Source: a virus. Taken from it: a stretch of 64,000 nucleotides of DNA. The notes beneath the pieces were generated by a model. That model was not told the origin of the DNA. It saw only the letters and a program-made list of their open reading frames with translations, and did no database searches. Both the position numbers and the translations under genes were made by a program. This document shows, piece by piece, positions 1 through 64,000 of the stretch; position 1 is the first letter of the stretch; every line of letters begins with the position of its first letter. Location of the stretch: the IMG/VR virus record IMGVR_UViG_3300042462_000689, one strand, 5' to 3'.

Positions 1-78
1 GGTTTACTACAACGGCCGGGATACCGGCAAATTCAAAGTGCTCGTCGGCGATCTGCCGGCAGCTTAACTGGTAATTCA

Positions 79-528
79 ATGAAACCAACCAACACCAAAG
101 AATACTTCGTCACGGAGAGCAACAGGATCGAGGGCATTTTACGCCCACCGACACAAGAGGAACTGGAGACTTTCGCGCATTTCCTGCGATTGCCGCACGT
201 CAGTGTGTTTGACCTGCATTCATTCGTAAGCGTCTATCAGCCGGATGCACAGCTGCGTAATGTAGTAGGGCGCAATGTGCGCGTCGGCCATCATTGTCCG
301 CCACCCGGAGGTCCGGAGATTCGCGAGCGGCTCATTGATCTACTGTCCCGCGCAAAACGCACACCGGACTCAGCTTATGCAATTCACCTGGAGTATGAAA
401 CCCTGCATCCGTTCACTGACGGAAATGGACGATCCGGTCGCGCCCTGTGGGCCTGGCAGATGCAAAGCTTCCCGTTGGGATTCCTGCATCACTTCTACTA
501 CCAGACCCTGAACGCCAACCAACACTGA
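79..528 (+). CDS. Fic-domain protein (putative AMP-transferase)
   Basis: Canonical Fic motif HPFTDGNGRSGR (HPFxDGNGRxxR); N-terminal FVTESNRIEG typical of short phage Fic proteins. Confidence 0.85.
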   Translation: MKPTNTKEYFVTESNRIEGILRPPTQEELETFAHFLRLPHVSVFDLHSFVSVYQPDAQLRNVVGRNVRVGHHCPPPGGPEIRERLIDLLSRAKRTPDSAYAIHLEYETLHPFTDGNGRSGRALWAWQMQSFPLGFLHHFYYQTLNANQH

Positions 529-529
529 C

Positions 530-724
530 ATGCCTGCATATCGCGTGCTTTGGGAGATCGACGTCATTACGGACAATCCAGTCGAAGCTGCCAGGGAGGC
601 CTTGAAAATTCAACTCGACGCCGGGCGTTCGTGGTCCGGGGTCTTTGATGTGTTCGACGACGAGGGTAATAAGATGCGGGTAGACCTTGATGAGGATCCC
701 GCTACCGCGGAACTCATAGGATGA
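530..724 (+). CDS. Small hypothetical phage protein
   Basis: 64-aa ORF in operon-like packing, overlaps next start (ATGA). Confidence 0.6.
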   Translation: MPAYRVLWEIDVITDNPVEAAREALKIQLDAGRSWSGVFDVFDDEGNKMRVDLDEDPATAELIG

Positions 725-1395
725 AAGACGGACCACCACCCCCACCGCAGGCACCCGCCAACCCCGCGACCATCAAGGTGTTGGCGGGGAACCTGCGTCG
801 GGAATATATTGAGAAGATGCGGCAACTGACCGGAAACAAGACCTACAAGCCGAAGACCAAGGACAATGAGCCGGCGGTATGGGAAAAAGTAGCGGCAGTC
901 TGCCACCGGCTGAATGCCCGGTTTGACAGTTTCCTTCAGGCGCAATTTGAGGAGACCAAAAACAAAGGCGGACCCTACGTCAATCAGCTGACCGGGGACT
1001 ACGCCGCCTCCTGCTACCTGACCTACAAGAACCGCTGTCAGGGCCCCGCAATGGAAGCTGGTCCGACCGCGACCGCGCCCACGGAACCGCCGGACTTCAC
1101 CATTCCAGCCGACAGAGACTTGGAATTATCCCTGGCCAGCATCGCAGACCAGTGCATGAAAGCAGCCGGAACCTGCAACCCATTGGATCCGAAAGTGCAG
1201 GCGATATTCTTCCACGAATACTCCGGCATTCCTCCGGTCCTGCGCTGCGCCCTGTGTGGGGATGATCCGGAGGTGTTCCGCAAATACGGAAAGCAGGCCC
1301 GCGCCGCGCTGGAAGGCGATAGTCCCATGCAGAACGCCATGCGAGTGCTGGGCCTGCCAGTGCACGAAATACTCAACTATCAATCAAATGACTGA
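721..1395 (+). CDS. Hypothetical protein (replication cluster)
   Basis: 224-aa ORF upstream of helicase, overlapping neighbours; no recognised motif. Confidence 0.6.
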   Translation: MKDGPPPPPQAPANPATIKVLAGNLRREYIEKMRQLTGNKTYKPKTKDNEPAVWEKVAAVCHRLNARFDSFLQAQFEETKNKGGPYVNQLTGDYAASCYLTYKNRCQGPAMEAGPTATAPTEPPDFTIPADRDLELSLASIADQCMKAAGTCNPLDPKVQAIFFHEYSGIPPVLRCALCGDDPEVFRKYGKQARAALEGDSPMQNAMRVLGLPVHEILNYQSND

Positions 1396-1858
1396 ATTAC
1401 AACATTGGAGCGACAAACTGGCGGAGTTGCATGAGCCCAAGGTAGTTCCTACCAAGGAATCACCCCACTGCACCCATAATCATGTTTTTGCGTATCTCAT
1501 GAAGTATGCCAAGATCGACTTCCAGAAACGCACGTTCACGATGCAATGTCGACATGGAGAAGAAATCACGGAGCAAACTATTTCCGTGTTTTTGCCGGCG
1601 TTGTGGGAGTGGGCGGATAAGCATATCGCCCGTATGGGAGAAGTGATTGGGGGTCTTATACGCCAGGCAGACGCAGACGGCATCCCGCTGGCGTATGCGA
1701 CCATCCCCTACGAATGGCGGCAATTCAAGATGTCGCACATTTTGGGAGTGCGGCTGAGCTACGAAAAGGATGCCTTTATGGCATTCTCATACCTGCAATA
1801 CGGCAGATTCTACTGCGCGGAGGATCCCGGTGCAGTAACTGAACCAAAGGAAACATGA
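1388..1858 (+). CDS. Hypothetical protein
   Basis: Start reassigned to ATG 1388 (caatcaaATG context) within track ORF 1256..1858; stop overlaps helicase start. Confidence 0.6.
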   Translation: MTELQHWSDKLAELHEPKVVPTKESPHCTHNHVFAYLMKYAKIDFQKRTFTMQCRHGEEITEQTISVFLPALWEWADKHIARMGEVIGGLIRQADADGIPLAYATIPYEWRQFKMSHILGVRLSYEKDAFMAFSYLQYGRFYCAEDPGAVTEPKET

Positions 1859-3321
1859 GCAACAAGCTGATTAAAAATTCCGTCCACAGCTTCCTGCGGG
1901 CCAATCGGGAGCTGTTCGAAATGCATGTGCTGGCGTCCGTCTGGTGGGACCAGAAGTTCTTCATGCGCGTGATGCCGATGCTCTGCCGAGGACCCGATGA
2001 GAAGACACCCTGGACGGATGATTTCTCCGATCCAAAGCGCTCGGCCGTCTATCGCGCCATGTACGACTACAACATGGCCTGGATGAGCACCAACCGCGAT
2101 CCGAAGGCCAGGCTGCAGCCCATCGACATCGGCACGCTGCAAGGCTACCTGGTGTCGTATGCGCAGGCGGGACACACGCTGACCGAGGACGAGGTGATGC
2201 CGGCGGTGCAGATTTGGGTACAGGCCTGCACCATGGCCCAGGCTGTGAACATGCAGTTCATGAATCTGGCGGTGGGAGCTTGGATGGAAAGCCAACGGAC
2301 TGAGGGAATGCTGAAGCGTCGGCTGAGCACGCGGAACTTTGAGGGCATGGTGGATCAGCTGGCAAAGATGAAGGCAGCCATGCAGCCCAAGGGGGAGCGG
2401 AATCAAATCTTTGGATTCGGACATGGCATCGACAACGAGCAGCTGGAGGTCATGCGTACGCCCACGCATTTCAAACCATTGGACCGGGCGCTGGGCGGGG
2501 GATTCGGGCAGGGGGAAGGGTCGCTCATCATCGCGGCCACCGGCGGGGGCAAGACGGTGTTTGCCACCCAAATGGCGGCGCTGATGTCCATGAATGGGGC
2601 CCGCGGCGTGTTCATTTCCACGGAGCAGCCGTTCCAGGAGTTGGAACCCCGCATCGTGTCGGCAATATGCCATGTGCCGTTCGACACGATCAAGGACCGG
2701 GTGGTTACGACAAAATTCGAGAGAGACCAATTGATGGAATATGCAAAACTGCGCGAGAGGCTGACCGCCAAAACCTTCTCCTTTGTGAACTGGGATGCCG
2801 ATTCGGAAACGGATGTGATGGCGGAAGTGGACTCGATCGTCGAACGCGCCGGCTCCACCATGGGCGGCGTGGATTACCTGATCTTTGACTGGTTGGGGAA
2901 GGCCCTTGGGAAAAATGTGATGCATGATCCCGCGCGGTATCGGCTGGCCCTGCTCTCAGGTGCCACTGCAATCGTGGAGATGGCGAAGAAATACAAGCTG
3001 AGCGCCATTGCCATGGCCCAGGGGCATCCGGGACGTTGCAAAAACAATCCTCGGGTGGATTCCACCTGCCTGACGGAATGTCTCACGCTTGGCAATGACA
3101 TGACCACCATCGTCGGAATCACCACGATGCTGAAGCCGGAGACAGAAAAGAAAACATGGGAGGCAAAGGATGAACCCACCTTTGAGGAAAAGCAGTCCTT
3201 CTACATGGGGAAGGCGCGCAAATCGCAGGCCTGCAAAGTGCCCGTGGTGCGGGACTTCGGATATCAAAGGTTCCGCCAATTTACCGCGGCGGACTTCAAC
3301 AAATACAAACAAGAGAAATGA
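1855..3321 (+). CDS. DnaB-like (SF4) replicative helicase
   Basis: Walker A AATGGGKT, FISTEQ (H1a), YLIFDW (Walker B), C-terminal GKARK; 488 aa in replication cluster. Confidence 0.85.
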   Translation: MSNKLIKNSVHSFLRANRELFEMHVLASVWWDQKFFMRVMPMLCRGPDEKTPWTDDFSDPKRSAVYRAMYDYNMAWMSTNRDPKARLQPIDIGTLQGYLVSYAQAGHTLTEDEVMPAVQIWVQACTMAQAVNMQFMNLAVGAWMESQRTEGMLKRRLSTRNFEGMVDQLAKMKAAMQPKGERNQIFGFGHGIDNEQLEVMRTPTHFKPLDRALGGGFGQGEGSLIIAATGGGKTVFATQMAALMSMNGARGVFISTEQPFQELEPRIVSAICHVPFDTIKDRVVTTKFERDQLMEYAKLRERLTAKTFSFVNWDADSETDVMAEVDSIVERAGSTMGGVDYLIFDWLGKALGKNVMHDPARYRLALLSGATAIVEMAKKYKLSAIAMAQGHPGRCKNNPRVDSTCLTECLTLGNDMTTIVGITTMLKPETEKKTWEAKDEPTFEEKQSFYMGKARKSQACKVPVVRDFGYQRFRQFTAADFNKYKQEK

Positions 3322-3545
3322 GTAAAACGATCGACCAAATTGCAAGTGATTGCGATCTACACGGAGCGGACATTGAAACGCTGAGGGACATCCTCGAAGA
3401 CAAGACGGCGGTGATGCAGGAGCAATCCCCGACGAAAGACGGATTCTGTGACATCATCGAGGCGCTCTACCGGCGCATTGAAAAGCTGGAGGAGGAGAGG
3501 GCAACGCTGGAGCGCAATTTCGCGCAGGCAGGTGGTCTGTGCTGA
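3318..3545 (+). CDS. Hypothetical protein, paralog A
   Basis: MSKTIDQIASDCDL...IIEALYRRIEKLEE, similar to next ORF. Confidence 0.6.
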   Translation: MSKTIDQIASDCDLHGADIETLRDILEDKTAVMQEQSPTKDGFCDIIEALYRRIEKLEEERATLERNFAQAGGLC

Positions 3546-3557
3546 ACCCCCGACCAA

Positions 3558-3950
3558 ATGAGTAAAACAACCAAACAGATAGCGGAAGACTGCGGACTCG
3601 ACGATCCACTCGGGAAGATTCTCGATGGAATCCTGACGGAGCGATACAAAGCGCTCGATCAGGGCGAGGAGTATCTGCAAGAAATCGTCGGCGCGCTCTA
3701 CCGGCGCATTGTGGTGCTGGAGGAATTGGTCGATGAACTGTGGGTATCTGAATGCGAGGACATCTTCCTCGTCAGTCAGACCTGCAACGGTGGCGAATGG
3801 AACAAGCTCGTCAAAAGCCAGGAGCGGTGGTGGTATTCGGAGCAAGAAGCGCAGCGCTGGCTGGATACGCAGGAGGACTGGTTCAAGGAAAGCAACAAGG
3901 TGTTCAAATGCAGGATCAACCTGACGGACATCCAGAGGACACAACAATGA
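3558..3950 (+). CDS. Hypothetical protein, paralog B
   Basis: MSKTTKQIAEDCGL...IVGALYRRIVVLEE. Confidence 0.6.
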   Translation: MSKTTKQIAEDCGLDDPLGKILDGILTERYKALDQGEEYLQEIVGALYRRIVVLEELVDELWVSECEDIFLVSQTCNGGEWNKLVKSQERWWYSEQEAQRWLDTQEDWFKESNKVFKCRINLTDIQRTQQ

Positions 3951-4380
3951 GCAAATCAAAGACCAGGAAGAAAACGGTTTCCGAGCTGTACAACGAATAC
4001 AGCTTCCATATCGGCGGCATGCGCCGCAGCGAATTGGAGGATGAGTTTTTCGAGATGTGCGATGAAGTGGAGGTGCAGGGACTGCAGGCGGTCTACCCGC
4101 ACATGGATGGGTTTACAGGGAACAGCAGTGACGAAGTCCGCAGCATGCTGCTGGATTACTTCGAGGGGAAACAGGAAGGCCGAACCAAATTCAAAGAATG
4201 AAATCAAAACCCAAAAAGACTGAAGAACCAAAAGAGACCGGATGGACCTATTCCGCATACCGGGCGACGCTGAAAAAGGACGGCAAATTCTTTGCGTTTG
4301 TGACGCCGGACGGCAGGGATTGCCTGGGTCCGGTGCAGATAAAGGAATTACTGAATGCCCTGAATGCCGGGAGGGGGTAA
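3947..4380 (+). CDS. Two small hypothetical ORFs (3947..4201, 4198..4380)
   Basis: ATGA-overlapped chain with A-rich start contexts. Confidence 0.5.
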
Positions 4381-4381
4381 A

Positions 4382-4921
4382 ATGAACACCGTAATTCAAC
4401 TCGTCAGCGGTCACTACTTCAATTTCCTCAATCCCGAGGAATCGGTATTTGGAATTGAGGATGTGGCACATGCGTTGTCGCACATCTGCCGGTTTACCGG
4501 GCATGTGCGGGAGTTTATGAGCGTGGCTCAGCATTCCGTAATGGTCAGTCGTATCGTCCCGCCGGAGCATGCGCTGGCTGGTCTCCTGCACGATGCCTCG
4601 GAGGCCGTGATGGGGGACGTGTCGAGCCCACTGAAGGCCCTACTGCCGGATTACAAGGCGATTGAGAAAAGAGTGCATGCCGCCATCATGGCGCGCTTTG
4701 GACTGCCGTCGGAATTACCAGACTGCGTAAAGGCGGCGGATTTGGTGATGCTGGCAACGGAGCGCCGGGATTTGATGCCAGCCGAGGACAACGACACTGA
4801 ATGGTCTGTGCTGCATGGGGTGGTGCCGCTGATGGTGCGCCTTGAACCCATGCATCCGGTAATCGCCAGGGCTTTGTTCTTGCGGCGGTATGCGGAGATT
4901 ACAGGTGGGAAAATTAACTGA
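4382..4921 (+). CDS. HD-superfamily phosphohydrolase (YfbR/YfdR-like 5'-deoxynucleotidase)
   Basis: [17 protein letters not shown]...SVAQHSV...[18 protein letters not shown] signature of phage YfdR-like HD proteins. Confidence 0.85.
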
Positions 4922-4942
4922 GAACACCAACCACATCAATAA

Positions 4943-5248
4943 ATGCGCAAATACGAAGAAAAAGTCACACTCGTCAAAAAACGAGTGAAGGTGGTCATTG
5001 AATGCGACCTGTGTCGTGCAAATCGGAATCATTGGGCACAGAACCCATGGGAGATCGGACAGACCGAGGTCAGCATGCGCATTGGGGAGCTGGATCCCGG
5101 CGGGGACTTCGGGGAGGACACCACGGTGGATCTGTGCCCGAAATGCTTCACCGAGAAGCTGCTGCCATGGCTGAAGACGCAGGGCGTCAAACCCCGCACC
5201 GAGAAGTGGGAAGAGCCGAACACACCCAGCCTGGAAGATCGCGATTGA
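4943..5248 (+). CDS. Hypothetical protein with two CxxC pairs
   Basis: CDLC...CPKC; caataaATG start. Confidence 0.6.
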   Translation: MRKYEEKVTLVKKRVKVVIECDLCRANRNHWAQNPWEIGQTEVSMRIGELDPGGDFGEDTTVDLCPKCFTEKLLPWLKTQGVKPRTEKWEEPNTPSLEDRD

Positions 5249-5466
5249 CGGGTTCTCGTGATGTGTGCGAAGGTGTTGTCGTCCGCAAGGACTAGGGGTA
5301 CCAATCCTCCGATTGTCGAAGCATCACACTAGACATAAACGCAGAAAATCTTAATGCCCGCTTGTGGTGGGCCGTATCCTCGTTGGTCCGCCGTGTGATG
5401 CCGGCGTAAACCTTTTTGTTGGTCTTGGATACTCCACCACTCGCGGGCGCCTTTTTATCTACGTCT

Positions 5467-6924
5467 ATGCAAAACTCAGATCCGCACCCAAATCCCCCCA
5501 AGCGCAGGACAGCGCGACTCGTAAGATCCGTGGCCCCATGGGAGATCGACATTCTTTGTCAGGAGGTGGAGCAGGCCACCATGCTCCACTACTTCCAATG
5601 GACCACGCAGAAGCACATCGAATGGAAGACGCCGCTGGCCATGCGGTTCACTGAGGCGGACATCCGTCGGCAGGTATTCGCGGGACGAGGCGACCCCAAG
5701 ACCGTTCGAAAATGGCTCCGGGCCATGGTGGACGAGAACCTCATCACAATCACCAAAGATCCATCCAAGTTCGTGAACGGGTATCCCGACCGAGCGAACT
5801 GGATCACTGTCAATATGGAGGAGGTCAATCGGCGGAAAAAGCTGTGGGAAAACAGGCAGTGGGATGCATGGAATCCAGAGAAAAACAGGCTGCGTCCATC
5901 CGGGAATTTTCCCGGATCGTTAGCAGGGGGGATCGTCGGGACAGAACGACACACCCAACAGGTTCAAAACTCCCAAATGGAGGGGGATTGTCCATCCGGG
6001 AAATTTCCCGCACTAACAGGATCATCAGAAACAGGAACAAAAAGATCCCTTCCTTACCTTCCCCCAAGTCCGCAACCGGAGACCATCCGGGATTCCCTCC
6101 CGGCGGAGCCGGGTCCCTCCCTTGAAAGAGAAGAATCTTTTTTGGGCAGACCCGAAAGCAAAAGGAAAACCGGCAGCGTTAAGAATCTGGTCTGGAGGAT
6201 CCACCTCGATCCGGTGCCGCAGGACAGCGACGCCCTTGTGACATTCTCCAGGGACCGCTGGGGTATGCGCCTCGCGCACCTGCTGAACATCCAGACCATC
6301 GGCCACCAGGAAGCTCGGAGCTTCAATACCCGGATCACCAACGGCACCCTTGGAACATTGGAGTTTCTCTGGCTGGTGCTGGTTTGGCACCCCCGGAATA
6401 CCGGGACTTACGTCGGGGGGATCATGTCGCTGCTCAAACACCTTCCCGGTCAAATGGAGTCAGCCACATCCCCGGCCCGGAAGGAATTGGATAAAGCGAT
6501 GCAGGATTACCTGATCACCTCAGACAACCCGAGAGAGATTTCCGACATGAAAAAGCAGATTGTCTTTCTGTGCGATGTGACGAAGTCCTTGCCAATGACG
6601 GATGCCCAAATCCCGGATATGGAGGCCTGGGCCAGCCTCTGGCGGTGCTACGTCACCCTGCGCAAGACGGATGTCGCAGAGGCCGACAAGATGAAGGCCC
6701 GGTATTTTACCCACCTGCTGGTTCAGGAGGGATACCCGGCGATGGAGGAGGAAGCCGGGCAGGAAGACCAGCCCGAAGACCCTGAGGAGCCCGCCAGCGA
6801 GCTAGACTGCGCTCCGCGCCCCGAGACCGCGGAATGGGCGTACCGGGGCCACGGCGCCCTGTTTACGCCACCGCCGCACCCCTGCCCGGAAAGGATGATA
6901 CTCAACCCCGATTCACATGATTAA
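5467..6924 (+). CDS. Putative replication initiator (N-terminal winged HTH)
   Basis: N-terminal segment (...PKTVRKWLRAMVDENLI...YPDRANWITVN) resembles phage initiator wHTH domains; low-complexity linker carries palindromic DNA repeats; lies between helicase and primase. Confidence 0.5.
   Translation: MQNSDPHPNPPKRRTARLVRSVAPWEIDILCQEVEQATMLHYFQWTTQKHIEWKTPLAMRFTEADIRRQVFAGRGDPKTVRKWLRAMVDENLITITKDPSKFVNGYPDRANWITVNMEEVNRRKKLWENRQWDAWNPEKNRLRPSGNFPGSLAGGIVGTERHTQQVQNSQMEGDCPSGKFPALTGSSETGTKRSLPYLPPSPQPETIRDSLPAEPGPSLEREESFLGRPESKRKTGSVKNLVWRIHLDPVPQDSDALVTFSRDRWGMRLAHLLNIQTIGHQEARSFNTRITNGTLGTLEFLWLVLVWHPRNTGTYVGGIMSLLKHLPGQMESATSPARKELDKAMQDYLITSDNPREISDMKKQIVFLCDVTKSLPMTDAQIPDMEAWASLWRCYVTLRKTDVAEADKMKARYFTHLLVQEGYPAMEEEAGQEDQPEDPEEPASELDCAPRPETAEWAYRGHGALFTPPPHPCPERMILNPDSHD
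5895..6097. repeat. Iteron-like palindromic repeats inside initiator gene
   Basis: TCCATCCGGGAATTTTCCCG (5895-5914), TCCATCCGGGAAATTTCCCG (5991-6010), partial CCATCCGGGATTCCC (6083-6097). Confidence 0.6.
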
Positions 6925-6944
6925 ACCAAAACACACAAAACAAT

Positions 6945-8053
6945 ATGAATGACCTGCGTCCTATTTACGATGAAATGTTGGAACACACCAGTGACAAAGT
7001 CACCGCCGCGCTTCTGACCTTGGCTGATGTCATCCAGAACAAACACATGATCGATGTGGCGTCCGGGGAAAACTTCGGGCACGAACTGGCTTTGGCTTTG
7101 AAGAATGTCTTTAAGAATAGCTCCATTTCGACAACCGCAAGCGTATCCATGGAAGGTCCGATTGAAGTATCGGTGAACGTGGACGAAATGCCCGTGGTGA
7201 CCGTTGAAAACGCAGAGTGATGGCAACAGAAGAACACACCCTGCGCCCGGACTTCCACCTGGTGGTCGAGCCGCACAATCTGGAATACTGGAACATCCCC
7301 GAATACCGGGACAAGATCGCCTCCATCGAAACCGTCTGGCTTTTCGACCGCAACGTCCACGTCCACTGCGCCGAGCTGACGCCCAGCTACGAGATGTGGC
7401 CCGTCGAAACCCGCGTAAATCTAAAGGTGGCCTTTGCCGATGAGGAGGAATTGCGTAATGACATTGAGGACATCGTGCACTCCAACTCGGATTACGACAT
7501 CGGCTATCAGCATGTCCATGATGTGGAGGCGTGGCTGAAGAACCCACAAATGAGACACAAGAGACTGGGAGACATAGGAGACGGGGTCTCTTACGAAGAG
7601 GAAAGCTACGAAGAGCAACGGGATGCCGCTATCGAGCGTTGCCGGTGCAATACCCAAATCTGAACAATGAAAAAACAAGACTTCATCCAGGAATTCATGG
7701 AACGGCAGCGAAACCTCACACCCGACGAATGCGCCGATCTGTCGGCGTTTGTGGCGCAGGAGCTGTTCGGGCATTCGGGGCCCAACCCCATCAGCGACCA
7801 AATGCAGGAACTGGAAGAGATGCGCGCCGCCTACGCCGCAATTCGGGAGGCCTTGCAGGCCTCGCAAATGTTCAAGGACGCGGACATTGACTGGGACACA
7901 TTCCCAACGAAGACGCTGTGCATGGCGCATGTGGAGATCCTGAAGCTGAGCAAGAGCCTGAATACTTGCCGGAAGGCATTGGCGCCATTTACGGCAGTCT
8001 TCAACCAGCAGCATGTCGCCGACGCCAAAAAAGCGATGGAGGAAACCAAATGA
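6945..8053 (+). CDS. Three hypothetical ORFs (6945..7220, 7220..7663, 7667..8053)
   Basis: Contiguous + strand ORFs with phage-like codon usage. Confidence 0.55.
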
Positions 8054-8113
8054 ACATCACCGCCGAGTCCAGGTTTCCTGGGTGTCGGATCAATTGCGTG
8101 ACGTACTGCTGAC

Positions 8114-9391
8114 ATGCTGACCCCATTCCCCATCCAAACTCCCACCGGCATCACCGCCGCCCCCAATGTGGTGCTGCCGCGGGAAGTGGAAATGCTGGCC
8201 GGCGCCCTGGCGCGCATTCACGGGCATGTGAACATCCGCAGGGAAAAGGGCGGCCTGCAAATTATGATGGCTTGCCCGGAATGCCTGCAAAGGGACGGCA
8301 AGAAGGAATTGAGTTCCCGGCATCTGGCCGTGAATGCGGAGCGGAATCTGGGCCTCGGCAAATACGCGATGCAGGTCGGACAGTACAATGCGGACTACTC
8401 GGGGTTCTGCATGAAGCACTCGTCCTCAACCGGCAAAGGCATGTTGGTCTCCGATCTGCTGGTCATGGTTCCTCTGAAAGAGCGCGGATATCCCGATGCT
8501 CCGCTGGGAGGCATCACACGCCCCGCCCCCGGCAAATGTCTCATCCCTGACGGCAAGGGCAACATGATCCCCGATCATCCCGGTGAGGTGATTTCCTTGC
8601 TGGATTTGCCCTCAAATCATCCGGCTGTAGAATATCTGGTCAACCGCGGCTTCGACATCAAATCGCTGACGGTGCAGTTCCGGGTGGCGTATTGCGTGCA
8701 GGAGGCGCCCAAGAACGAGGAAATGGGCCGCTATTATCGCGCACTGCCGTGCGGGTTCAAGGATACGCCGCAGAACCGGATCATCTTCTACGCGGACATG
8801 CAGGGCGTGCAGCGCAACTGGCAGGCCCGCATCATTGAGAAGGTAGTCGGGGACATCAAATACTTCCTGCACCCATATCAGAATGACTGGATGCCCATCC
8901 AGCGCAAGAATCCGTCGACGGGCGAGTGGGAGGTGATGGACCATGTGAAAAAGGATTCATCGCTAGCGTGGAAACCGCAGAAATACAAATCGGCCTTCAG
9001 CTCAGAGCGCAACAACACAATCATGGGGCTGGATGCGGCGATTCGTTGGAACAGGCTAATGCGGTTGCCAAAGACATTGGCCATCATCACAGAGGGACCT
9101 GGTGACGCTGGTAGATTCGGACCACCAGGAGTTTGCGTGATGGGCCGCTTCCTGGCAGATGCACAGGCGCGCATACTCCTCGATAACTTCCAGTGCGTGC
9201 TTTACGCAGGGCAGAACGCAGTTGAGTCCCGGCAATTGGGAAACCAGATCGAAATCGCCATGGTAGGCAGGGCGGAATACGCAGCGATCTATCCGCCCGA
9301 GGGAACCAAGGACGTGGGCGACATGACAACAGAGGCGGCGTGGGCAATTGCTCGCGCGGCAATTAAACAACACTTCAAAATTACATTATGA
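8114..9391 (+). CDS. DnaG-type DNA primase
   Basis: N-terminal Zn-binding CPEC...C..H; TOPRIM ITEGPGDA and KDVGD motifs; YLVNRGF segment typical of phage primases. Confidence 0.8.
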   Translation: MLTPFPIQTPTGITAAPNVVLPREVEMLAGALARIHGHVNIRREKGGLQIMMACPECLQRDGKKELSSRHLAVNAERNLGLGKYAMQVGQYNADYSGFCMKHSSSTGKGMLVSDLLVMVPLKERGYPDAPLGGITRPAPGKCLIPDGKGNMIPDHPGEVISLLDLPSNHPAVEYLVNRGFDIKSLTVQFRVAYCVQEAPKNEEMGRYYRALPCGFKDTPQNRIIFYADMQGVQRNWQARIIEKVVGDIKYFLHPYQNDWMPIQRKNPSTGEWEVMDHVKKDSSLAWKPQKYKSAFSSERNNTIMGLDAAIRWNRLMRLPKTLAIITEGPGDAGRFGPPGVCVMGRFLADAQARILLDNFQCVLYAGQNAVESRQLGNQIEIAMVGRAEYAAIYPPEGTKDVGDMTTEAAWAIARAAIKQHFKITL

Positions 9392-10430
9392 GCGCAGAGA
9401 AAAAAGAGATCTACATCGCGTCTCGGGCGGTCGGAAAATCAACGGTAAAGATGTGCATGCAGCGGCTCAGGGGGGCTAAAGCGACACCTGGGTTGTTGGT
9501 GAACTGTCGCAAATGCGACAAATTCACAACGGGGGTATCGGTATCATCTACGCGCATCATTTGCGCGCAATGCGGGGAGCCCATTTGAAATGACCGCCTC
9601 TGAACTCTTCCACGCGGACGGCAAACCCACCGGCGTCTTCTACTGCGGGAAATGCCGCATCGTCCACCGGGACCGCATCATGGCGGACAATTGCTGCGTA
9701 CCCTATCGTTGCAAGTACTGCGACGTGGAGGTCGACAAATACCGGCTGGTCTGTGCTGCTTGCTGTAGAAAGCAGGATATTGCCAAAGAGGCTGCCCGAT
9801 TCGAGAAGGCCGAGAAGCTGACTGCGTGGGATGGTCCCGTGGTGATGCCGGATAGCGATCGGTATTTCTCAGATGTCGGCGACTACCTCGACCAGATGGA
9901 ATGGGACGAGGAGCAGACAGAGTGTGAATACCTCTGGACGTGCCACGCGAAGCCCGTCTGCCATTTGGATTACGACACAATCATCGAGAACGCCACGCAG
10001 GAGCCCTACGAGGATTTCGATCCGGAGAGCCTGCGCGGACGCAAGGATCTGGAGGTGGCACTGGCTGTTTTCAATGAGCTGAACAAAGGAAATGTCTGCT
10101 GGACGCCCGACTACAAGGTGGCGCTGCTGCTGCCTAAAACGAAGATAGAGGAACCAAATGGCTAATTACACCGAAGAAGAACTGAAACATTGGTGGGTGG
10201 CCAAATGCCCCGAATGCGGGTGGGAAGGGCTGAGCCGGGACGCCGAGGGCGGACGCGCCATTGCGGACACGGGCGACTACGACGACGTCATCTGTCCCGT
10301 CTGCATTCACAATGAGGATGGCAAATGGCGAGGGGACTTCGTCGTCGTGGAGGAGGTCACCAACTACCATGGAGAAGAACACACCGGAGACGTGCCTTTA
10401 CGGCGACCTGATTGCGTATCCGAAGAATAA
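9388..10430 (+). CDS. Three Cys-rich hypothetical ORFs (9388..9588, 9590..10165, 10158..10430)
   Basis: Multiple CxxC pairs; packed between primase and polymerase. Confidence 0.55.
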
Positions 10431-10436
10431 AACCAA

Positions 10437-13400
10437 ATGAGTGAAAAACTACAAAGCCCCACGCCCGCCCCTGGCGAAATTGAAATCGGCATGCCGACCA
10501 GCCTTGTCGCCCGCAATAAAAAGGTGGGGGATCGGCTGCTGGTCGCCGGCGAGGGCAAAATCCCGGCCGAGATCATGTTCGTGGCTACGGCGGTGGATGA
10601 GGACGAGGCCGTGGACCATATCAAGGGCTCCTACGGGCGCACCATCCCTCAGCGCGCCCGGTATCTGAAGGGAGCCGCCGGATGCATCCTCTCGGACATC
10701 CTGGCCTCCATCGGCATTGACATCTACGACCACTACTACACGGCGGTCATCAAATGGCTGCTGCCTCGACAGGATCGCAATCGCCCCAAGCAGACGCTCG
10801 TCGCGCAATCCATGCCCATCCTGCTGGACGAGATCAAACGGGTGCAGCCGAAGATCATAGTCACGTTCGGCAAGGTGGCATTCGATGCCGTGTTTCCGAA
10901 CCGGATGAAATTCGACTCGGTGAGGGCGGGCTGGTTCTACTCCGAGCAGCACGAGGCCAAAATCTTTGTGATGCAGGATGTCAGGAAGCCGGTTTATGAG
11001 CCGGCGCAAATCGAGGCGTTCCGCATGGAGCTGCTGGAATTGCGCAAGATGCTGGATGAGACCAGGGGAATTGAAGTGGTCAAATCGCCGGAGGATTACC
11101 AAATCATCTCCACACCAGACCAATTGGTTGAGTTCACCAAAATGCTCGCCGGGGAGAAACAGCATCTCCTATCGGTGGACTGCGAGTTCGGCGGCAGGAA
11201 TCACGTCGATGGGAGGCTGCGCTCGCTGCAAATGGAATGGACGCCAGGACGGGCACGCTATATCCGGCTGATGGATGACAAGCTGAACATTGCCTTCCCA
11301 GGGGGATACGAGGCTGCCGGTCAAATCCTCCAACCGCATTGCAATGACCCCAAGACCAAATACATCGGCTACCATATCTCCGCGGATTTGCCGTGGATGC
11401 ATACGTGGTTGGGCTTGGACTGGTATCAAAAGGCAATGATCGATGTGGAAGGTGCGCAGCAGGTGCTCGATGAGAATGCCGAATTGGGATTGGAGAGGCT
11501 GGCGTTGCAATACACAGCACTGGGACGCTACGACATCCCATTGGAGCTTTGGAAGTTGGATAATCGGGAGAAGGTCTCGGACGACCTGGGCTACCTGCTG
11601 ATCCCGGACGAGATCCTCGTGCCCTACGCATTAAAGGATGTGTCTGCGCCGATGATCGCCGCCCCACAGATCATCAAGCGCCTGATGTCCGACAAGACCT
11701 GGGAGTATTACCGGGACTACCGGCATCACCTCGTCACAGACATCTTCACGCAATTTGCTTTGCTGGGACTGCCAATTAATAAAGCTAAAATAGATATCCT
11801 CCGCGACCTCTACAGCTACGCGCGTGAGCTGCTGGAGAAGAAATTCATCCACGAGTTGCGGATTGAGTCCGGGCAATTGCTGCTGAAGGCGATGCTCTCC
11901 GCATCCAAGGACCCGAAATGCTTTGGCGTGTATCAGGAGATCCTGACCATGGCGGCTGAGGGCCATCACGTGGAGGCGGAGGCGCGGTTGAAGGAGTTCG
12001 TGATGCCTGATCTTGATCTGATCAAGCATACGACATCCAAACAGGATTTTGAGATGGCAAAGGCCATGGCCGCGGAGACGGAGAAGAAAGTACTGCCGGC
12101 GCTGCATCATTTCCTGGAAGCCCCCAATTTCAATGTGCGGTCGGCGGACTGCAAGAAGCGGTGGCTGTTCGACGTCAAAGGCATGACGCCCGTAAAGACC
12201 ACCAATCGCAAGGAGGCGGGGCTGCCATCAATTCCATGGAGCCGCGTGCAGAATCTGCCGCCCCACATCGCGGCGCAATACGCCCCGGCCTGCGACAAGC
12301 AGACGCTCAAGATGCTGGCGGATGACACGCAGGATGCATTGCTGCGGCGGATGCTGGACATGCTCGCCGTGGGCAATATTGCGAAGTCATGCTTCAAGCA
12401 GCCGCAGGTGGATGAGTTTACGGGGGAGATCGTGAAGGAGAATGGGTTGCACACCTGGATTGCGGGCGATGGGTACATCCATCCAAATAATTCTGTGACT
12501 GAAACGGGGCGTCCTCGGGGTTGGAAGCCAAACTACTTAAACTGGGCCAAATATATTCATAAAGGCGTGGCTCGGGGGATTGCTGAGGTATTGAAGGAGC
12601 AGCATGATATCGGCGAATTGCCCGAGAAATTTCAAGTGTTCCTGGATCCAGATGCGATCCCAAGCGTGCGTAGTATTGTAGATGTTACGGAACTGCCTCC
12701 GCTCGAAGGGTCCGTTGGCTGGTGCTTTAGTGACAGCGATTTCGCTACGGCAGAAATTAGATCTATGGCGTTTTTGAGCGGGGATGAGAACCTGATCCGC
12801 TTGATGACGGAACCGGACGATCAGTTTGGGTTGGCAAAAGTGAAGGATAAAAAGCATTCGATTCGTTTGCGTTATGCTTCCGACTGCGGCATTGATGAAA
12901 AGAACTGGAGATCTGAATTCATTCTGACTTCAGCGACCAATGGAAAAATAGAGGCGCGTGTCTCGTGGGCTGAATTGCTGCGCAAAGATGGAAAGCTAAT
13001 TCATCCGCCACATGATTTGCACTGGTCACTGGTGGAGTGGGTGCAAAACAATCCACGCGAACTGTTCGACGCCGAGATCGATCGCGGCGGCACGGGCAAG
13101 CCAGGGAATTTCTGCATCGCCGAAGATGAACTCGTGCTGACCGGTCGCGGGTGGATAGCAATTCAGAATGTTCTTGGTTGCGATGTCCTATGGGACGGCG
13201 TAGCGTGGGTCCATCATGAAGGACTCAAATACAACGGAATTGCTGAAGTGCGAAACTACCAGGGATTGCGCGCGACCGACGGACACGAAGTTTGGGATCG
13301 AGACGGAAGAAAAATCTACTTCGGGCAGGCGCGCACACAACAAATTGAACTTGCCTCAATTGGTGGAGCGGGCCAAAAAATTGAATGTGCCTGGCCTGAT

Positions 13401-14696
13401 AGTTTTCCCCGAAACGATTCACAGAACGGGGTCGGGATACTTTCACCTGATGACGCAATGCACTTTGTGCGGAAAACAACTGGAGAAAGAGATCCGGAAT
13501 TTGGAGCAGGGTTTTTCCAGCAAGTGCCATTGTCAGAGGCTGGGGGCGCGTGCGGCGTACGGCGTAGCGCGACCGTTGACGAAGACGCTCGGCACTCGAT
13601 ACAATGCGATGATGCAGCGCTGCTACAAAGACACGCACGTGTCGTCGTACAATTACAAGATGCGCGGCATTCAAGTGTTGTTCAAATCTCGCCGGGATTT
13701 TGTGACGTGGGCGTTGGAGAAATGGCCGGAGGAGACATTCAAGAAAAAGGACTTCGACAGGATCGACAACGACGGACATTACTCGAAAGAGAATCTTCGG
13801 TTGGTGGATCGTCGGACGAATTTGTTGAATCGGAGAAGACCCAAAGATGTGGACATTCAGACCGCACGGGACTTCATGGCACGGCATCCCGAGGTGAATT
13901 ACACGGCGACCACGTGCTACGGGTTATTCCGGCTGGGCATGAGCGAGTATCAAATACTGGAACGCCACAGGAACAGCAGCAAGGCAGGGTGGAGAAAGTC
14001 AGGGTCTACGACATCATAAACGCGGGGCCGCGAAATAGGTTTGTGTGCTCCGGGATACTTGTGTCGAATTCCACCTCGTACGGAGCTACAGCGAGCACGC
14101 TGGATCGTCAAATCAAAGCCATCATTGGCAAGTCACCACCAGAAGGCACAGGGCAAGGTATTTTGGATGCCCTTCGACGCAGACAGCCCGTGGCGGTGGA
14201 ATGGCTGGAGGCGCTTGCGGAAATACCAGGATCACAATATCCGGAATACCAATTGGAGTCGGGGCAGAAGCGAAGGTTCCATGCCCACCGTTCATTTGTT
14301 CGAGGGATGGATGAAAGGACCAAGAACAGCATCCTCTCCGGATTGAGCAGACAGGCGCGAAATTTTCCGAACCAAGCCATCGTGGCCGATACATCGACGA
14401 AAGCGGTGAAGAATCTGATGGCGTATTACCGGCAGTATGGATTTCGGTCCTACCCGCTGGTGATTTTATACGACTCCGTGGTGAGCTGTGGTCCCGTGGA
14501 AGAGCGGTTCCATGTGGCAGCGGCGCATCAGCGATTCATGACGACGGAAAACTGCTGGCATAACCACGGTAGGACTTGGAATTTTCCGATCGACACCGGC
14601 TTCACATTGGCGTGGGGATCGAAGCCCTCAGATGATATGAAAAAGAAACTCAACGACAAGACTTGGCACAGCGAGGCCCCATGGCTCAAGCTCTGA
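10437..14696 (+). CDS. polA: Family A DNA polymerase with N-terminal UDG-like domain, 3'-5' exonuclease and an intein
   Basis: UDG-family-4-like N-terminus (GEGKIPAEIMFV...EIKRVQPKIIVTFGKVA); Exo I VDCE, Exo II YHISAD, Exo III YALKD; motif A DSDFATAEIR; motif B K..NF/STSYG interrupted by intein; motif C LYDS. Confidence 0.9.
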   Translation: MSEKLQSPTPAPGEIEIGMPTSLVARNKKVGDRLLVAGEGKIPAEIMFVATAVDEDEAVDHIKGSYGRTIPQRARYLKGAAGCILSDILASIGIDIYDHYYTAVIKWLLPRQDRNRPKQTLVAQSMPILLDEIKRVQPKIIVTFGKVAFDAVFPNRMKFDSVRAGWFYSEQHEAKIFVMQDVRKPVYEPAQIEAFRMELLELRKMLDETRGIEVVKSPEDYQIISTPDQLVEFTKMLAGEKQHLLSVDCEFGGRNHVDGRLRSLQMEWTPGRARYIRLMDDKLNIAFPGGYEAAGQILQPHCNDPKTKYIGYHISADLPWMHTWLGLDWYQKAMIDVEGAQQVLDENAELGLERLALQYTALGRYDIPLELWKLDNREKVSDDLGYLLIPDEILVPYALKDVSAPMIAAPQIIKRLMSDKTWEYYRDYRHHLVTDIFTQFALLGLPINKAKIDILRDLYSYARELLEKKFIHELRIESGQLLLKAMLSASKDPKCFGVYQEILTMAAEGHHVEAEARLKEFVMPDLDLIKHTTSKQDFEMAKAMAAETEKKVLPALHHFLEAPNFNVRSADCKKRWLFDVKGMTPVKTTNRKEAGLPSIPWSRVQNLPPHIAAQYAPACDKQTLKMLADDTQDALLRRMLDMLAVGNIAKSCFKQPQVDEFTGEIVKENGLHTWIAGDGYIHPNNSVTETGRPRGWKPNYLNWAKYIHKGVARGIAEVLKEQHDIGELPEKFQVFLDPDAIPSVRSIVDVTELPPLEGSVGWCFSDSDFATAEIRSMAFLSGDENLIRLMTEPDDQFGLAKVKDKKHSIRLRYASDCGIDEKNWRSEFILTSATNGKIEARVSWAELLRKDGKLIHPPHDLHWSLVEWVQNNPRELFDAEIDRGGTGKPGNFCIAEDELVLTGRGWIAIQNVLGCDVLWDGVAWVHHEGLKYNGIAEVRNYQGLRATDGHEVWDRDGRKIYFGQARTQQIELASIGGAGQKIECAWPDSFPRNDSQNGVGILSPDDAMHFVRKTTGERDPEFGAGFFQQVPLSEAGGACGVRRSATVDEDARHSIQCDDAALLQRHARVVVQLQDARHSSVVQISPGFCDVGVGEMAGGDIQEKGLRQDRQRRTLLERESSVGGSSDEFVESEKTQRCGHSDRTGLHGTASRGELHGDHVLRVIPAGHERVSNTGTPQEQQQGRVEKVRVYDIINAGPRNRFVCSGILVSNSTSYGATASTLDRQIKAIIGKSPPEGTGQGILDALRRRQPVAVEWLEALAEIPGSQYPEYQLESGQKRRFHAHRSFVRGMDERTKNSILSGLSRQARNFPNQAIVADTSTKAVKNLMAYYRQYGFRSYPLVILYDSVVSCGPVEERFHVAAAHQRFMTTENCWHNHGRTWNFPIDTGFTLAWGSKPSDDMKKKLNDKTWHSEAPWLKL
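13113..14069 (+). mobile_element. Intein (319 aa) in PolA motif B
   Basis: Starts CIAEDELVLT (block A), ATDGHEVW (block B TxxH), ends KVRVYDIINAGPRNRFVCSGILVSN followed by extein Ser; removal restores GKPGNF-STSYGA. Confidence 0.92.
13216..14019 (+). CDS. HNH/His-Me finger homing endonuclease nested out of frame (+1) inside the intein
   Basis: CTLCG..CHC Zn motif, RYNAMMQRCY...YKMRGIQV, DRIDNDGHYSKENLRLVDRRTNLLN; true start uncertain. Confidence 0.85.
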   Translation: MKDSNTTELLKCETTRDCARPTDTKFGIETEEKSTSGRRAHNKLNLPQLVERAKKLNVPGLIVFPETIHRTGSGYFHLMTQCTLCGKQLEKEIRNLEQGFSSKCHCQRLGARAAYGVARPLTKTLGTRYNAMMQRCYKDTHVSSYNYKMRGIQVLFKSRRDFVTWALEKWPEETFKKKDFDRIDNDGHYSKENLRLVDRRTNLLNRRRPKDVDIQTARDFMARHPEVNYTATTCYGLFRLGMSEYQILERHRNSSKAGWRKSGSTTS

Positions 14697-14767
14697 ACCC
14701 CCGGAATCACAGGTAGGAAAAATCAGTAAATCAGTCAGTAAACCAAACAACAAAAACAAAAAAACAG

Positions 14768-16618
14768 ATGAGTAACCAAGCACCAACAGCACCACACGCC
14801 CCCGGATCAGCACCCACAGCACCCGGCGGCCCTGAAAAGAAAAAGTTCAAGAAGACAGGCAACGAGTTCGTCGACGGCCTGAACGACTTCGACTTCGAGT
14901 TAGGAACGCGGTTCTTCCAGGATCACGTCCTCGGCGCCACCCCCAGCGGCAAGTTCGCCGTGGATGGTCGCATCCTGCCAGCGCGGAATCCTGCGCTGAT
15001 CGGAAAGCCCGAATACGCGACGTCCTACATTCCGTATCGCCACTGCAATACGGCGAACCTCGTGGACCAATCGCTGCTCGACGCGGATCGCAATGTACCC
15101 AAGACGACAAATTTCTTCGTCGGGATGCTGGCCGTCCGCAGGTACGGCAGCAATGCGCCCCGGCATGACATCGTCTCTCCACGCACGCGAAAGGTGTATC
15201 CGGGATTCAAGGCCGGTCCGGATGATCTGGCCTGTCCGTTCATTGACATTCGCGCTTACGCCAAGAAACTGGCGGAGGATGACGAGTCGCTGGAGCATCT
15301 CTTGGAGGGTGATTTCGCCAATAAGATCGATCCCATCATTCCCAAGGTGAAGACGTTCTTGCTTTGCAATATGTGGGGCCTGGTCGGCACGGATGCCCAT
15401 CGCAACAATGCCTCGGAGAACTTCCTGGGCTACCTCACGGACTACGGGTTCAAGAACATGCTCGACCGGCTGACGTTCCCGCCGCAATACGGCACCACAT
15501 CCCGCGATCCCAATTTCCCTGAGTTCATGCTCGGGGACATCACGGATCCGAAGACCGGCCTTTGGGCCTGGGGGCAGCAGGTGCAGGAAGGCGTGACGAC
15601 CCCGTGGTCGTGGACGTTCTCCAAGAGCCCCAACACGCTGGATGGTAGCTCGGTCGTCGCGATGACGGACGAAATCTTGGCGAAGCGGTATGCACTGGAT
15701 CACACGCTGTTCAACATCCTGTCGTATCAGGAGATCGTGGACATCATCTGCGAGGACAAATCCATCCCGCACCGGTTCGTGGAGACGGCGTGCGCGCACA
15801 GGGCAAAGGTCACGGCGTACAAGGAGAACACCACATACTCGTTCGGCAATCCGGCGGCAAATGGCCCGAGTGCCGCGCCCGCAGGAAAGCTCTACTACGT
15901 GTTCAACGCAGGAGTGACGGATCCGACGCCGGTGACGCTCGCGCAGATCGTGGTGGTACTGCAGACCAAGCCGCAGGCGATGTTCTGTGAGAAGGGCAAG
16001 CAGGAATGGCAGACGGCGCAGCAGGTGCTGGCGTCCATGGTTCCCGCTGGTCCGGTCAATCAAGGCCCTCCGACCCCTCCGGCGGCCCCGCAATTGCCGA
16101 CTCCGCCGCAGGCTCCCTCGGCGCCCACGCCTCCGGTTCAGCCGACAGCGCCCACGCCACCGCCGCAACCAGCAGCCCCCGCCCCGCAACGGCCGGCCCC
16201 GCCGACGCCGCCAGCAGAGCCGACACCAGCCCCAGTCACACCCGCGGATACGCGGATGTTCTGGGTGTCGCAGGCCGGGAAGATGAGCGATGGATGTGTG
16301 AATGTCGCCGCCGCAAAGGATGTGGCGGCCAATGCACCGAAGGCTCTGTTCTGCGAGGATGGAACGGAGAAGTGGCAGACGGCCGCGCAGCTCGGATGGG
16401 CAGCAGCCCCCGCCGCAGCGCCCCAGCCGCCCACAGGTCCCACAGCCCCGCAGGCACCGGCGGCAGCCCCCGCAGAGGCAGCCCCCAACGGCATGACTCC
16501 TGAGGAGGCCGCGGAATACGATCAGCTCACCGCGGCGCTCGCCGTGCCGGGCGTGGTGCCTCAGATGGACCAGGTGACGCGCCTGATGGCGCTGGAGCAG
16601 AAGAAGTCCGGGAAGTAG
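14768..16618 (+). CDS. Putative ssDNA-binding/replication scaffold protein with Pro/Ala-rich linkers and two GYF_2-like modules
   Basis: Globular N-terminal ~350 aa, then two related modules ending MFCEKGKQEWQTA / LFCEDGTEKWQTA separated by Pro-rich linkers; position after polymerase; SSB role is inference. Confidence 0.45.
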   Translation: MSNQAPTAPHAPGSAPTAPGGPEKKKFKKTGNEFVDGLNDFDFELGTRFFQDHVLGATPSGKFAVDGRILPARNPALIGKPEYATSYIPYRHCNTANLVDQSLLDADRNVPKTTNFFVGMLAVRRYGSNAPRHDIVSPRTRKVYPGFKAGPDDLACPFIDIRAYAKKLAEDDESLEHLLEGDFANKIDPIIPKVKTFLLCNMWGLVGTDAHRNNASENFLGYLTDYGFKNMLDRLTFPPQYGTTSRDPNFPEFMLGDITDPKTGLWAWGQQVQEGVTTPWSWTFSKSPNTLDGSSVVAMTDEILAKRYALDHTLFNILSYQEIVDIICEDKSIPHRFVETACAHRAKVTAYKENTTYSFGNPAANGPSAAPAGKLYYVFNAGVTDPTPVTLAQIVVVLQTKPQAMFCEKGKQEWQTAQQVLASMVPAGPVNQGPPTPPAAPQLPTPPQAPSAPTPPVQPTAPTPPPQPAAPAPQRPAPPTPPAEPTPAPVTPADTRMFWVSQAGKMSDGCVNVAAAKDVAANAPKALFCEDGTEKWQTAAQLGWAAAPAAAPQPPTGPTAPQAPAAAPAEAAPNGMTPEEAAEYDQLTAALAVPGVVPQMDQVTRLMALEQKKSGK

Positions 16619-16633
16619 GCAGTTGAATCAAAC

Positions 16634-16672
16634 AAGCAGGCCGGGTCCGAACCCCGCGCCTGCTTTTCTTTT
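16634..16672 (+). terminator. Intrinsic terminator
   Basis: AAGCAGGC...GCCTGCTT stem followed by TTCTTTTT. Confidence 0.7.
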
Positions 16673-16681
16673 TGCAGATAA

Positions 16682-17962
16682 ATGACATTCAAAGAATTAC
16701 AAGCGAAAGCCACCCCAGGAGAATGGTATCTCGGGGTGGGCACGCAATATTGCTTTCATTCCGGAAACCGGGTGGCAATGTGCGTGGGATTTGAGGAGGG
16801 AGGAGAGCAAAGCGAATGCACACTCGCGGAGTTTTGGCCGGCGGATCACGACAAGGATATCATCGACGCGCAATTGATGCTGCACTGCCGGAAGCATTTC
16901 GCCAAGGCCCTGCAGGCGCTGGAGGACATGACAGGAGCCATGCAGGTCATGTGGGAGGCCCTGCCGGATGATGCGACCGAGGAGCAGGAGGAGGACTTCA
17001 CTGGATTGAACGAGGCGCAGCAAATTCTCAAAGAAGCAAAGGAGATCAAATGACATTCAATGAATTGATGAAGAATGCGGTGATTCTGCCGCTAACCGTG
17101 GAGATGGAAAAGGGTATCGGAAATATGTGGGAGCCGACCATCTACCAGAGGAATGCTCACCCAGACAGGCAGTGGGTGGCCGATCTGCCGAAATGGCCGA
17201 GCGAAACTCCGCCGCCGCTGGCTGACCTCATCGTCCATTGCGTGAACAACTTCACGTCTTTGATGGAGGCTCTGACGGACTGCGCTGCCGCACTCCAGCC
17301 GAGTCGAAACCAAGAGGAGCGAGAAGCTCTGGCGAAAGCGTGCGTCGCGCTGGCGATGGCAAAGGAGGTCAAATGACGAACAACACACTGGAGATTGGCG
17401 ACTGCAACGAGCATGACGCCTTCATTGAAAACGACGCCGGGTGGGATGTGGCTATTTTGAGCCGCTACACCAAGCTGTCCAAGGGGGTCGGATGCGACGA
17501 GCATGTCCCGCAGCTCCTCACTGATGAGCAGTGGCAGGCTCTCGTGGATTGCGTGGATGCATGCCTGAAACAATACAAAGCTCCCACAGAGGAGAAGGAG
17601 ACCAAATGACATTCAATGAATTGAGCGCGCGGGCGACGCCGCGACCCTATCACACAGACGGCGACGGGCAGATTTATGGACTCAATCCAGAGTTCGACCC
17701 GACCGACCTGCAGACGCACGATGAAATACTCATTGCGGATGTGGCGCCGGAGAACGTGGCGCTTACGGAATATGATGCGGATAACGCGGCCTTCCTTGTG
17801 CATTGCGCGAACCATTTTGAAACGCTGGTGGTAGCGCTGCAGGCATGCCGTAAAGCGCTGGAGGACCACGTCCAATACGAGGACGACGAAGAGGGCAGTG
17901 CAGAGGGTGACGCCTTCAGGTTGACGGAGAAGGCCCTCAAAGAAGCACAGGAGGTCAAATGA
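16682..17962 (+). CDS. Array of Ead/Ea22-like paralogs (16682..17053, 17050..17376, 17606..17962) plus intervening ORF 17373..17609
   Basis: Shared start MTF(K/N)EL, ATP(G/R)xW/Y in two copies, shared end (A)KE(I/V)K, ATGA overlaps. Confidence 0.6.
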
Positions 17963-18640
17963 GCTACACGCTGACAATGACAAGCGATGAGTTTGGTTCA
18001 GAGGACTTCGGTCCCTACGCCAATATGAAGGATGCGCTGGCAGCACAGGCGCGCATCTTGAAAAAAGCGGAGAAATTGAAGGACGGGATCGTCAGGTCAT
18101 TTACCATCCAACCAGAGGACTCCCAATGACCCATCCGGAAGCAATGGACCTAGCGGTGCGCTGCAGGTTGTCCGGGAGCGATGCCGACGCCGTCTATATG
18201 GCAACAAACACACCCGATGGTGAATTAACGCGGTCAGGTATCATCATAAAGCGGATGGCTATCACGCTTGGCGAACTGACCAAGAAAACGACCACCGAGG
18301 AGCAAATCAAATGACCATGCCTAAATCCAAAATCAAGGCACGCCTCGAATACCTACGGGGAGAGTTGCGCGCGGAACGAATCAGCTATGGCGAAATCGCG
18401 GAGCTTGCAGACCTGGCGGAGCACATCGCCCCCGGAGACGTGGAATTGCTGGAGGCGGCAGGAATCCCGGAATTTTCGAAGAAGCGGGATTACAAAAGGC
18501 AATACATGGGAGTGACCATTGACCGGGCTGGACGAAACAGCAGCGGCATCCGATGGACGGCGCTGGGAACTGACGGCTATCTTCGGGCTGACACGCTGGC
18601 AGGCATCAAACAACTGATCAAAAAGAATAAAACCAAATGA
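17959..18640 (+). CDS. Three small hypothetical ORFs (17959..18129, 18126..18314, 18311..18640)
   Basis: ATGA-overlapped chain; 17959..18129 (56 aa) found by manual translation. Confidence 0.55.
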
Positions 18641-18990
18641 GTGATTCAAACCAGGGACATGTAGTCCCCAAACACTACGACAAGAAAGTGCAGCCGTGGG
18701 ATCTGCAGAAATGCATGGAGAGTTCGGGCAATGCCTTCGTGGATTCCCGCAGGACGGACGCCATTGAATATTGTTTCCGCAACAAGGGAGACATGCTGGG
18801 CGATTTGCGAAAGGCCCGGCATTGCATTGATGCGGCGATCGAGGTGCTGGAGCTGCCGCCGCCGCTGACGAAAGCCGAGGAAGAGGAGAAAGCCAGGATT
18901 ACGGCAGCCCTGTCAGTGCCTGGCTGCGTGCCGGTAATGGCGGATGTCAGTCGCCTCATGGATCTGATATTCAAGCAGCATGGAAAGTAA
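18637..18990 (+). CDS. DUF3310-like protein (T7 gp1.7 nucleotide-kinase-related family)
   Basis: PKHY..VQPWD...AIEYCFR.K...[10 protein letters not shown] pattern. Confidence 0.6.
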
Positions 18991-19025
18991 TTCGAATCCA
19001 CCCCCACGTACAACCCAAAAACCAA

Positions 19026-20432
19026 ATGCCCGCAAAAAATAAAAGAACCCCGCGCAAGTCCTCCGTAACGCAGGCGCGCGAAGAACTGGAACAGGCCGCC
19101 GAGAAGGCCGCCAAAAAGAAACTCAGGGACGAGGCTCCACCCGTGGACATCTTCGACCCCAAGGATCGCACGCAGGAGATCGTGCAGAAGACACTGAACA
19201 CGATCCTCTCGGCCCGAAACAACCGGCCCACCGGCTTCGCCACGCTGTCGGAAATCCAACGGTCGATGATTCCGCTGCCGCATTTCTACTGGCGGTATCT
19301 GCTGGCATCCTACGGGATTCCCAAGCAATGCATCATCAGCCTCATCGGCGCGGAGCACATCGGCAAGACGACCCTGGGCCTCACGCTCGCGGCCGCCAAT
19401 ATCGCCGACCATGGCTTCTCGCTTTGGATTGAGACGGAGAACAAGCCCTTCCTGCCGCAGCATGTCTGGCGGTTGATGGACCCAAATGTGGAGCGGTCGA
19501 TCATCATGGAGCGCAAGGGCCTCACCTACAAGCCGGCCCGGACGCTGGATGAAATGGTGGAAGTGATGACCGAGTGGGTGCAGGTGATGCGTGGCGTGAA
19601 GAGCCGCGGCAAGGAGACGGTCTGCGTGCCGATGTCCCAGACGCTGCTGGTATTCGTGGACACGCTCAGCAAGCTGATGACCCCGCAGGAGGCCGTAGGC
19701 AATTACGACTACGCCAAATACATGTCCGTCGGCGAGGGCAAGAAAGCCGCCAAAATGAAAAATATCGGCGAGGGCTCAAATCTGAAATTCGCCACGTTCG
19801 TGCATGAATTCATGCGCAAGCTGCCCGCCTTCACGCAGCAGTACAATGTGGTGATCATCTTCGCCGAGCACCAAAATGACGAGGTGGACATGTCCGGCCT
19901 CAGCTCCTTCATGCCCGAGACGTGGACGGCCATGTTCAACAAGAAGAAGATCGGCGGCAGGGCCACGAACCAGAGTTCGGCGATCCAGCTCATCATGGCG
20001 AAGCAAGGAGATCTTCAAAATGAGGACAAAAAGATCATCGGAAAGCGCGTGCGGGTGCGGTGCGACAAGAATACGTTTGGGGTGAACTCACGCATCATGT
20101 CCTACGAACTGCACATGGATTACAAGGACCGCCTGGGCGAGAACGGGCTGATCGAGCACTGGGATCGCGTGCTGCGGATGGACGAGCCCATGCTGCGGTG
20201 GATGCTGGATGAAAAGCTGCTGGATCTGTCGGTGACGGATACGGGCCTTTGGTCCTGCCCCTCGCTCGGCGTCCTCGGTAAGCCGGCGGTGTCGGTGGTG
20301 AATGCATTTCATGCCAATTTGGAATTGCAGAAAAAGCTCGGCAAGCAATTGATGATTGAAGGCTACCACGACACCGTGGAGGAGATTCAGCAGGCCATTG
20401 CGGATTACCGGGCAGAACCTAAGAGCAAATGA
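19026..20432 (+). CDS. recA: RecA/UvsX-like recombinase
   Basis: P-loop GAEHIGKTT, Walker B FVDTL, GGRATNQSSAIQL (cf. GGNALKFYAS), RVRVRCDKN (cf. RVKVVKNK). Confidence 0.8.
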   Translation: MPAKNKRTPRKSSVTQAREELEQAAEKAAKKKLRDEAPPVDIFDPKDRTQEIVQKTLNTILSARNNRPTGFATLSEIQRSMIPLPHFYWRYLLASYGIPKQCIISLIGAEHIGKTTLGLTLAAANIADHGFSLWIETENKPFLPQHVWRLMDPNVERSIIMERKGLTYKPARTLDEMVEVMTEWVQVMRGVKSRGKETVCVPMSQTLLVFVDTLSKLMTPQEAVGNYDYAKYMSVGEGKKAAKMKNIGEGSNLKFATFVHEFMRKLPAFTQQYNVVIIFAEHQNDEVDMSGLSSFMPETWTAMFNKKKIGGRATNQSSAIQLIMAKQGDLQNEDKKIIGKRVRVRCDKNTFGVNSRIMSYELHMDYKDRLGENGLIEHWDRVLRMDEPMLRWMLDEKLLDLSVTDTGLWSCPSLGVLGKPAVSVVNAFHANLELQKKLGKQLMIEGYHDTVEEIQQAIADYRAEPKSK

Positions 20433-20647
20433 GTGATTCAAAATTCAAATCAATTGAGACGGCCCCGAAGGATGGGACGCGTATCCTTGCCTTTATGCTT
20501 GGTTCATGGAGGGTTGCCTCTTGGGAATTGCAGACATATCACAAGAAGCCTAATCCATTTTGGCAAGCGGAGGGGCCATGGGGCACGGGTCATAATAGGC
20601 GCAATCAGCCGCAATGGTGGACGTCACTGCCGGAGGATCCAGAATAA
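20429..20647 (+). CDS. DUF551-like small phage protein
   Basis: SIETAPKDGTRIL...PQWWTSLPEDP pattern. Confidence 0.65.
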   Translation: MSDSKFKSIETAPKDGTRILAFMLGSWRVASWELQTYHKKPNPFWQAEGPWGTGHNRRNQPQWWTSLPEDPE

Positions 20648-22893
20648 TGAAAATTCGAATCCCAATGGTGGTCAGTGAGAACGGAAATATCAGCTCGTCT
20701 TTTTTCCGGGCGAGCGACGGAGGCGAGCATCAGGATGTGGGTCTGCTGTGGGAGGATGTTCCGCCGCACCTGCAGGCACGGCTGCTGCATGTCGTCGTCG
20801 AGGTGGACATCGAGGCGTTGTTCAAGGATGCGACCATCGAGGGCAGTGTAGATCTGCAGGTATCCAGGGAGATTCCAAATGGCGCATAGCCCCCTAAAAT
20901 TCACGCAATCAGTGTCGGCGTTGTTCCGGGTGCCGGCGCAGAATGGCGAGCGCATCGAGGCCTACCTCTACCGCCTGAGCGGCATCCTGTCCTCGGCATC
21001 CTCCTTCCCGTTTGATTTGGAGCATCTGCGGGTGGATTTCACGGACCTGCCGGTGGTGGGGGATTTCGCATTTGCGAGACATGCCAGCGCAGCATTGGAC
21101 AAGGTATTCGACAATTACGACGACGACCGGTATGTGCTGATGGCGGACTCGCATCGCGGGATGCCCGATGGTTTCATGCTCATCATGCGGACGGAATTGG
21201 AGAGGCTCTCGCAGCATGTGGCCTCGGCCCTGCGTTTCTTGAAGACGCCCAGGATTATGGTGACGGGATCGCGCAGACAGCAGACGGGATTCATCGGGAT
21301 TCCGCTCACGGCATTTGTAAAATGAACACAGAAACAACTAAAACAATGAAAACGAAAATCGGCACTTCCGCCGAATATCCAGACCCAAAGCCGGAGCCAG
21401 GATGGTCCGTATGGATCGAGAACGGGGTGTGGTTTACCGCACCGACAGTGGACCCGGAGAAATTTGGAGAGCACGCCTACTGGAAGCAGGCCTGGGTCGG
21501 CAATTGCAAATGTGGGTGTGAAATGCATAGCTCATCGAGCAGCGGTTCCGTAGACCCATTTGGGGCGTGCCCGGAAAATCCAAAACAATAACCATGGAGA
21601 AAGACCAAATTGTTCTTCAGGGATGGATCGAGGTGCTTCACCGGACATCCAAATCAATTCCTCGGTGTTGTCGGGATTTGAGGCGCGAGGATTACGCCCC
21701 GGCCGCACCAACCCCACTGCCCTTAAATGAGTACGATCTGATGACGCAAATTCTGGCGCAGTTTCTCAGCCCGCAAATGGTGCCGGCGGAGGGGATGGAA
21801 TTGCGGGGGCTTCGTGAGTATGACGTCATCGCCAACTACATCACAACTCCGCCACTCAGAAGCTCGACGCTCATCCTGGTCTCGCCGAAGAATGCAGGGA
21901 AGTTCTACACAGCAGGGATGGATGTGTACGGGTCTTCGCACACAGAATTGAAAATGATTCCATTGCCGGCGGCGCTTAGATTTGCCCCATTCTTTCGAAA
22001 CCAATAACCATGAACGTATTGATAAACTTCACCTGCATCGGCGATACGGAATTTCCTAGCGATCCCTGGCAAATGACACCCAAGGATACGCCGGAGACTG
22101 CGTGGATAGTAGAGGTGGCATCGCTGGGCGCGTCAGTGTTTAAGGAGGAGCGGATGGTGTTTGAGAACGGGCTGGAGGATGCACTGATGAAGACACCAGC
22201 CTTTCTGGACTCGTGGCGATCCAGGGCGGCAGGCACACTGGAAGCATGTCCTGTGGACGTCATCTACGGCATCCACATCAAATCCGTCCTGCTGCGCCTG
22301 CTGGGCCGCTGGGCTGTGCTACGTGGAGCCCCCAATTGCAATCTCATCAATCCCCCTGTTGGCACTCCGGTGTTCCAGGATTTGTGCGAGCTGTTCAATT
22401 ATCCGGCGGGTCTCACCAAGGAGGAGCGGTATTCGTTCTCCCCGGCACGCATTGACCGCGTGTTGAACATCAAATCAGGTTCCTCGACGGAGGCGGCCTG
22501 GAATCTGGCGAGGCGGTTCATCAGCTAGCTCACATGTACACAGAAAAAGTAAATCGAGTCATCAGGGAGAGAATGCCCGCGGGATTTATTGAAGGAATCC
22601 GTTGGAAGTTTCTCGGGCAATGGATTGTGTTCAACCCCGCCGAGGATTTGAACGCATGTGCCGCGTTTGAGCAGACATTGGATCCCGTCAAGAACCTGCT
22701 CAATGCGGAAGACGGAGAAGAAACACAATGGGGCAACTACGTGTGGAATCTGGAGCATACGGGCGAGCCAACATGCGCCGAGGAGGATATCTACAACCGC
22801 ACAATCAGTGCAACGCCGATGCAGAGATGCAAGGCATACATCAAGACCGTATGCCCGGAAGAATGGGAGGAGACTCCCCACAAAAACAAATGA
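20647..22893 (+). CDS. Run of six hypothetical ORFs (20647..20889, 20879..21325, 21322..21591, 21594..22007, 22010..22528, 22534..22893)
   Basis: Contiguous + strand ORFs with A-rich start contexts; no recognised motifs. Confidence 0.5.
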
Positions 22894-24611
22894 GTGAAAC
22901 AACAACAGCCTTCTCGGCCGTAAGATTCCCCGACCGGAACAATATCAACAACATGGCGCAGTGCGCCCGCGGGTTTCAAAACCTGAATGCGGTGCTCAAG
23001 CGGATGGGGTTCGACAAATTGCGCAAGGGGCAGGACGGGGTGATCACGAGCATCATGTGCAATCGGGATACGCTTTGCGTGCTTCCCACGGCGACTGGGA
23101 AATCGGCCTGTTTTACAATCCCCACGCTCGCGCTGGATTGGAGGACGCTGATCTTCGTGCCGCTGGTGGCGCTGATGCGTGACCAGGTGCAGAGTCTGTG
23201 GAGAAAAGGCATCTCGGAGGCCGGCTGTCTTTCCAGCCTGCAATCCGAGGGTGAGAACGTACAGGTGGCGCGGGATTGGATGTCCGGCAAATTACGGTTC
23301 CTGTTCGTCGCACCGGAGCGATTGAGGAATCCATGGTTCCAGCAGGCAATGAAGGCGGTTGCGCCTGATTTGATCGCGGTGGACGAAGCTCACTGCTTGT
23401 CCGAGCACGGGGACGATTTCCGTCCGGACTATTGCAAGATCGGCGACTACCTTCGCGAGAACCCCCCGAAGGTGGTGGCGGCATTCAGTGCGACGGTGGA
23501 CGAGGAGGCGGAACTGGATATCCGCCGCGTACTCTGCATGAACAACGCCGTGAAGGTGACGCACATGCCGCGACGCAAGAATCTGATTCTGAGCAGCAGC
23601 GATTTGACCCACGACAATGACGTCGTGGATTTCCTGGAGGAGAAGATCAAGGAAAAGGAAAGCTTCGTGGTCTATTGCTCGACTGTGAAGCATGTCGAGG
23701 AATTCACGATCTTCCTGCAGGCCAACCTGAAAGGGGAGGTCGGGATGTATCATGGAAAGCTGACACCGGCGCAGAAGCGATCCATGCAAGATGAGTTCAT
23801 GAAGGACCGGGTGCCGGGGGTGGTGGCCACGAATGCATTCGGTATGGGTGTGGATAAACCGAGCATTCGGGCCGTCGTTTACCGAGACATGCCCGGTAAT
23901 CTGGGTGAGCTTAGCCAGGGGCAAGGCCGTGCCGGTCGCGATGGGAACATCTCCCACTGTCACACCTTCTTCGACGACAACGGTCTGCGCACCCAGAACT
24001 GGTTCCTGATGACCAAGTATCCCAGCGAGTCGGCGGTGCGGTCGGTGTTCCTGGCGTTGAAGAAACTACAAAAGCCAAATGGCATGGTGCAGGCCAGCTA
24101 CGACGACATCGCCAAGGTGGCGCAGGGACATGCCGCGCAAATCGGCGCCGCCCTGCAAAACCTCAAAGCGGCCGCGGTCATCGAGAGCACCAGGCCCGAG
24201 ACCAAGAATCACAAAATCAAATTCCTGGATGAAGTGCCGAAGGCGCAGGATTTGCGCTTTGAGGAGTACAAGCACGTGATCAATCAAATCGGCGTGGAGG
24301 ACAACAACACCGGCCTGTTGATGGTGGATGCGGATACGCTGGCGGAGCGGCTGGATGTGGGAGACCAGACCATTCGCAACAACCTGCGCAAATACCAGTC
24401 GGCGGGTTTTCTGTATTTCGAGCCGCCCTACAATGGCTCGGACATCAAAATCATCGGAGGAATTGAACGCATGGAGTTTGGGCGGCTCAAGGACAAGCAG
24501 GCGGCGGCGGAGAAAAAATTGAAAATGGTTTTGGATTACAACCATGTGCCGGATGATCAAAAGCATTCTTTCCTGGAGAAATACTTCGGCATCACCGAGC
24601 CTTCCGAATAA
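22890..24611 (+). CDS. recQ: RecQ-family SF2 helicase
   Basis: LPTATGKS, DEAHC, SAT, ATNAFGMGVDKPSIR, QGQGRAGRDG; start reassigned to ATG 22890 (aaacaaATG). Confidence 0.9.
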   Translation: MSETTTAFSAVRFPDRNNINNMAQCARGFQNLNAVLKRMGFDKLRKGQDGVITSIMCNRDTLCVLPTATGKSACFTIPTLALDWRTLIFVPLVALMRDQVQSLWRKGISEAGCLSSLQSEGENVQVARDWMSGKLRFLFVAPERLRNPWFQQAMKAVAPDLIAVDEAHCLSEHGDDFRPDYCKIGDYLRENPPKVVAAFSATVDEEAELDIRRVLCMNNAVKVTHMPRRKNLILSSSDLTHDNDVVDFLEEKIKEKESFVVYCSTVKHVEEFTIFLQANLKGEVGMYHGKLTPAQKRSMQDEFMKDRVPGVVATNAFGMGVDKPSIRAVVYRDMPGNLGELSQGQGRAGRDGNISHCHTFFDDNGLRTQNWFLMTKYPSESAVRSVFLALKKLQKPNGMVQASYDDIAKVAQGHAAQIGAALQNLKAAAVIESTRPETKNHKIKFLDEVPKAQDLRFEEYKHVINQIGVEDNNTGLLMVDADTLAERLDVGDQTIRNNLRKYQSAGFLYFEPPYNGSDIKIIGGIERMEFGRLKDKQAAAEKKLKMVLDYNHVPDDQKHSFLEKYFGITEPSE

Positions 24612-24620
24612 ATAAAGCAA

Positions 24621-24865
24621 ATGAGTTTGAATCTTGAAAGTGTTCCGTGGATTGCGGGAATTGGCGTAATTGCGGCGTGTTGGCGATCGTGTCTGTCTTT
24701 TTTAAGCAGGGTGCGATCGTTCTTTGTGGTGAAGACGGTGCTGCGCGGGGATGTGAGCACCATGCCAATTTCGACATCATCGAGGCGCGGAACAAGGCGG
24801 AAGCCGTGAAAATCGCACGGAAGCGATTTGAAGACGTGATGGACGTGGTGGAAGTTTCCACGTAA
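24621..24865 (+). CDS. Overlapping ORF pair (24621..24809 and 24647..24865), possibly joined by a -1 frameshift
   Basis: In-frame T TTT TTA at 24698-24704; second ORF lies in the -1 frame. Confidence 0.35.
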
Positions 24866-24874
24866 GAAGTCCGG

Positions 24875-25363
24875 ATGCCCGACGAACCTCGCCTACACAT
24901 CCCGCCGGAAATCATTCCGGTAATTCAAAATGCATCGGCGAGGTACGCGGCGAGCATCAGCAATGATGCCCCGAGGCTGTCCACGGAGGAACCACACCTC
25001 ATCTCGGACATGGCCTGCGCCTGTAAGAAGTTCAAACCGGCCGTGGATTTCCCGCTGTATGACACCGGACAGATGCAGGCATTCAACACGGTGTGCCGGG
25101 GATGTGAGAAGCAATGGGCCCCATTTGCGCGGATCATTTGCAAGAACTGTCGGATACCGGCCATGTTCGTTTCGCCGCACAAGGACGACAAGGGGTTCGA
25201 GTTCGTAAAGGGGCGATCGTATCACGTCACCGTGTGTCCGAATTGCGACCCGACGGCGAAGGCGGCAATTCCGGTGGAGAAAATAGTATTTGATTATCGG
25301 AGGTCGGGGAGTCAGCTTCCAATGAAGGAATTCGCCAGACTCGTCATGGGTCGCGGGTTCTGA
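24875..25363 (+). CDS. Cys-rich hypothetical protein
   Basis: CRGC, CKNC, CPNC pairs. Confidence 0.6.
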   Translation: MPDEPRLHIPPEIIPVIQNASARYAASISNDAPRLSTEEPHLISDMACACKKFKPAVDFPLYDTGQMQAFNTVCRGCEKQWAPFARIICKNCRIPAMFVSPHKDDKGFEFVKGRSYHVTVCPNCDPTAKAAIPVEKIVFDYRRSGSQLPMKEFARLVMGRGF

Positions 25364-25386
25364 AACCAAATCACCTCTGTATTCCA

Positions 25387-26019
25387 ATGAACCAAGAACT
25401 CAAGAAACCCACCCTCTCCGACGCCACCCGCACCCCCATCGCCGCATTCAAGCCGGCGTATTTGGATCAGCGGGGCGGTGACGACAAGCTGATGCTCGTG
25501 GCAGTCACACCCACCGGCCAGCAGCGGAGCGTGCAATGCACCCCGCAGGTATTTGCCGCGGCCTACGGGCAGCCCCTGCCGGACAACAAGCATTCCGCAC
25601 TGGACCGCCTCACCGAGCACGACTTCGTGATGCTCACCAAAAATATCAAAGGCACGGATATGTGCGTCGGCGTGCATGTCTTCCCGCGCAATGATTTCCT
25701 CGGCACTTCGATTCCGATCAAGGCAGCAGAGGTGGATGTCGTGGAAGTGGTCATCAACCCGGCCAGCGGGGAGCTGAATGTCCGCAAGGCCCCGATCTCC
25801 GTGAAGGCGCCTTCGATGCATCGCATCCTCGCCGCGATCGACAAGCGCGACACGCTCAAGGTGGGTGAAGTCATTGATTCGGGGCTCGGACTCCGAGTGA
25901 AGAACATCATCGGCAACGAGGTGCAATTTACGGTCAACATCTCCACGGCGCGGCAGGAGCGCACCACGCTCGGTAATGTGATGGCGGCGGCCAATGCGCC
26001 GGCGGCGGTGCCTGCGTAG
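25387..26019 (+). CDS. Hypothetical protein
   Basis: 210-aa ORF with strongly biased codon usage. Confidence 0.65.
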   Translation: MNQELKKPTLSDATRTPIAAFKPAYLDQRGGDDKLMLVAVTPTGQQRSVQCTPQVFAAAYGQPLPDNKHSALDRLTEHDFVMLTKNIKGTDMCVGVHVFPRNDFLGTSIPIKAAEVDVVEVVINPASGELNVRKAPISVKAPSMHRILAAIDKRDTLKVGEVIDSGLGLRVKNIIGNEVQFTVNISTARQERTTLGNVMAAANAPAAVPA

Positions 26020-26058
26020 TCTGCAATTCAAATTCTGAAGGCCAACGGGCGCTCCTTG

Positions 26059-26090
26059 TGAAATACGGGGAGCGCCCGAGTCATATACAA
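26059..26090 (+). promoter_or_regulatory. Bipartite promoter-like motif, copy 1
   Basis: TGAAATAC-N13-GTCATATACAA, intergenic. Confidence 0.65.
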
Positions 26091-26175
26091 GTGTAGCGCC
26101 ACTGGTTTCTTTTATGGCGAATGGAGCGGTTTCAAAATTCAAAATTCAAAATTCAAAGTGAACGAAAATACAAAA

Positions 26176-26761
26176 ATGCCGCCCGAACCCCCCTCACCGA
26201 AACCCACATCCGAATTCACCATATGGCATGGGATGTGGATCGTGATCGGGGTCATTGCCGTAGTGCACTTCATCCCACCGGTCCTGATCTGTTTGGGTGG
26301 GGGAATTGCGCTGGCGGCGGCGGGAGACAAGATCTGAAATGAAACTGACACTGACGATTCGTGAGCTGTCGAATTACAACTGGGACAAGGTGTGTGCCGT
26401 GACAGGGTTGAATCCCTGGTGCATGGCCGAGGGCCTCGCCTCCGGCGACGAGGCAGTCGAGCTGACGGAAGAGCAGGCGCGGGAGATTGGCGTGATGTCG
26501 AAGCGGGAGGAGTGAGCTTTGAAGTAAATACAAACCAGAAATCAAATGACCAATGCGCAAGGAATGATAATGCGGCGGGTGATCGCGGAGGGCGGCTCCT
26601 CACAAATCCGGCGCGGGTTCAAGACAATGATCGAATGGGAGCAAGGCAGGAAGCTCTGTGATGAAGGGCTGTTGTCCATTGTCACGCTGGATGCCGCGCC
26701 CATGTGGTGGACGATCACGCCGGCGGGACGGAAAGCCTGCGAGGAATACGGATTGAGTTGA
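26176..26761 (+). CDS. Three small ORFs (26176..26337 membrane peptide, 26339..26515, 26546..26761)
   Basis: Manual translation; first has hydrophobic stretch WIVIGVIAVVHFIPPVLICLGGGIALAAA. Confidence 0.55.
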
Positions 26762-26766
26762 GATTT

Positions 26767-26800
26767 GAAGGAGGGGCGAACGGGCGCCCCTCCTTCTTTA
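26767..26800 (+). terminator. Intrinsic terminator
   Basis: GAAGGAGGGGCG-AACGGG-CGCCCCTCCTTC-TTTA. Confidence 0.65.
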
Positions 26801-26835
26801 CCTGGCGCATCTTTTGGGTATGCTGGTGGACGCAA

Positions 26836-29800
26836 ATGCCAACGGACAATTCACCAATCACCCTGCCCACCGGCGTCGTCCTGCGCGCCCCGGAGGATTT
26901 CGACACCCTGCGCACCAGCATTTACGACACCGCGAAGAAGGGCCTGGAATCCTCCTTTCCGACGTCCTACAACGGCGTGCGCATGGAATTGAAGGACGTG
27001 CATTACGCCGATCCGGATGACTTCCCGCTGGATGTGCAAAAGCAGGCCATGCTCACGGACAAATCCCTCGGCCGCCGGCTGCGGGGCTCCGTGCATCTCT
27101 ACGATGACAATACCGGCGACCTGCTGGACAAGCGGGACATGACGCTGATGACGGTGCCGCATATGACTGAGCGGGGCACGTTCGTGAACGCGGGCAGTGA
27201 CTACGCGCATGTAAATCAGGCCAGGCTCTTGCACGGCGCCTACAGCCGCCGGATGCAGAATGGCAACCTGAGCACTTCCGTGAACGCCAAGACCGGCACC
27301 GGTCCCGCCTTCCAGGTCGAGTTCGAGCCGACGACGGCGCAATACCGGATGCACATCCGCGGCAGCAATCTGCATCTCTATTCCCTGCTCCATGACATCG
27401 GCATCCCCGATGAGCAATTGGAGAAGACCTGGGGCCCTGAGCTGCTGGATCGTAATCGAAAGAAATACGACGCGCGGGTCATTAGCAAAGCCTACGAGCA
27501 TTTGGTCGCCCCCCGACACAAGCTGCCCGAGCACACACCCGAGGATCGCGTCAAAGCCATCCATACGGCATTGGACTCCGTGCGGGTGCACCGGGATGCC
27601 ATCGGCAAAACGCTGCCGGTCCTGCTCGGCGGCAAATCAGCCACGGCATGGCGGGCGAAGATGAGCGTCCGGCAGGCCGACTTCGAAAAGGAAATCTTCG
27701 CCCCTTCAATTCCACCACATGAGGCAATGGGCATGGGATTTGAAATGGCGCACCCGGAGATCTTTTTTGAGGTCGCCGGGGATTGTGAAGTGCCGGTGTT
27801 TGAAAAGCTGGCCAGCGCCAAATCCGAATCCGAAGCCAAAGGCTTTGAACCCGACCTGGATGCCGATGGTATGCGCGAGGCCTACAATGCCGTGTATGCC
27901 AAGGCAGGCCCGCGGCTGGCAGGCATGAAGCAATGGCCGAAGCACTGGTTTACGGACGAGGGCGATCCGCTCGGCTGGATTTCGTGGTATTGTCGATACG
28001 CCGATGGAGCGCGCGGTCCGGACGACGAGCGTCAAATCAACCGCTGGAAATCCTTCAAGGCGCGCAGCGTGCCACGCTTCATCAAGAACCCCACAGCCCG
28101 GCAGGCATTTGCGCTGCGGTATTGGGCAATCGACCCGCTGCCGCTGATTACGGATGCCGATGCACGGAAGCAATTGAAGGAGGACATGAAGGAGCACCAG
28201 GCGGCGGAGATGCGGAAGTTCTCGGAGCGGGCGTGTGATGATTATCCCAAATTGGAGCGTGAGAAGGAGGCCAGTGTGTTGGCGGTTGGTGTTGTCCCTC
28301 CGCCCAGAGACCTACCCGAATGGCAACTCGGCCTCATCAAATACGCACGGGCAAATGCGCCCAAGGATCCGGAGAAGCCCAATCCTGAATACAAGGGATG
28401 CCTGATGGCCCGACTGCAATTGTCCGACGCGAAGAAGATCATCGAATGGGCCGAGGAGAACATCCCGGAAGATCAATTGGCGGAGGACGGATTTGAACGC
28501 GAAATTCACTGTACAGCCCTATTCGGGATCCATCAAAGCGTCACGAAGGAGCTGCTCGAATCCGCCGTGAAGGAAATCATGAAGGACGCCGGCGGTTCGC
28601 TGATCCTGCAATTGAAGGAGATCCATCGGTTTCCTGCCAGCGAGCATCGCAACAGCGACGTCATTGTCCTGAAGTGCGAGTCGCCGTGGCTGGAGGAATT
28701 GCACTACGGGCTGATCGAGAAGCTGGGGGACAAGGTGCAGGTCACGTATCCTGATTACACCCCACATGTCACCGTGGCATACGTTAAGCCCGGAGCATTG
28801 AAGCATCTCGATGACAGCCAGGTGTTCGATGGGCAATTGCTGCCGCTGAGTCCTTTGATTTACTCGATTGCGGATCGCACTGCGAAACATGAAATTGAGA
28901 TGTTCGATTCCAAGATGGAAAAGGACGCAGCGGAAGTTCCAATGTTTGGGGATCAGCCGGCCCATGAGGTCGTCAGTCCCGGCGGGGCTCGCTCATCTCA
29001 TCAATTCACGACCAGCAGCGGGTCTCGTTATATCATGGGCGAGGATGGTTCTTCCCGCAGAATTAAGTCCTTCCATGCCAACACAGGTGGGGCAGATGTA
29101 GGCTTGAAACCGTGGCAGGAGAACATCCGATTTGTAGACCCGAAGAATCCTCATTTTTCTACAGACGTCGGGCGACTTCAAGAGTTGGGGCATCACGTGC
29201 ATCTGGCCCCAAGTGGCGAACAAATGGGTGTGAATATTTATGACCAGGCCGCGCAGAAGTGGAGGCCTGCTACTATTGCAGATGCGAGACCGAAGGCTGT
29301 CGCGGCCGGAATCCTCAAAGGCGGAGAGGCACCGCTGCGCGCGGGGATATCGGCAATCCCACAGCCAGGATCGCACGTGCTGGAGTGGAACAATCATTCC
29401 GACGGGCGCCTAAAGAGCGTACACCCCGGCAGCCCGGTTGCACAGACGGAGTGGGCAAGGCCGCCTGCGGCGACCACAACCCCAGCCACCCCAGCCCCAG
29501 CGCCTGCGTCAGCCGCCGCCCCAGCCGCCGCCCCAGCCGCCGCCAATGCCGTCACGGCCACCAAAGCGGTAGCTCCAATTGCGCCAGCCGCCTCAGCCGC
29601 CCCAACCGGCCTCAAACCTCTTGCGGCTCTAAAGGGTACTGCTGGCGCTCTCGATGGGGGTGCGGTGAGGGCGGCAGGTCGGGCCTTGGGAACTGGTGTA
29701 AAGATTGTTGGTGCGGTTGCCAGGCCCTTGTCTGCCATCACCACAGTAAATGACCTTTATCAATCAGCGACGAATCCTAGAGGTGCTGCAAAAGATTTTA

Positions 29801-30909
29801 ATGACAATTGGAATAAGGCAGGCCCGATCGGCCGTACGCTGTCCGTGATCGGCAGTCCAATTGCAGCGCTGAATGCGCAGGCTGAGAATCACGAGGAGAA
29901 TCGGGACCGGCTGCAAGACGCCCAACGTAGAAGCTCAATTCTTCCGATTCATCCACCGGACCCGGTATTCCCTCGACCTACGCAGCAATCAGATCCAAGA
30001 GCATTAACCCCGAGACCCCGCCCAGCACCGACGCCAGCACCGACGCCAGCACCGACGCCAGCCGTCCCCCCGGCACCCAAACCCACAACTCCGACCGGTT
30101 CTGGTTTTGTAGGGGCGCCACCCATTCCCAAACCTCCAGCGCCAGAACCCATCATGGCCGGGGGTCTCAGCAAGACCACCACGCCGTCGATCGGCAAGAT
30201 CGCCGCTGCCCAGCAAGGCTGGCCTCCAGTCGCTATACAGGAACTTCAGGCACGCTTCGCCGCTGACCAGAAAGCACGCGCGGGTGTCAATCCAACCACC
30301 ATGACTGCAGAAGCCGCACAACAGACGGAATCGGGCATGGCGAAAACGGATCGCGACAACACGGCATGGCTTCAATCCAACATCGGAAAATACGGCTGGC
30401 CCACTGGCGCCCCCGCGAATCAGGCTTGGTTGCTGGCACAGCATGCGGATCACGATCCGAAGTTTCAGGCCGTCGTGTTGGAGAAGATGCAGGCTGTGTC
30501 GAAGAATCTCCAACATCCGGAGCATCTGTCCAACGTGGCGTATCTGACGGACCGAGTGGCCGTGAATAATAAACAACCGCAGCTTTACGGCACGCAACTG
30601 AATCATCAGTGGGATCCCGTGAAAAACACATTTTCGAATCCGACACCGCACCCAATTAGCGATGCCGCAAACTTGGATGCGCGACGTAAGTCCATGGGGA
30701 TGGGACCGCACGTCGATTATTTGAAAACGCGTGCACCTGCCGCACCCGCCCCTACTCCCACGCCACAGCCCGCAGCACCGCCAGCTTCTGCACCGCCGCC
30801 GACACCCAGCGGGACAGTACCGAAAGCGCCCACCGCTCCCATGTCGTCAATTAAGGGTGTGCCGGGTGCAGTAAAATCCGCAGCCGCAAATGCAGAGGAT
30901 TCCAAATGA
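26836..30909 (+). CDS. Multidomain polyprotein: RNA polymerase beta N-terminal fragment + unknown DPxGW domain + Acb1-like 2H phosphodiesterase + Pro/Ala linkers + DUF6624-like domain
   Basis: VPHMTERGTFVNAGSDYAHVNQARLLHGAY matches RpoB IPLMTxxGTFxINGxERVxVSQLxRSPG; HCTA and DYTPHVTV 2H motifs; YGWP...AWLLAQHAD...AYLTDRVAVN...QLYGTQ; start reassigned to caaATG 26836. Confidence 0.8.
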   Translation: MPTDNSPITLPTGVVLRAPEDFDTLRTSIYDTAKKGLESSFPTSYNGVRMELKDVHYADPDDFPLDVQKQAMLTDKSLGRRLRGSVHLYDDNTGDLLDKRDMTLMTVPHMTERGTFVNAGSDYAHVNQARLLHGAYSRRMQNGNLSTSVNAKTGTGPAFQVEFEPTTAQYRMHIRGSNLHLYSLLHDIGIPDEQLEKTWGPELLDRNRKKYDARVISKAYEHLVAPRHKLPEHTPEDRVKAIHTALDSVRVHRDAIGKTLPVLLGGKSATAWRAKMSVRQADFEKEIFAPSIPPHEAMGMGFEMAHPEIFFEVAGDCEVPVFEKLASAKSESEAKGFEPDLDADGMREAYNAVYAKAGPRLAGMKQWPKHWFTDEGDPLGWISWYCRYADGARGPDDERQINRWKSFKARSVPRFIKNPTARQAFALRYWAIDPLPLITDADARKQLKEDMKEHQAAEMRKFSERACDDYPKLEREKEASVLAVGVVPPPRDLPEWQLGLIKYARANAPKDPEKPNPEYKGCLMARLQLSDAKKIIEWAEENIPEDQLAEDGFEREIHCTALFGIHQSVTKELLESAVKEIMKDAGGSLILQLKEIHRFPASEHRNSDVIVLKCESPWLEELHYGLIEKLGDKVQVTYPDYTPHVTVAYVKPGALKHLDDSQVFDGQLLPLSPLIYSIADRTAKHEIEMFDSKMEKDAAEVPMFGDQPAHEVVSPGGARSSHQFTTSSGSRYIMGEDGSSRRIKSFHANTGGADVGLKPWQENIRFVDPKNPHFSTDVGRLQELGHHVHLAPSGEQMGVNIYDQAAQKWRPATIADARPKAVAAGILKGGEAPLRAGISAIPQPGSHVLEWNNHSDGRLKSVHPGSPVAQTEWARPPAATTTPATPAPAPASAAAPAAAPAAANAVTATKAVAPIAPAASAAPTGLKPLAALKGTAGALDGGAVRAAGRALGTGVKIVGAVARPLSAITTVNDLYQSATNPRGAAKDFNDNWNKAGPIGRTLSVIGSPIAALNAQAENHEENRDRLQDAQRRSSILPIHPPDPVFPRPTQQSDPRALTPRPRPAPTPAPTPAPTPAVPPAPKPTTPTGSGFVGAPPIPKPPAPEPIMAGGLSKTTTPSIGKIAAAQQGWPPVAIQELQARFAADQKARAGVNPTTMTAEAAQQTESGMAKTDRDNTAWLQSNIGKYGWPTGAPANQAWLLAQHADHDPKFQAVVLEKMQAVSKNLQHPEHLSNVAYLTDRVAVNNKQPQLYGTQLNHQWDPVKNTFSNPTPHPISDAANLDARRKSMGMGPHVDYLKTRAPAAPAPTPTPQPAAPPASAPPPTPSGTVPKAPTAPMSSIKGVPGAVKSAAANAEDSK

Positions 30910-31634
30910 TCTCAAAACGCGACCTCAATTCACTTTCCCGCAAGCGCAACCAGCCCGTCAAAAGGGCGGCCTCGATAAAGCCGAAGCCCGCCCAGCCGGT
31001 CTCCCCGCAGGAACCGGAGGATCCAGACTACGTCCCATTTGGCGTGAAGGGTGTGCTGGGAGCCACGGAGCGCCTGCTGGCCGTCAGCCGCGGACTCGAT
31101 GAACCTGACAACCGGGACAGCTACGGCTTCAAACGCATTTGGGGCGTGGACAAACATCTCGGCGAACGCATCCGTCTCGATGCCGGCAAAATCCGCCGGC
31201 AGCAAATCCGCACGGCTGCCAAATTGCGATCCCTCAAGGGCACCCATCCATTTGCTTTCGATACCTACACTCGTGGCCTGATTCTCGGAGATCCCGGCGA
31301 GGCCAATCCTCTCAGCTCGCCCCTGGAGGAAATCAATCCATTGCATTTGCTGGAGCAGGCGCGTCGCATTACGCAAATGGGGCCTGGGGGGATTCAGTCG
31401 TCGCAGGCGATAACGGCCGACGGACAGAACGTCTCGGCATCTCAATTCGGATTTGTGTCCTCGATCGCTGGACCAGAATCAGAAAAGATCGGCATCGACG
31501 CCCGCCTCGCCCATGGAGTTCGAATTGGGTCCGACGGTCAATTGTATCAGCAGTTCAAAAATTCGCGGACCAAGCAATTGGAGTGGAAGACGCCCGGCGA
31601 GATTGAGCATCTTACAGTTCGCATCCCGGACTAA
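30906..31634 (+). CDS. RNA polymerase beta subunit, middle fragment (fork/rifampicin-pocket region)
   Basis: DNRDSYGFKRI; EEINPLHLLEQARRITQMGPGG...VSASQFGFVSSIAGPESEKIGI aligns with RpoB [22 protein letters not shown]...[22 protein letters not shown]. Confidence 0.88.
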   Translation: MISKRDLNSLSRKRNQPVKRAASIKPKPAQPVSPQEPEDPDYVPFGVKGVLGATERLLAVSRGLDEPDNRDSYGFKRIWGVDKHLGERIRLDAGKIRRQQIRTAAKLRSLKGTHPFAFDTYTRGLILGDPGEANPLSSPLEEINPLHLLEQARRITQMGPGGIQSSQAITADGQNVSASQFGFVSSIAGPESEKIGIDARLAHGVRIGSDGQLYQQFKNSRTKQLEWKTPGEIEHLTVRIPD

Positions 31635-31713
31635 ATTGGTATTTGACGACGATGTGTGTTTTGCAGATGATGCTTCCAGCAATCACGCAATTCTCTAAAA
31701 CACCCATCCACAA

Positions 31714-32823
31714 ATGATCGTCCAAAACATCAGCGGCCGCAAACTCAGCATCTCCATCGGGAACGTGTCTGCGGATCTCATCAGCAATCAGACCACGAGC
31801 GCAGGCACCTTTCCGGACACGGAGCAGGCCGCGGCGGACGCGGAGAAATATCGCAAGCTCGGCTACATCAAGGTGCTGTCCTCGGCCCTCGAAGCCGAAG
31901 GCGACCTCGATGTGCCGGCTGGCTACCTCCTTTCGGCGACCGGCCTCCCGGTGGTTCTGAAGGCGGCCACTGGCACGCTCACCATCACCAGCACGGGTCC
32001 GGCGGCAGACGAGACTTTCGCAATTGACGGCACGACTTTCACTTTCAAGGTGTCTGCCGCCACTGCGACCGAAGTCACTATCAGCACGACCCCAGCAACG
32101 CAGGCTGCGAACATTGTTTCCAAGGTGAATGCGCAGATGACCACGGTCACTGCAGCCAATGTGCTGGGTGTGGTTACGTTCACGGCGGTGACTCGCGGTA
32201 CTGCGGGCAATTCGATTGCTCTGGCGGAGTCAGCGGCCAATGTGGCGAAGTCCGACACTACCCTCACCGGCGGGACTGCCCACGGCGCAGAGAATGTCAC
32301 GGTCAACGGCGTGGTTTTTGAGGCGTGCGCCCAGGTCGGCGATGTCAGCGACAGCAGCTACGTTCCCGTGCTGATCGGCGCGACTGCCAGCTCCTGGCTC
32401 ACCAATCTGCAGACGGCGGTGAACGCCAACACTACCCTCATCGCTGCGCAGGTGCAGGCGCAGAGCCTCATCACCATCGTGGCGGCAACTGATGTGCGCC
32501 TGACTATTCAGGGCAACGGCAGCACGGCGGCCTCGGTCACAGCGGGCGTCACCAACCTCGCCATCGCCTCGGTCGCGGCGGTCAACCGCACAGCGGGCGT
32601 TCCTGTGATGGAGGACTTCGCGGTTACGGGCACTACGGCACTCGTGAACACTGGCCTTCGCACCATCGACCGTCTCGTCGTGCAGGCCAAGACTTCTGCC
32701 AACGCACTCAAGCCGCTGGACGGCACGCTGACAATCGGCGGCGGCCTGTTCTACATCACCGGCGGTTCCGCTGGCATCCTCGCGAACGGCGACACGCTGA
32801 CCTACATCGCGGAGGGCGTGTAG
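31714..32823 (+). CDS. Putative virion structural protein (Thr/Ala/Val-rich, beta-strand rich)
   Basis: ATGTLTITSTGPAADETFAIDGTTFTFK-type segments typical of tail or decoration proteins; strongly biased codons. Confidence 0.55.
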   Translation: MIVQNISGRKLSISIGNVSADLISNQTTSAGTFPDTEQAAADAEKYRKLGYIKVLSSALEAEGDLDVPAGYLLSATGLPVVLKAATGTLTITSTGPAADETFAIDGTTFTFKVSAATATEVTISTTPATQAANIVSKVNAQMTTVTAANVLGVVTFTAVTRGTAGNSIALAESAANVAKSDTTLTGGTAHGAENVTVNGVVFEACAQVGDVSDSSYVPVLIGATASSWLTNLQTAVNANTTLIAAQVQAQSLITIVAATDVRLTIQGNGSTAASVTAGVTNLAIASVAAVNRTAGVPVMEDFAVTGTTALVNTGLRTIDRLVVQAKTSANALKPLDGTLTIGGGLFYITGGSAGILANGDTLTYIAEGV

Positions 32824-32857
32824 TCCATTTGATTTCAACTCCAAACCATAAAATTAA

Positions 32858-33028
32858 ATGACACACGCTGACCAAGTAAAAGCCCACAACTACGCAATGA
32901 ACACGCATCTGCTTGCCGCCGGCAAGTCGGAGGCGTTCGTCAAAGCCGCCCTCGCCAAATTCCCGGAAGTGCAGAAGGCTCGCGTCTCGCGCTCCTCGCA
33001 CATCGCGAAGACGCTCCTCGGCGCGTAG
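32858..33028 (+). CDS. Small protein (56 aa) missed by ORF track
   Basis: MTHADQVKAHNYAMNTHLLAAGKSEAFVKAALAKFPEVQKARVSRSSHIAKTLLGA; aaattaaATG start. Confidence 0.65.
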   Translation: MTHADQVKAHNYAMNTHLLAAGKSEAFVKAALAKFPEVQKARVSRSSHIAKTLLGA

Positions 33029-33081
33029 TTCGTCGAAGATTCCCATTGCCGAAATCACGCCGCGGTCTTTAGGCTGTCGGC

Positions 33082-33747
33082 GTGATTTTGCGTACTGACG
33101 ACAGCTCGATTCAACAATTCAAGAATGCCCTGCGCGATGCGCTGAGCAACCGGAGGATCCCATTGTACCAGCTTGCCGAGGCAGGGAAGGTGCATCGGAA
33201 GACATTTGGTGAATGGCTCAGTAGCAAACGAAAACCGAGACCAAGCTCCATGCGTCGTTGCAGCGAAAACCTGCAATTGAACTGGGAGCGCAAATCCAAA
33301 TCCACCAGCAGACATCCGCCACGCGGACCGCTGGAGGAAGCAATCAAGCGCAGCCGGGAAAAGCTCGCTACCCGAGGAGCATGTTACGCCGTAGAGGATG
33401 TGGGTATCCGGGTGGCCGCCAGGCTGCGCGACGCCGGCATTCCACTGAAGGTGGAGACGCATTACACGGATGACGCCCCCTGCGTGATCATGGTCATCGA
33501 CAACTGTGCGTTTATTTCAGGCGCCATGCATTTCAGCGTCCACGCCCATGCGGGTTCCATCAATTACGAGCTGGGGACTGTGGACTTCGTCACCGCTCAA
33601 AGCATCCGTCACCTCTTCGGCGCGCTGAGCGCAAAGGCCGTGGATGCCGCAATTGATTTTATTTTGAAGGCAGCACGCAAACACAAAGGGGATCGCAATC
33701 CCCTGCAAGACCTAGACTCCAAGCTGGAGGAAGCAATTCACAACTGA
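33082..33747 (+). CDS. XRE-like helix-turn-helix protein
   Basis: LRDALSNRRIPLYQLAEAGKVHRKTFGEWLSSKRKP resembles Cro/C1 HTH. Confidence 0.55.
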   Translation: MILRTDDSSIQQFKNALRDALSNRRIPLYQLAEAGKVHRKTFGEWLSSKRKPRPSSMRRCSENLQLNWERKSKSTSRHPPRGPLEEAIKRSREKLATRGACYAVEDVGIRVAARLRDAGIPLKVETHYTDDAPCVIMVIDNCAFISGAMHFSVHAHAGSINYELGTVDFVTAQSIRHLFGALSAKAVDAAIDFILKAARKHKGDRNPLQDLDSKLEEAIHN

Positions 33748-33751
33748 GCAT

Positions 33752-34435
33752 ATGACACACCTCGCAAACGAAGACCTGACACCCGACGCGGTAGTCGATC
33801 AGCACAACGCAGTCCTGGCAGCCTTGCGTCGGGCCGGGCAGTCCATGGGGGATGGGCAAGCGACTGATGACTACAATGCATCCGAGCCGTACAGCAACAT
33901 CAGACTTTTACCCACCGAGCAGCGCAGCATTCCGCGACAGGAAATCCCCACAATGAAGATCGCCCTGCAGCACCGGGACTTCACCATGCACCTGCAGGTC
34001 ATTGACGTGTGCGTGGGGGAGGACCAAATCGGCGTCATCATGCCGGCCAGCCTCCACGTCGAGACCATCCGCAACAAGGCCAAGTTCGATTTGGTATTTG
34101 AGGAGCAGAGCTACCCCATCGCCTACTTCGGCGGTAATTTCACATTCACGGCAGCCGACCCGGAATTGCGGATGCTGACGTTCATGCGGCTTCCCACACC
34201 GACAACCAGTTCCTGATGGCGAAAGCCAATTGAAGCCGCTACACTCGGGGTCATGATGACGAAATCTGCTGTCGTAACCAAGGACACTCCCTCCGTCGTG
34301 TCCGCCCGCCGCGGCACCGAGGTGCGTGACGGCGAGGCCGTACGCCGCGGGGAGCAATTGCCCGAGGTATATGCCCGCCCGCTGGAGAAAAATGCGGCGG
34401 TGCGCGTGAAGCCAATTCATTCCGAAGACCAGTAG
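33752..34435 (+). CDS. Two hypothetical ORFs (33752..34216, 34253..34435)
   Basis: Upstream of portal-like gene. Confidence 0.55.
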
Positions 34436-34438
34436 CAC

Positions 34439-36292
34439 ATGCATTGTCCTGACATCGGCACGGAATTGGGATCGAAATTTGGGATGACCTTCAAGGGAGG
34501 GAAGGCCCAATTCGAGGATCCGTACATGATGGATGCGGCGCAGTATATGCCGCGCACGCTGGAGTCCGCTTTTGATTTCTGCGCGTTCCTTTACCATCTC
34601 AATCCCGCCTACAAACAGGCCAAGCATCGAATTGCCAGCTACTTCCTGGCGCCTGGCATTGAGTTCATCGGCGACAAGCACGGTGACAAAAAAGAGCAGG
34701 AGATGCTCACGGACATCCTGATCGATCAGGTGAACATCAAAGGGGAGTGCACCATTGGTGGGATGGAATCGGCCGCCTACGGCAATACATTCTTCACACA
34801 CTACAAACCATTTGACCGGATGCTCTATTTCCCGAAGGAGATGGAGAATCGAATTCCCGGCGAATGGCACGTCTCCATGTTCGAGGGCCTCGGTCCCGTC
34901 AAATATCTCTATAAGGAGATGATGTACGAGGTGATCGACCCGCGGGATGCAGGCAAGGCCATTGGCAAACGTCGCAAGGTCAGACTGGATTTCTACGACC
35001 GCGCCAGCAAGGACGTCAGCCGGTTCAAGCTCATCCGGGTTCCGGTGCACGAGATGCATCTGGTCATCACCCCGATGCTGAACAACACGCGCTACGTGCG
35101 CAGGTTCTCGGAGCAAATCCGCCAGCAGATCACACAGGGCGACCCGTTCTATTGCAACGACATGCCGATTGAGTTCCTGGAGGCGCTCTCGAAGAACGAG
35201 GATTTCCTGTACCACCCGGACCATATCTTCCACATGAAGTCTCCGACGATCAATTGCCTGCGCAACTCGGCGTGGGGAATTCCGGAGACGCTGATCAATT
35301 ACCGACAGCTGCATCATCTGCAGGTCATGCGTCGGATTGACGAGGCTGTGGCCCGCGACCGCGTGCTGCCATTGCGCATCATGGTTCCGAATCTTGCCGG
35401 GGCGGGAGACGTCATGCTGCAGGACATGCTCGGTTCCAATGTGCGCGGCGAGATCCGGGAGCTGATCGCCAATCATCGCCGCGACCCCTATGCGATTCAT
35501 TCTTTGCCGTATCCGGTCTCCATGGTGCAGGCTGGCGGCGATGCCCAGGCGTTGGTGCAGAGTGCCAACATCGAGTATCACACCAACGCGCTGATGGATG
35601 CCATCGGCACCCCGGTGGAGCTGTATAAAGGCACCGTGGAGATTCAGAACATGCCATCGGCCTTCCGGTTGTTCGAGAGCCAGCATCAGTTCTATTATTA
35701 TTCCTTCAACAAGGTGATTCGCTGGACGGCAGACGCCATTCAGGATGTGCGCGGTGCGGCGAGAATGCAGACCCGTCTCAGTCGTTCGCAAATGGCGGAT
35801 CAATTGGAGGATCGCGGCATTTACATGCAGCTCATGGCTGGCGGTCAGATTAGTTACGAGCGAGGGCTTGGGTCTGTGAATATCGAGGACCCTGTCGCAG
35901 AGAAAAAGAAGCGCGTGATGGAGGACATGGAAATCATGAAGATCACGGGAGATGCCCAGCGGGAATTTGAACTCCAGCAACAACAAGGCACTCTCCAAGA
36001 CGCACCCCAGCAACCCGGAGCAACCCCCACAGCGGGATACGGCAATGCGCCTGGCGCTGGGGGCGCAGGCCCACAATCCACACCCATTGATGTCCAGAAC
36101 AAAGCTCAGGAAATTGTGGAGCGTTGGAGAACGGCCCCTGACCAGGCGACTAGGACGAAGGATATGGCTTCTGTGCGCGCCACGGATCCGGTGCTTGAGG
36201 GCTACTGCCAGCGGCTTTTCAAACAAGTCAAAGAACAAGGAGCATCGCAAGGGCGTGCCTCTGTGACACAGCCTCAGCAGCCCCAGCAGTAA
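34439..36292 (+). CDS. Putative portal protein
   Basis: DPYMMDAAQYMPRTLESAFDFCAFLYHLNPAYKQAKHRIASYF resembles N-termini of large-phage portal proteins; 617 aa; Q/P-rich tail. Confidence 0.6.
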   Translation: MHCPDIGTELGSKFGMTFKGGKAQFEDPYMMDAAQYMPRTLESAFDFCAFLYHLNPAYKQAKHRIASYFLAPGIEFIGDKHGDKKEQEMLTDILIDQVNIKGECTIGGMESAAYGNTFFTHYKPFDRMLYFPKEMENRIPGEWHVSMFEGLGPVKYLYKEMMYEVIDPRDAGKAIGKRRKVRLDFYDRASKDVSRFKLIRVPVHEMHLVITPMLNNTRYVRRFSEQIRQQITQGDPFYCNDMPIEFLEALSKNEDFLYHPDHIFHMKSPTINCLRNSAWGIPETLINYRQLHHLQVMRRIDEAVARDRVLPLRIMVPNLAGAGDVMLQDMLGSNVRGEIRELIANHRRDPYAIHSLPYPVSMVQAGGDAQALVQSANIEYHTNALMDAIGTPVELYKGTVEIQNMPSAFRLFESQHQFYYYSFNKVIRWTADAIQDVRGAARMQTRLSRSQMADQLEDRGIYMQLMAGGQISYERGLGSVNIEDPVAEKKKRVMEDMEIMKITGDAQREFELQQQQGTLQDAPQQPGATPTAGYGNAPGAGGAGPQSTPIDVQNKAQEIVERWRTAPDQATRTKDMASVRATDPVLEGYCQRLFKQVKEQGASQGRASVTQPQQPQQ

Positions 36293-36297
36293 ATCAA

Positions 36298-37173
36298 ATG
36301 CGTGAAGTCAATTTGCAGTTCCTGAATAATTTGGATAATCCGAAAAAGGAGAGCCCCTCTGAAATGCGCATGCCCATTTTTCGAATGCACGGTTTGACTG
36401 GAGTGTATTGCGCAATTCATCGCGAAACCGGAATGTGTTATGTGGGGAGTGCTTCAGTCAGCATTCAACGGCGGTACACGGCGCACCTGAGGCAAGCTAG
36501 GTGTGGGAGTAAAACTGCGTTTCACTCGGCAATTAGAAAATACGGAGCGTCTGCGTGCGATTTCGAGGTGCTGCGTGAGTGTAAGCCCGCTGAGGTTTTG
36601 AAGTGGGAGACTTTTTATATCAAATTTCTGAATTCGGCTTCCGTGGAAGGCTTTAATACCGTGACCGAACCAGGAACCACCTTGCTCGGGTTCAAGAAAA
36701 CGGAGGTCATGCGTTCACGTATCTCGCAGGCAAACAAAGGAAATGTTTTCTCGGCGGAGAGTCGCGAGAACATGTCCAAGGCTAAAAAAGGAAGGCCTAT
36801 TGCGCCAGAGGTAATGGTGCAAAGGTTAGAGTACTACAAGACACATCCGACATCCACAGAGACCAGAGCAAAGATATCCAAAGCAGTGAAAGGAAGGAAG
36901 GCTTCTCCAGAAACCATTGTTAAGATAGCGGCTGCAGCACGAGGGAGGACGTGGTCAGAAGCGGCAAGAAAGCAGATGTCCGCTACACGAACGGGTAGAA
37001 AGGCGTCCGACGAGACCCGTAATAAAATGTCCCAATCGAAAAAAGGAAAACCCAAGTCTGAGGAGACCAAACGGCGCATGGTCTTGGCGTGGCAAATACG
37101 CAAACAGAAGAAAGCCGAAATGAAGGCAGCGCAGGAATTGGCAAACGCCCCGGAAACGAGCTATACTTCCTGA
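36298..37173 (+). CDS. GIY-YIG homing endonuclease with NUMOD3 repeats
   Basis: GVYCAIHRETGMCYVGSA...RRYTAH; repeated (H/K)S.ETR.K(I/M)S...KG motifs. Confidence 0.88.
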   Translation: MREVNLQFLNNLDNPKKESPSEMRMPIFRMHGLTGVYCAIHRETGMCYVGSASVSIQRRYTAHLRQARCGSKTAFHSAIRKYGASACDFEVLRECKPAEVLKWETFYIKFLNSASVEGFNTVTEPGTTLLGFKKTEVMRSRISQANKGNVFSAESRENMSKAKKGRPIAPEVMVQRLEYYKTHPTSTETRAKISKAVKGRKASPETIVKIAAAARGRTWSEAARKQMSATRTGRKASDETRNKMSQSKKGKPKSEETKRRMVLAWQIRKQKKAEMKAAQELANAPETSYTS

Positions 37174-37174
37174 C

Positions 37175-37396
37175 ATGCCCCATCACCGCACCGCCGATGA
37201 AATGCTGAAGTCCCTGCAGGAAAGCGGCCTCTTCACGCACCAGCGTTCCAAATCAAAGGACTTCAAAAAGCCGGAGGACGCGACACCCGTGAACACAGAC
37301 AAGACCGATCCGCTGCTGCCAGTGGAATCCATGATGCCCGAAACCATTCTACCGAAGACGATGGCCGCGCAGGGATTGATCCTCAGGCAGCCGTAG
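37175..37396 (+). CDS. Small hypothetical protein
   Basis: 73-aa ORF. Confidence 0.5.
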   Translation: MPHHRTADEMLKSLQESGLFTHQRSKSKDFKKPEDATPVNTDKTDPLLPVESMMPETILPKTMAAQGLILRQP

Positions 37397-37411
37397 GATA
37401 CCATCTTCCAA

Positions 37412-38449
37412 ATGTCGACGCCCGCCATCCCAACGCCACCAGTCGCCCCGCCAGCGACGTCTGATCCTCTAAATCCAGGACAGCCGCTGAAGCTGACTGC
37501 GAATGAGACAGCGGCCGTGGACCCAAAATTTCAAAGACAGCATCCTGCGCTGGCGGCCATGTGGCGGCACAAGCCCTACGACACGATGACGCGCTCCCTG
37601 CCCTACCAGGCGGGCAATTGGCTCACATCCAATTTCCAAGGCATGGCCAAGCACATCGCTCCGCTGTTTCAACAGGGTGCGGGTCGCGGGGCGTTGGCCG
37701 GCGGCGGCATGGGCTTGCTGGCTGGTTTCCTTGGCGACAAAGCCATGCAGTATTTCACCGGCAAAGATCCCGGCATGACCTGGAAGCTCGGGCTTCTCGG
37801 TGCCGGACTCGGCGGATATGCCGGGTACCAGAAGAAAGCAACTCACATGCAAAACAAATCACTCACCAAAGTGGCCGCCGCCATGGTCGCCGCACTCAAT
37901 CACACGGACGCACAGCAGACCCGTATTGCGCTGCATACGGATGCCTCGCTCCATCAGAGCGCCGAGGCCGCGCAGGGGGTAATGGAGAAGGTGGCATTTC
38001 AAATCGCGGCCGATGCCTACGCCCACGCCGCGAAGATGGACACGCCAGAATTTCATCTATTCACCAAGTTTGCGGAGATGCGCCGCTGGTCGAACGATTT
38101 GCAGCCCTATTCGGACTGCGTGCTGTCCGCCCTCGGGCGCAATGCACGGTATCGTAGGGACCTGGAAGCGGAGGAGCGGGCCTATATCACGAAAGCGGCC
38201 GGTGTCGCCGAGGTCATGGCGACTCTCGCGAAAGTCCTGCCTGGCGCGACGCGGACGGGCATGCGTGGTGCTTTGCTCACCGGCGCGGCTGCCGGCACGG
38301 GCGCAGGTGCGCTCTATTGGCTGGCGAATCGTCACGTCAAAGAGGACGACAATGAAAATGAAGCGACCCGCCAGAAGGTCGATTATTACAAGAACCTCAC
38401 CGCCGACATTTCCGCCCAATTGAGGAACAAGGGGCTCGTCGCGGCATAG
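37412..38449 (+). CDS. Gly/Ala-rich putative internal virion protein
   Basis: Glycine-zipper-like GALAGGGMGLLAGFLG; K-x-A motifs (TKVAA, EKVAF, TKAAG). Confidence 0.5.
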   Translation: MSTPAIPTPPVAPPATSDPLNPGQPLKLTANETAAVDPKFQRQHPALAAMWRHKPYDTMTRSLPYQAGNWLTSNFQGMAKHIAPLFQQGAGRGALAGGGMGLLAGFLGDKAMQYFTGKDPGMTWKLGLLGAGLGGYAGYQKKATHMQNKSLTKVAAAMVAALNHTDAQQTRIALHTDASLHQSAEAAQGVMEKVAFQIAADAYAHAAKMDTPEFHLFTKFAEMRRWSNDLQPYSDCVLSALGRNARYRRDLEAEERAYITKAAGVAEVMATLAKVLPGATRTGMRGALLTGAAAGTGAGALYWLANRHVKEDDNENEATRQKVDYYKNLTADISAQLRNKGLVAA

Positions 38450-38462
38450 AAAACCAAATCAA

Positions 38463-39181
38463 ATGAGTGAACAAAACAATGCTGCGGCTAGTCTGTCTGC
38501 CGCGGTAGAGGGTATATTTGCACAAAGCAGAGAGGCAATTTTGGTAATGGTGGAGACTGCAGCGGCTGGCGGTTGCGGGGATTGCGAGGAGGAGGTGTTT
38601 GCGGAGACTGCAAATCCACCGACACCCTGCCGTGATTGCGATGCGGACTGCCTTGGAATTGTGGACAAGCTGCATTGCCTGTTGCTGGATCCCACACAGG
38701 GCTATTGCCCTTTTCTGGCGGGTGAAATGAAAGACGAGACACTCCCATGATCGGCGACTCCGGACAATCATTCGCACTCCCCAAACCTTCCGAGGAAAAG
38801 ACCCCCGAGGAGAAACAGGAGCATCGAAAGCAGGTCACCGAGGAGGTGGCGAAGATCCTCGGCAAAGGCAAATGGGGGCCGGAGCCTGCGCACTCAAATC
38901 AATGCGTGGCGTTTCCGCAGACGGTCAAGGATGACGCCCTGCAATTCGAATTGTTTGAGACGACGACCGCGGAAGGCAAGGAAGCCCTGAACAAATTTCT
39001 GAGGCAGGCCCAGGAACCCACTCCCGGCGCTCCGTATTTGAGGATTAAAAAAGAGCACACCTATTTCTCAGACCACCACGCCAGGGTGTTCGTGGAAGTG
39101 TGGTACTATCGCCACATCTTCATGCAATTGGCGAACGAGGATCTGAAAGTGTTGGCGGCTACGGCTACGGCCACGCCGTAG
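38463..39181 (+). CDS. Two hypothetical ORFs (38463..38750, 38747..39181)
   Basis: Overlapped ORFs. Confidence 0.5.
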
Positions 39182-39229
39182 AGTTTTTGGCTGCAAGAGG
39201 CACGGCGTCCGTGTAAGCTGCTGGACACT

Positions 39230-40357
39230 ATGACTGATGTCGACAAGGCCCTAATCACAAACTACCTCCTTGGCGGAGCCGCCCTCGGCGCTGGCGCTGC
39301 CGGCGTCACTGCGCTCCTCAATAATATCAGGGAGGTCCACCGCGAGGCGACGGGCGCCAATCCGCTGCAGAAGGACACCCTGAAGCTGACGCTGAAGCGT
39401 CCGAAGGGCACACAGATGAAAATGGCAAGGGAGGGCAATGGTGAGCAGTCATCCTCCTTCTTGCGCGGTCCCTTCGCCATCACAGGCGGGCTGGTCACTG
39501 CCCTCGGCTCCTACGCTGCAGGTCGCGCGCTCCACCAGTATTTCAAACGCAAGGCGCTCGCCAAGGAATTAGAACAGGCCCAGAGCAGCTACCTCACCAC
39601 GCTCGACCCTAATCAACCAGAGACGGAACAAAAGAAGCTGGCTTCCGGGGAAGGCAAAGGTATGGGTTGGGATGAGGCCCTGACCAGCATACCGCTGACC
39701 GGAGCACTGCTCACGGCACTGGCGGCGGCCGCGGTCTCCAATGCGGCGCTGCGCAAAACCTTCCCGGACGTGAAGCCTGGCACCCGCCTGGGCCCCAAAC
39801 GTGTCGTATTGGACTACGAGGACGATGACCAACCGCCAATGACCATCCCGCTGGAAAAGGCTGCGACTGCATTCCTACTGGATACGGTGGCAGATGCAGG
39901 AATCGCCGATTCGCCTACGCGGGATTTAATCGCCGCGGTCGCCAAGGGGCGGCTCGAAGAGCTGCGCAAAGTGGCCAGCGAGCAGGGCATCGAGATGGTG
40001 ATGGATGTGGTGCATGGTGCCTCGCGCACTCCCGCTTCTATCTTGCGCACCAAGCTGGCCTCGCGGCTGCTGGCAGACGATGGGTTGGTCGGACCAATGG
40101 CCCTGTTCCTGGCGGCGGCTGAATTGACGGACGCCGCGCCGATGCACACCAAGCTGGCGGCCTTCATGGAGCCCGAGCTGGAGCAGGCAATGGTGAAGCA
40201 CGCGGCCTATTGCCAGCATGCCTATTACAGCGAGACGCTGCTGCCCCTGCTGGAGACCTGCGGTCCCAGCGAGGAGACCAAGGCAACATTTCCCAAATCG
40301 GCCGCGATGAGGACGTTGGACTTGCTTCCGATGAGTCTGATTCCCGGTCTCAATTAA
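39230..40357 (+). CDS. Gly/Ala-rich putative internal virion protein
   Basis: LLGGAALGAGAAGVTAL; many K-x-A motifs (KMAR, KKLAS, EKAAT, RKVAS, TKLAS, TKLAA, VKHAA, PKSAA). Confidence 0.5.
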   Translation: MTDVDKALITNYLLGGAALGAGAAGVTALLNNIREVHREATGANPLQKDTLKLTLKRPKGTQMKMAREGNGEQSSSFLRGPFAITGGLVTALGSYAAGRALHQYFKRKALAKELEQAQSSYLTTLDPNQPETEQKKLASGEGKGMGWDEALTSIPLTGALLTALAAAAVSNAALRKTFPDVKPGTRLGPKRVVLDYEDDDQPPMTIPLEKAATAFLLDTVADAGIADSPTRDLIAAVAKGRLEELRKVASEQGIEMVMDVVHGASRTPASILRTKLASRLLADDGLVGPMALFLAAAELTDAAPMHTKLAAFMEPELEQAMVKHAAYCQHAYYSETLLPLLETCGPSEETKATFPKSAAMRTLDLLPMSLIPGLN

Positions 40358-40385
40358 ACCAGCGCCAATAGGCGCATCGAAACAA

Positions 40386-40670
40386 ATGAGTGAGACAAAA
40401 AATGCGACTTCACGCACCGACGGAGATTTGTGCATATCCGTCACGCGGATGGGCTCCCGATGGATTGGGACGCTCACGGTGAAGGGCAAGATAATGGACA
40501 GCACAGCGTGCGCATTAAAGCGGGATATCGGCTGGATGTGTCGCGAGATGCTGCGTTGGTACGACAAGCTCGGAGGAACCTCCAAGTGGGCCAAGTCCGC
40601 ACGCCGCAGACAGACGTCCGGTCCATCTGGTAAAATCTGGTATCGAAAAGACCTGACGAATACGGTGTGA
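40386..40670 (+). CDS. Hypothetical protein
   Basis: aacaaATG start; 94 aa. Confidence 0.55.
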   Translation: MSETKNATSRTDGDLCISVTRMGSRWIGTLTVKGKIMDSTACALKRDIGWMCREMLRWYDKLGGTSKWAKSARRRQTSGPSGKIWYRKDLTNTV

Positions 40671-40671
40671 T

Positions 40672-41127
40672 ATGCGCCTTTCGGATCTCCCCAAAGAATT
40701 GCAGGCCAAAGTCAGGGAGCAATACCCGGCGAGGCCTGCCTCAGGAAAAGGCCCAAGGACTCCTGCGCAGGAATTGAAGCTGCTCAAGATTCGCACCCAA
40801 CGGGAGAAATTCACGGGGAGCTTCGAGAAGCTGTGGCGGCAATGCGGTGGGCCTGTGCTGGAGACGGAGCATTTATTTCACGAGACCAGGAAATGGCGCA
40901 TGGACTATGTCCACAGGGAGACGAAGACGGCCATTGAGCTTGATGGTGGCGTATTCGTGCAGGGCAGGCATAGCCGGGCGAAGGGAATTCAGGATGCCTG
41001 CGACAAGAAAAACAGCGCCATTCAAATGGGCTGGGATGTCTTCGTGCTTTGCACAGGCATCATCACGGAGGATCGAGTGCGGGCTATCGTTGAATTCGTG
41101 AAGCAGAAAATGAAGAACAATGAGTGA
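40672..41127 (+). CDS. PD-(D/E)xK / DUF559-like endonuclease
   Basis: EHLFHETRKWRMDY...AIELDGG...GRH...DKKNSA..MGWDV pattern. Confidence 0.75.
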   Translation: MRLSDLPKELQAKVREQYPARPASGKGPRTPAQELKLLKIRTQREKFTGSFEKLWRQCGGPVLETEHLFHETRKWRMDYVHRETKTAIELDGGVFVQGRHSRAKGIQDACDKKNSAIQMGWDVFVLCTGIITEDRVRAIVEFVKQKMKNNE

Positions 41128-42735
41128 AAAACAAATCAGAACAATTCGGGCGTTTGAATCGCGGATAGAGAGCGCCCATCCGCTGCAGGAGTTAATGAAA
41201 TGGCTGACGGAGAGAGCGGAGGAAAACATTCCGCATGAGTTTCTGGGCACGGCGAAAGTTAATCTTGACGACAGGGGATACGATGGGGACACGGACCTTT
41301 GGTGCTCCATTTTCTACGACCGACCAGAGACGAACCAGGAGCAAACAAAACGCCTAAAGGCAGAGAAGGCACGCGCTGCGTTTGATGAACACTCGCAACG
41401 CCAAACATACGAAAAACTGAAACGCAAATTCGAACCACAAACCAAATGATCGAAATCAATCAAATCAAAGAAGCACTCGCAAAGGCAATTGCCACCAAAG
41501 GCATCCTGCGTGTGCACAATTACACCTCGTCCACCACGGGTGAGGTCACGGAATTGCTGGAAGCCCGGTATCACGGCCCAGGGCTATATCATGTCATGGC
41601 GCGGGAAACCCTGGAAATGTTGAAGACAGGGGAGGACTATATTACGATTCGCCCAATGAGCATCAGCGTGGAGGACTGGGAGAAGGCATTCACCGAGCAG
41701 CGGGCATCCTGGGAGAAATCACTGGAACCCAACGCAACCCCCACAGCAAGTCGGGAGAAAAGCTACGACCGAGATCCGACTGGCTTCCTGGTCAACAAGG
41801 TGAGACCAGAGACCATCGGCATTGAGGATTTGCGTCTGCTGTCCGCCGTCCCAAAGATGCCGGACACCAATTACAAAAACGGAGTCACGGAAGCCAAGGC
41901 CATCATGCGCTGGCGGTCGCCGCTGTCGCGCTACATTGGCATCCTCACCCTCACGCCCGAGAAGGCTGCTGGTATTGAGGTGGTGGAGGACGCCCATGAA
42001 TAGCTGGGAGAACTCACACACGCGGCGCAGCCTGCGGAGGTTGGTGTTTCTGATCGGAATCGGACCGATAGCAGTTTTTGCCTTTCTTTGGGCGGTTTGC
42101 TGCATGCTGATTGGCGGGGTGTGGATGCTGCTATCTTGGTGTCTCGGTGCCGCGGAAGTTTCCGACGCTGTGGTTGAATCCGGTGCCGATATCTCCGGGA
42201 GGTTGCTTGAGTGGTGGAGTGGCTGGCTGAAACCATGACACACAAATCGCTCCGCGGCTTTCTGGTGGAAGCAGTCCCGGCGCGGCAGGTGAGTGAGCAG
42301 CAGGCAGTGCGTCCGGGGCAGTTCCTTTACGATCTGTCTGCGTGGAGTGATTACGCAGGCGAAGGAGCCGCGAACTTATTCCTACCCACGGCCCCGAAAG
42401 CGGATGTGCTGTTCCTGTATCGTCCGGAAGGTAAGCATCTGTTCTGGGCCTTGGTGCGCCGGCTGCATCTGCTGGATTACGAATATCTGGGACCAACAAG
42501 CTGCGGGCTGTTGATGATGCCTGGACACTACTGGCCGCTGGCGATCGTGCACGACTTGGTGGCGGCCGAGGACATGTATAGGCAGACGTATCGTGAGCCG
42601 TTCAAGAAACCGCAGAAGCAGAAGGATGCAGAGGCGTGTGAGACGTTCCGGAGGAATCTGCTCGGAGCGGACTGGGGATCCCGGACTCCGCTTTTCACGA
42701 TCCCCATAGCGGCTGGAAATTCGACGGAGCAGTAG
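41120..42735 (+). CDS. Four hypothetical ORFs (41120..41449, 41446..42003, 41996..42238 membrane, 42235..42735)
   Basis: Overlapped chain. Confidence 0.5.
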
Positions 42736-42745
42736 CTGTAAAAAT

Positions 42746-42850
42746 TAAGTCTTTCGCCAACAACGACTTACGGCAAAAATTGTGACATTAGACCCTCCCG
42801 ATTGTGACACTTGCGAGGATTGTGACATTACGCATTTCAAACTCACATTA
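42746..42850. promoter_or_regulatory. Intergenic palindrome plus direct repeats
   Basis: TAAGTC-N13-GACTTA (42746-42770); ATTGTGACA(T/C)T at 42779, 42801, 42819. Confidence 0.55.
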
Positions 42851-42993
42851 AGGAATACTGTGTAAACAGTTCTGGGATAGTCACTTAATTTTTTCTAGTA
42901 ATTACAAGTGCGCACCAAGAAAAAATTAGGATTTGCGCGTTGACAGGTTTGGTGGGGGTGTTATTTACCTTGGAACTAACCCACCAACCACCA

Positions 42994-44486
42994 ATGATAC
43001 CCTGGTCCTTCCTCTCACGCGTTTCCTTAACCGCCAAACGCCAATGCCGCTGCAAAGTCCGGCTCATGTTCCAGCCGCCCGAGGAGGCCAGCGATCCCAG
43101 TGTGCTCGGTGTGTATTTCCATGAAGGCGACTACGTGACGCTGATGATGAACCAGGATCACCGGGACACCCTGCGGCTCAGTCTGGAGGATGTCGTGAAT
43201 GTCCCGGCGATGACGCTGCAGATTACGGAGATGCGGACCGGGACGATGCAGCGGTTGACGATGTGGCGAAATGCAGAGAACAAACTCAGCGCCACCATCA
43301 ACAACGCCGGGGTCAGTTGTCGGTTGTCTGAGTTCGCGAGTTGCAAGCAGCGCGCGTGTCGGACGAGTGAGGTGACCGCGGCCACGGGAGGAGTGCCGCA
43401 ATACCTGTGTGTGGTATCAGCCAGGGACGGGGTAGCGAGACGCAGGCACGCCTACTACACCACGTCCTGCCTCCCATCACCCGAGACCGAATGGGCGATG
43501 CAACACTTCGCAGCAGTGTTTCCGGAGGCAGCGGGGATGGAGAAGTGGATGGAGTTCCACGCGGCGGCAGACATCGGTGAGTTCGTGAGGGAGGCGAAGT
43601 CGGTAAAATGGTGGGTGTATTTGGCGGGGGAGCCAAAGCTGGTGGAATCAAATGAGGCAACTCGCCTCTTTAACGAAAAACAAATTACGCACGTTTGTCC
43701 CAATGGCAGCGAGAGCTGGCAGACGCGGGAGCAGGCGGTGCTTTGAAAAACAAATGAAATATTTACTGTGTTTTGTGTGGGTGTGGGGATGGATTGCGGG
43801 AATGGTGATCGCGAATGGCTTCTGGTCCACGGGGTTCGCCTTTTGGACCGGCGGGCTGTGGTCATGGTACCTGGTGTTGGAGAAGCTGATTCATAAATTC
43901 CTGTGAGCCTGAAATCCATAACGGAATACGAGGCAGAGAAAAATCGCCTCCACCAAAATCAAGGCAGCCACTATACGGGAATCGAATGCCCGGCATGCGG
44001 CAGGGAATTACAGGACGCTGAACCTGGCGTCATTCTGATGAGCAACCCGCCTAAGAAAGCAGTTCAATGCTTTGGGTGCGGATTACAGACGATCGTCACG
44101 GCATGATCCTTCAAATCGCAGGCAAGGACCACGCAGGGCGTCGTCTCAATGCTCGGTATAAAGGATGGCTGCTCCACGATCCCGGAGAGCAGGCATGGGC
44201 AATTCACCATTTCACGGAGACGCTTGGCGCAAAGGGTTCCGTAGGTATTTGCACCTTCTCGGGAGTGGGGGACGATCGGCCGACCAGCAAGGAGGCCAAC
44301 ACGTTTGCCATCCCGGCGGCTGAATGCAGGGCGAGGGTGTGGGTTCAGGAGTCCGGCAAGGAAGCCGAGGAGGTCTCGATGCAAATGGCAGCGCAGAAGA
44401 TCAACGCGGGTGCCGTGAAATTCGTGTATCCAGTCGCGCACGGAAAACGGTGGATTCCGAAGGAAGAACTGAGCGCTCTCAATTGA
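42994..44486 (+). CDS. Four accessory ORFs (42994..43746, 43754..43906 membrane, 43903..44106 Zn-ribbon, 44103..44486)
   Basis: Overlapped chain; CPACG...CFGCG in third. Confidence 0.5.
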
Positions 44487-44593
44487 GCGGCAAATAATTT
44501 CCTTGTCTCGATTCCGAATTGAGGCAATGAATCGAATGTGCGCAATTTCTGCGCAATTCAAATCAAACAACAACCAAACTGAGTAACAAACAA

Positions 44594-45424
44594 ATGAGCA
44601 AAATCAAAATCGCGGCACCCAAAGCGGTGACCCAATTCCAATCATCCGACGGCGTGACGCATGAGTCCAAGGCGGCGGCCATCGCCCACGAGGCGAAGGT
44701 CCAAATCGGTCCCAAGGTGGACGCGCTGCTGGAAGCGCTGGATATCAACGTGGACGAGTCGGAGGATATCCGGTTGGCAATTCTGTCCGCCAGCGGCAGC
44801 AAAATCGTGCAGGATCTCGCCGCCACGCTGACCGCCTACGCTCCCTATCTCGGTGGCGCAAAGGCAAAGGCGACGGCACCCAAAGCTGCGACGCCCGCAG
44901 CCCCAAAGGCAACCAAAGCAGCGAGCCCGACAAAAGCCGCAGCCCCTACCAATACAGGCGACGGCCCGATGACCATCGAAGCCGCCAAGAAGCTCCACAA
45001 GGCCTACTGCAAGAAGCGCGGATGCAAGCCCAAGGGCTACGCCGAGGCCAAGGCAATGGTCGAGGCGGCGCAGCAGGCAGCCGCGGATGAGAAGGCAGCC
45101 GCCAAGGAAGCCAAGACCGCAGCCAAGCCGGCCGCGACCCCAAAGGCAACCAAACCCCCGAAGGCGCCGGCAGCTCCCAAATCCGATGACACCGGCCCGA
45201 TGTCGCTCGAAGAGGCGGAAGCCATGGTCGAGCGATATGAGGGCAAGCGCGGACGCAAGCCGGGGAACTTCGAGAAGGCGCAGCGCATCGTCGCCGCCGC
45301 CGAAGGCAAGCCCGCACCGGTGCCCACCAAAGCACCAGCGGAGAAAGCGCCAGCCGCGCCGGTGACGCCACCGCCCACAGCCGGACATCGTCCTCCGCCG
45401 CCTCCGCCGCAGTCGCCGGAGTAA
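44594..45424 (+). CDS. Ala/Lys/Pro-rich basic protein with two internal repeats (putative nucleoid-binding)
   Basis: GPMTIEAAKKLHKAYCKKRGCKP and GPMSLEEAEAMVERYEGKRGRKP repeats; histone-H1-like composition. Confidence 0.5.
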   Translation: MSKIKIAAPKAVTQFQSSDGVTHESKAAAIAHEAKVQIGPKVDALLEALDINVDESEDIRLAILSASGSKIVQDLAATLTAYAPYLGGAKAKATAPKAATPAAPKATKAASPTKAAAPTNTGDGPMTIEAAKKLHKAYCKKRGCKPKGYAEAKAMVEAAQQAAADEKAAAKEAKTAAKPAATPKATKPPKAPAAPKSDDTGPMSLEEAEAMVERYEGKRGRKPGNFEKAQRIVAAAEGKPAPVPTKAPAEKAPAAPVTPPPTAGHRPPPPPPQSPE

Positions 45425-45447
45425 ACCACCACCGCCCTACACCAACC

Positions 45448-45479
45448 AAATGGCGTCCTGAGCAATCGGGACGCCATTT
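45448..45479 (+). terminator. Hairpin / probable terminator
   Basis: AAATGGCGTCCTGA-GCAA-TCGGGACGCCATTT with one G-U pair. Confidence 0.65.
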
Positions 45480-45540
45480 GCGTTTGTGGGAGTGAAGCAT
45501 TGCAAAAGGCAGCCCGCCACGGTAATGAGGATGGATTCAA

Positions 45541-45825
45541 ATGCGCCCGCATAACGAATCCCGCCTCTTCGTAGGCAATTTACCCGAGGACATTACAAAG
45601 GATGCCCTGCGCAGGATCTTCGAGCAATGCGGCGAGGTGCGGGATGTTTACATTCCGTACCAGCGAACCAAGGACGGGCGACTGACCTACAAATCAAAAG
45701 GATTTGCGTTCATTGAAATGGACTGCCCGGAGGATGCAAGAGTGGGAATTGAGATTTGGAATGAGAAATCGGTGTTCGATGATGGGCAAAAAATAGTCGT
45801 GCGTATCGCAAACGAGCGCGCTTAG
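45541..45825 (+). CDS. RRM (RNP-1) RNA-binding protein
   Basis: RNP2 LFVGNL, RNP1 KGFAFIEM, terminal IVVRIANER. Confidence 0.9.
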   Translation: MRPHNESRLFVGNLPEDITKDALRRIFEQCGEVRDVYIPYQRTKDGRLTYKSKGFAFIEMDCPEDARVGIEIWNEKSVFDDGQKIVVRIANERA

Positions 45826-45837
45826 AGTGGAGCCCTC

Positions 45838-46934
45838 ATGAGTAACATTATCGGCGCACCCAACATCCTCACCGGCGAAATCCACGTCCCCACCAAGCTC
45901 ATCGGAGTCATCGAACTTCCGCCCGAGCACATTGAGCGGAACGCATTTCGCTTCACCGGCGAGTACGATCCCAAATCAAAGCCATTCCTGATCGATGTCT
46001 CGATTCTGGAGAGCCCCCTGACCCAGCGGTATTACCGGCGTCGGTATTTTGTGCGGGCTCCGAAGCCTGGCATTGCCGGGACCGTCGCCGCCCGTTACTG
46101 GCGCGGATACGAGAAACCCAAAGGACAGCAATTCCCGGAAGTGGCAGGCCCGACGGACATCATCGCACTCGATGAACAGGACTGGTTCAAATATTTGAAG
46201 GAGATGAAAAGGTGGCCTCATCATTTCGTGGGGCCGGAAAGAAATCCGGGACTCTTTACATACATCACGGACGAAGATGCTCCGATGGTGGATTTGGGAA
46301 ATGCGTTCTTCACGCACCCCCGCAATTTGGAAACGCGGGATATGGCAGACAAAGTGTCCGATTAACAATTAAAACTAAATGAGTGTAAAACAATGAACCC
46401 AATGCCAAAACAGGCGGCCGCAGGAGCCGCCACAATTCTCACCGTGGAAGTGGAGGATGCCTCAAAGCACCCAGCCATTACCACCAGCGTCACCATGCCC
46501 GTGGACTCGGCGGAGGACGTCATCACGGAGGCGCTGGCGCTTTACCGTGAAATCATGGGACGGCATTCGTGCTCTTCCGTGGCGGACTGGAGCGCAATTC
46601 AGAGCAAGGCCAAGCAGCTCGGTAATGCCCTCAAGGTGGCCGGCGTGATGTCGGCCATTTCGCGGGCGGAGGCGGGTGAGGAGGAAGACTGATGCGCGCC
46701 TGGATCACAAAATACGCGCTCACTTCCGGAATCTGCGAGGTGGAGGCGGAGCAATGCAGAGAGTCACCGAGCATGATCTCATGGGGTGGTTGGAATGGCT
46801 ACGCCCATGGTGAAGGCAGGGGCTGGCACCGAACCCGAGAAGGCGCAATGGTGCGGGCGGAGGCAATGCGGAAAAAGAAAATCGAGTCGCTCAAAAAGAG
46901 CATCAAAAAGCTGGAAGCCCTTCGGTTCCAGTAA
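45838..46934 (+). CDS. Three hypothetical ORFs (45838..46365, 46393..46692, 46692..46934)
   Basis: Contiguous ORFs. Confidence 0.55.
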
Positions 46935-46945
46935 CCAAAAAACAA

Positions 46946-47611
46946 ATGAGTGAACAAGAAGAAGAGCAGGTGCTCGTAATCCCCCGCCGCGCATTCGACG
47001 CCTGCGGGTCATTTCAGGGCTACAGCCCAAATGTGACGCAGTATATGGATTTGCTCAGCGGCGAGCTTTTCCAATACATGCCACGGTCGAAGGCGGAGCA
47101 GGACGAGACCGCGAAGCAGATCATCCCTTACGTGGTGTTTGCCCGGCGAAACGAAAATGCCATTGAATTGCTGACGTATCAGCGTTCCAAAAAATCAGGC
47201 GAAACGAGATTGGCGTCGAAATACTCAATCGGCATCGGAGGCCACATCAATAGCGGCGACCTGGACTACCAGACGGCGCTGATGCGCGAGATCAACGAGG
47301 AGATCAGTTTCGGTGGCGTCAGTCCATTGTCGCCCGGTGACCCAATTGGCATCCTGAATGACGACAGCAATGCCGTCGGCAGAGTGCATCTGGGGTTTGT
47401 GCATCTGGTGATGTTGAGCAGTGATGCGATGATTCACCGACACGAGGATGCGCTGGCGAATCTGCAATGGATTGCGCTGGAGGAGCTGGAGGATGCAGTC
47501 AGTTGCGAAACCATGGAGTTCGAGACATGGTCTCTGCTGTGCATGAAACCCGTGATGCGGAAGGCGCTGGAGCGGTCACTTGCCGAGGTCGTCGCCGCCG
47601 GAAAGCAGTGA
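46946..47611 (+). CDS. NUDIX-family phosphoesterase
   Basis: KQIIPYVV...E.RL..KYSIGIGGHIN...REINEEI...GILNDDSNAVGRVHLG. Confidence 0.85.
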   Translation: MSEQEEEQVLVIPRRAFDACGSFQGYSPNVTQYMDLLSGELFQYMPRSKAEQDETAKQIIPYVVFARRNENAIELLTYQRSKKSGETRLASKYSIGIGGHINSGDLDYQTALMREINEEISFGGVSPLSPGDPIGILNDDSNAVGRVHLGFVHLVMLSSDAMIHRHEDALANLQWIALEELEDAVSCETMEFETWSLLCMKPVMRKALERSLAEVVAAGKQ

Positions 47612-49651
47612 TGCCTGTCGCGCCGGAAGAAGGAGCGACTGGAAATCCCCTAGCGTCCAAGTTCCTCTACCGCTACGAGGCAGCGCGCGGAAGCATCACC
47701 TACGTGCAGGTGGTGCTGAGGAGATACAGGGTGAGCAAGGAGACGCCTTCTGGATATTGGATTCAGCACCCCGATGGTTACCCATGGGAGGATCGTCAAA
47801 AGTTCATCCTGAAATGCGGCGGAGGATCCAAGAAACGATTCGCGTATGAAGATCCGGATCGCGCATGGCAGTCTTGGAAATCTAGGAAGCATCACCACAT
47901 CAACCACCTCACCAACCAATTGCGCCGCGCCCAGTTGCTGAATGAAATCGAGAGGCCCGAGTTCCCGAAGGATTCAGCCGAGGTGCTGGATGGGGACGAT
48001 GCGGGAATACTGAAACCAAAAGAAAATGAGTAAATCAAATGAGCGAACCGAATAAACCGGAGCCGATGACCATGGTGCCAGTATGCTGGCGGCTGGAAGT
48101 CAGCGAGCCATACCTCTGGCCGTCGAACATGTGGGTTTTTCGGCGTGATGAATGGCGCAGCCTGGTCGTGGGGTCGATGGAAGAGAAATGGGGATTTCAC
48201 GAAGGACTCTGGCTAATAGGTCAGGATGCGGAGGAGGGCGTCACAGATCAGGGAACCATGGAGGTAGGATTGTTGCATCTGGATCCGGCACAGTTGATTG
48301 AGAGTATGGACTTGCCGCAGCCGCATCTGCCAAAAGAGTGGCTGCGAAAATCATTCCATGACCAGCTGGTGATTCTGCAGAAGACCATGCGGGATATCGT
48401 CGGCGGCATTTGGGAGAGCGATATCGTCCCCTGGCTCAAAACGCTGAAGTGAGATGACAAAGCCAATCGTATCCCTCCTGCATACGGAGGATCCGACCGC
48501 GTCGTATTTACAGGATTACGAGACCCATCAGGGCGCGTGCGGGGTGGTGCTGGCATTTGCCAGGAATTGGGCGGTGGCAATTGTGCAGAGGGACGGGCGC
48601 ATCAACAGGTTCACATTCGCCAGGAATCTAGGGAGCAAGGGGGAGCCGGCAATTACGGTGTATGAGGACATCGCTCTCGTCCCGAAGCAAATCCACAGGA
48701 GAATGGTCCTGCATATGCAGGCGAAGCAGCATAAATACAAGAAACAGCTACACGCGCATGGACCCTTGGCGGTCTTCGAGGCGGTGTTGCAATATCTCAA
48801 CTTAAAATCAAAATGACAAAATCAACGCAGGAAATTGAAACGAACGCAGGACGGAAAGGATTTACCCATGCCGACTGAGCCGGAGCAAATTGTACAACTG
48901 GAAGGGGACTACAGGACTCGGATAGAGCAGATGCAATTCTGGCTATGGCTGCAGCGGATGCTGATGTGGTTGCTGGTGGCGATGCCGCCGGTCGCCTGGT
49001 GGTTCGGAATGCAGAGCGTGGGATTGCTGGTCGCGCTGTTTGTGTTTGTGCTGCTGCTGGAGCTTGGGGTATGGATTCTATACCGCAGCACAAAACAGGA
49101 TGCGCATCTGTTGCATCTGCATTTGATCTGTCTGCAGAAACCCAAATACATTCCGAAAGACGAAGGACAATAGAACGTGAAAGAGAACAAAAAACCAAAG
49201 ACCCAAATCCCCCATTGCGACTTCCTGGAGGTGCTGGCGTTTGAGTTGCGAATGGTCATCCACACCGCCGGCGCGACGGGCGATGTCGATCCGGGGACGG
49301 AGAGGGATAACTGGCAGGCTGAGGTCCAGACTCGGAAGAATTGGAGACACGATGCCGCAATGCTGCTGACGCATTTGGAGAATGCAGGAATTGCGGTGAA
49401 GGTTTCCAAATCTGCGAAGCTGCAGAAGGCGCTGCAGTTCATCGTCACGCAACCCGAGAAGATTGCCTACCGTCCGCTGGATGAAAGCAACTGAGAACGT
49501 GGAACGGCTAGGGAACGCCATCACGGAGGCGCTGCGTGAAATGGAAAAATGTCCGGATGACTCGGTGCAAAACATCTGGAACGAGGCTCTCGAATCCTGG
49601 GAGACAGGGCTGCGGATGAATCAGCGGCTCGAAATAGAGTCCGCCCGCTGA
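47611..49651 (+). CDS. Run of accessory ORFs (47611..48033, 48039..48452, 48454..48816, 48868..49173 two-TM membrane protein, 49177..49494, ~49463..49651)
   Basis: Contiguous ORFs; 48868..49173 has two hydrophobic helices. Confidence 0.5.
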
Positions 49652-49652
49652 C

Positions 49653-49880
49653 ATGAGAAAGGCGAAGTCAATTCTGCATGTGAATCAACATGCTGTGCGC
49701 GCAAACAAAAAGGACGGAGGCAACCGACCTGTGATCACCCACAAGCAGAGGCGCACGAACAATTACGGACACACCGCAGAGATCGCCGGGCCTTCCATTC
49801 TGGTCTATCGCCCGGACAAGCCATTGTCGTGTGGGGCAAGGTGCTGGATCGAAACTTATGCGGACGTGACGCTGCGGTGA
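49653..49880 (+). CDS. Conserved small phage protein
   Basis: ILHVNQH..RAN...PVIT...GPS.LVYRPDKPLSCGARCWIET pattern recognised from many phages. Confidence 0.7.
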   Translation: MRKAKSILHVNQHAVRANKKDGGNRPVITHKQRRTNNYGHTAEIAGPSILVYRPDKPLSCGARCWIETYADVTLR

Positions 49881-49922
49881 TTTGATTTAGATTTGGGTCA
49901 ATTGGGACAGGCTGGGAGCCTG

Positions 49923-49953
49923 TGAAATACGACGCACTGGCGCGTCATATAAT
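49923..49953 (+). promoter_or_regulatory. Bipartite promoter-like motif, copy 2
   Basis: TGAAATAC-N13-GTCATATAAT, intergenic. Confidence 0.65.
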
Positions 49954-50107
49954 CATGCGAAGGAGTGATTCCCTCATTCCGTCGCTGGGGTCAATTCCGA
50001 TCCCCATGCCGCATCCTGCGGCCCTCAATTCGCCGGGGTCCAATACCAAAGGACACCCGTTAAATTAGAGGTTCTCAATTCGGAAATCATGCAAACCAAC
50101 ACACACC

Positions 50108-51631
50108 ATGAACACCATCAAACCCTACGAAATCCGCCCGCTCCTCAACCCGGTCCTCACAAACTTTGAGGCGCGGGCCGTGCAGGTGACGTCACCGCGG
50201 CTGTCACACGTGCCGTCTCGCCATCGCGGCGAGCGCCAGGGGCAGGCCCAACGCTTCACCCGCCACGAGGCGGACCGCGCAGCCATCGGATCCCGCAATA
50301 CGGATCTGGCGGCCATGGGCATCAATCCCGACGGTACGCTGAGTAGCGGCTTCAACGCCCGCATCACCACCCGTCTCAGCTCGAAGGCCACACAATCGTT
50401 CTCCGTGGTGGAGTTCGTCGGCATTGGGGTGGTGACGCCGCAGAACGGCTTCGAGAAGTTTCATCTTCTCGATGCCAACATCCCAGGACGGGAAGATGGC
50501 GTGGTCTGCTATGACCTCAATACGTTCTGGCTGAACAGGGAAATCGGGGAGCGCTTCATGGCGTTCGCCATGGTGTGGGGGCCTGCCATGGCCTTCAGCT
50601 TCACCCCCAGGACCCTGACCGACCACGGCTGGATTTGGGGCGGGCCCGGAGAGGAGCGGCAGCCGCTCATCAACTGCAGTGCCATGTGGTTCCCGCCGAT
50701 CACGGCGGACAACCGCGGCGGGCATCATGGCCGGTTGGCCATGGAAGGGCTGCAGGAGCTGGGCTTGCAGTTCCGGGAGGATGGGTCAATTGAGGCCCTG
50801 CGCCAAAAGGCCATGGAGCCGGATGTGTTCGAGGCCGCCCGCCCCTTCTTCGAGGAAGATTGGAAATCCGTGCTGGCGGCCACCAATCCCACCAAGGCGA
50901 GCAATGTGGTGCGTGAGGCGATCATCCGTCCGTTGGGATGGAGTGGGCACACTGCCGAAAGGCAGGTCTATGCGCAGACGCTGGGCCACCCCACGAAGGT
51001 GGAGTTGAACGAGGAGCAGCGCGCCGCATTCGGTGCATTCGAGCGGGTCACGACCGAAGACTTCGGTCTGAAGCCGAAAGCCACGACGACCGTCGCGGTC
51101 GCGGTCTCGGCACCGGTGCCACCCGCCCCGCCCGCAATGGTCGCCGCAATGACACCGCCGCCACCACCGCCAGAGTTCGAAGCGAAGGCACGGGCATTCT
51201 GGTGGATCGACACTACCGGCACCAAGAGCATGGTCGCCGGTCCCATCACCGAAGGCGAGGCGCGCGTGGTGGCGCAGCGCTACCCGGCGGGCAAGTTCAA
51301 CGAAGTGGATTCCACCACGGGCTGGCAGTCCGCCTTGGAATACAACCTCATGGCGCCAGCAGCTCCGATGCCGCCTGCGCCTCCGGCAGAAGCATGGCAG
51401 GCCGCCGAGGTCAAGGAGACTGCGGCCCATGTGGCGGCAGCCCCCGAGGCGGTCGCGCCGGCTGCCAAGAAGAAGACCGTGAAGACGGTCGAGCGGCGGA
51501 AGAAGACCAAAGCCACGGTGCCGGCAGCTGAGCCGGCGGAGGAATCCGGGACTGACGAGCCGAAAGGCCTGAGCGTCCTGGACGACCCAAAACTTCGGGC
51601 AATGCTGGAGGCAGCACTGCCGGTCGGCTAA
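50108..51631 (+). CDS. Hypothetical protein with C-terminal Pro-rich linker and GYF_2-like module
   Basis: AFWWIDTTG...AGPITEGEAR...TTGWQSA flanked by Pro/Ala tracts. Confidence 0.6.
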   Translation: MNTIKPYEIRPLLNPVLTNFEARAVQVTSPRLSHVPSRHRGERQGQAQRFTRHEADRAAIGSRNTDLAAMGINPDGTLSSGFNARITTRLSSKATQSFSVVEFVGIGVVTPQNGFEKFHLLDANIPGREDGVVCYDLNTFWLNREIGERFMAFAMVWGPAMAFSFTPRTLTDHGWIWGGPGEERQPLINCSAMWFPPITADNRGGHHGRLAMEGLQELGLQFREDGSIEALRQKAMEPDVFEAARPFFEEDWKSVLAATNPTKASNVVREAIIRPLGWSGHTAERQVYAQTLGHPTKVELNEEQRAAFGAFERVTTEDFGLKPKATTTVAVAVSAPVPPAPPAMVAAMTPPPPPPEFEAKARAFWWIDTTGTKSMVAGPITEGEARVVAQRYPAGKFNEVDSTTGWQSALEYNLMAPAAPMPPAPPAEAWQAAEVKETAAHVAAAPEAVAPAAKKKTVKTVERRKKTKATVPAAEPAEESGTDEPKGLSVLDDPKLRAMLEAALPVG

Positions 51632-51642
51632 ACAGAAAACAG

Positions 51643-51683
51643 GTTTGCGCCGCCCTCCCGAGTCAAATCGGGAGGGCGGTTGC
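51643..51683. repeat. 41-bp direct repeat copy 1 (contains 12-bp hairpin)
   Basis: GTTTGCGCCGCCCTCCCGAGTCAAATCGGGAGGGCGGTTGC. Confidence 0.9.
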
Positions 51684-51708
51684 TGCCTTCAAATCAAAAA
51701 TATAATTA

Positions 51709-51864
51709 ATGATTATTTGGGTTAAAGCAAACAGAGGTGATGCCTGGACGGAATATGCCGAGGGTGTCATGTCGGCCAGGGCGGCATTTCGAATTGCCAA
51801 GCAAATCAGATCATCGGTCTGGTTGGTAAAGGTTCTGCCGCTGTACGAAATACCCCAAGAATGA
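51709..51864 (+). CDS. 51-aa ORF between the direct repeats
   Basis: MIIWVKANRGDAWTEYAEGVMSARAAFRIAKQIRSSVWLVKVLPLYEIPQE; fills the inter-repeat interval. Confidence 0.55.
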   Translation: MIIWVKANRGDAWTEYAEGVMSARAAFRIAKQIRSSVWLVKVLPLYEIPQE

Positions 51865-51866
51865 GC

Positions 51867-51907
51867 GTTTGCGCCGCCCTCCCGAGTCAAATCGGGAGGG
51901 CGGTTGC
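51867..51907. repeat. 41-bp direct repeat copy 2
   Basis: Identical to 51643-51683. Confidence 0.9.
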
Positions 51908-51966
51908 GCCTGCTTCTGCTTTCGATCCGACTTTCAATCTCAAATTCCCTGTGCAATACTTCCCCA

Positions 51967-54900
51967 ATGTTCACCGTAAAAAAGGCCAATTCGGATTCCC
52001 GCCACGAGGTCGAAGGAATCATGAGCCAAATTCTCGCAGAGTCTCCCAAGTCATGGCCGCACGGCCTGAGCATGGATTTGTTCGAGGAGGGAAGGGACAG
52101 CATTTACATGGTGCGATCTGCCTCCACCAACCAGCCGGCCGGATTTGTGGGCTGGCAGGAGCGCGAGGAGCGGGACTGCCTCAATCAGCCCATCAAGATC
52201 GGGTATTACGCAATTGGCATGCTGCCCGAATTCCGCCGGCAGGGGATGGCCAAGGACGCGGTCGCCGGCATCATCCGCCATCACCAGCGCGGCGTGGATG
52301 AGGTGCGCGCAATGATTCAAAAGGACAACACGCCTTCATTGAAATTGGCGGAGTCGCTCAATGTGCCGGTGGAGAAGGTGGCGTTTTGGAAGGCGTTGCT
52401 GTCTCCGGTCGCCAGGCGCATTTATGGAGGTCTTGGCTCCGCGGGCGCGATGGATTATCTCACCCATGGCACCGACTATTCCCATATCGACGGGCGGCGT
52501 GTTCTGAACACGGCAGTGAACGCCGGACTGGGGGCTTTGGGTGCGCATTATTCCATGCCACACAAGGGGATGGGTGGTGTTCTGCTGCCGGGTAATCCGG
52601 CGGTCGGATTCAATTTGGGGGTTCTATCCCCCATTGGAAAAGACATCATGATGAACGTCCTTCCGGCGACGCATAAGCTGGCACCCGCGTTGGACGCACT
52701 GACGGACAAAGCCAAACAAGCCCCCGCAGTCCCCGCAGTCCCAACCCCCGAATGGTCCCCGCTGGCAAAAGCCGGGCTCATCGGGGCGCTGGGCCTTGGA
52801 GCCTACGGCGTGCACCGGCTGAGTAAATCCATCAGCAATGCCGCGGAGGCCAACAACCAGGGTCGCCTGCAGGTCCGCCTACCCACCCGCCACCCTGGCG
52901 ATCAGGAGACGACCGTGGACGTGCCGGTGAGCGACGCAAATCTGACGGGTGGCCTCAAGGATCGCATCTTCCGGGATACGCGCAGGAAGCTGCGGCAGGA
53001 ATCCAAGGAGCGCACCTGGCATCGCGGTGACAAGCATCGCCTGCTTTCCAATGATGAAGACGACGACGGCATGGAAAAGGTCGCAGCCTGCTTTCTGTGG
53101 CTGGTCAAGGAGGCAGGTATAAGTTCGAGTGAGATACAAGACGCGGGGAATAAGCTGGAAGCGGCAGCCCTTGCCGCCAACACACTGCAGAGAATTTCAC
53201 CGACCGCGAAGCTCGCACCGCTCGCCAGGGGTCTGGGCAGACTAGCACCTCCGGTTGCTACTTACGGTGCGGTAAACGAATTTGCCGATTTTTCTGATGA
53301 TCCAAATGCTGCAATGCGCAAATTTTGGAAAGATACGAAAGGCATGAGCAATGCAGGATTCGCCTATCACAGCGTGACGAATCCAATAACGGCGACGGCG
53401 TCCGTATTGAACGGAGCATGGAATCGGATGCACGGACGTCCCCTTGCACCAGCCGCACCACCCAAAGGGGAACAATGGCCGCTCGCCCGGCGCAGACAAC
53501 CCGAAACAATGGTTGTGGTCCCGCACACACCAGCGGCTCACGGAGCGAAGCCGAACCCCGGCATTTACAATACGCACAAGGCACCCAATTTTACAGGACC
53601 GACAAATCCCACATCCGGCGTGAAGAGCGGGGGCGGCAATGTCGGCGGAATGATGACGGCAATGCCCACGAAGCCAATTCCGACAATTCAATTCGCATCA
53701 AGTATCAAAGGCCCCGGCGAGACCGAGGACCCGCAGGCCAAGATGGAGCAGGAAAAGGAACAGGCGGAGCAGGCAAAGCAATTGGAAGCTGCGCAGGCTG
53801 ATTCCGACACCCACAAAAGCACTCTCACTGAGATGAAGGAACACCAGCATTCCGAGCGGATGCAAATGCGCGAGCAATTGATGGCCCACCAGCAGAAGCT
53901 CCATGAGATGAAGCTGGAGAACGCCAGTCTTCGCGCGAAGGCGGACATGGCCTCCACGGTTCCCGAGCCGCAGGAGAATAGGGGCGCGACGCAGGTGAAC
54001 GATTACGCGACGCAATTGCACAACAAGGCCACCTCCATCATGAAGAAGCTGTCGGCGGTGAATCCGTACTACGCGAATCTGCTCTGGGACCGCGCATGCA
54101 AGATGGCCGGCGTGACCCCTGATGCCGGCGCGGCCGGGGAGGAGGATTATTACCGGCAGCACAATTCGGGCGGATTTGGGCAGGCGATGACGGGATTTGG
54201 ATTTCATGACAAAGGCATGCAGGATTCCGCATACAACGCCATCAATCCGACCAAGCCGGAAGCCCAATGGGGCATGGGTGACAAGATGAAGCACTGGGGC
54301 GCCAATCTGGCAGCCGGAGCCGGCTGGTTGGGGGACGCGCTGGTCTCTCCTTTTAGGTATGGAACCCGCAGCCTCCTCCGCGCAGGTTCCCATTTCAGCG
54401 AGGGGAATTACGGCAAAGGACTCATGCATGGCACGCTCGGAACCGCATCGGCAGCGCTCGGTGTGTTGCCTGGGGTAGGGGCTTTACGTAGCGGCATCGG
54501 CGCGGGTGCCAGATTGACGGGATTGACGCGGGGCATGATGACGGCCAATATCCCGCAGGTGGCAGAAGGCGCAAAGCAGCCCCCCACACCAATGGCGCCT
54601 GGAGTCGTTGCTGGTACGCCCACACCGACTCCAGGCGCGCCGGCCTCCCCATCCTCAGACATCCCCATGATTCTCAAATCGTGGCTGGGATTAGGCGGGG
54701 ATGCTAATACCACAAATGACGCCGGACATTTTCTGCCGCCTTCCCTCGTCTCGCAGAATCCGGGCAACGAGGACTCGCCTGACTACAAGAACCCATTCCT
54801 ACAAAAGGTGATGCCAACCGCAATGCGTTTCCTGGCCAAAGGCCCGGCCCCTGAGAGCAGCATGCGGGCATTTGCGGAGTCCGAGGGATCGCAGGGTGGC

Positions 54901-54999
54901 ATTGCGCCGCAGGAGATTCGCCCTGGTTACCTGTCACCCTCCACCGCGATGGCGTTGCAGAATGCCTTGTATGGTGGTGGTGGTGGACTGGGCATTTGA
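51967..54999 (+). CDS. Multidomain putative virion protein with N-terminal GNAT acetyltransferase
   Basis: GFVGWQE...IGYYAIGMLPEFRRQGMAKDAV (acetyl-CoA motif RRQGMA)...NTPSLKLAESL; then Gly-rich segments and a coiled coil; start reassigned to 51967. Confidence 0.7.
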   Translation: MFTVKKANSDSRHEVEGIMSQILAESPKSWPHGLSMDLFEEGRDSIYMVRSASTNQPAGFVGWQEREERDCLNQPIKIGYYAIGMLPEFRRQGMAKDAVAGIIRHHQRGVDEVRAMIQKDNTPSLKLAESLNVPVEKVAFWKALLSPVARRIYGGLGSAGAMDYLTHGTDYSHIDGRRVLNTAVNAGLGALGAHYSMPHKGMGGVLLPGNPAVGFNLGVLSPIGKDIMMNVLPATHKLAPALDALTDKAKQAPAVPAVPTPEWSPLAKAGLIGALGLGAYGVHRLSKSISNAAEANNQGRLQVRLPTRHPGDQETTVDVPVSDANLTGGLKDRIFRDTRRKLRQESKERTWHRGDKHRLLSNDEDDDGMEKVAACFLWLVKEAGISSSEIQDAGNKLEAAALAANTLQRISPTAKLAPLARGLGRLAPPVATYGAVNEFADFSDDPNAAMRKFWKDTKGMSNAGFAYHSVTNPITATASVLNGAWNRMHGRPLAPAAPPKGEQWPLARRRQPETMVVVPHTPAAHGAKPNPGIYNTHKAPNFTGPTNPTSGVKSGGGNVGGMMTAMPTKPIPTIQFASSIKGPGETEDPQAKMEQEKEQAEQAKQLEAAQADSDTHKSTLTEMKEHQHSERMQMREQLMAHQQKLHEMKLENASLRAKADMASTVPEPQENRGATQVNDYATQLHNKATSIMKKLSAVNPYYANLLWDRACKMAGVTPDAGAAGEEDYYRQHNSGGFGQAMTGFGFHDKGMQDSAYNAINPTKPEAQWGMGDKMKHWGANLAAGAGWLGDALVSPFRYGTRSLLRAGSHFSEGNYGKGLMHGTLGTASAALGVLPGVGALRSGIGAGARLTGLTRGMMTANIPQVAEGAKQPPTPMAPGVVAGTPTPTPGAPASPSSDIPMILKSWLGLGGDANTTNDAGHFLPPSLVSQNPGNEDSPDYKNPFLQKVMPTAMRFLAKGPAPESSMRAFAESEGSQGGIAPQEIRPGYLSPSTAMALQNALYGGGGGLGI

Positions 55000-55017
55000 A
55001 AAATTAACTGAGTAAAT

Positions 55018-55230
55018 ATGAAAACTTTCAATTACAAAGGCGGGACGATCTCGTTGGAATTCAAAATCCCAGAACTGATCCACCATGCTACATTGCTGGG
55101 AGCGTACCAACCAACACGCGCTGAGCAGGAGGAGCAAAAGCGCCGACAGCACGAGGCTGACCGCATTGGCTTCCTGCAGGATTTGCGCGAATTGGAATGG
55201 ATGAATCGCCGGCTGACTGGTAATTACTGA
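55018..55230 (+). CDS. Small hypothetical protein
   Basis: 70-aa ORF directly upstream of RNAP fragment. Confidence 0.5.
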   Translation: MKTFNYKGGTISLEFKIPELIHHATLLGAYQPTRAEQEEQKRRQHEADRIGFLQDLRELEWMNRRLTGNY

Positions 55231-55232
55231 TC

Positions 55233-57137
55233 ATGCCTGCCGCACCCACCGCATACGGAATCAAAGGAGGGAAGATCCAGGAGATCGATTCCGAGGAAGC
55301 CGACTACGAACTGCCCCACATGGCAGCCACGTTGGACTCCCACATCAACTTGATTCCAATGCAGAATGCGGTGCAGGCTCCGCGGCTGTTCTACGGCGCA
55401 CGCTTCTACAATCAGGCGCTGGCCCTGCAGAACCGGGAGACGCCGCTGGTGCAGTCCCTCATTCCCGACGACCCGGATGGTAGGACATTTGATGAGCATT
55501 TCGGGCCGATGGTCGGTGCATTGCATTCCAAGCATCAGGGGACGGTGGACGCTGTGGATTCCGACAGCATCACCCTCAAGACTCCGGAGGGGAAGAAGCG
55601 CATCCCGCTCTATAACACGTTCAGTTTTAATCGTAAATCCAGCCTGCATCAGACCCCCGAGGTAAAAGTCGGGGATGAAGTGACGCCTGGGCATTTGCTG
55701 GCCTCCTCCAATTACACCGACAAGAAAGGCGCGTTGGCTCTCGGACTCAATGCCCGAGTCGGTTTCGTTCCCTACAAGGGATGGTCCATGGACGATGCCG
55801 TGGTCATCTCGCAGGCATTTGCCGATCGGCTCAAATCCGAGAAGCAATTGACGCACGCGCAGGAGTTCGACGATGACACCAAAGGCGGACTCCATCATTT
55901 CGTCAGCCTGTTTCCGACGGCATTTGAAAAGGCCAAGCTGGCGAACATGGACGAGCATGGCGTCATCAAAAAGGGCAGCATCATCAAGGAGGGAGACCCG
56001 ATGATTCTAGCCACTGCTCCAAAGGTGGTGACGGCCCGCGATGCGCAGGTGGGCAAACTCTCACGCACGCTTCAGCAGACCCGACGCAATGCCACGCAGC
56101 TTTGGGATCACCAGGATCCTGGTGAAGTCATCGACGTGGCACGCACCTCGAAGGGGGTGAAGGTGGTGGTGAAATCCATAAGCGCCACGCGAGTAGGGGA
56201 CAAGATTGTAACGCGAAACGGACAAAAGGACATCGTGTCGCGCATCATTCCAAACGAGCACATGCCGCGTACGCTGGACGGTGAGCCGCTGGAGGTGTTG
56301 ATGAATCCTCTCAGTGTTCCGAGTCGCGTGAACAACAATTTCATCTACGAGACGCTGCTGGGCAAAATCGCAAGGAAGAGCGGGCAGCCCTACCGCCTGC
56401 GCGGCTTCAATGGTCCCGGCGAGAAGTATCACGAGTTCGTCGAAGCTGAGTTGGCGAAACACGGACTCCAATCCACCGACGAGGTGTTTGACCCGCAATC
56501 CAATAGGAAATTGCAGCGTCCAATTACCACGGGTGTGGCTCATTTCTTCAAGCTGCACCATGAATCCGAATCGAAATCGTCTGCGCGAGGCATTTCCGGA
56601 TATGACGCGAATCAACAACCGAGCCGCGGTGCTGGGGAGTCTGCCCAAAGTAAAAGACTCTCGGGGTTAGAGGTCGGAAGTCTGCTGTCATCGGGAGCAT
56701 ACGCAAATCTCAAAGAAGCCTCCACCCTACGCGGACAGCAGAACGATCAATACTGGCGGGAGGTCCGCCTGGGTCACAAACCTCCAATGCCCGGTGAGCC
56801 ATTTGTCTGGCATAAATTCAAAACGCTATTGAACGGCGCCGGTCTTCACGCAAAGGATATCGGCGGTGGAAAATTGCGACTTGGGGCGTTCACGGACAAA
56901 GCCCTTGCTGCGCATGACCCGAAGGAGATAGCCCACGGAGGCACAGTCAATCTCGCAACCCTCGAAGAAGAGCCCGGCGGATTGTTCGACCCCAGCCTGA
57001 TTGGCAATAATCGGTGGGGAAAAATAAGCCTGCATCAGCCAATGCCGCTACCCTCCATGGAATCCAGCCTGAGAACTTTGTTGTCGCTCACAAAAAAAGA
57101 ATTCGAGGAAGTTCTTAGCGGAAAAAGAAACTTGTAA
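55233..57137 (+). CDS. RNA polymerase beta C-terminal fragment fused to the start of beta'
   Basis: NLIPMQ...RLFYGARFYNQA; LALGLNARVGFVPYKGWSMDDAVVIS; GDKIVTRNGQKDIV (both conserved Lys); NPLSVPSRVN; KLHH...QQP...KRLSGLEV; then TVNLATLEEEPGGLFDPSLIG..RWGKISL matching RpoC TINYRTxKPExxGLFCxxIFG/RMGHIEL. Confidence 0.92.
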   Translation: MPAAPTAYGIKGGKIQEIDSEEADYELPHMAATLDSHINLIPMQNAVQAPRLFYGARFYNQALALQNRETPLVQSLIPDDPDGRTFDEHFGPMVGALHSKHQGTVDAVDSDSITLKTPEGKKRIPLYNTFSFNRKSSLHQTPEVKVGDEVTPGHLLASSNYTDKKGALALGLNARVGFVPYKGWSMDDAVVISQAFADRLKSEKQLTHAQEFDDDTKGGLHHFVSLFPTAFEKAKLANMDEHGVIKKGSIIKEGDPMILATAPKVVTARDAQVGKLSRTLQQTRRNATQLWDHQDPGEVIDVARTSKGVKVVVKSISATRVGDKIVTRNGQKDIVSRIIPNEHMPRTLDGEPLEVLMNPLSVPSRVNNNFIYETLLGKIARKSGQPYRLRGFNGPGEKYHEFVEAELAKHGLQSTDEVFDPQSNRKLQRPITTGVAHFFKLHHESESKSSARGISGYDANQQPSRGAGESAQSKRLSGLEVGSLLSSGAYANLKEASTLRGQQNDQYWREVRLGHKPPMPGEPFVWHKFKTLLNGAGLHAKDIGGGKLRLGAFTDKALAAHDPKEIAHGGTVNLATLEEEPGGLFDPSLIGNNRWGKISLHQPMPLPSMESSLRTLLSLTKKEFEEVLSGKRNL

Positions 57138-57162
57138 TACTAACCAGTTAGATTTATTCTTT

Positions 57163-57324
57163 ATGAGTGAACACATTAAAAATGAATCCGCAGTCGCGCT
57201 TGGACGCCTTGGGGGAAAAGCGCGTTCAGCTAAAAAAACAATTAGCAGCCGTGCGAATGGAAGCGCTCCGTGCCGTCCAGGAAAGCGGAGGGGTAGGCCC
57301 TGTGGACCTGCTCGGGAGACCTAA
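57163..57324 (+). CDS. Small basic protein (53 aa) overlapping the HNH ORF in another frame
   Basis: MSEHIKNESAVALGRLGGKARSAKKTISSRANG...KRRGRP matches the small-protein pattern N.AAVALGRLGG.ARS...AR.NG..GGRP. Confidence 0.6.
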   Translation: MSEHIKNESAVALGRLGGKARSAKKTISSRANGSAPCRPGKRRGRPCGPARET

Positions 57325-58168
57325 AAACATAAACAACGAGGCGGCGCTTTTGATTTTGCGCCAATTGGACGGCATCAAGCAGGCTATGTTTGCGCAGCGT
57401 CTCCGTAGGGATAATTACCCGGAGTATCTAAGGAAGAAACGCGAGCATTACGCCCGAAAGAAATCAGCGGTTCTGGCTTCGCAAAAGCGCAGGTACGAGA
57501 GAGACAAGCCTGCCATACTGGAGAAAATGAGAGTGAAAGGAAAAATCAAGAGAGCCCAGGTCAGCGCAGACCCTAAAGTGATCGCACAAAGGAAAAAGCG
57601 CATACAGGAACTAGGACCAAGCAGGGCGAAACGCATGCGAGAATTTTGTGAGAAGTGGTGGGAGGGTCATGTCTCCGTGAGGACCCCAGAGCGGGTGCGG
57701 GAGTATAACCGACGGTATTACGCAAAGCCCGGAAAGGCAGAGGAACGGCACAAATATCAGCAGGGGTATAGGCGAAGTGAGGAAGGCCGGAAAAAGAGGA
57801 GATTGCGCGAGAAAGCACACCGGGAGGATAATCCGCATTTCAAAATCAGGGTGGCTCTTAAAAGTCGGCTTTACGGCGCGCTTAAATCCAAAGGAATTCG
57901 CAAAACCATCGCGACCATGAAACTGGCTGGTTGTTCCCTAGAATTTCTGAAGCAGCATTTGGAATCTCAATTTTTACAAGGCATGTCATGGGATAATTAC
58001 GGCGAGTGGCATATCGACCACAAAATTCCCTGTAAAGCTTTCGACCTGACAGACTCCGAAGAACAAAAGCGTTGCTTCCATTACAAAAATTTACAGCCGC
58101 TCTGGGCAATTGATAATCTGCGCAAGAACGCAAAGATCCTCCCAGAGTTTGCCCAACTGCTCCCGTAG
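57167..58168 (+). CDS. HNH endonuclease with long basic helical N-terminus
   Basis: GCSLEFLKQHLESQF..GMSWDNYGEWHIDHKIPCKAFDL....Q..CFHYKNLQPLWAIDNLRK; true start uncertain. Confidence 0.85.
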   Translation: MNTLKMNPQSRLDALGEKRVQLKKQLAAVRMEALRAVQESGGVGPVDLLGRPKNINNEAALLILRQLDGIKQAMFAQRLRRDNYPEYLRKKREHYARKKSAVLASQKRRYERDKPAILEKMRVKGKIKRAQVSADPKVIAQRKKRIQELGPSRAKRMREFCEKWWEGHVSVRTPERVREYNRRYYAKPGKAEERHKYQQGYRRSEEGRKKRRLREKAHREDNPHFKIRVALKSRLYGALKSKGIRKTIATMKLAGCSLEFLKQHLESQFLQGMSWDNYGEWHIDHKIPCKAFDLTDSEEQKRCFHYKNLQPLWAIDNLRKNAKILPEFAQLLP

Positions 58169-58180
58169 GCCAAGGCAGCC

Positions 58181-58213
58181 TGAAATACCGCCCTCTCGGG
58201 CGTCACATACAAT
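58181..58213 (+). promoter_or_regulatory. Bipartite promoter-like motif, copy 3
   Basis: TGAAATAC-N13-GTCACATACAAT, intergenic. Confidence 0.65.
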
Positions 58214-58405
58214 TGAAGTGGGAGGCTTTCCAATGCCTCCACCCTGCCCATAAAGCAGGACGCTCAATCAAACCGGACGCGGATGCGCAGGCCTTTGGCG
58301 GAGCCGGTAAAGCTCACACGCGAAGAGGCGGAAGAAGCCGCCGGCTTATTTCCAAGCGCACTCTTCTGTGTCGGGGAGGATGGGACTGATGCTGCCCTCA
58401 TCCCG

Positions 58406-58473
58406 TGGCGCAGGCAAGCCGCACGCCAGTCATTGCACTGGCGTGCGGCTTGCCTGCGCCATTTCTTTGGTTT
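58406..58473 (+). terminator. 25-bp perfect hairpin followed by T-rich tract
   Basis: TGGCGCAGGCAAGCCGCACGCCAGT-CATTGC-ACTGGCGTGCGGCTTGCCTGCGCCA-TTTCTTTGGTTT. Confidence 0.7.
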
Positions 58474-58484
58474 AGAGTTCTGCG

Positions 58485-60779
58485 ATGACTTCTGCAATTC
58501 TTCCAACTCTTCTCGCATCCGGCGCTGGCGCCGCCGGCGGTCAATTCCTTCACGGCGGCAGCGGCTGGCGTCGCGGCGCAATTCGCGGTGCGGGTGCCGG
58601 CCTGGGTGCCACAGCGGGCGCGACAGGAGCATCAATGCTGGCTTCCGCATTGGGTGCCGGTGAAAATACAGATTCCATCGCGCGCCTGATCGGTGCCCTT
58701 GGCGGCGGCTACGGTGGATATTTGCTATCCCGCAAATTCACCAAAACCCCCGGCGAGGATGCCAAGGATCAGATCGACGCTCATCAGAAAAGGGCCAATA
58801 CCGAATCGGGTGGTGAGTCAGCCCTGCTCAAATACCTCCACAAAGGACTGGGATACATTCCCAGTGGGGTGGGCGGTGCCGCGGCCATTGGTGCAGGACT
58901 TGGTGGTATTGGGGGCATTGCGAACTCCGGTATGCTGCCAGGTGCGGTGCGCGGAGGACTGGCAGGAGCTGGATTTGCTGGTGGTGGTCTCCTTGGGGAC
59001 TTCGCCAATGACGCCATGGGCGTCAAGAATCCATTGCTGCGTATGGGTATTGGGGCAGGCAGCCGCCTGCTCGGTGCGCACACAGGATACACGCTCGGCA
59101 AGAAGCTCACCAAGACCCGCAAGGAGCAATTGGATGACGCTATGTACGAGTGGTACAACAATGCCAATGCGGGTCTCAATGCGCCGCCGGGAATGAAGAT
59201 GGCCAATGCCGACGGAGCCATTCCAAAGCCGATCGCGCCGATTTCGACTGTGCCTGGAGGTTTGGGGGGAGCCCCAAAATCCACGCCATCTTTTACTCCA
59301 CAGCCGAAGGCACCGCAGTCTACACCGACGCCTCCAACCGGACCGTCTAATTTTGCCGCACCATCGCGCGTGCCGAATGCCACAGCGGAGCGGCAGGCAA
59401 GGCTTAACAAGGAGTTTGGTGGGATGCGTCCAGGCAATCCGCTCGGCGACTCGCGACCCGATCCACGCCCCGGCGCGGTTCGCACGCTTACCCCGCAGGG
59501 GAACGGACAAACCTGGACGACAGAGGTTCCGCGGGTGAGCGATGACTACGATCGTATTGTACGCGGAATTCAGGATCGCCGGCAGGCGGCCCGAGATAAG
59601 GCCTACGCCGACAGCCTCACAACTGGACAGCAACCAACACCTGAAGGGCGGGCGGCATGGCATAAGGCACGACCAGTCAATTTTGAACAAGAGATGCGCG
59701 ATGTGCGCGCGGAGGCCGATAAGGCAGCTGGGCCGCAAGCCCAGACATGGGCGCCAGTAATTCCTACCGCCCTGACGCCAGAGCAGACGCAGACCATGAT
59801 CGGACGGCCTCACGCCTACAACGGCATGATCATGCCGGATGGCTCGCTGGGCTACGCCACCCCCTCCGATGAGCAGGTAGCCGCGCTCAACGCCCAGCAG
59901 CAGATGCGCCAGCACCAGCAGGCGCAGGCCGCGCTCGTGCAGCGACACCCCGAACTCGGACAGGAAGGCACTCCAGAGCACACCGCGTTCGTCGCAGCCT
60001 ACAAGGCGCAGAAGGCCGAAGGCAAGACGCCGGACATGAATGCCATTGCGCAGGAGGTGTACGCGCCGAAAGCCCAGACACCCGCGCCGTCGGCGACACC
60101 ACCAGCGACACCACCAGCGACACCACCGGCGACACCACCGGCGACACCACCGGCGACACCACCAGCGACACCACCAGCGACACCACCAGCGACACCACCG
60201 GCGACACCAGCAACACCGCCTACGGACGTTCTGGATACGAAGTTCGTGGAGGGCTCCGGGCTGTACAAACCTCAGAAATTTGACTACGACGAGGCGCAAG
60301 AGGTCACGGCGGGGCGTTTCGCGGACCAATCCCCGGATAGTGCTGGGGCGGCAATTCAGAGGGCTTTCTTGGATAAAGGGGAGTTCCATAAGGCGGACCG
60401 CCAGGTGGCGCAAGTGCGCGAAAAACTGACGGCGGCCCAGGCCGGGTTAGCAGAAGCCCGCGATGCGGGTAATGGTCCAAAAGCAACAGAGGCTCTAAAA
60501 GCCATCAATTGGCTAAAGTCATTGGAATCCGAGCTTAAAAAGAGGCATGCTTACCATGCCAGGAGCTTGGCTGCCAATCCCATGGCGCCGACGCAGCAAT
60601 CCGATACCATGCCTAGCGCACAATCCATATGGGAGAACGCACGGGCCGTCAAAAAGGGGCTGGCACCTGGCGCGTATGATGGATCTTTTGGATACCGCCC
60701 AGATTTCCTGGAGGCGCATCTTCCCACATGGCTGCAGGCAAGCCAGGACGCGCCCATACATCCCTCGGCGCCCGTTTAG
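58485..60779 (+). CDS. Gly-rich, Pro-rich putative internal virion protein
   Basis: Two glycine-zipper-like blocks (GAGLGATAGATGA; GAGLGGIGG...GAGFAGGGLLG), QKRAN and MKMAN motifs, ATPP tandem repeat. Confidence 0.55.
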   Translation: MTSAILPTLLASGAGAAGGQFLHGGSGWRRGAIRGAGAGLGATAGATGASMLASALGAGENTDSIARLIGALGGGYGGYLLSRKFTKTPGEDAKDQIDAHQKRANTESGGESALLKYLHKGLGYIPSGVGGAAAIGAGLGGIGGIANSGMLPGAVRGGLAGAGFAGGGLLGDFANDAMGVKNPLLRMGIGAGSRLLGAHTGYTLGKKLTKTRKEQLDDAMYEWYNNANAGLNAPPGMKMANADGAIPKPIAPISTVPGGLGGAPKSTPSFTPQPKAPQSTPTPPTGPSNFAAPSRVPNATAERQARLNKEFGGMRPGNPLGDSRPDPRPGAVRTLTPQGNGQTWTTEVPRVSDDYDRIVRGIQDRRQAARDKAYADSLTTGQQPTPEGRAAWHKARPVNFEQEMRDVRAEADKAAGPQAQTWAPVIPTALTPEQTQTMIGRPHAYNGMIMPDGSLGYATPSDEQVAALNAQQQMRQHQQAQAALVQRHPELGQEGTPEHTAFVAAYKAQKAEGKTPDMNAIAQEVYAPKAQTPAPSATPPATPPATPPATPPATPPATPPATPPATPPATPPATPATPPTDVLDTKFVEGSGLYKPQKFDYDEAQEVTAGRFADQSPDSAGAAIQRAFLDKGEFHKADRQVAQVREKLTAAQAGLAEARDAGNGPKATEALKAINWLKSLESELKKRHAYHARSLAANPMAPTQQSDTMPSAQSIWENARAVKKGLAPGAYDGSFGYRPDFLEAHLPTWLQASQDAPIHPSAPV
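60093..60221 (+). repeat. 12-bp coding tandem repeat (ATPP x9 plus partial)
   Basis: GCGACACCACC(A/G) nine times, 60093-60200. Confidence 0.95.
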
Positions 60780-60840
60780 CGAATAAACAAACCACGGCGA
60801 ATGCCCAAAAGGCTCCGTCGTGTACAAATCAAATGAGTGA

Positions 60841-62013
60841 ATGACGAAACGAAAATTTTACAAGACCACGATCACGGTGACGGTGCTGAGTGAGGAGCCA
60901 CTTGAAGGACACCGACATTCCCTGGCGGACGTGGTATTTGGAATTACCGAAGGGGATTGGAGCGGAGAGTATGCTATAGCGGGCAGGCAGGAATTGAACG
61001 GCTTGCAGGCGGTAAATGAATTACTCCGGCAGGGTATCGACCCTGGATTCTTTCGCCTATGCGAACATGGGCATGACAATTACAGCGACGATGACGAGCC
61101 GGAGATCGCTGACGGCGCACCACCCACCTGCATCCTCACTGGAAAGCCCGGCGAAGACCCCGATGATTGCACGACCCACGAGCACGAGAAGCGTCCGTGA
61201 GGTATTTGGCACACCGTAAATAAACCCTTGCAATTGATTCCAATTGCGCTCAAATCAAATACGAAAGGATATAAATCCATGAAAAACAACAACATCGAAA
61301 ACAACTGGCTGCCATTGCCCGCCCCTGCTGGCGTAATTCCGACGCACTACATGGTCGGAGCCGACAAGGTGCCTGCAAGCGCCGATCCGCAACTGCTGCA
61401 GGACGCCACCCACTACTGCGTGGATTATGTGGAAGCCACACGCCCGGCCTACATCGGAGCGGAGGCGATGCCTGACATCGTCGGCCTCCCGCAGGTGCTG
61501 CCCCATGGCGGACACTCCGCAAAGGAGCAGGCCTTCTGGGCCTCCCTCGGCGTCGAAGTCTAAAGCCAGGCCGCCATCCAAAACCTTCACCAGATCCGGC
61601 GACGGGAGCAATCTCGTCGCCGGATTCTTTTTGACCAATGAAGGCAACAAGGGCCACCGAGAAACCAAAGACAATTGACGAAGTGGCAGGCAAGCCCGCC
61701 GGCTCCTTTGCCAAGTTTCTCACGGCACAAAACCGACTGATGGAAATGCAAGAGAGCGCACGGAAGCGACGCATCAAAGCAGCACGCAAATCAAGTGAGT
61801 AATTTCGACCCTGATGCACCCACCGCCCCATGTCACAGCGATTGGATATTGTACGCCCGCCGCTTGAAACATGAGCGGGACCAGGCGCGCAAAACAATTG
61901 AAAGTTTCGGCAGCTGGCTGGACCACTGGAGCCCCAAATGGGAAAAGAATCCGGCTGACGTATACGAGGCCTGGGACGAAGCACGACAACCTAAGAAAAC
62001 AAAAAACAAATGA
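60841..62013 (+). CDS. Accessory ORFs (60841..61200, 61279..61563, 61795..62013)
   Basis: Small + strand ORFs with A-rich start contexts. Confidence 0.5.
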
Positions 62014-62600
62014 CTGAAGAAAACGTAGCACCCCAATTCGACATCGGAGATCGCGTAACCAAGATCAAAGGCTCCAAATGGACGGGAATCATCGTCGGCT
62101 TTTACTGCACCGAATTGACACCCATCGGCTATGCCGTGGAGAGCGAGGCAGAGAAAGGATCGGTGCAGATTTATCCGGAGGCGGCGCTGGTCGCCCATCC
62201 GTGGCGCACTGCCGCGAGCGGGCGTGTCCTGCTGGAGCACACCAAGATCCCATTGATGGGTGACGCGCGTCCGCCATTGACGGTGCGTGTGGTGGATGAC
62301 TGTTTCGGGCTGACCGCGTTCTTACGCGTCCAGGAGCCCCCGACAAAGTCGGACCTAGACTGCCCGCAAGTCACGGTGGACTATTGCGAGGGGCGGCTTC
62401 AAATTCTCATTTACGAAGGAAACGACGCCCCCGCGGTGAGCATCCGTTTGCGCGACGGGAAGATCCATGAAGTGGCGGTTGCAAATGTCGGACGGGATGT
62501 CCGGATTCCTGTGGTGGATTTTGTGAAGGACACGGATTGGGACAAGAAGCCGTATCGTCCGATGAAGAAAACCAAAACCAAGGCCAAGAAAACCAAATGA
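62010..62600 (+). CDS. DfrB/R67 (type II) dihydrofolate reductase domain fused to an unknown C-terminal domain
   Basis: [51 protein letters not shown] is collinear with R67 DHFR, including the VQIY active-site motif. Confidence 0.88.
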
Positions 62601-63500
62601 GTGATCTCGTTGAGTTTAAGAATGCAGTAAAGGCCGCCGGGCTCAATCCGGACGAGATGTACGCGACAGAGATGTTCGTGCCGTCGTTCTGGCGAAAGAG
62701 CCAGTCGGAGGACTTCGACACAGCGCTCAAAGAGGGCGCTGTGTATCCCGGAGAACCGTGCGCAGGATACACCTGCTATGCGGATTCCATGACGAATGCG
62801 CGGGTTGCCGCGACGTGCATCGACAGCAGCTCGATCGAGAACGACCTTACGGTCAGGCTCGTCATCGACGGGGTGCTGATCGGGGATCTCGACATCAGGA
62901 GGTGCTTCTAATGAAAGCCTTCTGGATGGAGATGATGATACGGGACGGTGAAGGTGCGAATCACACGCACGAGCACCGCACTGACCGACACGGCATTTGC
63001 GTGCCGGTGTATTACGTGTGGCAGGAGTCTCCCGAGGATTTGCATGTGCAGATCCGAAGCGGAGGCGACAACCTGCGGCCGTGGTATTCGGACAAATGCG
63101 GGGACTACATCGTCCCTAACCCGTATGCCTGCGGCGGTTCGCTTGCGAGGTGCTACCACATCTCGTTCGCTGCCAATCCGGTTCTCGGGCTCGGTAGGGC
63201 TGATGAGGAATACCTACTCCGGCTGGAGGAGTTCTGGCCTTCGCCGAACTCTCCGCATTGGCCGGGAAGCAAGGAGGTCAAAAGCTACGAACGGAAGATT
63301 GCCGCCTACATCAAGAAAGGGAGGTCAAAATGAGCACTCTGGAGCAGCTCCGGGAAGAAGTGGTCAGGCTCCAATCGGAGAATGAGCAATTGCGGCGGGA
63401 GGTGATGCGGCTGCGAAATGAGGCCAATCAGCTGGGGTTGCTGGGTTACCCTCTCCCGCCGATCATACACCCACCGACGGCACCAGGGCCGCGCTGCTGA
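62597..63500 (+). CDS. Three accessory ORFs (62597..62911, 62911..63333, 63330..63500)
   Basis: Overlapped chain. Confidence 0.55.
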
Positions 63501-63501
63501 G

Positions 63502-63532
63502 TGAAATAAGGGGTCCCATAGGGGCATATAAT
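63502..63532 (+). promoter_or_regulatory. Bipartite promoter-like motif, copy 4
   Basis: TGAAATAA-N13-GGCATATAAT, intergenic. Confidence 0.55.
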
Positions 63533-63533
63533 A

Positions 63534-63785
63534 ATGAACATGAACACTCGTATTCAATCGTTGTTCGTTGCCCTGTTGCAACGATTCACAATGTGGGTCC
63601 TCGGACTGGGATCCCTGTACCTCGCAGCCAGCTTCCTCATGGTCCCTAGTTGGACCTTTGAGGCGGATGGCCTCCACAGGTGGACCCCGATCGTGGGGTT
63701 CTGCACGTTCGGTTTCGGCGGCGCCGTCGCCGGCCTCCGGCTGTGCACATTGGCCCTACGACCACTGCGGTTCAGGAACCGCTAA
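63534..63785 (+). CDS. Small membrane protein (two hydrophobic segments)
   Basis: FTMWVLGLGSLYLAASFLMV and IVGFCTFGFGGAVAGL. Confidence 0.55.
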   Translation: MNMNTRIQSLFVALLQRFTMWVLGLGSLYLAASFLMVPSWTFEADGLHRWTPIVGFCTFGFGGAVAGLRLCTLALRPLRFRNR

Positions 63786-63800
63786 ACCAACAACTCAACC

Positions 63801-63840
63801 AAAGGCCGCGCTGGCTATAAATCAGCGCGGCCTTTTCTTT
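63801..63840 (+). terminator. Intrinsic terminator
   Basis: AAAGGCCGCGCTG-GCTATAAAT-CAGCGCGGCCTTT-TCTTT. Confidence 0.75.
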
Positions 63841-63844
63841 CGCA

Positions 63845-64000
63845 ATGAAAATCACACCTGAAGAACACCTGGCCCGAATCATCGACGCCTGCAACCACAA
63901 GCTGGACATAGGGGACTGCGACGAACTCACACGCTCCGGTTTGCTATCCACCATCGCCGCCATCCGCGGACTGGTCCCCGTCATCGAAGTGAATGACAAA
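63845..64000 (+). CDS. Partial ORF running off the window
   Basis: cgcaATG MKITPEEHLARIIDACNH..., no stop before window end. Confidence 0.45.
   Translation, partial: MKITPEEHLARIIDACNHKLDIGDCDELTRSGLLSTIAAIRGLVPVIEVNDK

Follow-up and report, generated by a model that had tools for sequence, protein, structure and literature searches.

Can an intein carry its homing endonuclease overprinted in a second reading frame, so that one stretch of DNA specifies two proteins, and how would the hidden gene be translated? Inteins are usually taught as a splicing domain and a homing endonuclease fused in frame. The question is raised by a DNA polymerase gene from a lake-water phage, lying within a stretch of 64,000 nucleotides (IMGVR_UViG_3300042462_000689; here, the window). 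We hold with good confidence that its insertion is a mobile class-1 intein in phage PolA motif B, built as a two-frame module in which the +1 frame (relative to the polymerase frame, frame 0) encodes a homing endonuclease from an internal start.

The polymerase ORF matched PF03167, PF01612, and PF00476 (partial) in a Pfam profile search and phrog_17 (E, 1.3e-33) in PHROG. Frame 0 is uninterrupted over its whole length (Table 1), without a split into two ORFs, which rules out a fractured gene with a split intein for the window. In L087, a homolog without an intein, the DNA_pol_A match (E, 5.8e-22) bridges the insertion site. The first-pass annotation, made from the sequence alone, had proposed a 319-aa intein on the grounds of C1, a TxxH block B, a terminal Ser-Asn, and a +1 Ser, and all of these were found: Cys at 13113, T55 and H58 in block B, and a C-terminal V-S-N (Asn, 14067 to 14069) followed by Ser 14070. 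The residues C1, T55, H58, D300, and N319 are invariant in 25/25 relatives, and block F, conserved across the family as VYDIxNAGPRxRF, reads VYDII/NAGP in the window. Ser stands before the terminal Asn in place of His, a feature that several relatives share. In the AF2 model of the intein, both termini are confident (pLDDT, 91 to 98) and the center scores about 40; the top PDB matches were all inteins or Hint domains (NpuDnaE 4kl5_A, Ssp DnaB, and gp41-1), with NpuDnaE at a probability of 1.00 and a TM score by target of 0.53. The insert is a class-1 intein, on this model with a Hint fold, and presumably splices; it is contiguous and should be removed in cis. Its frame-0 center, described at first pass as free of nuclease motifs, had no Pfam or PHROG match and is predicted to be disordered, in keeping with that description.

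Table 1. Coordinates of the polymerase, intein, and overprinted ORF, counted from the first nucleotide of the window
Feature	Position	Strand	Details
Polymerase precursor ORF	10437..14696	+	1419 aa; UDG-like domain, 3'-5' exonuclease, family A polymerase, split by intein
Class-1 intein (splicing predicted)	13113..14069	+	319 aa; in PolA motif B, between GKPGNF and STSYGA
N-terminal splicing half	13113..13352	+	Residues 1-80; blocks A and B; AF2 pLDDT 96-98
Frame-0 linker	13365..13979	+	Residues 85-289; stop-free, weakly conserved, predicted disordered; pLDDT about 40
C-terminal splicing half	13980..14069	+	Residues 290-319; blocks F and G; pLDDT 91-97
Likely +1 ORF start codon	13216..13218	+	Within His-Glu codons (CAT GAA), intein residues 35-36
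HNH-like (beta-beta-alpha-metal) homing-endonuclease candidate	13216..14019	+	+1 frame, 267 codons + TAA; PHROG HNH matches
Cys4 zinc-ribbon of +1 product	13459..13533	+	C82, C85, C104, C106
Beta-beta-alpha core of +1 product	13747..13830	+	aa 178-205: FDRID, Y189, N193-L-R-L-V, helix with N202 and N205

Over the same DNA, the +1 ORF runs from ATG 13216 to a TAA (14017 to 14019) within intein block F, just as first described. Its product contains CxxC (aa 82 to 85), CxC (aa 104 to 106), QRCY, NYKMRGI, and DRIDNDGHY motifs and matched two PHROG HNH families, phrog_374 (E, 3.6e-21) and phrog_3377 (E, 3e-19). No Pfam model, HNH included, matched the window's product, and Pfam HNH_3 was touched by just 2 of its 24 relatives (E, 0.0027). 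Among these relatives, the four cysteines are at least 90% conserved and D181, R182, Y189, and N193 are invariant; D181 and N193 are the probable metal ligands and the cysteines a probable zinc site. The AF2 model (overall pLDDT, 79.9) is confident over aa 41 to 256, with strands in the zinc-ribbon region (within aa 61 to 92) above 90 and with the beta-beta-alpha elements as a strand (178 to 182), a second strand (194 to 198), and a helix (199 to 204). BFVD yielded 67 matches, mostly phage HNH endonucleases; a Foldseek search against the PDB returned nothing at an E of ≤0.001. The best solved structure was PacI (3m7k_A; Z, 6.5; RMSD, 2.4 Å; 74 residues; model residues 117 to 207), a modest match given that an unrelated chain scored 6.2 in the same comparison.

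The first-pass designation of this product as a His-Me/HNH nuclease stands as regards the named motifs and the PHROG match but not as regards the histidine. At the general-base position, the product has an invariant Arg (D181-R182-I-D), and His188 of DGHY is unconserved, being Asn or Gly in Salmonella phage Ent1, EBPR siphovirus 2, and locus L089. Because the canonical HNH His is replaced by Arg, "nuclease" is used here as a putative label for a predicted activity. An HNH-derived DNA-binding or regulatory protein, with any mobility coming from elsewhere, would suit both this substitution and the lack of a Pfam HNH match. Such a protein is nonetheless unlikely: PacI is an active HNH enzyme without a general-base His, the invariant set includes D181, Y189, and N193, and the presence and absence of the element in near-identical polymerase alleles, like its spread over several genes, fit active homing.

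The folded part (aa 41 to 256) overlies the disordered frame-0 linker (residues 85 to 289) almost exactly. The roughly 800 nucleotides of dual-coding sequence claimed at first pass are real in that both frames are open and selected, but the stretch under double constraint is, on the structural models, small, with a fold on one frame lying over a disordered linker on the other.

Could the two frames be an artifact, in which a pair of assembly or sequencing indels split an ordinary in-frame HNH intein? This is extremely improbable and was rejected. Contigs covering the region from four other lake-water metagenome runs are free of indels and carry no more than 2 substitutions apiece (one covers all 1601 bases), two compensating indels would be needed, and 32 other independent phage loci have the two-frame layout with a stop-depleted frame 0. 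The layout is present in Ent1, EBPR siphovirus 2, and a Streptococcus phage; it was seen in 24/80 viral loci retrieved with the HNH alignment and in 4 more from the family to which the window's polymerase belongs (L086 would make a fifth but duplicates the L005 contig and was not counted). The nested register is +2 in Ent1, EBPR siphovirus 2, and L055, versus +1 in the window. The first-pass annotation had listed +1-frame stops in homologs, a missing HNH profile match, and a merging indel as findings that would undo it; instead, the +1 frame is free of stops in homologs both close and distant, PHROG HNH families were matched, and the independent contigs agree.

Openness of frame 0 was tested independently by resampling, in which the HNH protein was held fixed and synonymous codons were redrawn from the polymerase's own usage (20,000 draws). 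For the window, frame 0 was open in 0/20,000 draws (mean stops expected, 10.7; observed, 0); elsewhere, the probability of an open frame was 0/20,000 (Streptococcus phage), 0.0012 (Ent1), and 0.009 (EBPR siphovirus 2). The frame-0 linker was expected to hold 7 to 11 stops and has none, and the third sense frame has 15. In the +1 register, each possible frame-0 stop starts at the third base of an HNH codon and is removed by a silent T-to-C change, so an open frame 0 costs the endonuclease no amino acid. Across the +1 loci, HNH codons followed by AA, AG, or GA end in T in 0/1218 cases, against 860/3357 elsewhere, a count that describes the bias and is no test of it, because the loci were picked for an open frame 0.

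The +1 frame was the better conserved on the same DNA in every pair compared (259/259; mean identity, 0.42 for the HNH frame versus 0.22 for frame 0). The gap is about twofold, and substitutions fall on HNH third positions. Differences by HNH codon position were 0.46/0.40/0.64 across the pairs, 0.042/0.021/0.183 in the near-identical pair L011/L013, and 0.39/0.24/0.64 between the window and L089, which are 54% identical in the +1 frame and 27% in frame 0. A population SNP (13413 A>G, from a single low-depth contig) is synonymous for the +1 product and replaces Asn with Asp in frame 0. Both frames are kept by selection, frame 0 as a stop-free frame and the +1 frame as the conserved protein.

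How the nested ORF is translated had been left between an internal start and a frameshift. ATG 13216 is the first start codon past the upstream +1-frame stop, the frame being open from 13204, four codons earlier. The first ATG lies at the matching position (intein codon 34.3) in L005 and L089, and an ATG is also there in L014, L020, and L027. As the first-pass annotation had noted, no Shine-Dalgarno (SD) sequence precedes ATG 13216 (duplex, −3.3 kcal/mol); most genes of the window phage likewise have none. No promoter-like site was found upstream, and none of the runs carrying the element is among those listed as RNA. A strong SD (down to −12.9 kcal/mol) stands ahead of an ATG at intein codon 48.3 to 49.3 in 12 of the +1 loci. 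Conserved Lys-Glu-Val intein codons supply this SD, AAGGAGGT, and a Tyr codon followed by one that begins with G (Gly/Asp/Glu) supplies the ATG; signals written into conserved intein codons in this way argue for internal initiation.

Programmed +1 frameshifting from the polymerase frame would fuse the HNH protein to the N-extein and the N-terminal half of the intein. Four open codons ahead of an ATG lacking an SD would permit this in the window, but in 9 of the 12 SD-led loci the +1 frame is closed by a stop one or two codons 5' of the ATG, leaving no room for a frameshift fusion, and residues 1 to 35 of the +1 product lack structure and show conservation only at positions conserved in the intein. 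Frameshifting is therefore very improbable, and internal initiation explains +1 translation best, for the window phage as an extrapolation from its relatives.

The window itself has no SD-plus-ATG at intein codon 48.3, and the +1 ORF might be a fossil here, its endonuclease gene unexpressed within a mini-intein that has a long tether. Both this missing family signal and an ATG 13216 without an SD or promoter-like site suit such a decayed gene. Yet all 267 codons are intact with every family-invariant residue kept, the change relative to L089 (same insertion site, same start position) is third-position biased, and ordinary genes of this phage lack SDs too; we regard a fossil as quite unlikely. 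Because ATG 13216 has neither an SD nor a promoter-like site, it is the integrity of the ORF and its conservation that point to expression of the endonuclease here.

Several features of the relatives bear on mobility. In the window's polymerase family, the intein is absent from L085, L087, and L092, whose empty alleles read KVGNFSSAYGAS. The insertion site is GNF^S in the window and L089 and one residue later, GNFS^S, in L086, L088, and L091. PolA motif A, PolA subfamilies other than this one, and P-loop genes also carry the intein-HNH module. The nested HNHs cluster on the tree (3 label changes versus 22.9 in shuffles), and L030 and L050, of the same HNH clade, have a split layout with the polymerase halves in different frames.

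Taken together, we infer that the element splices, that its endonuclease is initiated internally in the window phage, and that it acts as a nuclease and homes. Frame 0 would be cotranslated with the polymerase; the intein ends (about 80 and 30 residues) would fold as a mini-intein (Hint) domain and join the polymerase halves by splicing, and the approximately 205 residues between them would be a mere tether, disordered and free of stops. From ATG 13216, the +1 frame of this central DNA would give a separate 267-aa zinc-ribbon and HNH-like protein. By homology and distribution, this would be the homing endonuclease, cutting or nicking intein-less polymerase alleles and so driving the copying of the entire element.

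More tentatively, at a little under even chances, the intein and its overprinted HNH-like gene may form a co-adapted, long-lived mobile module and not an accidental, short-lived invasion. That reading draws in part on movement of the whole module among five or more insertion sites (polymerases and P-loop genes) and on a ribosome-binding site and start codon for the nuclease that are encoded by conserved codons of the splicing domain; it also takes in shifts between contiguous and split forms, a nuclease that is a His-less, PacI-like HNH variant, and a folded part lying exactly over the intein tether. If true, no larger lineage of dual-coding inteins would be known, and the sharing of one stretch of DNA by two proteins could be studied in a natural setting. 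Apart from that reading, the element and its lineage show a stable alternative to in-frame fusion, in which the endonuclease stays a separate gene over the tether with both frames selected, and the two-frame layout supports an origin of inteins as splicing domain first, endonuclease invading later. Since split versions share the clade, contiguous inteins are linked to split inteins. The layout also accounts for the annotation of such inteins as lacking an endonuclease; that of Ent1 is annotated with "splicing domains" only. For protein engineering, these may serve as compact parts, being mini-inteins that tolerate a 200-residue disordered insert.

Comparison with known systems places the locus as follows. 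In PacI (3m7k), Tyr, not His, is placed as the general base, with Asp and Asn as metal ligands (PMC4081073). The +1 product shares with it the Cys4 zinc sites and the lack of a general-base His; the alignment has 18% identity, and PacI, at 142 aa, acts in restriction and not in homing. ShiLan has an out-of-frame HNH hidden in a phage DNA methylase, with no ribosome-binding site seen (Arsenault et al. 2025, PMC11855218). There, too, an HNH ORF lies over a stop-free in-frame insertion in an essential phage gene, but ShiLan has no splicing domains and its insertion stays as a loop in the mature protein, whereas the insertion in the window is flanked by a complete Hint domain. Fractured genes (Dassa et al. 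2009, PMC2677866) have a separate endonuclease gene between the N- and C-terminal intein halves, which is exactly the layout of L030 and L050; their endonucleases are of another (Vsr-like) family, and the host frame in the window is uninterrupted.

Closest are the out-of-frame intein endonucleases already described for other nuclease families (bioRxiv 10.1101/2025.01.02.630785 and a 2026 dnaX preprint). In the 2025 inteins, as here, the splicing blocks share the frame of the extein, the center is stop-free and structureless in that frame, and the same strand carries a full endonuclease ORF in a different frame; their authors propose that a free-standing endonuclease gene invaded the intein. 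By that 2025 definition, the window holds an intein with an out-of-frame endonuclease, differing in nuclease family and register. The 2025 nuclease matches T4 endonuclease VII over residues 1 to 67 and lies in "frame 3," versus a zinc-ribbon and DRID-type HNH-like protein in +1 (frame 2) here. An endonuclease VII-like nuclease in frame 3 was rejected for the window (weak match to phrog_1035, E of 0.0011 versus 1e-21 for HNH; register, +1). The 2025 inteins are from actinophages, and the lineage here comes from lake-water, Salmonella, Streptococcus, and other phages. We found no per-frame selection or start-signal test in that preprint. The concept is thus already there, and the value of the present locus is as a well-tested further instance with phage-specific details.

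The virus record is complete (185,656 bp with direct terminal repeats; the window corresponds to record positions 76271-140270), and the window stretch was found again in many lake-water metagenome runs; no run listed as RNA contained it. The insertion in its DNA polymerase gene carries the marks of a class-1 intein: Cys1, Thr55 and His58 in block B, a C-terminal VYDIINAGPRNRF...VSN, and Ser at +1. Because the Pfam DNA_pol_A match of an intein-less homolog (locus L087; E 5.8e-22) spans the insertion point, the site falls in motif B, within the polymerase domain; sequence inspection and this match both agree with the first-pass annotation, which had described a 319-aa intein (C1, TxxH block B, terminal S-N, +1 Ser) splitting PolA motif B. 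Across the whole phage genome, the intein and the HNH gene are each present in a single copy. Elsewhere in the window, sequence similarity makes it possible that an anti-CBASS function is embedded in a giant 1401-aa protein. Coordinates are collected in the table; L-numbers denote loci from other phages and viral contigs.

Features of the window and of related loci (plain coordinates are window positions)
Feature	Location	Strand	Details
Polymerase precursor ORF	10437-14696	+	1419 aa: UDG-like domain, 3'-5' exonuclease, family A polymerase
Intein insertion	13113-14069	+	319 aa, between GKPGNF and STSYGA
+1-frame HNH-like ORF	ATG 13216 to TAA 14019	+	267 codons; frame open from 13204; stop within block F
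Predicted structured nuclease	13336-13983	+	+1 frame
Disordered intein tether	13365-13979	+	frame 0
Antisense open frame	13225-13887	-	220 codons, opposite the HNH-like ORF
Gene after polymerase	14768-16618	+	616 aa, C-terminal half Pro/Ala-rich low-complexity; no Pfam match
1401-aa protein	26704-30909	+	Acb1-like / 2H-phosphoesterase region, residues 574-696 (PF23474, E 3.5e-6); C-terminal DUF6624
Intein of Salmonella phage Ent1 (HE775250)	L002:2382-3278		long-known Jerseyvirus polymerase intein; record annotation 'splicing domains' only
Nested ORF of Ent1	L002:2474-3217		unannotated 247-codon HNH-like ORF, +2 frame, SD-led ATG
Other insertion sites of the module	L016, L020, L024		after P-loop-like GK[DT]
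	L023		PolA motif A, DASQIE^C
Two further insertion contexts	L010, L017, L027		after PDV[TV]
	L062		
Split versions	L030:2400-3800, L050:2400-3500		polymerase N-part + intein-N ends at stop, then HNH gene (+1), then intein-C + polymerase C-part (+2)

The first-pass annotation had also placed a His-Me/HNH nuclease in the +1 frame of the intein; the extent of this ORF and its stop inside block F were confirmed, and every sequence statement made there was correct on re-inspection. The +1 product matched two PHROG families annotated as HNH endonuclease (phrog_374, E 3.6e-21; phrog_3377, E 3e-19). The frame-0 intein (frame 0 being that of the polymerase) matched one unnamed PHROG family, confined to the N-terminal splicing part, and a Pfam search with both frames of the intein matched nothing. 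Codons were resampled with the HNH protein sequence held fixed, each codon being redrawn from the polymerase's own codon usage (20,000 draws). No draw left frame 0 free of stops (mean, 10.7), so frame 0 is open because it is kept open; the third sense frame over the same DNA has 15 stops. The antisense open frame is probably a by-product of codon bias. An assembly indel merging the two frames, raised earlier as a possible artefact, was ruled out, since independently assembled contigs from four other lake-water runs are free of indels over the region and differ by no more than two substitutions each (one contig covers the whole 1601 bases); short stretches left uncovered in some runs carry no information. 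The overprinted HNH-like ORF is confirmed as an observation, and the reading as an intein with an out-of-frame nuclease gene is supported.

Searches with tblastn, in both frames, recovered the same layout in other phages: the +1 product matched the DNA polymerase genes of Salmonella phage vB_SenS-Ent1 and relatives and of EBPR siphovirus 2, and the frame-0 intein found a Streptococcus phage. In all three, the polymerase frame is continuous through the intein, with an HNH-like ORF of 195-257 codons in another frame; by codon resampling, the probability of an open frame 0 was 0.0012 (Ent1), 0.009 (EBPR siphovirus 2), and 0 of 20,000 draws (Streptococcus phage). IMG/VR, scanned with the HNH alignment, returned 80 loci, at 24 of which the HNH ORF is nested in a same-strand ORF of 695-1468 aa; the other 56 are free-standing relatives. 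All 24 nested loci hold an intein of the same family (N block CIAEGxLVLT...WDGVEWV...ATPDH; C block VYDIxNAGPRHRFTV...[HS]N); for the HNH ORF, 23 share the window's +1 register and 1 has the +2 register of Ent1 and EBPR siphovirus 2. A single-protein search of viral contigs found no close polymerase relatives; an alignment including L005 did find them.

Purifying selection had been expected on the centre of the +1 frame and was borne out by a per-frame comparison of 259 pairs of nested loci (HNH identity, 30-95%), in which the same aligned DNA was read in both frames. Identity was higher in the HNH frame than in frame 0 for 259/259 pairs (mean, 0.42 vs 0.22), in alignments that were built on HNH proteins and somewhat favour the HNH frame. 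Differences per site were biased to third HNH codon positions (0.46/0.40/0.64), a pattern that is alignment-independent in near-identical pairs such as L011/L013 (0.042, 0.021, and 0.183). The window's closest relative, L089, shares its insertion point, intein length, and start position; between the two, the centre shows 54% identity when read in the +1 frame against 27% when read in frame 0, with differences by HNH codon position of 0.39/0.24/0.64. One population variant, 13413 A>G (from one low-depth contig), leaves the +1 product unchanged and replaces Asn by Asp in frame 0.

With the nuclease in the +1 register, each frame-0 codon joins the last base of an HNH codon to the leading two bases of the codon after it. 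Stop codons all have T as their first base, and NNT always encodes the same residue as NNC; any frame-0 stop can therefore be abolished with no amino-acid change in the nuclease. Across the +1 loci, T occupied the third HNH position before AA, AG, or GA codons in 0/1218 cases (25.6% elsewhere), a figure that gives the size of the bias and is not a test of it, these loci having been preselected for an open frame. No evidence emerged that frame 0 is shaped toward low hydrophobicity, as the values lay above as well as below those expected from resampling. Cheapness of the register was rejected as the explanation for the predominance of +1 (25:3 over 28 loci), since fewer stops (1.4-4.2) are expected in +2; the ratio more likely stems from shared ancestry and query bias.

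An AlphaFold model of the intein, built with 25 relatives as the alignment, had pLDDT values of 91-98 at residues 1-80 and 290-319 and of about 40 at residues 85-289; its best PDB matches were inteins or Hint (intein splicing fold) domains throughout, including NpuDnaE, the Ssp DnaB mini-intein, and gp41-1. The model of the +1 product (mean pLDDT, 79.9) was confident at aa 41-256 and disordered at aa 1-35. The predicted structured nuclease coincides with the intein's disordered tether, and its floppy ends lie over the splicing blocks; two folded proteins would therefore hardly compete for the same nucleotides.

A BFVD search with the +1 model returned 67 matches at E <= 0.001, of which most are phage proteins carrying the name HNH endonuclease. 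Also matched there was an entry from Salmonella phage LPSE1, a 247-aa "uncharacterized protein" that may be the same ORF as that nested in Ent1. Foldseek with the whole model found nothing in the PDB at E <= 0.001. Exhaustive structural comparison with VIA-align ranked the restriction endonuclease PacI first (3m7k_A; Z 6.5, rmsd 2.4 Å over 74 residues, model residues 117-207), a modest match given an unrelated chain at Z 6.2 in the same comparison. A profile of 24 HNH-like proteins gave only chance zinc-ribbon matches to PDB sequences (E above 0.6). Kept in the HNH-like family are a Cys4 zinc ribbon, QRC, NYGxRGI, D181-R182-I-D, Y189, and N193. HNH enzymes carry a general-base His; in this family, its position is an invariant Arg, and relatives have Asn or Gly in place of the nearby His188. 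The active HNH enzyme PacI has a tyrosine where the general-base His would be and binds its metal through Asp and Asn (PMC4081073), making PacI-like chemistry by D181, Y189, and N193 plausible. The +1 product is classed here as HNH-like, short of a proven HNH family member.

The nested ORF might be reached by an internal start or by frameshifting from frame 0. Twelve of the +1 loci have an ATG at intein codon 48.3-49.3 behind a strong Shine-Dalgarno (SD) sequence (duplex energy down to -12.9 kcal/mol). The Lys-Glu-Val codons within the conserved G.KEVI.Y block supply this SD, and TAT (Tyr) together with a codon starting in G forms the ATG. A +1-frame stop one or two codons upstream of this ATG, present in 9/12 loci, leaves no room for a frameshift fusion, and the sequence pattern as a whole points to independent internal initiation in these relatives. 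At codon 48.3, the window has lost both SD and ATG (GCT GAA GTG ... TAC CAG); its first +1 start is at codon 34.3, formed by CAT GAA (His-Glu), where the first ATG also lies in L005 and L089 and an ATG is present in L014, L020, and L027. The absence of an SD before ATG 13216, as first described, was confirmed and says little, because most gene starts of this phage lack one: among 34 likely starts in the window, A/C-rich leaders predominate and few are preceded by any SD. A promoter scan found no promoter-like site upstream of ATG 13216; its one sigma-70-like site (13576-13605) was rejected as a start signal, since it lies within the ORF and shuffled sequences yield at least as many. From the family pattern, we infer internal initiation in the window's phage as well. 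That leaders in this 186-kb lake-water phage are mostly SD-less and A/C-rich, such as AACCAA ahead of ATG, suggests a host with SD-independent initiation.

Three loci of the window's polymerase family (L085, L087, and L092) have an empty site (KVGNFSSAYGAS). The intein lies at GNF^S in the window and L089 and one residue later, at GNFS^S, in L086 (the L005 contig again), L088, and L091, where it starts near locus position 3772 (window, 13113); Ser is at +1 for both insertion points, and the exteins are otherwise near-identical. Such a shift suggests independent invasions or a shifted target register. The intein with its overprinted HNH ORF also occurs in other PolA subfamilies and at the further insertion sites of the table. 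On the HNH tree, 27/28 nested genes form one group (SH-aLRT, 93), and the nested/free label changes 3 times, against 22.9 in shuffles. L030 and L050, the two genes of that group labelled "free", belong to split versions using three different frames; they are possible natural split inteins, which may descend from the contiguous form or have given rise to it. Identities of splicing domain and HNH protein correlate (Spearman 0.50 over 378 non-independent pairs), which is weakly consistent with co-inheritance of the two.

In their split layout, L030 and L050 match the fractured genes described by Dassa et al. 2009 (PMC2677866). Inteins with an endonuclease in a separate frame were reported from actinophages in a 2025 preprint (bioRxiv 10.1101/2025.01.02.630785), which describes an endonuclease VII-like gene in "frame 3" and antisense LAGLIDADG and Vsr-like genes and proposes that free-standing endonuclease genes invaded inteins. 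An out-of-frame HNH concealed in a methylase insertion that is not an intein, mentioned in the first-pass annotation, is indeed described in a 2025 paper (PMC11855218), and the title of a 2026 preprint announces an out-of-frame endonuclease in the cyanobacterial dnaX intein. The biology described here is neat and well supported, and the out-of-frame intein endonuclease is, as a concept, already published; the window's lineage differs from the published cases in nuclease family, register, hosts, and breadth.

Follow-up and report, generated by a model that had tools for sequence, protein, structure and literature searches.

The open reading frame (ORF) examined here is best understood as a polyvalent protein in which a fragment of the beta subunit of a multisubunit RNA polymerase (RNAP) serves as carrier for a series of cargo enzymes that, after putative delivery in the virion, would act on entry into the host, a reading to which we assign a probability of roughly 0.6. 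The polymerase would in this way probably ferry counter-defence enzymes into the cell, since its first fragment, beta-N1, is fused to modules of the kind that phages pack and inject.

Organization of the locus and the split RNA polymerase

The window, by which we mean the whole 64,000-nucleotide stretch of the IMG/VR record IMGVR_UViG_3300042462_000689 that was analysed, contains the following features, given with strand and, where appropriate, the basis of the assignment.

26770..26799, +: GC-rich hairpin, 9-bp stem, 6-nt loop, T-rich tail (direct sequence reading)
26836..30909, +: whole ORF, 1357 aa, RNAP beta-N1 fragment plus C-terminal polyvalent module array
26836..27660, +: beta-N1 (aa 1-275), bacterial-type RNAP beta, protrusion plus part of its lobe
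27661..27825, +: junction segment (aa 276-330), in which the F-x-P-[DS] motif occurs for the first time (alignment of 39 relatives)
27826..28245, +: DPxGW domain (aa 331-470), small and all-helical (conservation, AF2 model)
28333..28932, +: 2H phosphoesterase, Acb1-like (aa 500-699; Pfam, phrog_755, profile against solved structures)
28933..29475, +: 'unkX' (aa 700-880), an unnamed domain in which the KSFHANTGG motif is invariant
29476-29610, +: Ala/Pro linker (composition)
29611-29955, +: Gly/Ala-rich middle region (composition)
29956-30165, +: Pro-rich linker (composition)
30166..30735, +: DUF6624 domain (aa 1111-1300; Pfam aa 1134-1297, E 4e-12)
30736..30906, +: C-terminal tail, Pro/Ala-rich (aa 1301-1357; composition)
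30906..31634, +: beta-N2 (242 aa), next beta piece, Rpb2 domain 3/fork (Pfam RNA_pol_Rpb2_3)
34439..36292, +: gene for the portal protein, same strand, 3.5 kb further downstream (Arash gp204 portal as tblastn query, E 5e-35)
55233..57137, +: beta-C (634 aa), catalytic beta part, 24 kb downstream (Pfam RNA_pol_Rpb2_6, E 6e-54)

Residues ~35-266 of the protein are homologous to the RNAP beta N-terminus, as seen both in tblastn with gp206 of Salmonella phage Arash (residues 28-264, E 3e-15) and in phmmer against solved bacterial beta chains (match over residues 71-205, E 0.0017), and identity among relatives in this part is 37-59%. The next piece, beta-N2, matches Arash gp206 residues 270-469 and E. 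coli beta residues 425-576, and beta-C matches gp206 residues 484-1104 (E 7e-92); in tblastn the three gp206 segments 28-264, 270-469, and 484-1104 fall on window positions 26938-27633, 31053-31631, and 55269-57125, respectively. As beta-C is the sole Rpb2_6 match of the genome, and the complete 185.7-kb genome holds only one Rpb2_6 and one Rpb1_2 match, the phage is seen to have a single multisubunit RNAP set, with beta split, by homology, into at least three genes. Beta-N1 ends at aa ~275-290 in 39/39 loci and is followed by beta-N2 within 0-2.5 kb downstream in 38 of these, i.e., in all loci reaching far enough. The split is ancestral: in one locus (L003), beta-N1 stops at the position corresponding to aa ~265 without cargo, and a separate beta-N2 lies 2.3 kb downstream.

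The ATG of beta-N2 overlaps the stop codon of the carrier ORF (ATGA), an arrangement that recurs identically in L010, L011, L014, L025, and L041 and would be compatible with coupled translation of carrier and beta-N2. The hairpin 37 nt 5' of the start codon, which was absent from the listing of a consensus scan, is probably the terminator of the upstream unit. We envisage that the cut within the beta lobe, between beta-N1 and beta-N2, left a free C-terminus that may have become a site of domain accumulation, and that the beta-N1 part would join beta-N2, beta-C, and the beta' pieces in the assembled polymerase.

Cargo modules

The sequence-only reading had described a continuous ORF whose first ~270 residues, taken as the RpoB N-terminal region, are followed by unrelated modules (a DPxGW domain, an Acb1-like 2H phosphodiesterase, an unknown domain of deviating codon usage, and a DUF6624-like domain) joined by Pro/Ala linkers, and each of these parts is recovered by the domain matches, conservation, and composition given above and below.

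Ahead of the junction, aa ~266-274 form a semi-conserved K[SA]A..W stretch; after the junction comes the DPxGW domain (aa ~331-470), which has 15 invariant columns in 18 proteins and an AF2 model of pLDDT 85. The domain is without a Pfam family and a fold search against solved structures gave no match; its shape matches a DUF5824 giant-virus cluster with a TM of 0.62. No other partner of beta-N1 is as constant: DPxGW is fused to it in 27/39 loci and encoded on its own, between the genes for beta-N1 and beta-N2, in 5/39, with the remaining 7/39 loci having a split beta-N1 and no DPxGW in the locus. Outside beta-N1 proteins it accompanies NUDIX, kinase, LigD-PE, and SNF2 domains, and many large multi-enzyme phage proteins end in it.

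The 2H module is predicted from its motifs to be catalytically intact and is closest to Acb1: both HxT motifs are invariant (H558-x-T560, from window position 28507, and H644-x-T646, from 28765), and the best solved match of its profile is Acb1 9q2g (E 2e-5). The Pfam Acb1 match over aa 530-650 scores 27.3 bits against a cut-off of 27, which makes the assignment to Acb1 borderline, and the module also matches Pfam 2_5_RNA_ligase2 (23.9 bits) and phrog_755. Neither an RNA ligase of PF09414 nor RtcB was found in the genome, which favours a signal-degrading role of 2H here over heal-and-seal repair; in a close relative an RNA ligase gene lies directly upstream of the carrier gene, a hint of RNA repair in that relative.

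The third module, unkX, for which no known fold was found, has homologues in P0047 (a 4060-aa protein with ART-PolyVal and MuF_C), in P0111, and in the stand-alone proteins P0136 and P0157, and the similarity to P0047 continues to about aa 1002. Its GC3 is 0.59, compared with 0.80 in beta-N1 and 0.61-0.77 in the other genes, and falls to 0.47-0.49 in the two segments that follow, this value and composition delimiting the linker/middle/linker stretch at 29476..30165. The DUF6624 domain has 24 invariant columns, mostly polar, and a helical AF2 model (pLDDT 87) for which the fold search gave no specific match.

Spread and exchange of the cargo

Beta-N1 with cargo occurs in 34 IMG/VR loci and in 37 of the 150 best 50%-cluster representatives, and the architecture is, on this evidence, widespread across a large uncultured phage clade. 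When loci and cluster representatives are pooled, the beta-N1-headed proteins range from 372 to 1853 aa with differing enzyme sets. The cargo among the 39 relatives comprises 2H (12), InPase (8), NUDIX (2), and DNA ligase, AAA_18, HAD_PNKP, and LigD_N (1 each); no cargo is present in L003, L030-L033, Arash, and D181. Cargo of this kind consists mostly of nucleotide and RNA-end enzymes, and co-transcriptional housekeeping would fit this equally well.

The expectation from the initial reading that cargo would vary among orthologs while the RNAP part stays constant is thus matched by the size range and also by swaps at the strain level. In a relative sharing 96% identity across aa 1-699, different DNA replaces window positions 28934-30200 and 30419-30872; the breakpoint at 28933/28934 is the start of unkX, the swapped segment is the one of lower GC3, and cargo is exchanged even between strains with ~92% identical flanking DNA. 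Modules are, by these comparisons, exchanged by recombination inside the ORF. The same modules are, as homology indicates, common to portal-fused and MuF-fused polyvalent proteins, with 2H homologues lying in the portal fusion P0008 and in the MuF+ART protein P0009.

Virion delivery and proposed role

Packaging of the carrier protein in the virion is deduced by analogy with Arash, for two reasons: its homologous beta is the virion protein most detected by mass spectrometry, with 3516 spectra, though its authors note that abundant enzymes possibly contaminate virion preparations (PMC10585845), and the portal gene lies near the RNAP beta gene in both Arash and the studied phage. Arash beta is ~26% identical in the beta-N1 part, unsplit, and without cargo. 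Elsewhere, phiKZ injects its vRNAP together with the signal sponge Tad1 (PMC13282480), and InPase and 2H are among the listed polyvalent domains (PMC5512222).

In the mechanism that we propose, the C-terminal 1080 residues form 'beads on a string', namely DPxGW, the Acb1-like 2H, the unnamed domain, and DUF6624 on flexible Pro/Ala tethers. The polymerase would be packed in the capsid and enter the cell with the DNA, as in the Arash and phiKZ/N4 paradigms, so that the tethered enzymes would be next to the incoming genome from time zero, where they probably work while still attached to the carrier. Their likeliest task would be the destruction of nucleotide-based immune signals or the processing of RNA ends, for which 2H is the candidate here and the InPase, NUDIX, PNK-like, LigD-PE, and ligase domains are candidates in the relatives.

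Alternative explanations

The modules might instead be polymerase accessories rather than injected effectors, with DPxGW a lineage-specific RNAP domain and the lobe-tethered enzymes removing pyrophosphate, trimming 5'/3' RNA ends, or repairing transcripts. This would suit the almost exclusive nucleotide and RNA-end chemistry of the relatives' cargo (InPase, NUDIX, 2H, PNK-like, LigD-PE, ligase), the proposal of Iyer et al. that InPase clears PPi and so helps early transcription (PMC5512222), the HD hydrolase fused to a beta fragment in AR9-type phages (PMC7824862), and the position of DPxGW, which almost always adjoins beta-N1 as a fusion or neighbouring gene and keeps company with NUDIX, kinase, LigD-PE, and SNF2 domains elsewhere. 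We nevertheless regard it as unlikely, as housekeeping parts would not be expected to be replaced wholesale between strains with ~92% identical flanks or to be missing from the sister lineages, and as polyvalent proteins bearing portal, MuF, and ART domains contain the same modules. The accessory role is compatible with virion delivery. The direction of carriage could also be the reverse, with the extension, DPxGW above all, acting as a capsid-targeting or ejection signal for the polymerase and the enzymes as passengers; DPxGW is small, helical, apparently non-catalytic, and terminal in many multi-enzyme phage proteins, encapsidation of the N4 vRNAP needs its C-terminal region (PMC5512222), and in P23-45 the vRNAP and the tape measure protein form one fusion. 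The loci with a split beta-N1 and no DPxGW, and the packaging by Arash of an RNAP lacking this domain, make such a signal rather improbable.

A polyprotein cut by a phage protease at K-x-A, with the modules freed in capsid or cell, had been suggested from tripeptides at or near module borders. The motifs exist near several borders, and P1 DdrB and DarA are examples of processed polyvalent or head proteins, but the number of motifs (9 in the protein) is that of chance (10.5 +/- 3.0 in shuffles), and only the one at aa 267, inside the K[SA]A..W segment, recurs appreciably, in 15/39 relatives, the others being kept in 2-6 relatives and gapped in most. No peptidase domain occurs in the protein or in 38 relatives, and no S78 prohead protease was found in the genome; multi-domain enzymes that stay uncleaved typically have Pro/Ala-rich tethers, and the N4 vRNAP is packaged without processing. 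Proteolytic release is therefore quite improbable. Finally, separate genes could have been fused by misassembly, the objection raised at the outset, or by a sequencing frameshift, and short-read unitigs of other organisms do join or break within the two low-complexity linker stretches at 29512-29545 and 30022-30062. Such an artefact is extremely improbable given that overlapping contigs of four independent lake-water metagenome runs span all module borders and show 0 differences to the uninterrupted ORF, that 24 runs contain the stretch, that reading of ENA assemblies gave at least 8 contigs with a 96%-identical fused version of the first 699 residues, and that the fused layout is also seen in dozens of distant relatives. 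The source is an uncultured lake-water phage.

Relation to known systems

The claim that nothing of this kind had been described holds in part: our literature search yielded no account of a variable module array borne by a fragment of a multisubunit beta, whereas injected polyvalent proteins, including N4 virion RNAP fused to effector domains (PMC5512222; Iyer, Burroughs, Anand, de Souza, Aravind 2017), a tape-measure-fused virion RNAP in Thermus phage P23-45 (10.1101/2022.12.01.518664), and an HD hydrolase fused to a beta fragment (PMC7824862) are known. With the polyvalent proteins (PMC5512222) the ORF shares several unrelated enzymatic domains in one polypeptide, extreme mosaicism among relatives, 2H phosphoesterase, InPase, and NUDIX in the repertoire, a virion-gene neighbourhood, and predicted delivery with the DNA. 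It differs in its anchor, a multisubunit RNAP beta fragment rather than MuF, portal, N4-type single-subunit RNAP, or ArdC, and in having DPxGW and DUF6624, neither of which gave a match in term searches of PMC5512222, and no metallopeptidase domain.

In coliphage N4 and its relatives the polymerase (gp50) is likewise packed, injected, and in some phages fused to effectors (ART, lysozyme, PBECR), but it is a single-subunit T7-like enzyme in one 3500-aa chain with an MPTase, whereas the polymerase here is of the two-barrel type, with about one fifth of beta in the chain and the rest coming from at least five other genes. The phiKZ- and AR9-like jumbo phages (PMC7598289, PMC7824862) also distribute beta and beta' over several genes, inject a virion form, and, in the AR9-like case, fuse a beta fragment to an HD phosphohydrolase; the studied phage, of an Arash/D181-related lineage, has one polymerase set instead of two, a split inside the lobe, and a long strain-variable array instead of one fixed domain. 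P23-45 resembles it in the covalent linkage of a two-barrel RNAP to another ejected virion protein, although in P23-45 a structural protein carries the polymerase and here a polymerase fragment carries the enzymes. Acb1 (T4 gp57B family, an anti-CBASS 2H phosphodiesterase) has the same 2H fold and two HxT motifs, with the Pfam match at threshold, but is a free protein of ~150 aa made post-infection, in contrast to a domain of weak sequence similarity within a 150-kDa chain.

The bacterial beta lobe has lineage-specific insertions, e.g., SI1 of E. coli beta, which were reportedly described by Lane and Darst in 2010. Bacterial beta-lobe insertions are in-frame structural repeats with beta sequence on either side. 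The cargo is similar in that extra sequence leaves the lobe region, between the parts aligning to beta residues ~205 and ~300-425, and different in that the chain stops where the cargo ends, with beta-N2 encoded by a gene of its own that overlaps translationally.

A polymerase fragment heading a module array

The protein studied here, P0001, is encoded by a single open frame of 1357 aa (26836-30909, + strand; ORF listing and translation), and consists of a fragment of a multisubunit RNA polymerase (RNAP) beta subunit followed, after aa ~275, by a cargo in which a DPxGW domain, an Acb1-like 2H domain, a domain termed unkX, and a DUF6624 domain succeed one another, with linkers that are Ala/Pro- or Pro-rich. 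The sequence-only reading had described this architecture, and its observation largely stands, whereas its interpretation is supported in part and the proposed protease release at K-x-A motifs is not. We put the probability of the descriptive core, namely an RNAP fragment with polyvalent, variable cargo, at about 0.9.

Several findings bear on the reality of the fusion. The exact stretch is present in 24 lake-water metagenome runs, no RNA dataset being among those listed, and contigs from 4 of the 24, none flagged as a possible source, tile 26500-31800 with 0 differences and bridge all module borders; contig breaks fall only in low-complexity linker DNA, at 29512-29545 and 30022-30062, to which unitigs of other organisms connect. 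In addition, P0003, a 1597-aa relative with 96% identity to P0001 over aa 1-699, was read from at least eight contigs of ENA assemblies. Ahead of the open frame, the preceding unit is probably closed by a GC hairpin (9-bp stem) followed by a T-rich tail (26770-26799), and a promoter and terminator consensus scan of 26000-34500 returned fewer sites than shuffled sequence.

The polymerase part, beta-N1, has no Pfam match over aa 1-275, even at E <= 10, and its assignment is based on alignment: residues 28-264 of gp206, the annotated RNAP beta of Salmonella phage Arash, align to the first 275 residues of P0001 (E 3e-15), and residues ~71-205 of solved bacterial beta chains, including the conserved MTERGTF block, align to beta-N1 with E 0.0017. 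By homology, beta-N1 thus corresponds to the beta protrusion/lobe, and the remaining beta parts are encoded in the same genome.

Separately encoded polymerase pieces, with matching residues of Arash gp206
beta-N1: gp206 28-264 at window 26938-27633; ORF 26836-30909
beta-N2: gp206 270-469 at window 31053-31631; ORF 30906-31634; matches Pfam Rpb2_3
beta-C: gp206 484-1104 at window 55269-57125; ORF 55233-57137; matches Pfam Rpb2_6
beta' pieces: genome positions 162.8-165.4 kb and 1.7-4.7 kb

The complete virus record to which the window belongs is 185,656 bp long, has direct terminal repeats, and contains only one polymerase set. The genes for this single RNAP number at least six and lie dispersed through the genome, among them a beta' N-terminal ORF of 1131 aa, seemingly with an intein-like insert. 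Given the gp206 mapping, the 1080-residue extension sits precisely at the point, within the lobe, where two otherwise adjoining beta segments part. It differs from lineage-specific beta insertions of the SI1 type, which have beta sequence on both sides in one polypeptide, whereas here the frame ends at a stop (30907-30909) and beta-N2 is an ORF of its own from 30906. The beta-N2 start codon overlaps the carrier stop codon (ATGA), as it also does in loci L010, L011, L014, L025, and L041, an overlap that would fit coupled translation of the two genes. A complex prediction of beta-N1, beta-N2, and DPxGW scored 0.00, which gives no verdict either way.

Polymerase genes of related phages also contain insertions of other kinds. 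Locus L004, a close relative, has an intein or homing-endonuclease insert in a polymerase piece (L004:14862-16679), and beta-N2 inserts of ~0.5 to 2 kb occur in L016-L018, L020, L022-L024, L027, L028, L035, L038, and L042. Their position is near aa 192 in most loci and near aa 175 in L022, L024, and L042.

Relatives and exchange of modules

An exhaustive HMMER search with only the cargo as query returned 5489 proteins at E <= 0.001; among the best 150 cluster representatives, 37, ranging from 438 to 1853 aa, have beta-N1 at their start. These 37 together with P0001 and P0003 make up the 39 proteins of the Pfam census (E <= 0.001).

Pfam families among 39 beta-N1 proteins
2H (2_5_RNA_ligase2): 12/39
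InPase (PF18823): 8/39
NUDIX: 2/39
ATP-dependent ligase, AAA_18 kinase, HAD_PNKP, LigD 3'-phosphoesterase: 1/39 each
Intein or LAGLIDADG families: 3/39 each
Peptidase: 0/39

The layout was followed in a set of 39 loci (34 IMG/VR loci, ENA loci, and L003), throughout which beta-N1 ends at aa ~275-290 and is followed by an extension, for totals of 372-1597 aa, with beta-N2 lying 0-2.5 kb downstream in 38/39; L015 has no beta-N2 within the available DNA. In L003 (10001-12124), a Hint+LAGLIDADG intein interrupts beta-N1 near aa 146, and the gene just ends at the split point. Beta runs unbroken through that point in Arash, in D181, and in P0005 and P0006, which are beta-beta' fusions.

The cargo had been expected to vary between relatives, and it does. 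By blastn, L004 and the window are collinear at ~92% identity outside two replaced segments, where L004 has unrelated DNA in place of window 28934-30200 (unkX, linkers, and middle region) and of 30419-30872 (the remainder of DUF6624 plus the tail); GC3 of the replaced segment is 0.47-0.59 vs 0.80 in beta-N1. A fragment of the split polymerase carries a mosaic, fast-exchanging array of modules, and such modules also occur on portal and MuF carriers (P0008, P0009, and P0047).

The cargo modules

The DPxGW domain (aa ~331-470) is well conserved over ~110 residues, with 15 invariant columns across 18 proteins, and is modeled as a small helical domain (pLDDT 85). It has no family in Pfam at E <= 10, Foldseek found nothing significant in PDB or BFVD, and the best VIA Z was 4.5; as to its fold, the sole hint comes from ESM-Atlas, where its shape matches a giant-virus DUF5824 cluster (TM 0.62). 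Identity with DUF6321 can be dismissed, since P0019, a stand-alone DPxGW protein, has no DUF6321 match; DUF6321 appears to be a different motif that co-occurs with DPxGW. Across the 39 loci, DPxGW is fused in 27, stands as a gene of its own between beta-N1 and beta-N2 in 5, and is absent from 7. Outside beta-N1 proteins, it is found at the end or start of large phage proteins with NUDIX, LigD-PE, P-loop kinase, PAP2, and SNF2 domains. One such protein (L045:4905-14036; 2011 aa) carries PAP2, three NUDIX, DUF4269, and P-loop kinase domains and has DPxGW at its extreme C-terminus; its neighbors are a DUF6321 protein and another NUDIX protein. DPxGW is therefore also a mark of large multi-enzyme proteins in which a polymerase fragment is lacking. 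A PHROGs search among the neighbors of P0124, a non-beta DPxGW protein, for a head-module context gave nothing informative, and the portal protein of the window is itself unmatched in PHROGs. An F-x-P-[DS] motif occurs twice in P0001 (aa 288-297 and 336-345; window ~27697-27870), just past the beta-N1 end and then at the DPxGW start, and both copies are kept in relatives.

The 2H domain gives a borderline match to Acb1 (PF23474) over aa 530-650 with 27.3 bits against a cut-off of 27, the near-identical P0003 reaching 21.9, and matches Pfam 2_5_RNA_ligase2 with 23.9 bits; PHROGs matches of the whole of P0001 are limited to 2H "RNA ligase" families. Both catalytic motifs, H558-C-T560 and H644-V-T646, stay unchanged throughout an alignment of 11 sequences, and the best solved relative of the domain profile is Acb1 (9q2g, E 2e-5). 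Two roles have to be weighed for such a domain, heal-and-seal RNA repair and degradation of cyclic-nucleotide signals, and it is the absence of PF09414 and RtcB RNA ligases from this genome (the search for PF09511 being uninformative) that tips the prediction for this phage towards signal degradation. L004, however, has a PF09414 RNA ligase gene (L004:8780-9463, vs window 26121-26342) directly upstream of its beta-N1 carrier, whereas this phage has none there or elsewhere.

The unkX domain (aa 700-880), with an invariant KSFHANTGG, is found in stand-alone proteins of ~180 aa and in P0047, a classical polyvalent protein of 4060 aa with ART-PolyVal and MuF_C. Neither unkX nor the middle region of P0001 has a Pfam match at E <= 10; for unkX, an ESM-Atlas feature search gave no usable match, and a word-index search found no homologues of near-equal length. 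DUF6624 (PF20329) spans aa 1134-1297 (E 4e-12; 46.4 bits, cut-off 27; covering positions 4-162 of the 173-position profile) and is modeled as helical (pLDDT 87), with many invariant polar residues; its fold search gave generic helical-repeat matches only (Z <= 8.3) and nothing specific.

Proposed release and delivery of the cargo

Cleavage at K-x-A motifs by a protease, as had been proposed for release of the modules, found no support: P0001 has 9 such motifs vs 10.5 +/- 3.0 in composition-preserving shuffles, and their conservation is weak, only that at aa 267 recurring in relatives (15/39), so that the motif can be rejected as a cleavage code. No peptidase family is matched in P0001 or 38 relatives at E <= 0.001, and S78 prohead protease has no match in the genome; the S77 search, whose control likewise matched nowhere, was uninformative. 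The pattern of a prohead-protease polyprotein, in which a protease gene accompanies a cleavage motif enriched or conserved at borders, is thus not seen. Given the missing peptidase, the Pro/Ala-rich tethers, and the chance-level K-x-A count, we favor a mechanism in which the enzymes would act while still tethered.

We infer that P0001 is delivered in the virion because of virion mass spectrometry in Arash, linkage to the portal gene, and injection of RNAP by other phages. The homologous beta is the most detected protein of Arash virions (3516 spectra), with a warning from the authors that enzymes present in abundance might be carried over into virion preparations (PMC10585845). The portal gene lies 3.5 kb downstream of the carrier here and immediately upstream in Arash. 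Virion RNAP is injected by N4 (PMC5512222) and phiKZ, the latter also injecting the signal sponge Tad1 (PMC13282480). We consider the full delivery mechanism somewhat more probable than not. A GIY-YIG/NUMOD3 homing endonuclease gene (36298-37173) directly follows the portal gene, a position kept in L004.

A tentative and rather doubtful extension, framed for a large and as yet uncultured clade of phages of ~180-200 kb, is that the cut in the beta lobe might serve as a dedicated, evolvable effector slot: C-terminal fusions would become part of the virion polymerase, be injected together with it, and remain next to the genome as it enters; an undescribed adaptor role would fall to DPxGW, which would mark enzymes for this route, covalently or by docking; and the polymerase would be both early transcription machine and vehicle of a hypervariable counter-defence arsenal.

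Relation to known systems

Polyvalent proteins, whose components include 2H, InPase, and N4-type virion RNAP, were defined by Iyer et al. 2017 (PMC5512222). P0001 resembles them in combining unrelated domains (beta-N1, DPxGW, 2H, unkX, and DUF6624) within a single ORF, encoded by a complete phage genome, in sharing domains with other polyvalent proteins (2H in portal and MuF+ART proteins, unkX in an ART-PolyVal+MuF_C protein, InPase in 8 relatives), and in the mosaic, rapidly varying architectures of its relatives. A zincin-like or other processing peptidase is frequent in polyvalent proteins but not universal, and P0001 and its 38 relatives are without one. An HD hydrolase fused to a beta fragment has been noted in Bacillus phages in a 2021 jumbo-phage survey by the same authors (PMC7824862), and the virion RNAP of P23-45 is fused to the tape measure protein (10.1101/2022.12.01.518664); we found no description of a variable array of modules with a multisubunit beta fragment at its head.

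These findings extend the polyvalent-protein idea to multisubunit phage polymerases and suggest that when an essential enzyme is split, the break can become a place where counter-defence modules are accreted and exchanged. They also provide a concrete, widespread family (dozens of 50%-identity clusters, 34 IMG/VR loci) in which to seek new anti-defence or RNA-end enzymes, and delimit DPxGW and the KSFHANTGG domain as two uncharacterised domains to be studied. An Acb1-like enzyme pre-loaded in the virion, as predicted, could act before any phage gene is expressed, which bears on how fast CBASS-type or type III CRISPR signaling might be silenced. A tblastn search of 50,697 cultured-phage records with the whole of P0001 gave no DPxGW match and hence no DPxGW fusion, so that experimental access needs isolation or heterologous reconstruction.

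Other genes

Directly upstream of beta-C lies a 1031-aa ORF (51904-54999) with an N-terminal GNAT acetyltransferase and ~880 residues that match no family, which may be another multi-module virion or host-modifying protein. The family A DNA polymerase (10437-14696; 1419 aa) has an N-terminal UDG-superfamily domain preceding its 3'-5' exonuclease domain, and the DEAD-box helicase is an intein-free protein of 627 aa in the window (22728-24611) vs 933 aa with a Hint/LAGLIDADG intein in L004 (L004:3844-6645).

Follow-up and report, generated by a model that had tools for sequence, protein, structure and literature searches.

Gene content of the RNA polymerase loci

The DNA analyzed here is a 64,000-nucleotide stretch (the window) of the complete, 186 kb genome of an uncultured lake phage (IMG/VR record IMGVR_UViG_3300042462_000689), which encodes a bacterial-type RNA polymerase (RNAP) in five scattered genes, its sole RNAP set. 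The window carries, on the plus strand, three collinear RNAP ORFs, for beta-N, beta-mid and a 634-aa chain in which the C-terminal part of beta is joined to the beginning of beta-prime (beta-C::beta-prime-N1); all three lie where a preliminary description of this DNA, made from the letters alone, had placed them. That description noted that the rest of beta-prime is not in the window, and both remaining pieces were located in the same complete genome. The features are the following (window positions unless marked as genome positions).

26770..26799, plus strand: GC-rich, terminator-like hairpin followed by TTCTTT, read directly from the sequence; putative terminator
26836-30909, plus strand: beta-N ORF, 1357 aa, with RNAP sequence only in the first ~270 aa
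26836..27650, plus strand: beta-N module, aa 1 to ~270, covering the N-terminal protrusion/lobe section of beta (~E. coli beta 30-225)
27651..30909, plus strand: non-RNAP extension of the beta-N chain, ~1090 aa, with unknown domains, a 2H domain, Pro/Ala-rich linkers and DUF6624
about 28390-28794, plus strand: 2H phosphoesterase domain, Acb1-like, with two HxT motifs (Pfam Acb1, E 3e-6, at the cut-off; 2_5_RNA_ligase2, E 5e-5)
about 30235-30726, plus strand: DUF6624 domain (Pfam, E 4e-12)
30906..31634, plus strand: beta-mid, 242 aa, fork and rifampicin-pocket region (~E. coli beta 425-610)
55233-57137, plus strand: beta-C::beta-prime-N1 chain, 634 aa, catalytic C-half of beta continuing without a stop into ~90 aa of beta-prime
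55233..56870, plus strand: beta-C part, aa 1 to ~546, starting at the DYMD-equivalent region, including the catalytic double-psi barrel and extending to the end of beta
56871..57137, plus strand: beta-prime-N1 part, aa ~547-634, first clamp strands of beta-prime (~E. coli 7-130) without the zinc-binding domain
57167..58168, plus strand: ORF directly after the beta-prime cut, possible free-standing endonuclease (PHROG 'endonuclease VII', E 2e-6 only)
genome 162107-165493: beta-prime-N2, Mg-site piece with the lid, clamp helices and Mg-binding barrel, and an intein that interrupts DFDG(D)
genome 1698-4754: beta-prime-C, bridge-helix/trigger-loop piece (Rpb1_5, E 3.5e-10)

The pieces keep their N-to-C order around the phage genome, with blocks of other genes between them, such that beta and the N-terminal half of beta-prime are spread over four ORFs (starting at window positions 26836, 30906 and 55233 and at genome position 162107). 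Each region of beta and beta-prime was found exactly once across the complete genome, and the Rpb2_6 and Rpb1_2 loci are both single, so that there is no paralogous second RNAP set; a weak Rpb1_1 match (genome 75106-75234) was discarded as lying inside a helicase region. None of the pieces contains internal stops. Phage DNA was detected in 24 lake-water runs, no frame-breaking variants were present in the RNAP region in the four lake-water runs examined, and the identical 634-aa protein occurs on 17 contigs from several sources. The neighbor genes scanned around the pieces are mostly unknown, along with GIY-YIG endonuclease, NUDIX and GNAT proteins, and no head-gene block is visible among them.

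The genome also encodes a 220-aa sigma70-like protein (genome 63709-64371; Sigma70_r2, E 5e-9, and r4, E 1e-5). Searches of the complete genome for alpha (PF01193) and omega (PF01192) gave no match at E<=10, with matches in 14/14 control genomes; alpha and omega may be very divergent, or the host alpha may be used.

The beta-N chain and beta-mid

Homologs of beta-N align from residue 2, indicating that the gene starts at the ATG at 26836 rather than at the GTG at 26704; the hairpin just upstream of this start lies at the end of the preceding unit. Genome scans with Pfam Rpb2_1 and Rpb1_3 gave no match, and recognition of beta-N therefore required family profiles and collinearity with gp206 of Salmonella phage Arash: the module matches bacterial beta ~33-225 (family profile against PDB, E 2.5e-12) and gp206 aa 28-264 (BLASTP, E 7e-17), and is always N-terminal in 908 cluster representatives (E<=1e-10). 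Of the ORF that the preliminary description named beta-N, only the first ~270 aa belong to beta, the other ~1090 aa being non-RNAP sequence with the 2H and DUF6624 domains and linkers. This extension matches PHROG 755. An identity of the 2H domain with Acb1 was rejected, the Pfam match being at threshold and the PDB sequence search not significant (E 0.12-0.5). In relatives, other domains follow the same beta-N module, among them GNAT, NUDIX, ligase, lysozyme and pyrophosphatase.

The TGA stop of beta-N overlaps the start of beta-mid (ATGA), contigs of two other lake-water runs span this junction with identical sequence, and beta-mid is probably translationally coupled to the preceding gene. 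A unique 45-aa N-terminal tail precedes the beta region of beta-mid, which matches Rpb2_3 (Pfam, E 5e-6) and PDB beta chains (E 1e-7), aligning with E. coli beta 425-576 and reaching to about 610. The residue map agrees with the earlier reading that the rifampicin pocket is altered, with six substitutions (Q513S, F514P, D516E, H526Q, S531T and L533M in E. coli numbering) and with R529 and P564 retained, from which we infer that the phage RNAP would be insensitive to rifampicin.

The beta/beta-prime junction

The catalytic half of beta, with its acidic pair and two lysines, indeed runs into the N-terminus of beta-prime, as originally read. Rpb2_6 matches aa 99-466 of the 634-aa chain (Pfam, E 6e-54), and bacterial beta chains in PDB match as far as the final residues of beta (E 6e-46). 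The active-site lysine pair (GDK...GQK, K324/K332, aligned to E. coli K1065/K1073) and the acidic pair (SMDDA, D187/D188, aligned to E. coli E813/D814) are both kept. Across the junction, positions 547-1111 of the fused-relative profile align in a single stretch to actinobacterial beta-prime 7-627; the 634-aa chain is collinear with gp206 to aa 1104, and in Arash the beta-prime-N1 segment continues to the VIPP...RP and DYDGD motifs inside one ORF.

The beta-prime zinc finger is missing, also as described earlier: GGLFD is separated from W595 by 8 residues and aa 545-634 include no Cys, compared to ~44 residues with four Cys at the same place in E. coli. The family consensus indicates that this deletion is family-wide, and among 43 homologs (51-60% identity) beta-prime-N1 retains 11 invariant residues, including G582-D586, W595, G596 and P607.

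The ORF that follows the cut has no Pfam match even at E 1, and its endonuclease nature was dropped given that the PHROG match alone is available and is weak; for the ORF that follows the corresponding cut in the closest relative this reading was dropped as well, with PHROG matches only or nothing.

The remainder of beta-prime and the intein at the Mg site

The NADFDGD-containing partner anticipated in the preliminary description is present at genome 162107-165493, with its third Asp in question: the motif reads NLDFDG-N, followed by a 506-aa LAGLIDADG-type intein that ends in D, and then T, where relatives without the intein read NADFDGD-T/A. Canonical splicing would leave Asn at the position of the third Asp of every RNAP, so that activity is not assured. 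Asn at -1 is found in 10/11 cis-intein alleles from diverged lineages, and a rather doubtful reading of its recurrent pairing with a terminal Asp is that the third catalytic Asp is made, or activity gated, by splicing.

Beta-prime-N2 matches gp206 aa 1146-1516, its C-terminus reaching the end of gp206, and bears a 240-aa extension in addition to the intein. A zinc ribbon (CPNC...CREC) in its N-terminal extension is not the family's zinc-binding domain moved to a new place, being present in 2/107 stand-alone homologs and 0/112 fused forms. Beta-prime-C is a separate gene that matches E. coli beta-prime 636-936 and 1186-1285 (BLASTP), with beta-prime divided ~100 aa downstream of the Mg motif as in the Arash-type family.

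Family survey and direction of change

Salmonella phage Arash (gp206, 1525 aa, 'beta'; gp216, 'beta-prime'; sigma gp10) and Vibrio phages D69, D148 and D181 encode the same protein family. In Arash and D69, beta and the N-terminal half of beta-prime form one ORF (a 1525-aa chain), with which the phage pieces align end to end (gp206 28-264, 270-469, 484-1104 and 1146-1516). This single ORF, together with the unsplit beta of all bacteria, suggests a fused ancestor cut three times rather than pieces that were re-joined; the phage RNAP, judged by these alignments, looks like an Arash-type fused chain in which the beta/beta-prime junction is the sole place left uncut. The preliminary description of the genes as cut and re-fused thus had the direction wrong, and the layout that it considered distinctive proved common. 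More than 100 protein clusters, from phage contigs of up to 224 kb, contain the 635-645 aa beta-C::beta-prime-N1 chain, and beta-C is joined to beta-prime-N1 in 242/243 sampled cluster representatives: 130 chains end at beta-prime-N1, as here, 99 continue into beta-prime-N2 and 13 are full-length. Stand-alone beta-prime-N2 (~375 aa) is likewise found in more than 100 clusters, and related genomes carry stand-alone beta-N and beta-mid in the same order. By sequence comparison, the cut after beta-prime-N1 is old, being common to ~130 sampled clusters; the layouts were ordered on a tree whose only outgroup is 48% gaps and from which 19 mostly intein-bearing rows were excluded. Taken as a whole, the five-gene layout looks like a working, widespread arrangement.

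No description of the fused or split layout was found in the searchable literature, the nearest being the Arash isolation paper, reviews of phiKZ-type RNAPs and the mReC survey. The family was probably missed by surveys that demanded subunits of at least 800 aa, as specified in the methods of one of them (PMC7481178).

Proposed enzyme and alternative interpretations

Assembly of the pieces was examined by complex prediction for one of the four interfaces. The 634-aa chain (aa 430-634) and beta-prime-N2 (aa 236-523) docked with a score of 0.79, a value reached by 58/80 solved complexes and 2/110 mismatched pairs, compared to 0.01 for the best of 3 controls; three runs share at least 95% of contacts, the pLDDT of the partner is at least 84, and beta-prime-N1 is predicted to pair with strand 299-307 of beta-prime-N2. 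The modeled pair resembles solved RNAPs, so that this result signifies likeness to them rather than proof of binding by this copy.

We consider it probable (about 0.8) that these genes encode a single working bacterial-type RNAP of five non-covalently associated polypeptides with a phage sigma, of Arash-type descent and probably packaged in the virion. The enzyme would consist of beta-N with its ~1090-aa array of accessory enzyme domains; beta-mid; beta-C covalently extended by the first ~90 residues of beta-prime; beta-prime-N2, from which the LAGLIDADG intein would have to be removed; and beta-prime-C with the bridge helix and trigger loop. We infer that all five chains assemble, to be directed by the phage sigma70-type factor without alpha and omega. 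The ancestral Arash-type polymerase, with beta and the N-half of beta-prime in one chain, would have been cut at three surface sites, namely, near where E. coli beta carries its 225-343 insertion, within beta ~610-650, and in the short linker at beta-prime ~130-180, the site of the Thermus non-conserved domain; blocks of other genes would have accumulated between the pieces after cutting. The junction that was never cut would serve as a tether between the two halves, substituting for the absent alpha dimer.

Packaging is suggested by analogy. Purified Arash virions contain gp206, gp216 and the sigma gp10 in abundance, with very high spectral counts (PMC10585845), and domains that degrade the cell wall (lysozyme, LysM or GH108) are fused to RNAP chains in relatives. 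The phage RNAP is thus probably packaged and injected, although the packaging evidence comes from a relative at ~32% identity with an uncut gene; if the analogy with Arash holds, the effector array on beta-N would enter the cell by the same injection. That the enzyme is specifically a capsid-packaged, injected polymerase of small chains, held together only by the beta/beta-prime tether in place of alpha, with beta-N carrying swappable enzymes, appears rather doubtful.

Some weight has to be given to a working enzyme that is synthesized in the infected cell for the transcription of middle or late genes, with the beta-N extension acting inside the cell, although we favor it less. The virion data available are those of Arash, with its uncut gene, the pieces are not visibly within a head-gene block, their scanned neighbors being those listed above, and one RNAP with its own sigma could cover all phases of infection; against this, Arash virions contain both RNAP chains and the sigma, and wall-degrading fusions on the RNAP chains of relatives make sense mainly for ejected proteins.

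Rejoining of the pieces after translation, by protein trans-splicing or other ligation, such that there are fewer mature chains than genes, seems highly improbable. The family is rich in inteins, and relatives of the ~1127-aa class end 13 aa past DFDGD with a Cys-led peptide, a distant ORF ending ...VVLSN|T before the remaining beta-prime, which resembles a split intein. A search for split inteins at the three cuts of this genome, however, found remnants at 0/3; the termini of the four chains either align flush with Arash or bear unrelated tails, no Hint/intein domain was found there, and the chain ends lack a Cys/Ser/Thr nucleophile context. Equally far-fetched is a decaying relic, with a fragmented gene and a damaged Mg site, in a phage that relies on the host RNAP redirected by the phage sigma: the motif reading DFDG-N and the interruption of the active site by an intein would fit, and the sigma could in principle serve the host core enzyme, but more than 100 diverged clusters share the five-piece layout, with its termini conserved and a set of residues invariant, the reading frames are intact, the Asn at -1 is itself conserved, and the complete genome recurs in many lake samples.

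Comparison with known systems

The closest known counterpart is the Arash type, with 32% identity over the whole 634-aa chain, a fused, zinc-finger-less beta/beta-prime junction, beta-prime cut after the Mg barrel, a phage sigma and a genome of ~180-187 kb. The differences are that beta and the N-half of beta-prime are one ORF there and four genes over ~60 kb here, and that the 1090-aa beta-N extension and the 240-aa extension and intein of beta-prime-N2 are features of the phage described here. The Arash paper lists the RNAP proteins in the virion without describing the fusion (PMC10585845).

The phiKZ/AR9 jumbo phages also have several beta/beta-prime polypeptides, with beta-prime cut after the double-psi barrel and no alpha or omega, and an HD enzyme domain is fused to a beta piece in the AR9 virion RNAP (PMC7598289). 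In contrast to the single set with a sigma gene found here, they encode two paralogous sets (virion and non-virion), with no sigma and no beta/beta-prime fusion; their beta is cut at other sites, and their enzymes are far more divergent from bacterial RNAP, compared to the strongly bacterial-like beta of this phage (E 1e-46). PHROG matches of the phage pieces to this group are weak and local.

Natural rpoB-rpoC fusions are known in Helicobacter/Wolinella and Wolbachia, and beta::beta-prime tethers have been engineered in E. coli. In these, too, the beta C-terminus is covalently continued into the beta-prime N-terminus, but two full-length subunits are joined and alpha, omega and the zinc finger are kept, whereas here only ~90 beta-prime residues are attached. 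Cut large subunits still assemble in the case of cyanobacterial/plastid rpoC1-rpoC2, the archaeal B'/B'' split and E. coli beta split in vitro, where, as here, cuts are tolerated at surface loops or insertion sites. Cyanobacterial gamma ends ~60 residues past the cut after the beta-prime barrel, the only phage cut near a known natural site; the other three appear to differ from the archaeal and plastid sites as far as mapped. Finally, the nrdA gene of the T4-like phage Aeh1 was reportedly split into pieces by a mobile endonuclease gene. There, an essential enzyme is encoded by a divided gene whose parts are translated separately and come together again, and an endonuclease-like ORF follows one cut here; the differences are the age of that cut, shared by ~130 sampled clusters, and the weak endonuclease assignment.

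Biological implications

Lakes, soils and oceans harbor many members of the family, in which one enzyme occurs in three natural layouts: a single long fusion, a version cut at beta, and a five-gene form. This series shows where a bacterial-type RNAP tolerates cuts and which single link always stays, and bears on the assembly of the large subunits without alpha. The effector-laden beta-N and the inteins at the Mg site raise two separate questions, of protein delivery and of splicing-dependent activation, and the cultured relatives Arash and D69 make the fused form testable now.

Organization of the RNA polymerase genes

The window corresponds to positions 76271-140270 of a virus record that is a complete genome of 185,656 bp with terminal repeats, a GC content of about 57% and nearly all genes on the plus strand; DNA of this phage was found in 24 lake-water metagenome runs. 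The central observation of the preliminary description, a multisubunit RNA polymerase (RNAP) in pieces, was confirmed: three pieces are encoded in the window, and the beta-prime remainder, sought beyond it, was found in two genes elsewhere in the genome, which contains a single Rpb2_6 locus and a single Rpb1_2 locus.

RNAP and sigma genes (the five RNAP genes lie on one strand)
window 26836-30909: beta-N ORF, 1357 aa, the first ~270 residues being the beta N-terminus
window 30906-31634: beta-mid, 242 aa, fork and rifampicin-pocket region (E. coli beta about 425-610)
window 55233-57137: beta-C::beta-prime-N1, 634 aa, Rpb2_6 match (E 6e-54)
genome 162107-165493: beta-prime-N2, 1128 aa
genome 1698-4754: beta-prime-C, 1018 aa, bridge-helix/trigger-loop half
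genome 63709-64371: sigma70-type ORF

The five genes run strictly from N to C, with other genes between them: beta-N, beta-mid (4-nt overlap), 23.6 kb, beta-C::beta-prime-N1, 28.7 kb, beta-prime-N2, 21.9 kb across the genome ends, beta-prime-C. The TGA stop of the beta-N ORF overlaps the beta-mid ATG, and in two other runs contigs span this junction without any change; 17 contigs from several sources encode a protein identical to the 634-aa chain. Neither alpha nor omega was detectable in the genome by a search that produced matches in all 14 control genomes.

The 23.6-kb block parting beta-mid and beta-C includes genes for a GIY-YIG/NUMOD3 homing endonuclease (window 36298-37173) and a NUDIX hydrolase (window 46946-47611), and most of its other ORFs have no family match. 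A 1031-aa ORF with an N-terminal GNAT acetyltransferase domain (window 51904-54999) lies just upstream of the beta-C gene, and a large DNA polymerase ORF (PHROG 17) is located at window 10437-14696.

The beta-N family profile matches residues 33-225 of bacterial beta (E 2.5e-12), and the module corresponds to aa 28-264 of gp206, an RNAP chain of the cultured Salmonella phage Arash. Aligned with bacterial beta chains, the 634-aa chain spans beta from the DYMD-equivalent region up to its very end, retaining both active-site lysines and the acidic pair, and continues for about 90 residues more without an intervening stop. In a profile made from relatives in which this type of chain runs on, actinobacterial beta-prime residues 7-627 align with positions 547-1111 in one unbroken stretch, bearing out the earlier reading that the catalytic half of beta passes into the beta-prime N-terminus. 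The beta-prime-N1 segment contains no cysteine and only eight residues from GGLFD to the Trp of the next strand; thus, the zinc-binding domain is absent, as previously proposed, and it is missing family-wide.

Beta-prime-N2 opens with a unique N-terminal part of 240 aa, then covers E. coli beta-prime about 180-470 (lid, clamp helices and Mg barrel), with a 506-aa LAGLIDADG intein within the Mg motif and ~100 further beta-prime residues after the intein. A zinc-ribbon-like motif (CPNC...CREC) is present in the extension of this protein (genome 162107-162830; positions 608-1330 of L006, the locus holding the gene) and in 1 other among 107 stand-alone homologues.

The alteration of the rifampicin pocket noted earlier amounts to six substitutions (Q513S, F514P, D516E, H526Q, S531T and L533M, E. 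coli numbering), with R529 and P564 retained; by analogy with other phage multisubunit enzymes, it is reasonable to expect that this RNAP would be insensitive to rifampicin.

Assembly and the active-site intein

The 90-aa beta-prime-N1 segment contains 11 invariant residues over 43 homologues, at 51-60% identity, and this conservation is a stronger argument for assembly of the pieces than complex prediction. One interface was modelled, residues 430-634 of beta-C::beta-prime-N1 against 236-523 of beta-prime-N2, with separate alignments, and scored 0.79, compared to 0.01 for the best of three controls; of 80 solved complexes 58 attain this mark, as do 2 of 110 mismatched pairs. Between runs at least 95% of contacts agree, the partner pLDDT is at least 84, and strand 595-607 is paired with strand 299-307, which precedes the lid, an arrangement also seen in bacterial beta-prime. 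Because the interface resembles solved RNAPs, the assembly check proposed earlier, carried out for this one interface, indicates likeness rather than proof that this copy binds.

A partner containing NADFDGD had been anticipated, and the piece with the Mg motif is indeed present in the genome (ORF 162107-165493, or L006:608-3994, which lies beyond the window), but the motif is interrupted. After an N-extein ending in DFDG-N comes the intein, whose first residue is Cys and whose last is Asp, and the next residue is Thr (DFDG-N / C...VVFD / T), whereas intein-free relatives have DFDGD-T/A. Given the terminal Asn of the N-extein, canonical splicing would yield an enzyme with Asn in place of the third Asp. 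Among the family proteins examined, Asn occupies position -1 in 10 of 11 cis-intein alleles at the Mg site and the terminal Asp is found in all 3 with a visible end, so that the pattern is conserved and not an error. The doubt that this casts on activity is the main reason why confidence in the reading of a working five-gene RNAP is not higher.

In 58 cluster representatives (~1119-1540 aa class), the beta-C::beta-prime-N chain ends 12-13 aa past DFDGD with a Cys-led peptide (CQWGHVF...), and a separate 325-aa ORF 5.3 kb off ends in ...VVLSN / TMNVHVP, after which the remainder of beta-prime-N follows (proteins P0182-P0259; 164500-167895 and 173251-174228 in the genome of one relative, G004, the latter being L034:13251-14228). 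This arrangement has the look of a natural split intein, located in the RNAP active site and having an ultra-short N piece; the Pfam match is weak (E 0.034).

Origin of the split layout

The nearest cultured phages are Arash and the Vibrio phages D69, D148 and D181. Arash gp206 is one 1525-aa ORF, and D69 has the same single ORF, whereas in the phage studied here four chains tile gp206 end to end (28-264, 270-469, 484-1104 and 1146-1516, intein skipped). The pieces are likewise cut in related IMG/VR genomes, where they stand in the same order but are parted by different gene blocks. Among 243 cluster representatives, 130 consist of beta-C and beta-prime-N1 only, as in our phage, 99 extend into beta-prime-N2 and 13 are full length; beta-prime-N1 stays joined to beta-C in 242, and the one exception, a protein of 1331 aa, gave no match to beta-prime. 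Beta-prime-N2 proteins that stand alone, with about 375 aa, occur in more than 100 clusters. The split-and-fused layout, which initially seemed distinctive, is widespread and shared by other genomes.

Since beta is unsplit in all bacteria, as it is in the full-length phage forms, the cuts inside it are derived. In a FastTree phylogeny of the beta-C region rooted with E. coli, full-length forms branch first, followed by the ~1127-aa class and then the class of our phage, within which three small groups of longer forms are nested. This order is in line with derived cuts, and we treat it as suggested because the root is a single outgroup with 48% gaps and 19 rows, mostly intein-bearing, were omitted. 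The layout is best explained by a fused ancestor whose chain was cut, giving five genes, and not as the product of cutting and re-fusion envisaged in the preliminary description.

Cut 1 falls at the dispensable E. coli beta insertion (about 225-343), the same spot being occupied by the 1090-aa extension, and cut 2 at beta about 610-650. Cut 3 (beta-prime about 130-180) is at the site of the Thermus non-conserved domain, where fused relatives have a linker of just ~5 residues; residues 243-528 of beta-prime-N2 align with Thermus 456-748. Cut 4, after the Mg barrel, is shared with Arash and is close to the cyanobacterial gamma/beta-prime cut without coinciding with it.

This phage RNAP family, of which the present layout is one variant, is annotated but lacks a description in the literature searched. 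The Arash paper labels gp206 'beta' and finds it in virions, with no description of the fusion (PMC10585845); published reviews on multisubunit RNAPs of phages are confined to the phiKZ/AR9 type (PMC7598289); and the mReC survey demanded subunits of at least 800 aa (PMC7481178), which would exclude split forms.

The beta-N extension and possible packaging of the polymerase

About 1090 residues of the 1357-aa ORF are non-polymerase, comprising a 2H phosphoesterase (both HxT motifs; Pfam Acb1 match just at the cut-off), DUF6624, linkers rich in Pro and Ala, and stretches of unknown character. When 1.8 billion representatives were searched in full with HMMER (E<=1e-10), the beta-N module was identified in 908 proteins of 260 to 3350 aa, nearly always at the N-terminus. 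In ten of these scanned against Pfam, the partners were a 2H domain in one protein; GNAT, LigD phosphoesterase and ATP ligase; NUDIX and GNAT; GH108 lysozyme, a peptidoglycan-binding domain and NUDIX; and pyrophosphatase; five had no Pfam match. The combination of a ~270-aa module with unrelated enzyme domains (window 26836-30909; proteins P0262-P0411) resembles injected polyvalent proteins of other phages.

Lysozyme and LysM domains occur on other RNAP chains of the family, and in Arash virions both RNAP chains and sigma are present at high abundance (PMC10585845). Together with the variety of beta-N partner domains, these features point to a reasonable but unproven reading by analogy, namely that the RNAP may be packaged and injected, bringing accessory enzymes with it.

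Follow-up and report, generated by a model that had tools for sequence, protein, structure and literature searches.

A DfrB (R67-type) dihydrofolate reductase domain at the N terminus of an orphan fusion protein in a complete lake-water phage genome

Gene and phage context

The window, a stretch of 64,000 nucleotides, corresponds to bases 76271 to 140270 of a 185,656-bp IMG/VR virus record (IMGVR_UViG_3300042462_000689) with direct terminal repeats that is rated complete. The window encodes a phage DNA polymerase as well as parts of a multisubunit RNA polymerase, and the replicon is a phage, as an earlier note on this DNA had stated in describing the gene under study as phage-borne. The nearest cultured relatives of the RNA polymerase piece were found in Salmonella phage Arash and Vibrio phage D69 (~32% protein identity), and a megablast search of GenBank phage records returned no near-identical phage. 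The window stretch was present in 23 lake-water metagenome runs dated 2020 to 2024, some of which possibly represent the source sample.

A complete open reading frame (ORF) of 196 amino acids plus stop (62010 to 62600, plus strand) was found within a series of small plus-strand ORFs without family matches. ATGA overlaps join it to both neighbors: at 62010 to 62013, its start codon overlaps the stop of the small ORF upstream, and at 62597 to 62600, its stop codon overlaps the start (ATG) of the ORF that follows. The open frame spans 201 amino acids, so the start lies near the beginning of the frame. A consensus scan, the sole basis for this feature, identified a terminator-like hairpin of 15 pairs (9 of them G-C) followed by a T-run (61593 to 61626, plus strand); it stands after the preceding gene and upstream of the ORF, so that the ORF is probably among the first genes of a new transcription unit. 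A single metatranscriptome-derived contig, 151 nt in length, covered positions 62084 to 62234; it may be carried-over DNA and is no proof of transcription.

The gene is located among conserved phage genes, in synteny with the 22-kb contig of a relative described below. A D12 methyltransferase gene (PF02086) lies 1.6 kb downstream. That gene, together with remarks in a study of DfrB homologues (PMC9835603), raised the idea of a general association between DfrB genes and D12-class DNA methyltransferases, which was rejected: PF02086 was present in 1 of 46 DfrB-carrying viral records, at a distance of 128 kb.

The DfrB domain

Residues 9 to 60 (62034 to 62189, plus strand) form an SH3-like dihydrofolate reductase (DHFR) domain of the DfrB, or R67, type, based on matches to PF06442, PDB entry 1vie, and phrog_31682. 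The match to PF06442 (DHFR_2) scored 76.3 bits (E = 1.7e-21; gathering cut-off, 25) and covered profile positions 23 to 74 of 78. Alignment with R67 DHFR chains 1vie/2rk1 was gap free (E = 2.7e-17), with 36 identities in the 52 columns of residues 9 to 60 and 36/51 over residues 10 to 60; the latter is exactly the count given in the earlier note. Over a 48-residue core, the domain was 73% identical to DfrB1, as translated from a plasmid record, and 69% identical to DfrB2, DfrB4, and DfrB10. Comparison with these DfrB1-type proteins by tblastn, a check that the same note had proposed, gave identities of 70.6 to 72.5% to DfrB1 and 66.7% to the other three.

The residues previously listed as retained were all found in the alignment. 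Lys18 (62061 to 62063, plus strand) corresponds to Lys32 of R67 DHFR, which provides a positive charge at the tunnel mouth, anchors NADPH and dihydrofolate (DHF), and is the most conserved residue (Lemay-St-Denis et al. 2025, PMC12486381). Trp24 (62079 to 62081, plus strand) corresponds to Trp38, located at the dimer-dimer interface (Lemay-St-Denis et al. 2023, PMC9835603). The YCT (Y32-C33-T34) and GYAVESE (G40 to E46) stretches were both kept, as was the equivalent of Ser65. The VQIY motif, which lines the tunnel in strand B4 and is found exclusively in cluster I (PMC12486381), was encoded at 62163 to 62174 (plus strand; V52 to Y55). Among the 81 nearest homologues, Lys32, Trp38, Gln67, and Tyr69 were invariant, and Ser65 and Ile68 were each present in 79; all six occur in the phage protein. 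As judged from these alignments, the N-terminal part is a DfrB (R67-type) domain of cluster I.

The phage domain thus resembles R67 DHFR (DfrB1) in its gap-free SH3-like sequence, 69 to 73% identical to the clinical alleles, and in Lys32, Trp38, YCT, GYAVESE, Ser65, and VQIY. It differs in length and setting: R67 DHFR has 78 amino acids, whereas the phage protein has 196, carries the domain at its N terminus, and has no disordered 20-amino-acid leader. It is encoded in a phage genome and not in an integron cassette, and neither its length nor its phage gene context is that of the single-domain proteins (~78 amino acids) of integron cassettes and mobile elements. At four positions, the phage domain has Glu62, Lys63, Phe45, and Thr39 (R67 numbering), compared to His62, Pro63, Trp45, and Gln39 in R67 DHFR.

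The first of these replacements, Glu48 at the position of His62 in the dimer-dimer interface (62151 to 62153, plus strand), had been reported correctly, with the suggestion that it may alter tetramerization. Comparison with homologues does not bear out that suggestion. Glu62 was present in 81/81 of the nearest homologues (Phe45 in 79/81 and Thr39 in 76/81) and also in Sinorhizobium phage phiM9 gp002 and Vibrio phage 1.030.O gp25. Glu62 is also encoded by the mutagenesis primer printed for DfrB-H5 (PMC9835603), whose translation reads E-S-E-R-E-P-G-S, and DfrB-H5 has been measured to be an active tetramer (PMC9835603, PMC12486381). By alignment, Glu62 is the norm of the environmental clade and not peculiar to this protein. 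The one likely consequence is that the dissociation at pH 5 driven by His62 in R67 DHFR would be lost or shifted.

The closest phage relative of the domain was phiM9 gp002 (67 amino acids, annotated as hypothetical), with identities of 78.6% (tblastn) and 85% (48-column core). It is a stand-alone protein without the C-terminal part, and phiM9 has a ThyA-family gene, which this phage does not. Longer phage proteins with a DfrB domain were also compared. DfrB-H4, from a Vibrio phage, gives trimethoprim resistance in Escherichia coli (PMC9835603) and is likely Vibrio phage 1.030.O gp25, an identification that rests on a matching description and not on an accession: DfrB-H4 was described as a Vibrio phage protein encoded 2 kb from a DNA methylase (PMC9835603), and the gp25 gene is 1.9 kb from one. 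DfrB-H3, from a Pseudomonas phage (PMC9835603), is probably the “dehydrofolate reductase” of Pseudomonas phage PS-1. In both, as here, a phage-encoded DfrB domain lies inside a longer protein with unrelated extra parts, and those parts had no similarity to the C-terminal part of the present protein. The Vibrio phage protein shares the E-K-G-S-V-Q-I-Y stretch, which is carried by close phage relatives of this domain; its domain is internal (about 105 amino acids before and about 60 after), whereas that of the present protein is N-terminal.

The fused C-terminal part

The earlier note had described a fusion to an unknown domain of ~135 amino acids, and this description was upheld. The same architecture was found in two other protein clusters from other lake samples, P0001 (194 amino acids, 97% identical) and P0002 (196 amino acids, 88% identical). 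P0002 is encoded on the 22-kb contig mentioned above, which belongs to a separate ENA assembly and is syntenic with the phage genome at ~90% DNA identity. Between the window and the P0002 gene, the SH3 domain differed by a single residue, at its N-terminal edge. The C-terminal part gave a dN/dS of 0.235 (0.18 for its core), and 26 of its 43 differences fell on third codon positions. The fused ORF also recurred unchanged in independent lake metagenome contigs; one of these, of 1,164 nt and from a run other than those flagged as possible sources, covered 61925 to 63088 without a difference. The fusion is real, and purifying selection acts on its C-terminal part (dN/dS about 0.2). The alternative that the long frame is a run-on or the product of a chimeric assembly, with only the first 60 to 70 residues being made, as the C-terminal part's lack of homologues and poor fold confidence might suggest, was rejected, since it is excluded by the recurrence of the architecture in relatives from other samples, the dN/dS with its third-position excess, the synteny, and the identical independent contig.

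Three segments were distinguished in the C-terminal part, with the aid of AlphaFold2 runs on the full-length protein and on the C-terminal part with a two-row alignment (pLDDT about 40 in both). The linker (residues 61 to 85; 62190 to 62264, plus strand) was the most variable stretch compared to the 90%-identical relative and had no regular secondary structure in either model. The core (residues 86 to 176; 62265 to 62537, plus strand) was predicted to be beta rich in both low-confidence runs, which agreed on hairpins at residues ~90 to 107, 120 to 135, and 141 to 157 and on a seventh strand at residues 168 to 173. The pattern D-x-P-x-V-[TS]-[VI]...[DE]-G recurs at the hairpin starts, and the best 15-residue self-match scored 26, which matches the 95th percentile for shuffled sequences; an internal repeat is suggested at most. 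The Lys-rich tail (residues 177 to 196; 62538 to 62597, plus strand) has 10 Lys or Arg residues and 1 acidic residue in 20 positions. Such a tail was found on no other plausible ORF of the genome, and the number of its T-K units varied among three relatives.

Searches for homologues of the C-terminal part were negative across several collections. Exhaustive searching of 1.84 billion representative proteins with phmmer yielded the protein's own cluster and one further protein, P0121, which was rejected as spurious: it is a protein of 80-amino-acid repeats, and its E-value adds up an 18-residue match across 8 of them. Nothing was found in Pfam, NCBIfam, PHROGs, or PADLOC. The ESM Atlas gave no usable feature match and structural matches with a TM score of 0.45 or less, and a wide VIA-align structure search with the C-terminal model gave a best Z score of 4.4, below the stated noise level of the tool; the C-terminal part was thus left without a fold assignment. 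No paralogue was found by tblastn in the whole phage genome, and no relative was found in 73 DfrB-bearing viral loci. Four of these loci (L005, L006, L012, and L013) had a tblastn match beyond residue 100 and were considered as possible cases of the same architecture, which they proved not to be. L006 encodes a DfrB domain followed by a C-terminal part unrelated to that of this phage; L012 has a 61-amino-acid DfrB gene after a gene of the PTPS family, and in L013 the DfrB match comes directly after the same gene.

Fusions of DfrB domains have been published, including DfrB-TS and fusions with NTP pyrophosphohydrolase, ChaP oxygenase, N-acetyltransferase, and DnaA domains (PMC12486381). The present protein is similar in combining a DfrB domain of the cluster I/II kind with another domain and in being carried by a member of the Caudoviricetes lacking FolA. 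Its partner is predicted to be all beta and has no predicted function, whereas the published partners without known function are mostly alpha-helical bundles. Thymidylate synthase was not found anywhere in this phage genome.

Putative function and significance

Partner genes were sought in the complete phage genome. Six-frame family searches did not find ThyA, ThyX, or FolA, and a Pfam scan of 187 ORFs of 70 amino acids or more found no ribonucleotide reductase, dUTPase, dCMP deaminase, or folate/pterin enzyme. In phage T4, the FolA-type product of frd acts together with that of td, and the phage-supplied DHF reductase supports dTMP synthesis during DNA replication. The physiological logic proposed here is similar to that of frd and td; the fold of the frd product is unrelated to the DfrB domain, and T4 brings a thymidylate synthase and a dNTP-synthesis complex, none of which is recognizable in this phage. 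A ThyA-family gene was present in 5 of 46 DfrB-carrying viral records and in 3 of the 6 complete ones, and ThyA was reported in only 3 of 10 cluster-I viral genomes (PMC12486381). The role in folate or thymidylate supply raised in the earlier note is plausible, and a published study already makes this proposal for viral DfrB homologues encoded close to ThyA (PMC12486381), but the link is not visible in this genome, which has no ThyA, ThyX, FolA, or other recognizable nucleotide-synthesis family. Any thymidylate role must therefore run through host enzymes.

The preferred reading, to which a probability of about 0.72 was assigned, is that of a two-part protein, a tetrameric DHF reductase that would support host pathways. 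Four of the cluster-I domains would most likely assemble, as in R67 DHFR, into a tetramer with a central tunnel. The tunnel would hold NADPH and DHF, and DHF would be reduced to tetrahydrofolate in a trimethoprim-insensitive reaction. The infected cell would gain DHF reductase capacity, with host thymidylate synthase, purine, and one-carbon pathways staying supplied during phage DNA synthesis. The tetramer would display four lineage-specific beta-rich domains with Lys-rich tails, one per subunit, and these appendages may, as a guess, tether the enzyme to nucleic acid or to a partner protein or serve in regulation. That the DfrB domain tetramerizes and reduces DHF was considered highly probable; tetramer formation, catalysis, and physiological role were all inferred, the first from interface residues that the protein has in common with tested homologues.

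Published measurements are consistent with an enzymatic role. Among 123 cluster I/II homologues predicted to be tetrameric, 114 conferred trimethoprim resistance, and the other 9 were not expressed (PMC12486381). Domain fusions kept activity (PMC9835603, PMC12486381), and resistance was conferred by long DfrB-containing proteins, one of them encoded by a Vibrio phage, whether or not the extra domains were present (PMC9835603). The VQIY motif can be replaced without loss of assembly (PMC9835603, PMC12486381). The invariance of tunnel residues is thus not needed for assembly, which argues for selection on ligand binding. The same authors raised the possibility that the native job of the domain in fusions is oligomerization (PMC12486381). 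As a separate observation, which tells against an enzymatic role, no phage pathway visibly needs the product.

Less probably, the DfrB domain is mainly a tetramerization module for the orphan beta-rich domain and Lys-rich tail. The C-terminal parts would then carry the real function, for example, binding of DNA, RNA, or a host protein, and DHF reduction would be incidental. It has been proposed that tetramerization favored later fusions and that the native role is possibly protein-protein interaction (PMC12486381); in addition, this genome has no folate-linked partner gene, selection on the C-terminal part is at least as strong as on the rest of the protein, and the tail, with its 10 Lys or Arg residues in 20, is unique in the genome. 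The tunnel-lining residues, which are dispensable for tetramer formation, are nevertheless invariant or nearly so across the clade, and the existence of stand-alone phage versions of 61 to 67 amino acids indicates that the domain works alone in phages. A tentative idea, viewed as improbable, is that the protein is a four-armed hub that displays four beta-hairpin domains with poly-Lys tails and either ties a folate-recycling enzyme to the replication machinery or to phage DNA or acts nonenzymatically, with DHF reduction as a by-product.

A role for the tunnel in reducing or binding some other pterin in place of DHF, in connection with phage DNA or nucleotide modification, is very unlikely. The R67 tunnel is promiscuous, and in one unrelated viral contig (L012), the 61-amino-acid DfrB gene overlaps the stop of the pterin enzyme gene of the PTPS/QueD family, the same gene that directly precedes the DfrB match in L013. 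Against this, the Pfam scan of the present genome found no PTPS, GTP cyclohydrolase, or deazaguanine gene, and published kinetic data on the clade concern DHF (PMC12486381).

The suggestion of a viral reservoir in the earlier note, namely, a mobile trimethoprim resistance determinant, or a source of clinical ones, spread by phage, is not sustained and was considered extremely improbable. The domain is 67 to 73% identical to DfrB1, DfrB2, DfrB4, and DfrB10, and related phage proteins give resistance when overexpressed in E. coli (PMC9835603). In a domain tree of 51 columns and 96 rows, in which the environmental rows had been picked for nearness to the query, these four clinical alleles were nevertheless separated from the window sequence and 91 environmental or phage sequences by a branch with an SH-aLRT support of 99.9. 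The protein scored 80 bits against NCBIfam NF000331 (trim_DfrB), the NCBI model for DfrB resistance proteins, well below its curated cut-off of 137 bits. No integrase, transposase, or integron feature was among the Pfam matches of the genome, the gene keeps its place among conserved phage genes in the syntenic relative, and the published origin of the clinical genes is in Burkholderiales chromosomes (Kneis et al. 2024, PMC11662351). For resistance surveillance, the finding is reassuring: the protein lies outside the clinical clade and below the model cut-off, in a phage without visible means of integration.

The novelty implied in the earlier note was overstated, since phage DfrB homologues and fusions had already been published. 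DfrB-like genes were reported in freshwater viral contigs in 2020 (PMC7265639), phage homologues were characterized in 2023 (PMC9835603), an analysis of 20 viral homologues together with a set of domain fusions followed in 2025 (PMC12486381), and eight dfrB-like genes were counted in lytic phages in 2025 (PMC12466917). Several GenBank phage records are already annotated as R67 DHFR. What is new is the orphan, predicted all-beta partner domain with its basic tail; the placement of DfrB at the N terminus of an orphan fusion of this kind; and a complete 186-kb genome that carries DfrB yet has no recognizable nucleotide-synthesis gene.

The locus adds a natural, selected example of DfrB domains as old environmental and viral proteins and not products of trimethoprim use. 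A DHF reductase kept without a phage thymidylate synthase weakens the simple reading in which DfrB partners a phage ThyA, and two options remain: the enzyme supports folate cycling in the host, or the tetramer serves as a scaffold. If the protein were a four-armed hub, its tethering version would be a minimal counterpart of the dNTP-synthesis complex of T4, and in either version the C-terminal part would represent a new fold or a new family, restricted to a single lineage of lake phages.

Sequences flanking the DfrB gene

The cluster that includes the DfrB gene (window positions 62010 to 62600, plus strand) is preceded by an open reading frame (ORF) of 111 amino acids, from which it is separated by a strong terminator-like hairpin at positions 61593 to 61626 (15 pairs, 9 of them G-C, followed by a T-run). 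Upstream, the 764-amino-acid protein encoded at positions 58485 to 60779 is rich in Gly and Ala in its N-terminal part and carries approximately ten P-P-A-T repeats in tandem around residue 560; it had no match in Pfam or PHROG searches. Within the DfrB gene, a AAAACCAA-type repeat at positions 62562 to 62597 encodes the Lys-rich tail of the fusion protein. The number of T-K units in this tail varied across the three known relatives, as would be expected from slippage at the repeat.

Directly 3' of the DfrB gene lies a block of approximately 730 bp containing two small ORFs (window 62613 to 63343; genome 138883 to 139613). This block was missing from the corresponding position in L002, a contig that is 90% identical to the phage genome, and part of it (genome 139134 to 139518) lay at a different site in L002, positions 5670 to 6060 (81% identity). 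This absence in place and partial presence elsewhere shows that small genes have been shuffled between these close relatives. Just beyond the window's end, genome positions 140494 to 141336 encode a D12-class N6-adenine DNA methyltransferase, whose gene follows the DfrB gene at a distance of 1.6 kb and is conserved in L002. DfrB homologues have been said to occur close to DNA methylases (PMC9835603); as a general rule for the D12 class, such proximity was rejected (a D12 methyltransferase in 1 of 46 DfrB-carrying viral records).

Gene content of the phage genome

A Pfam family scan of the complete 186-kb genome recovered no recognizable nucleotide-synthesis gene, with no match for RNR, ThyA/ThyX, dUTPase, or dCMP deaminase. 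Families unusual in phages included RRM_1 (E = 9e-15), Bactofilin (E = 2e-18), Fic/DOC, an Acb1-like phosphodiesterase, NUDIX, HD_4, Pyr_excise, and a UDG-superfamily protein.

DfrB in other viral contigs

In viral contig L012 (positions 9504 to 10192), the start of a stand-alone 61-amino-acid DfrB gene overlaps (ATGA) the stop of the preceding gene, a member of the PTPS/QueD family (6-pyruvoyl-tetrahydropterin synthase, PF01242). In L013 (positions 3572 to 4380), a putative PTPS/QueD-family gene is directly followed by a DfrB match. Translational coupling of a pterin enzyme to DfrB hints at a role for DfrB beyond dihydrofolate in some phages.

CheckV completeness was only 5 to 20% for dozens of DfrB-bearing IMG/VR contigs of 25 to 100 kb (among L018 to L060). 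These contigs are apparently pieces of very large phages, of 300 kb or more, and share a DfrB domain approximately 65% identical to that of the window. One record, G033, is complete at 367,104 bp. DfrB seems to be common in a freshwater jumbo-phage lineage.
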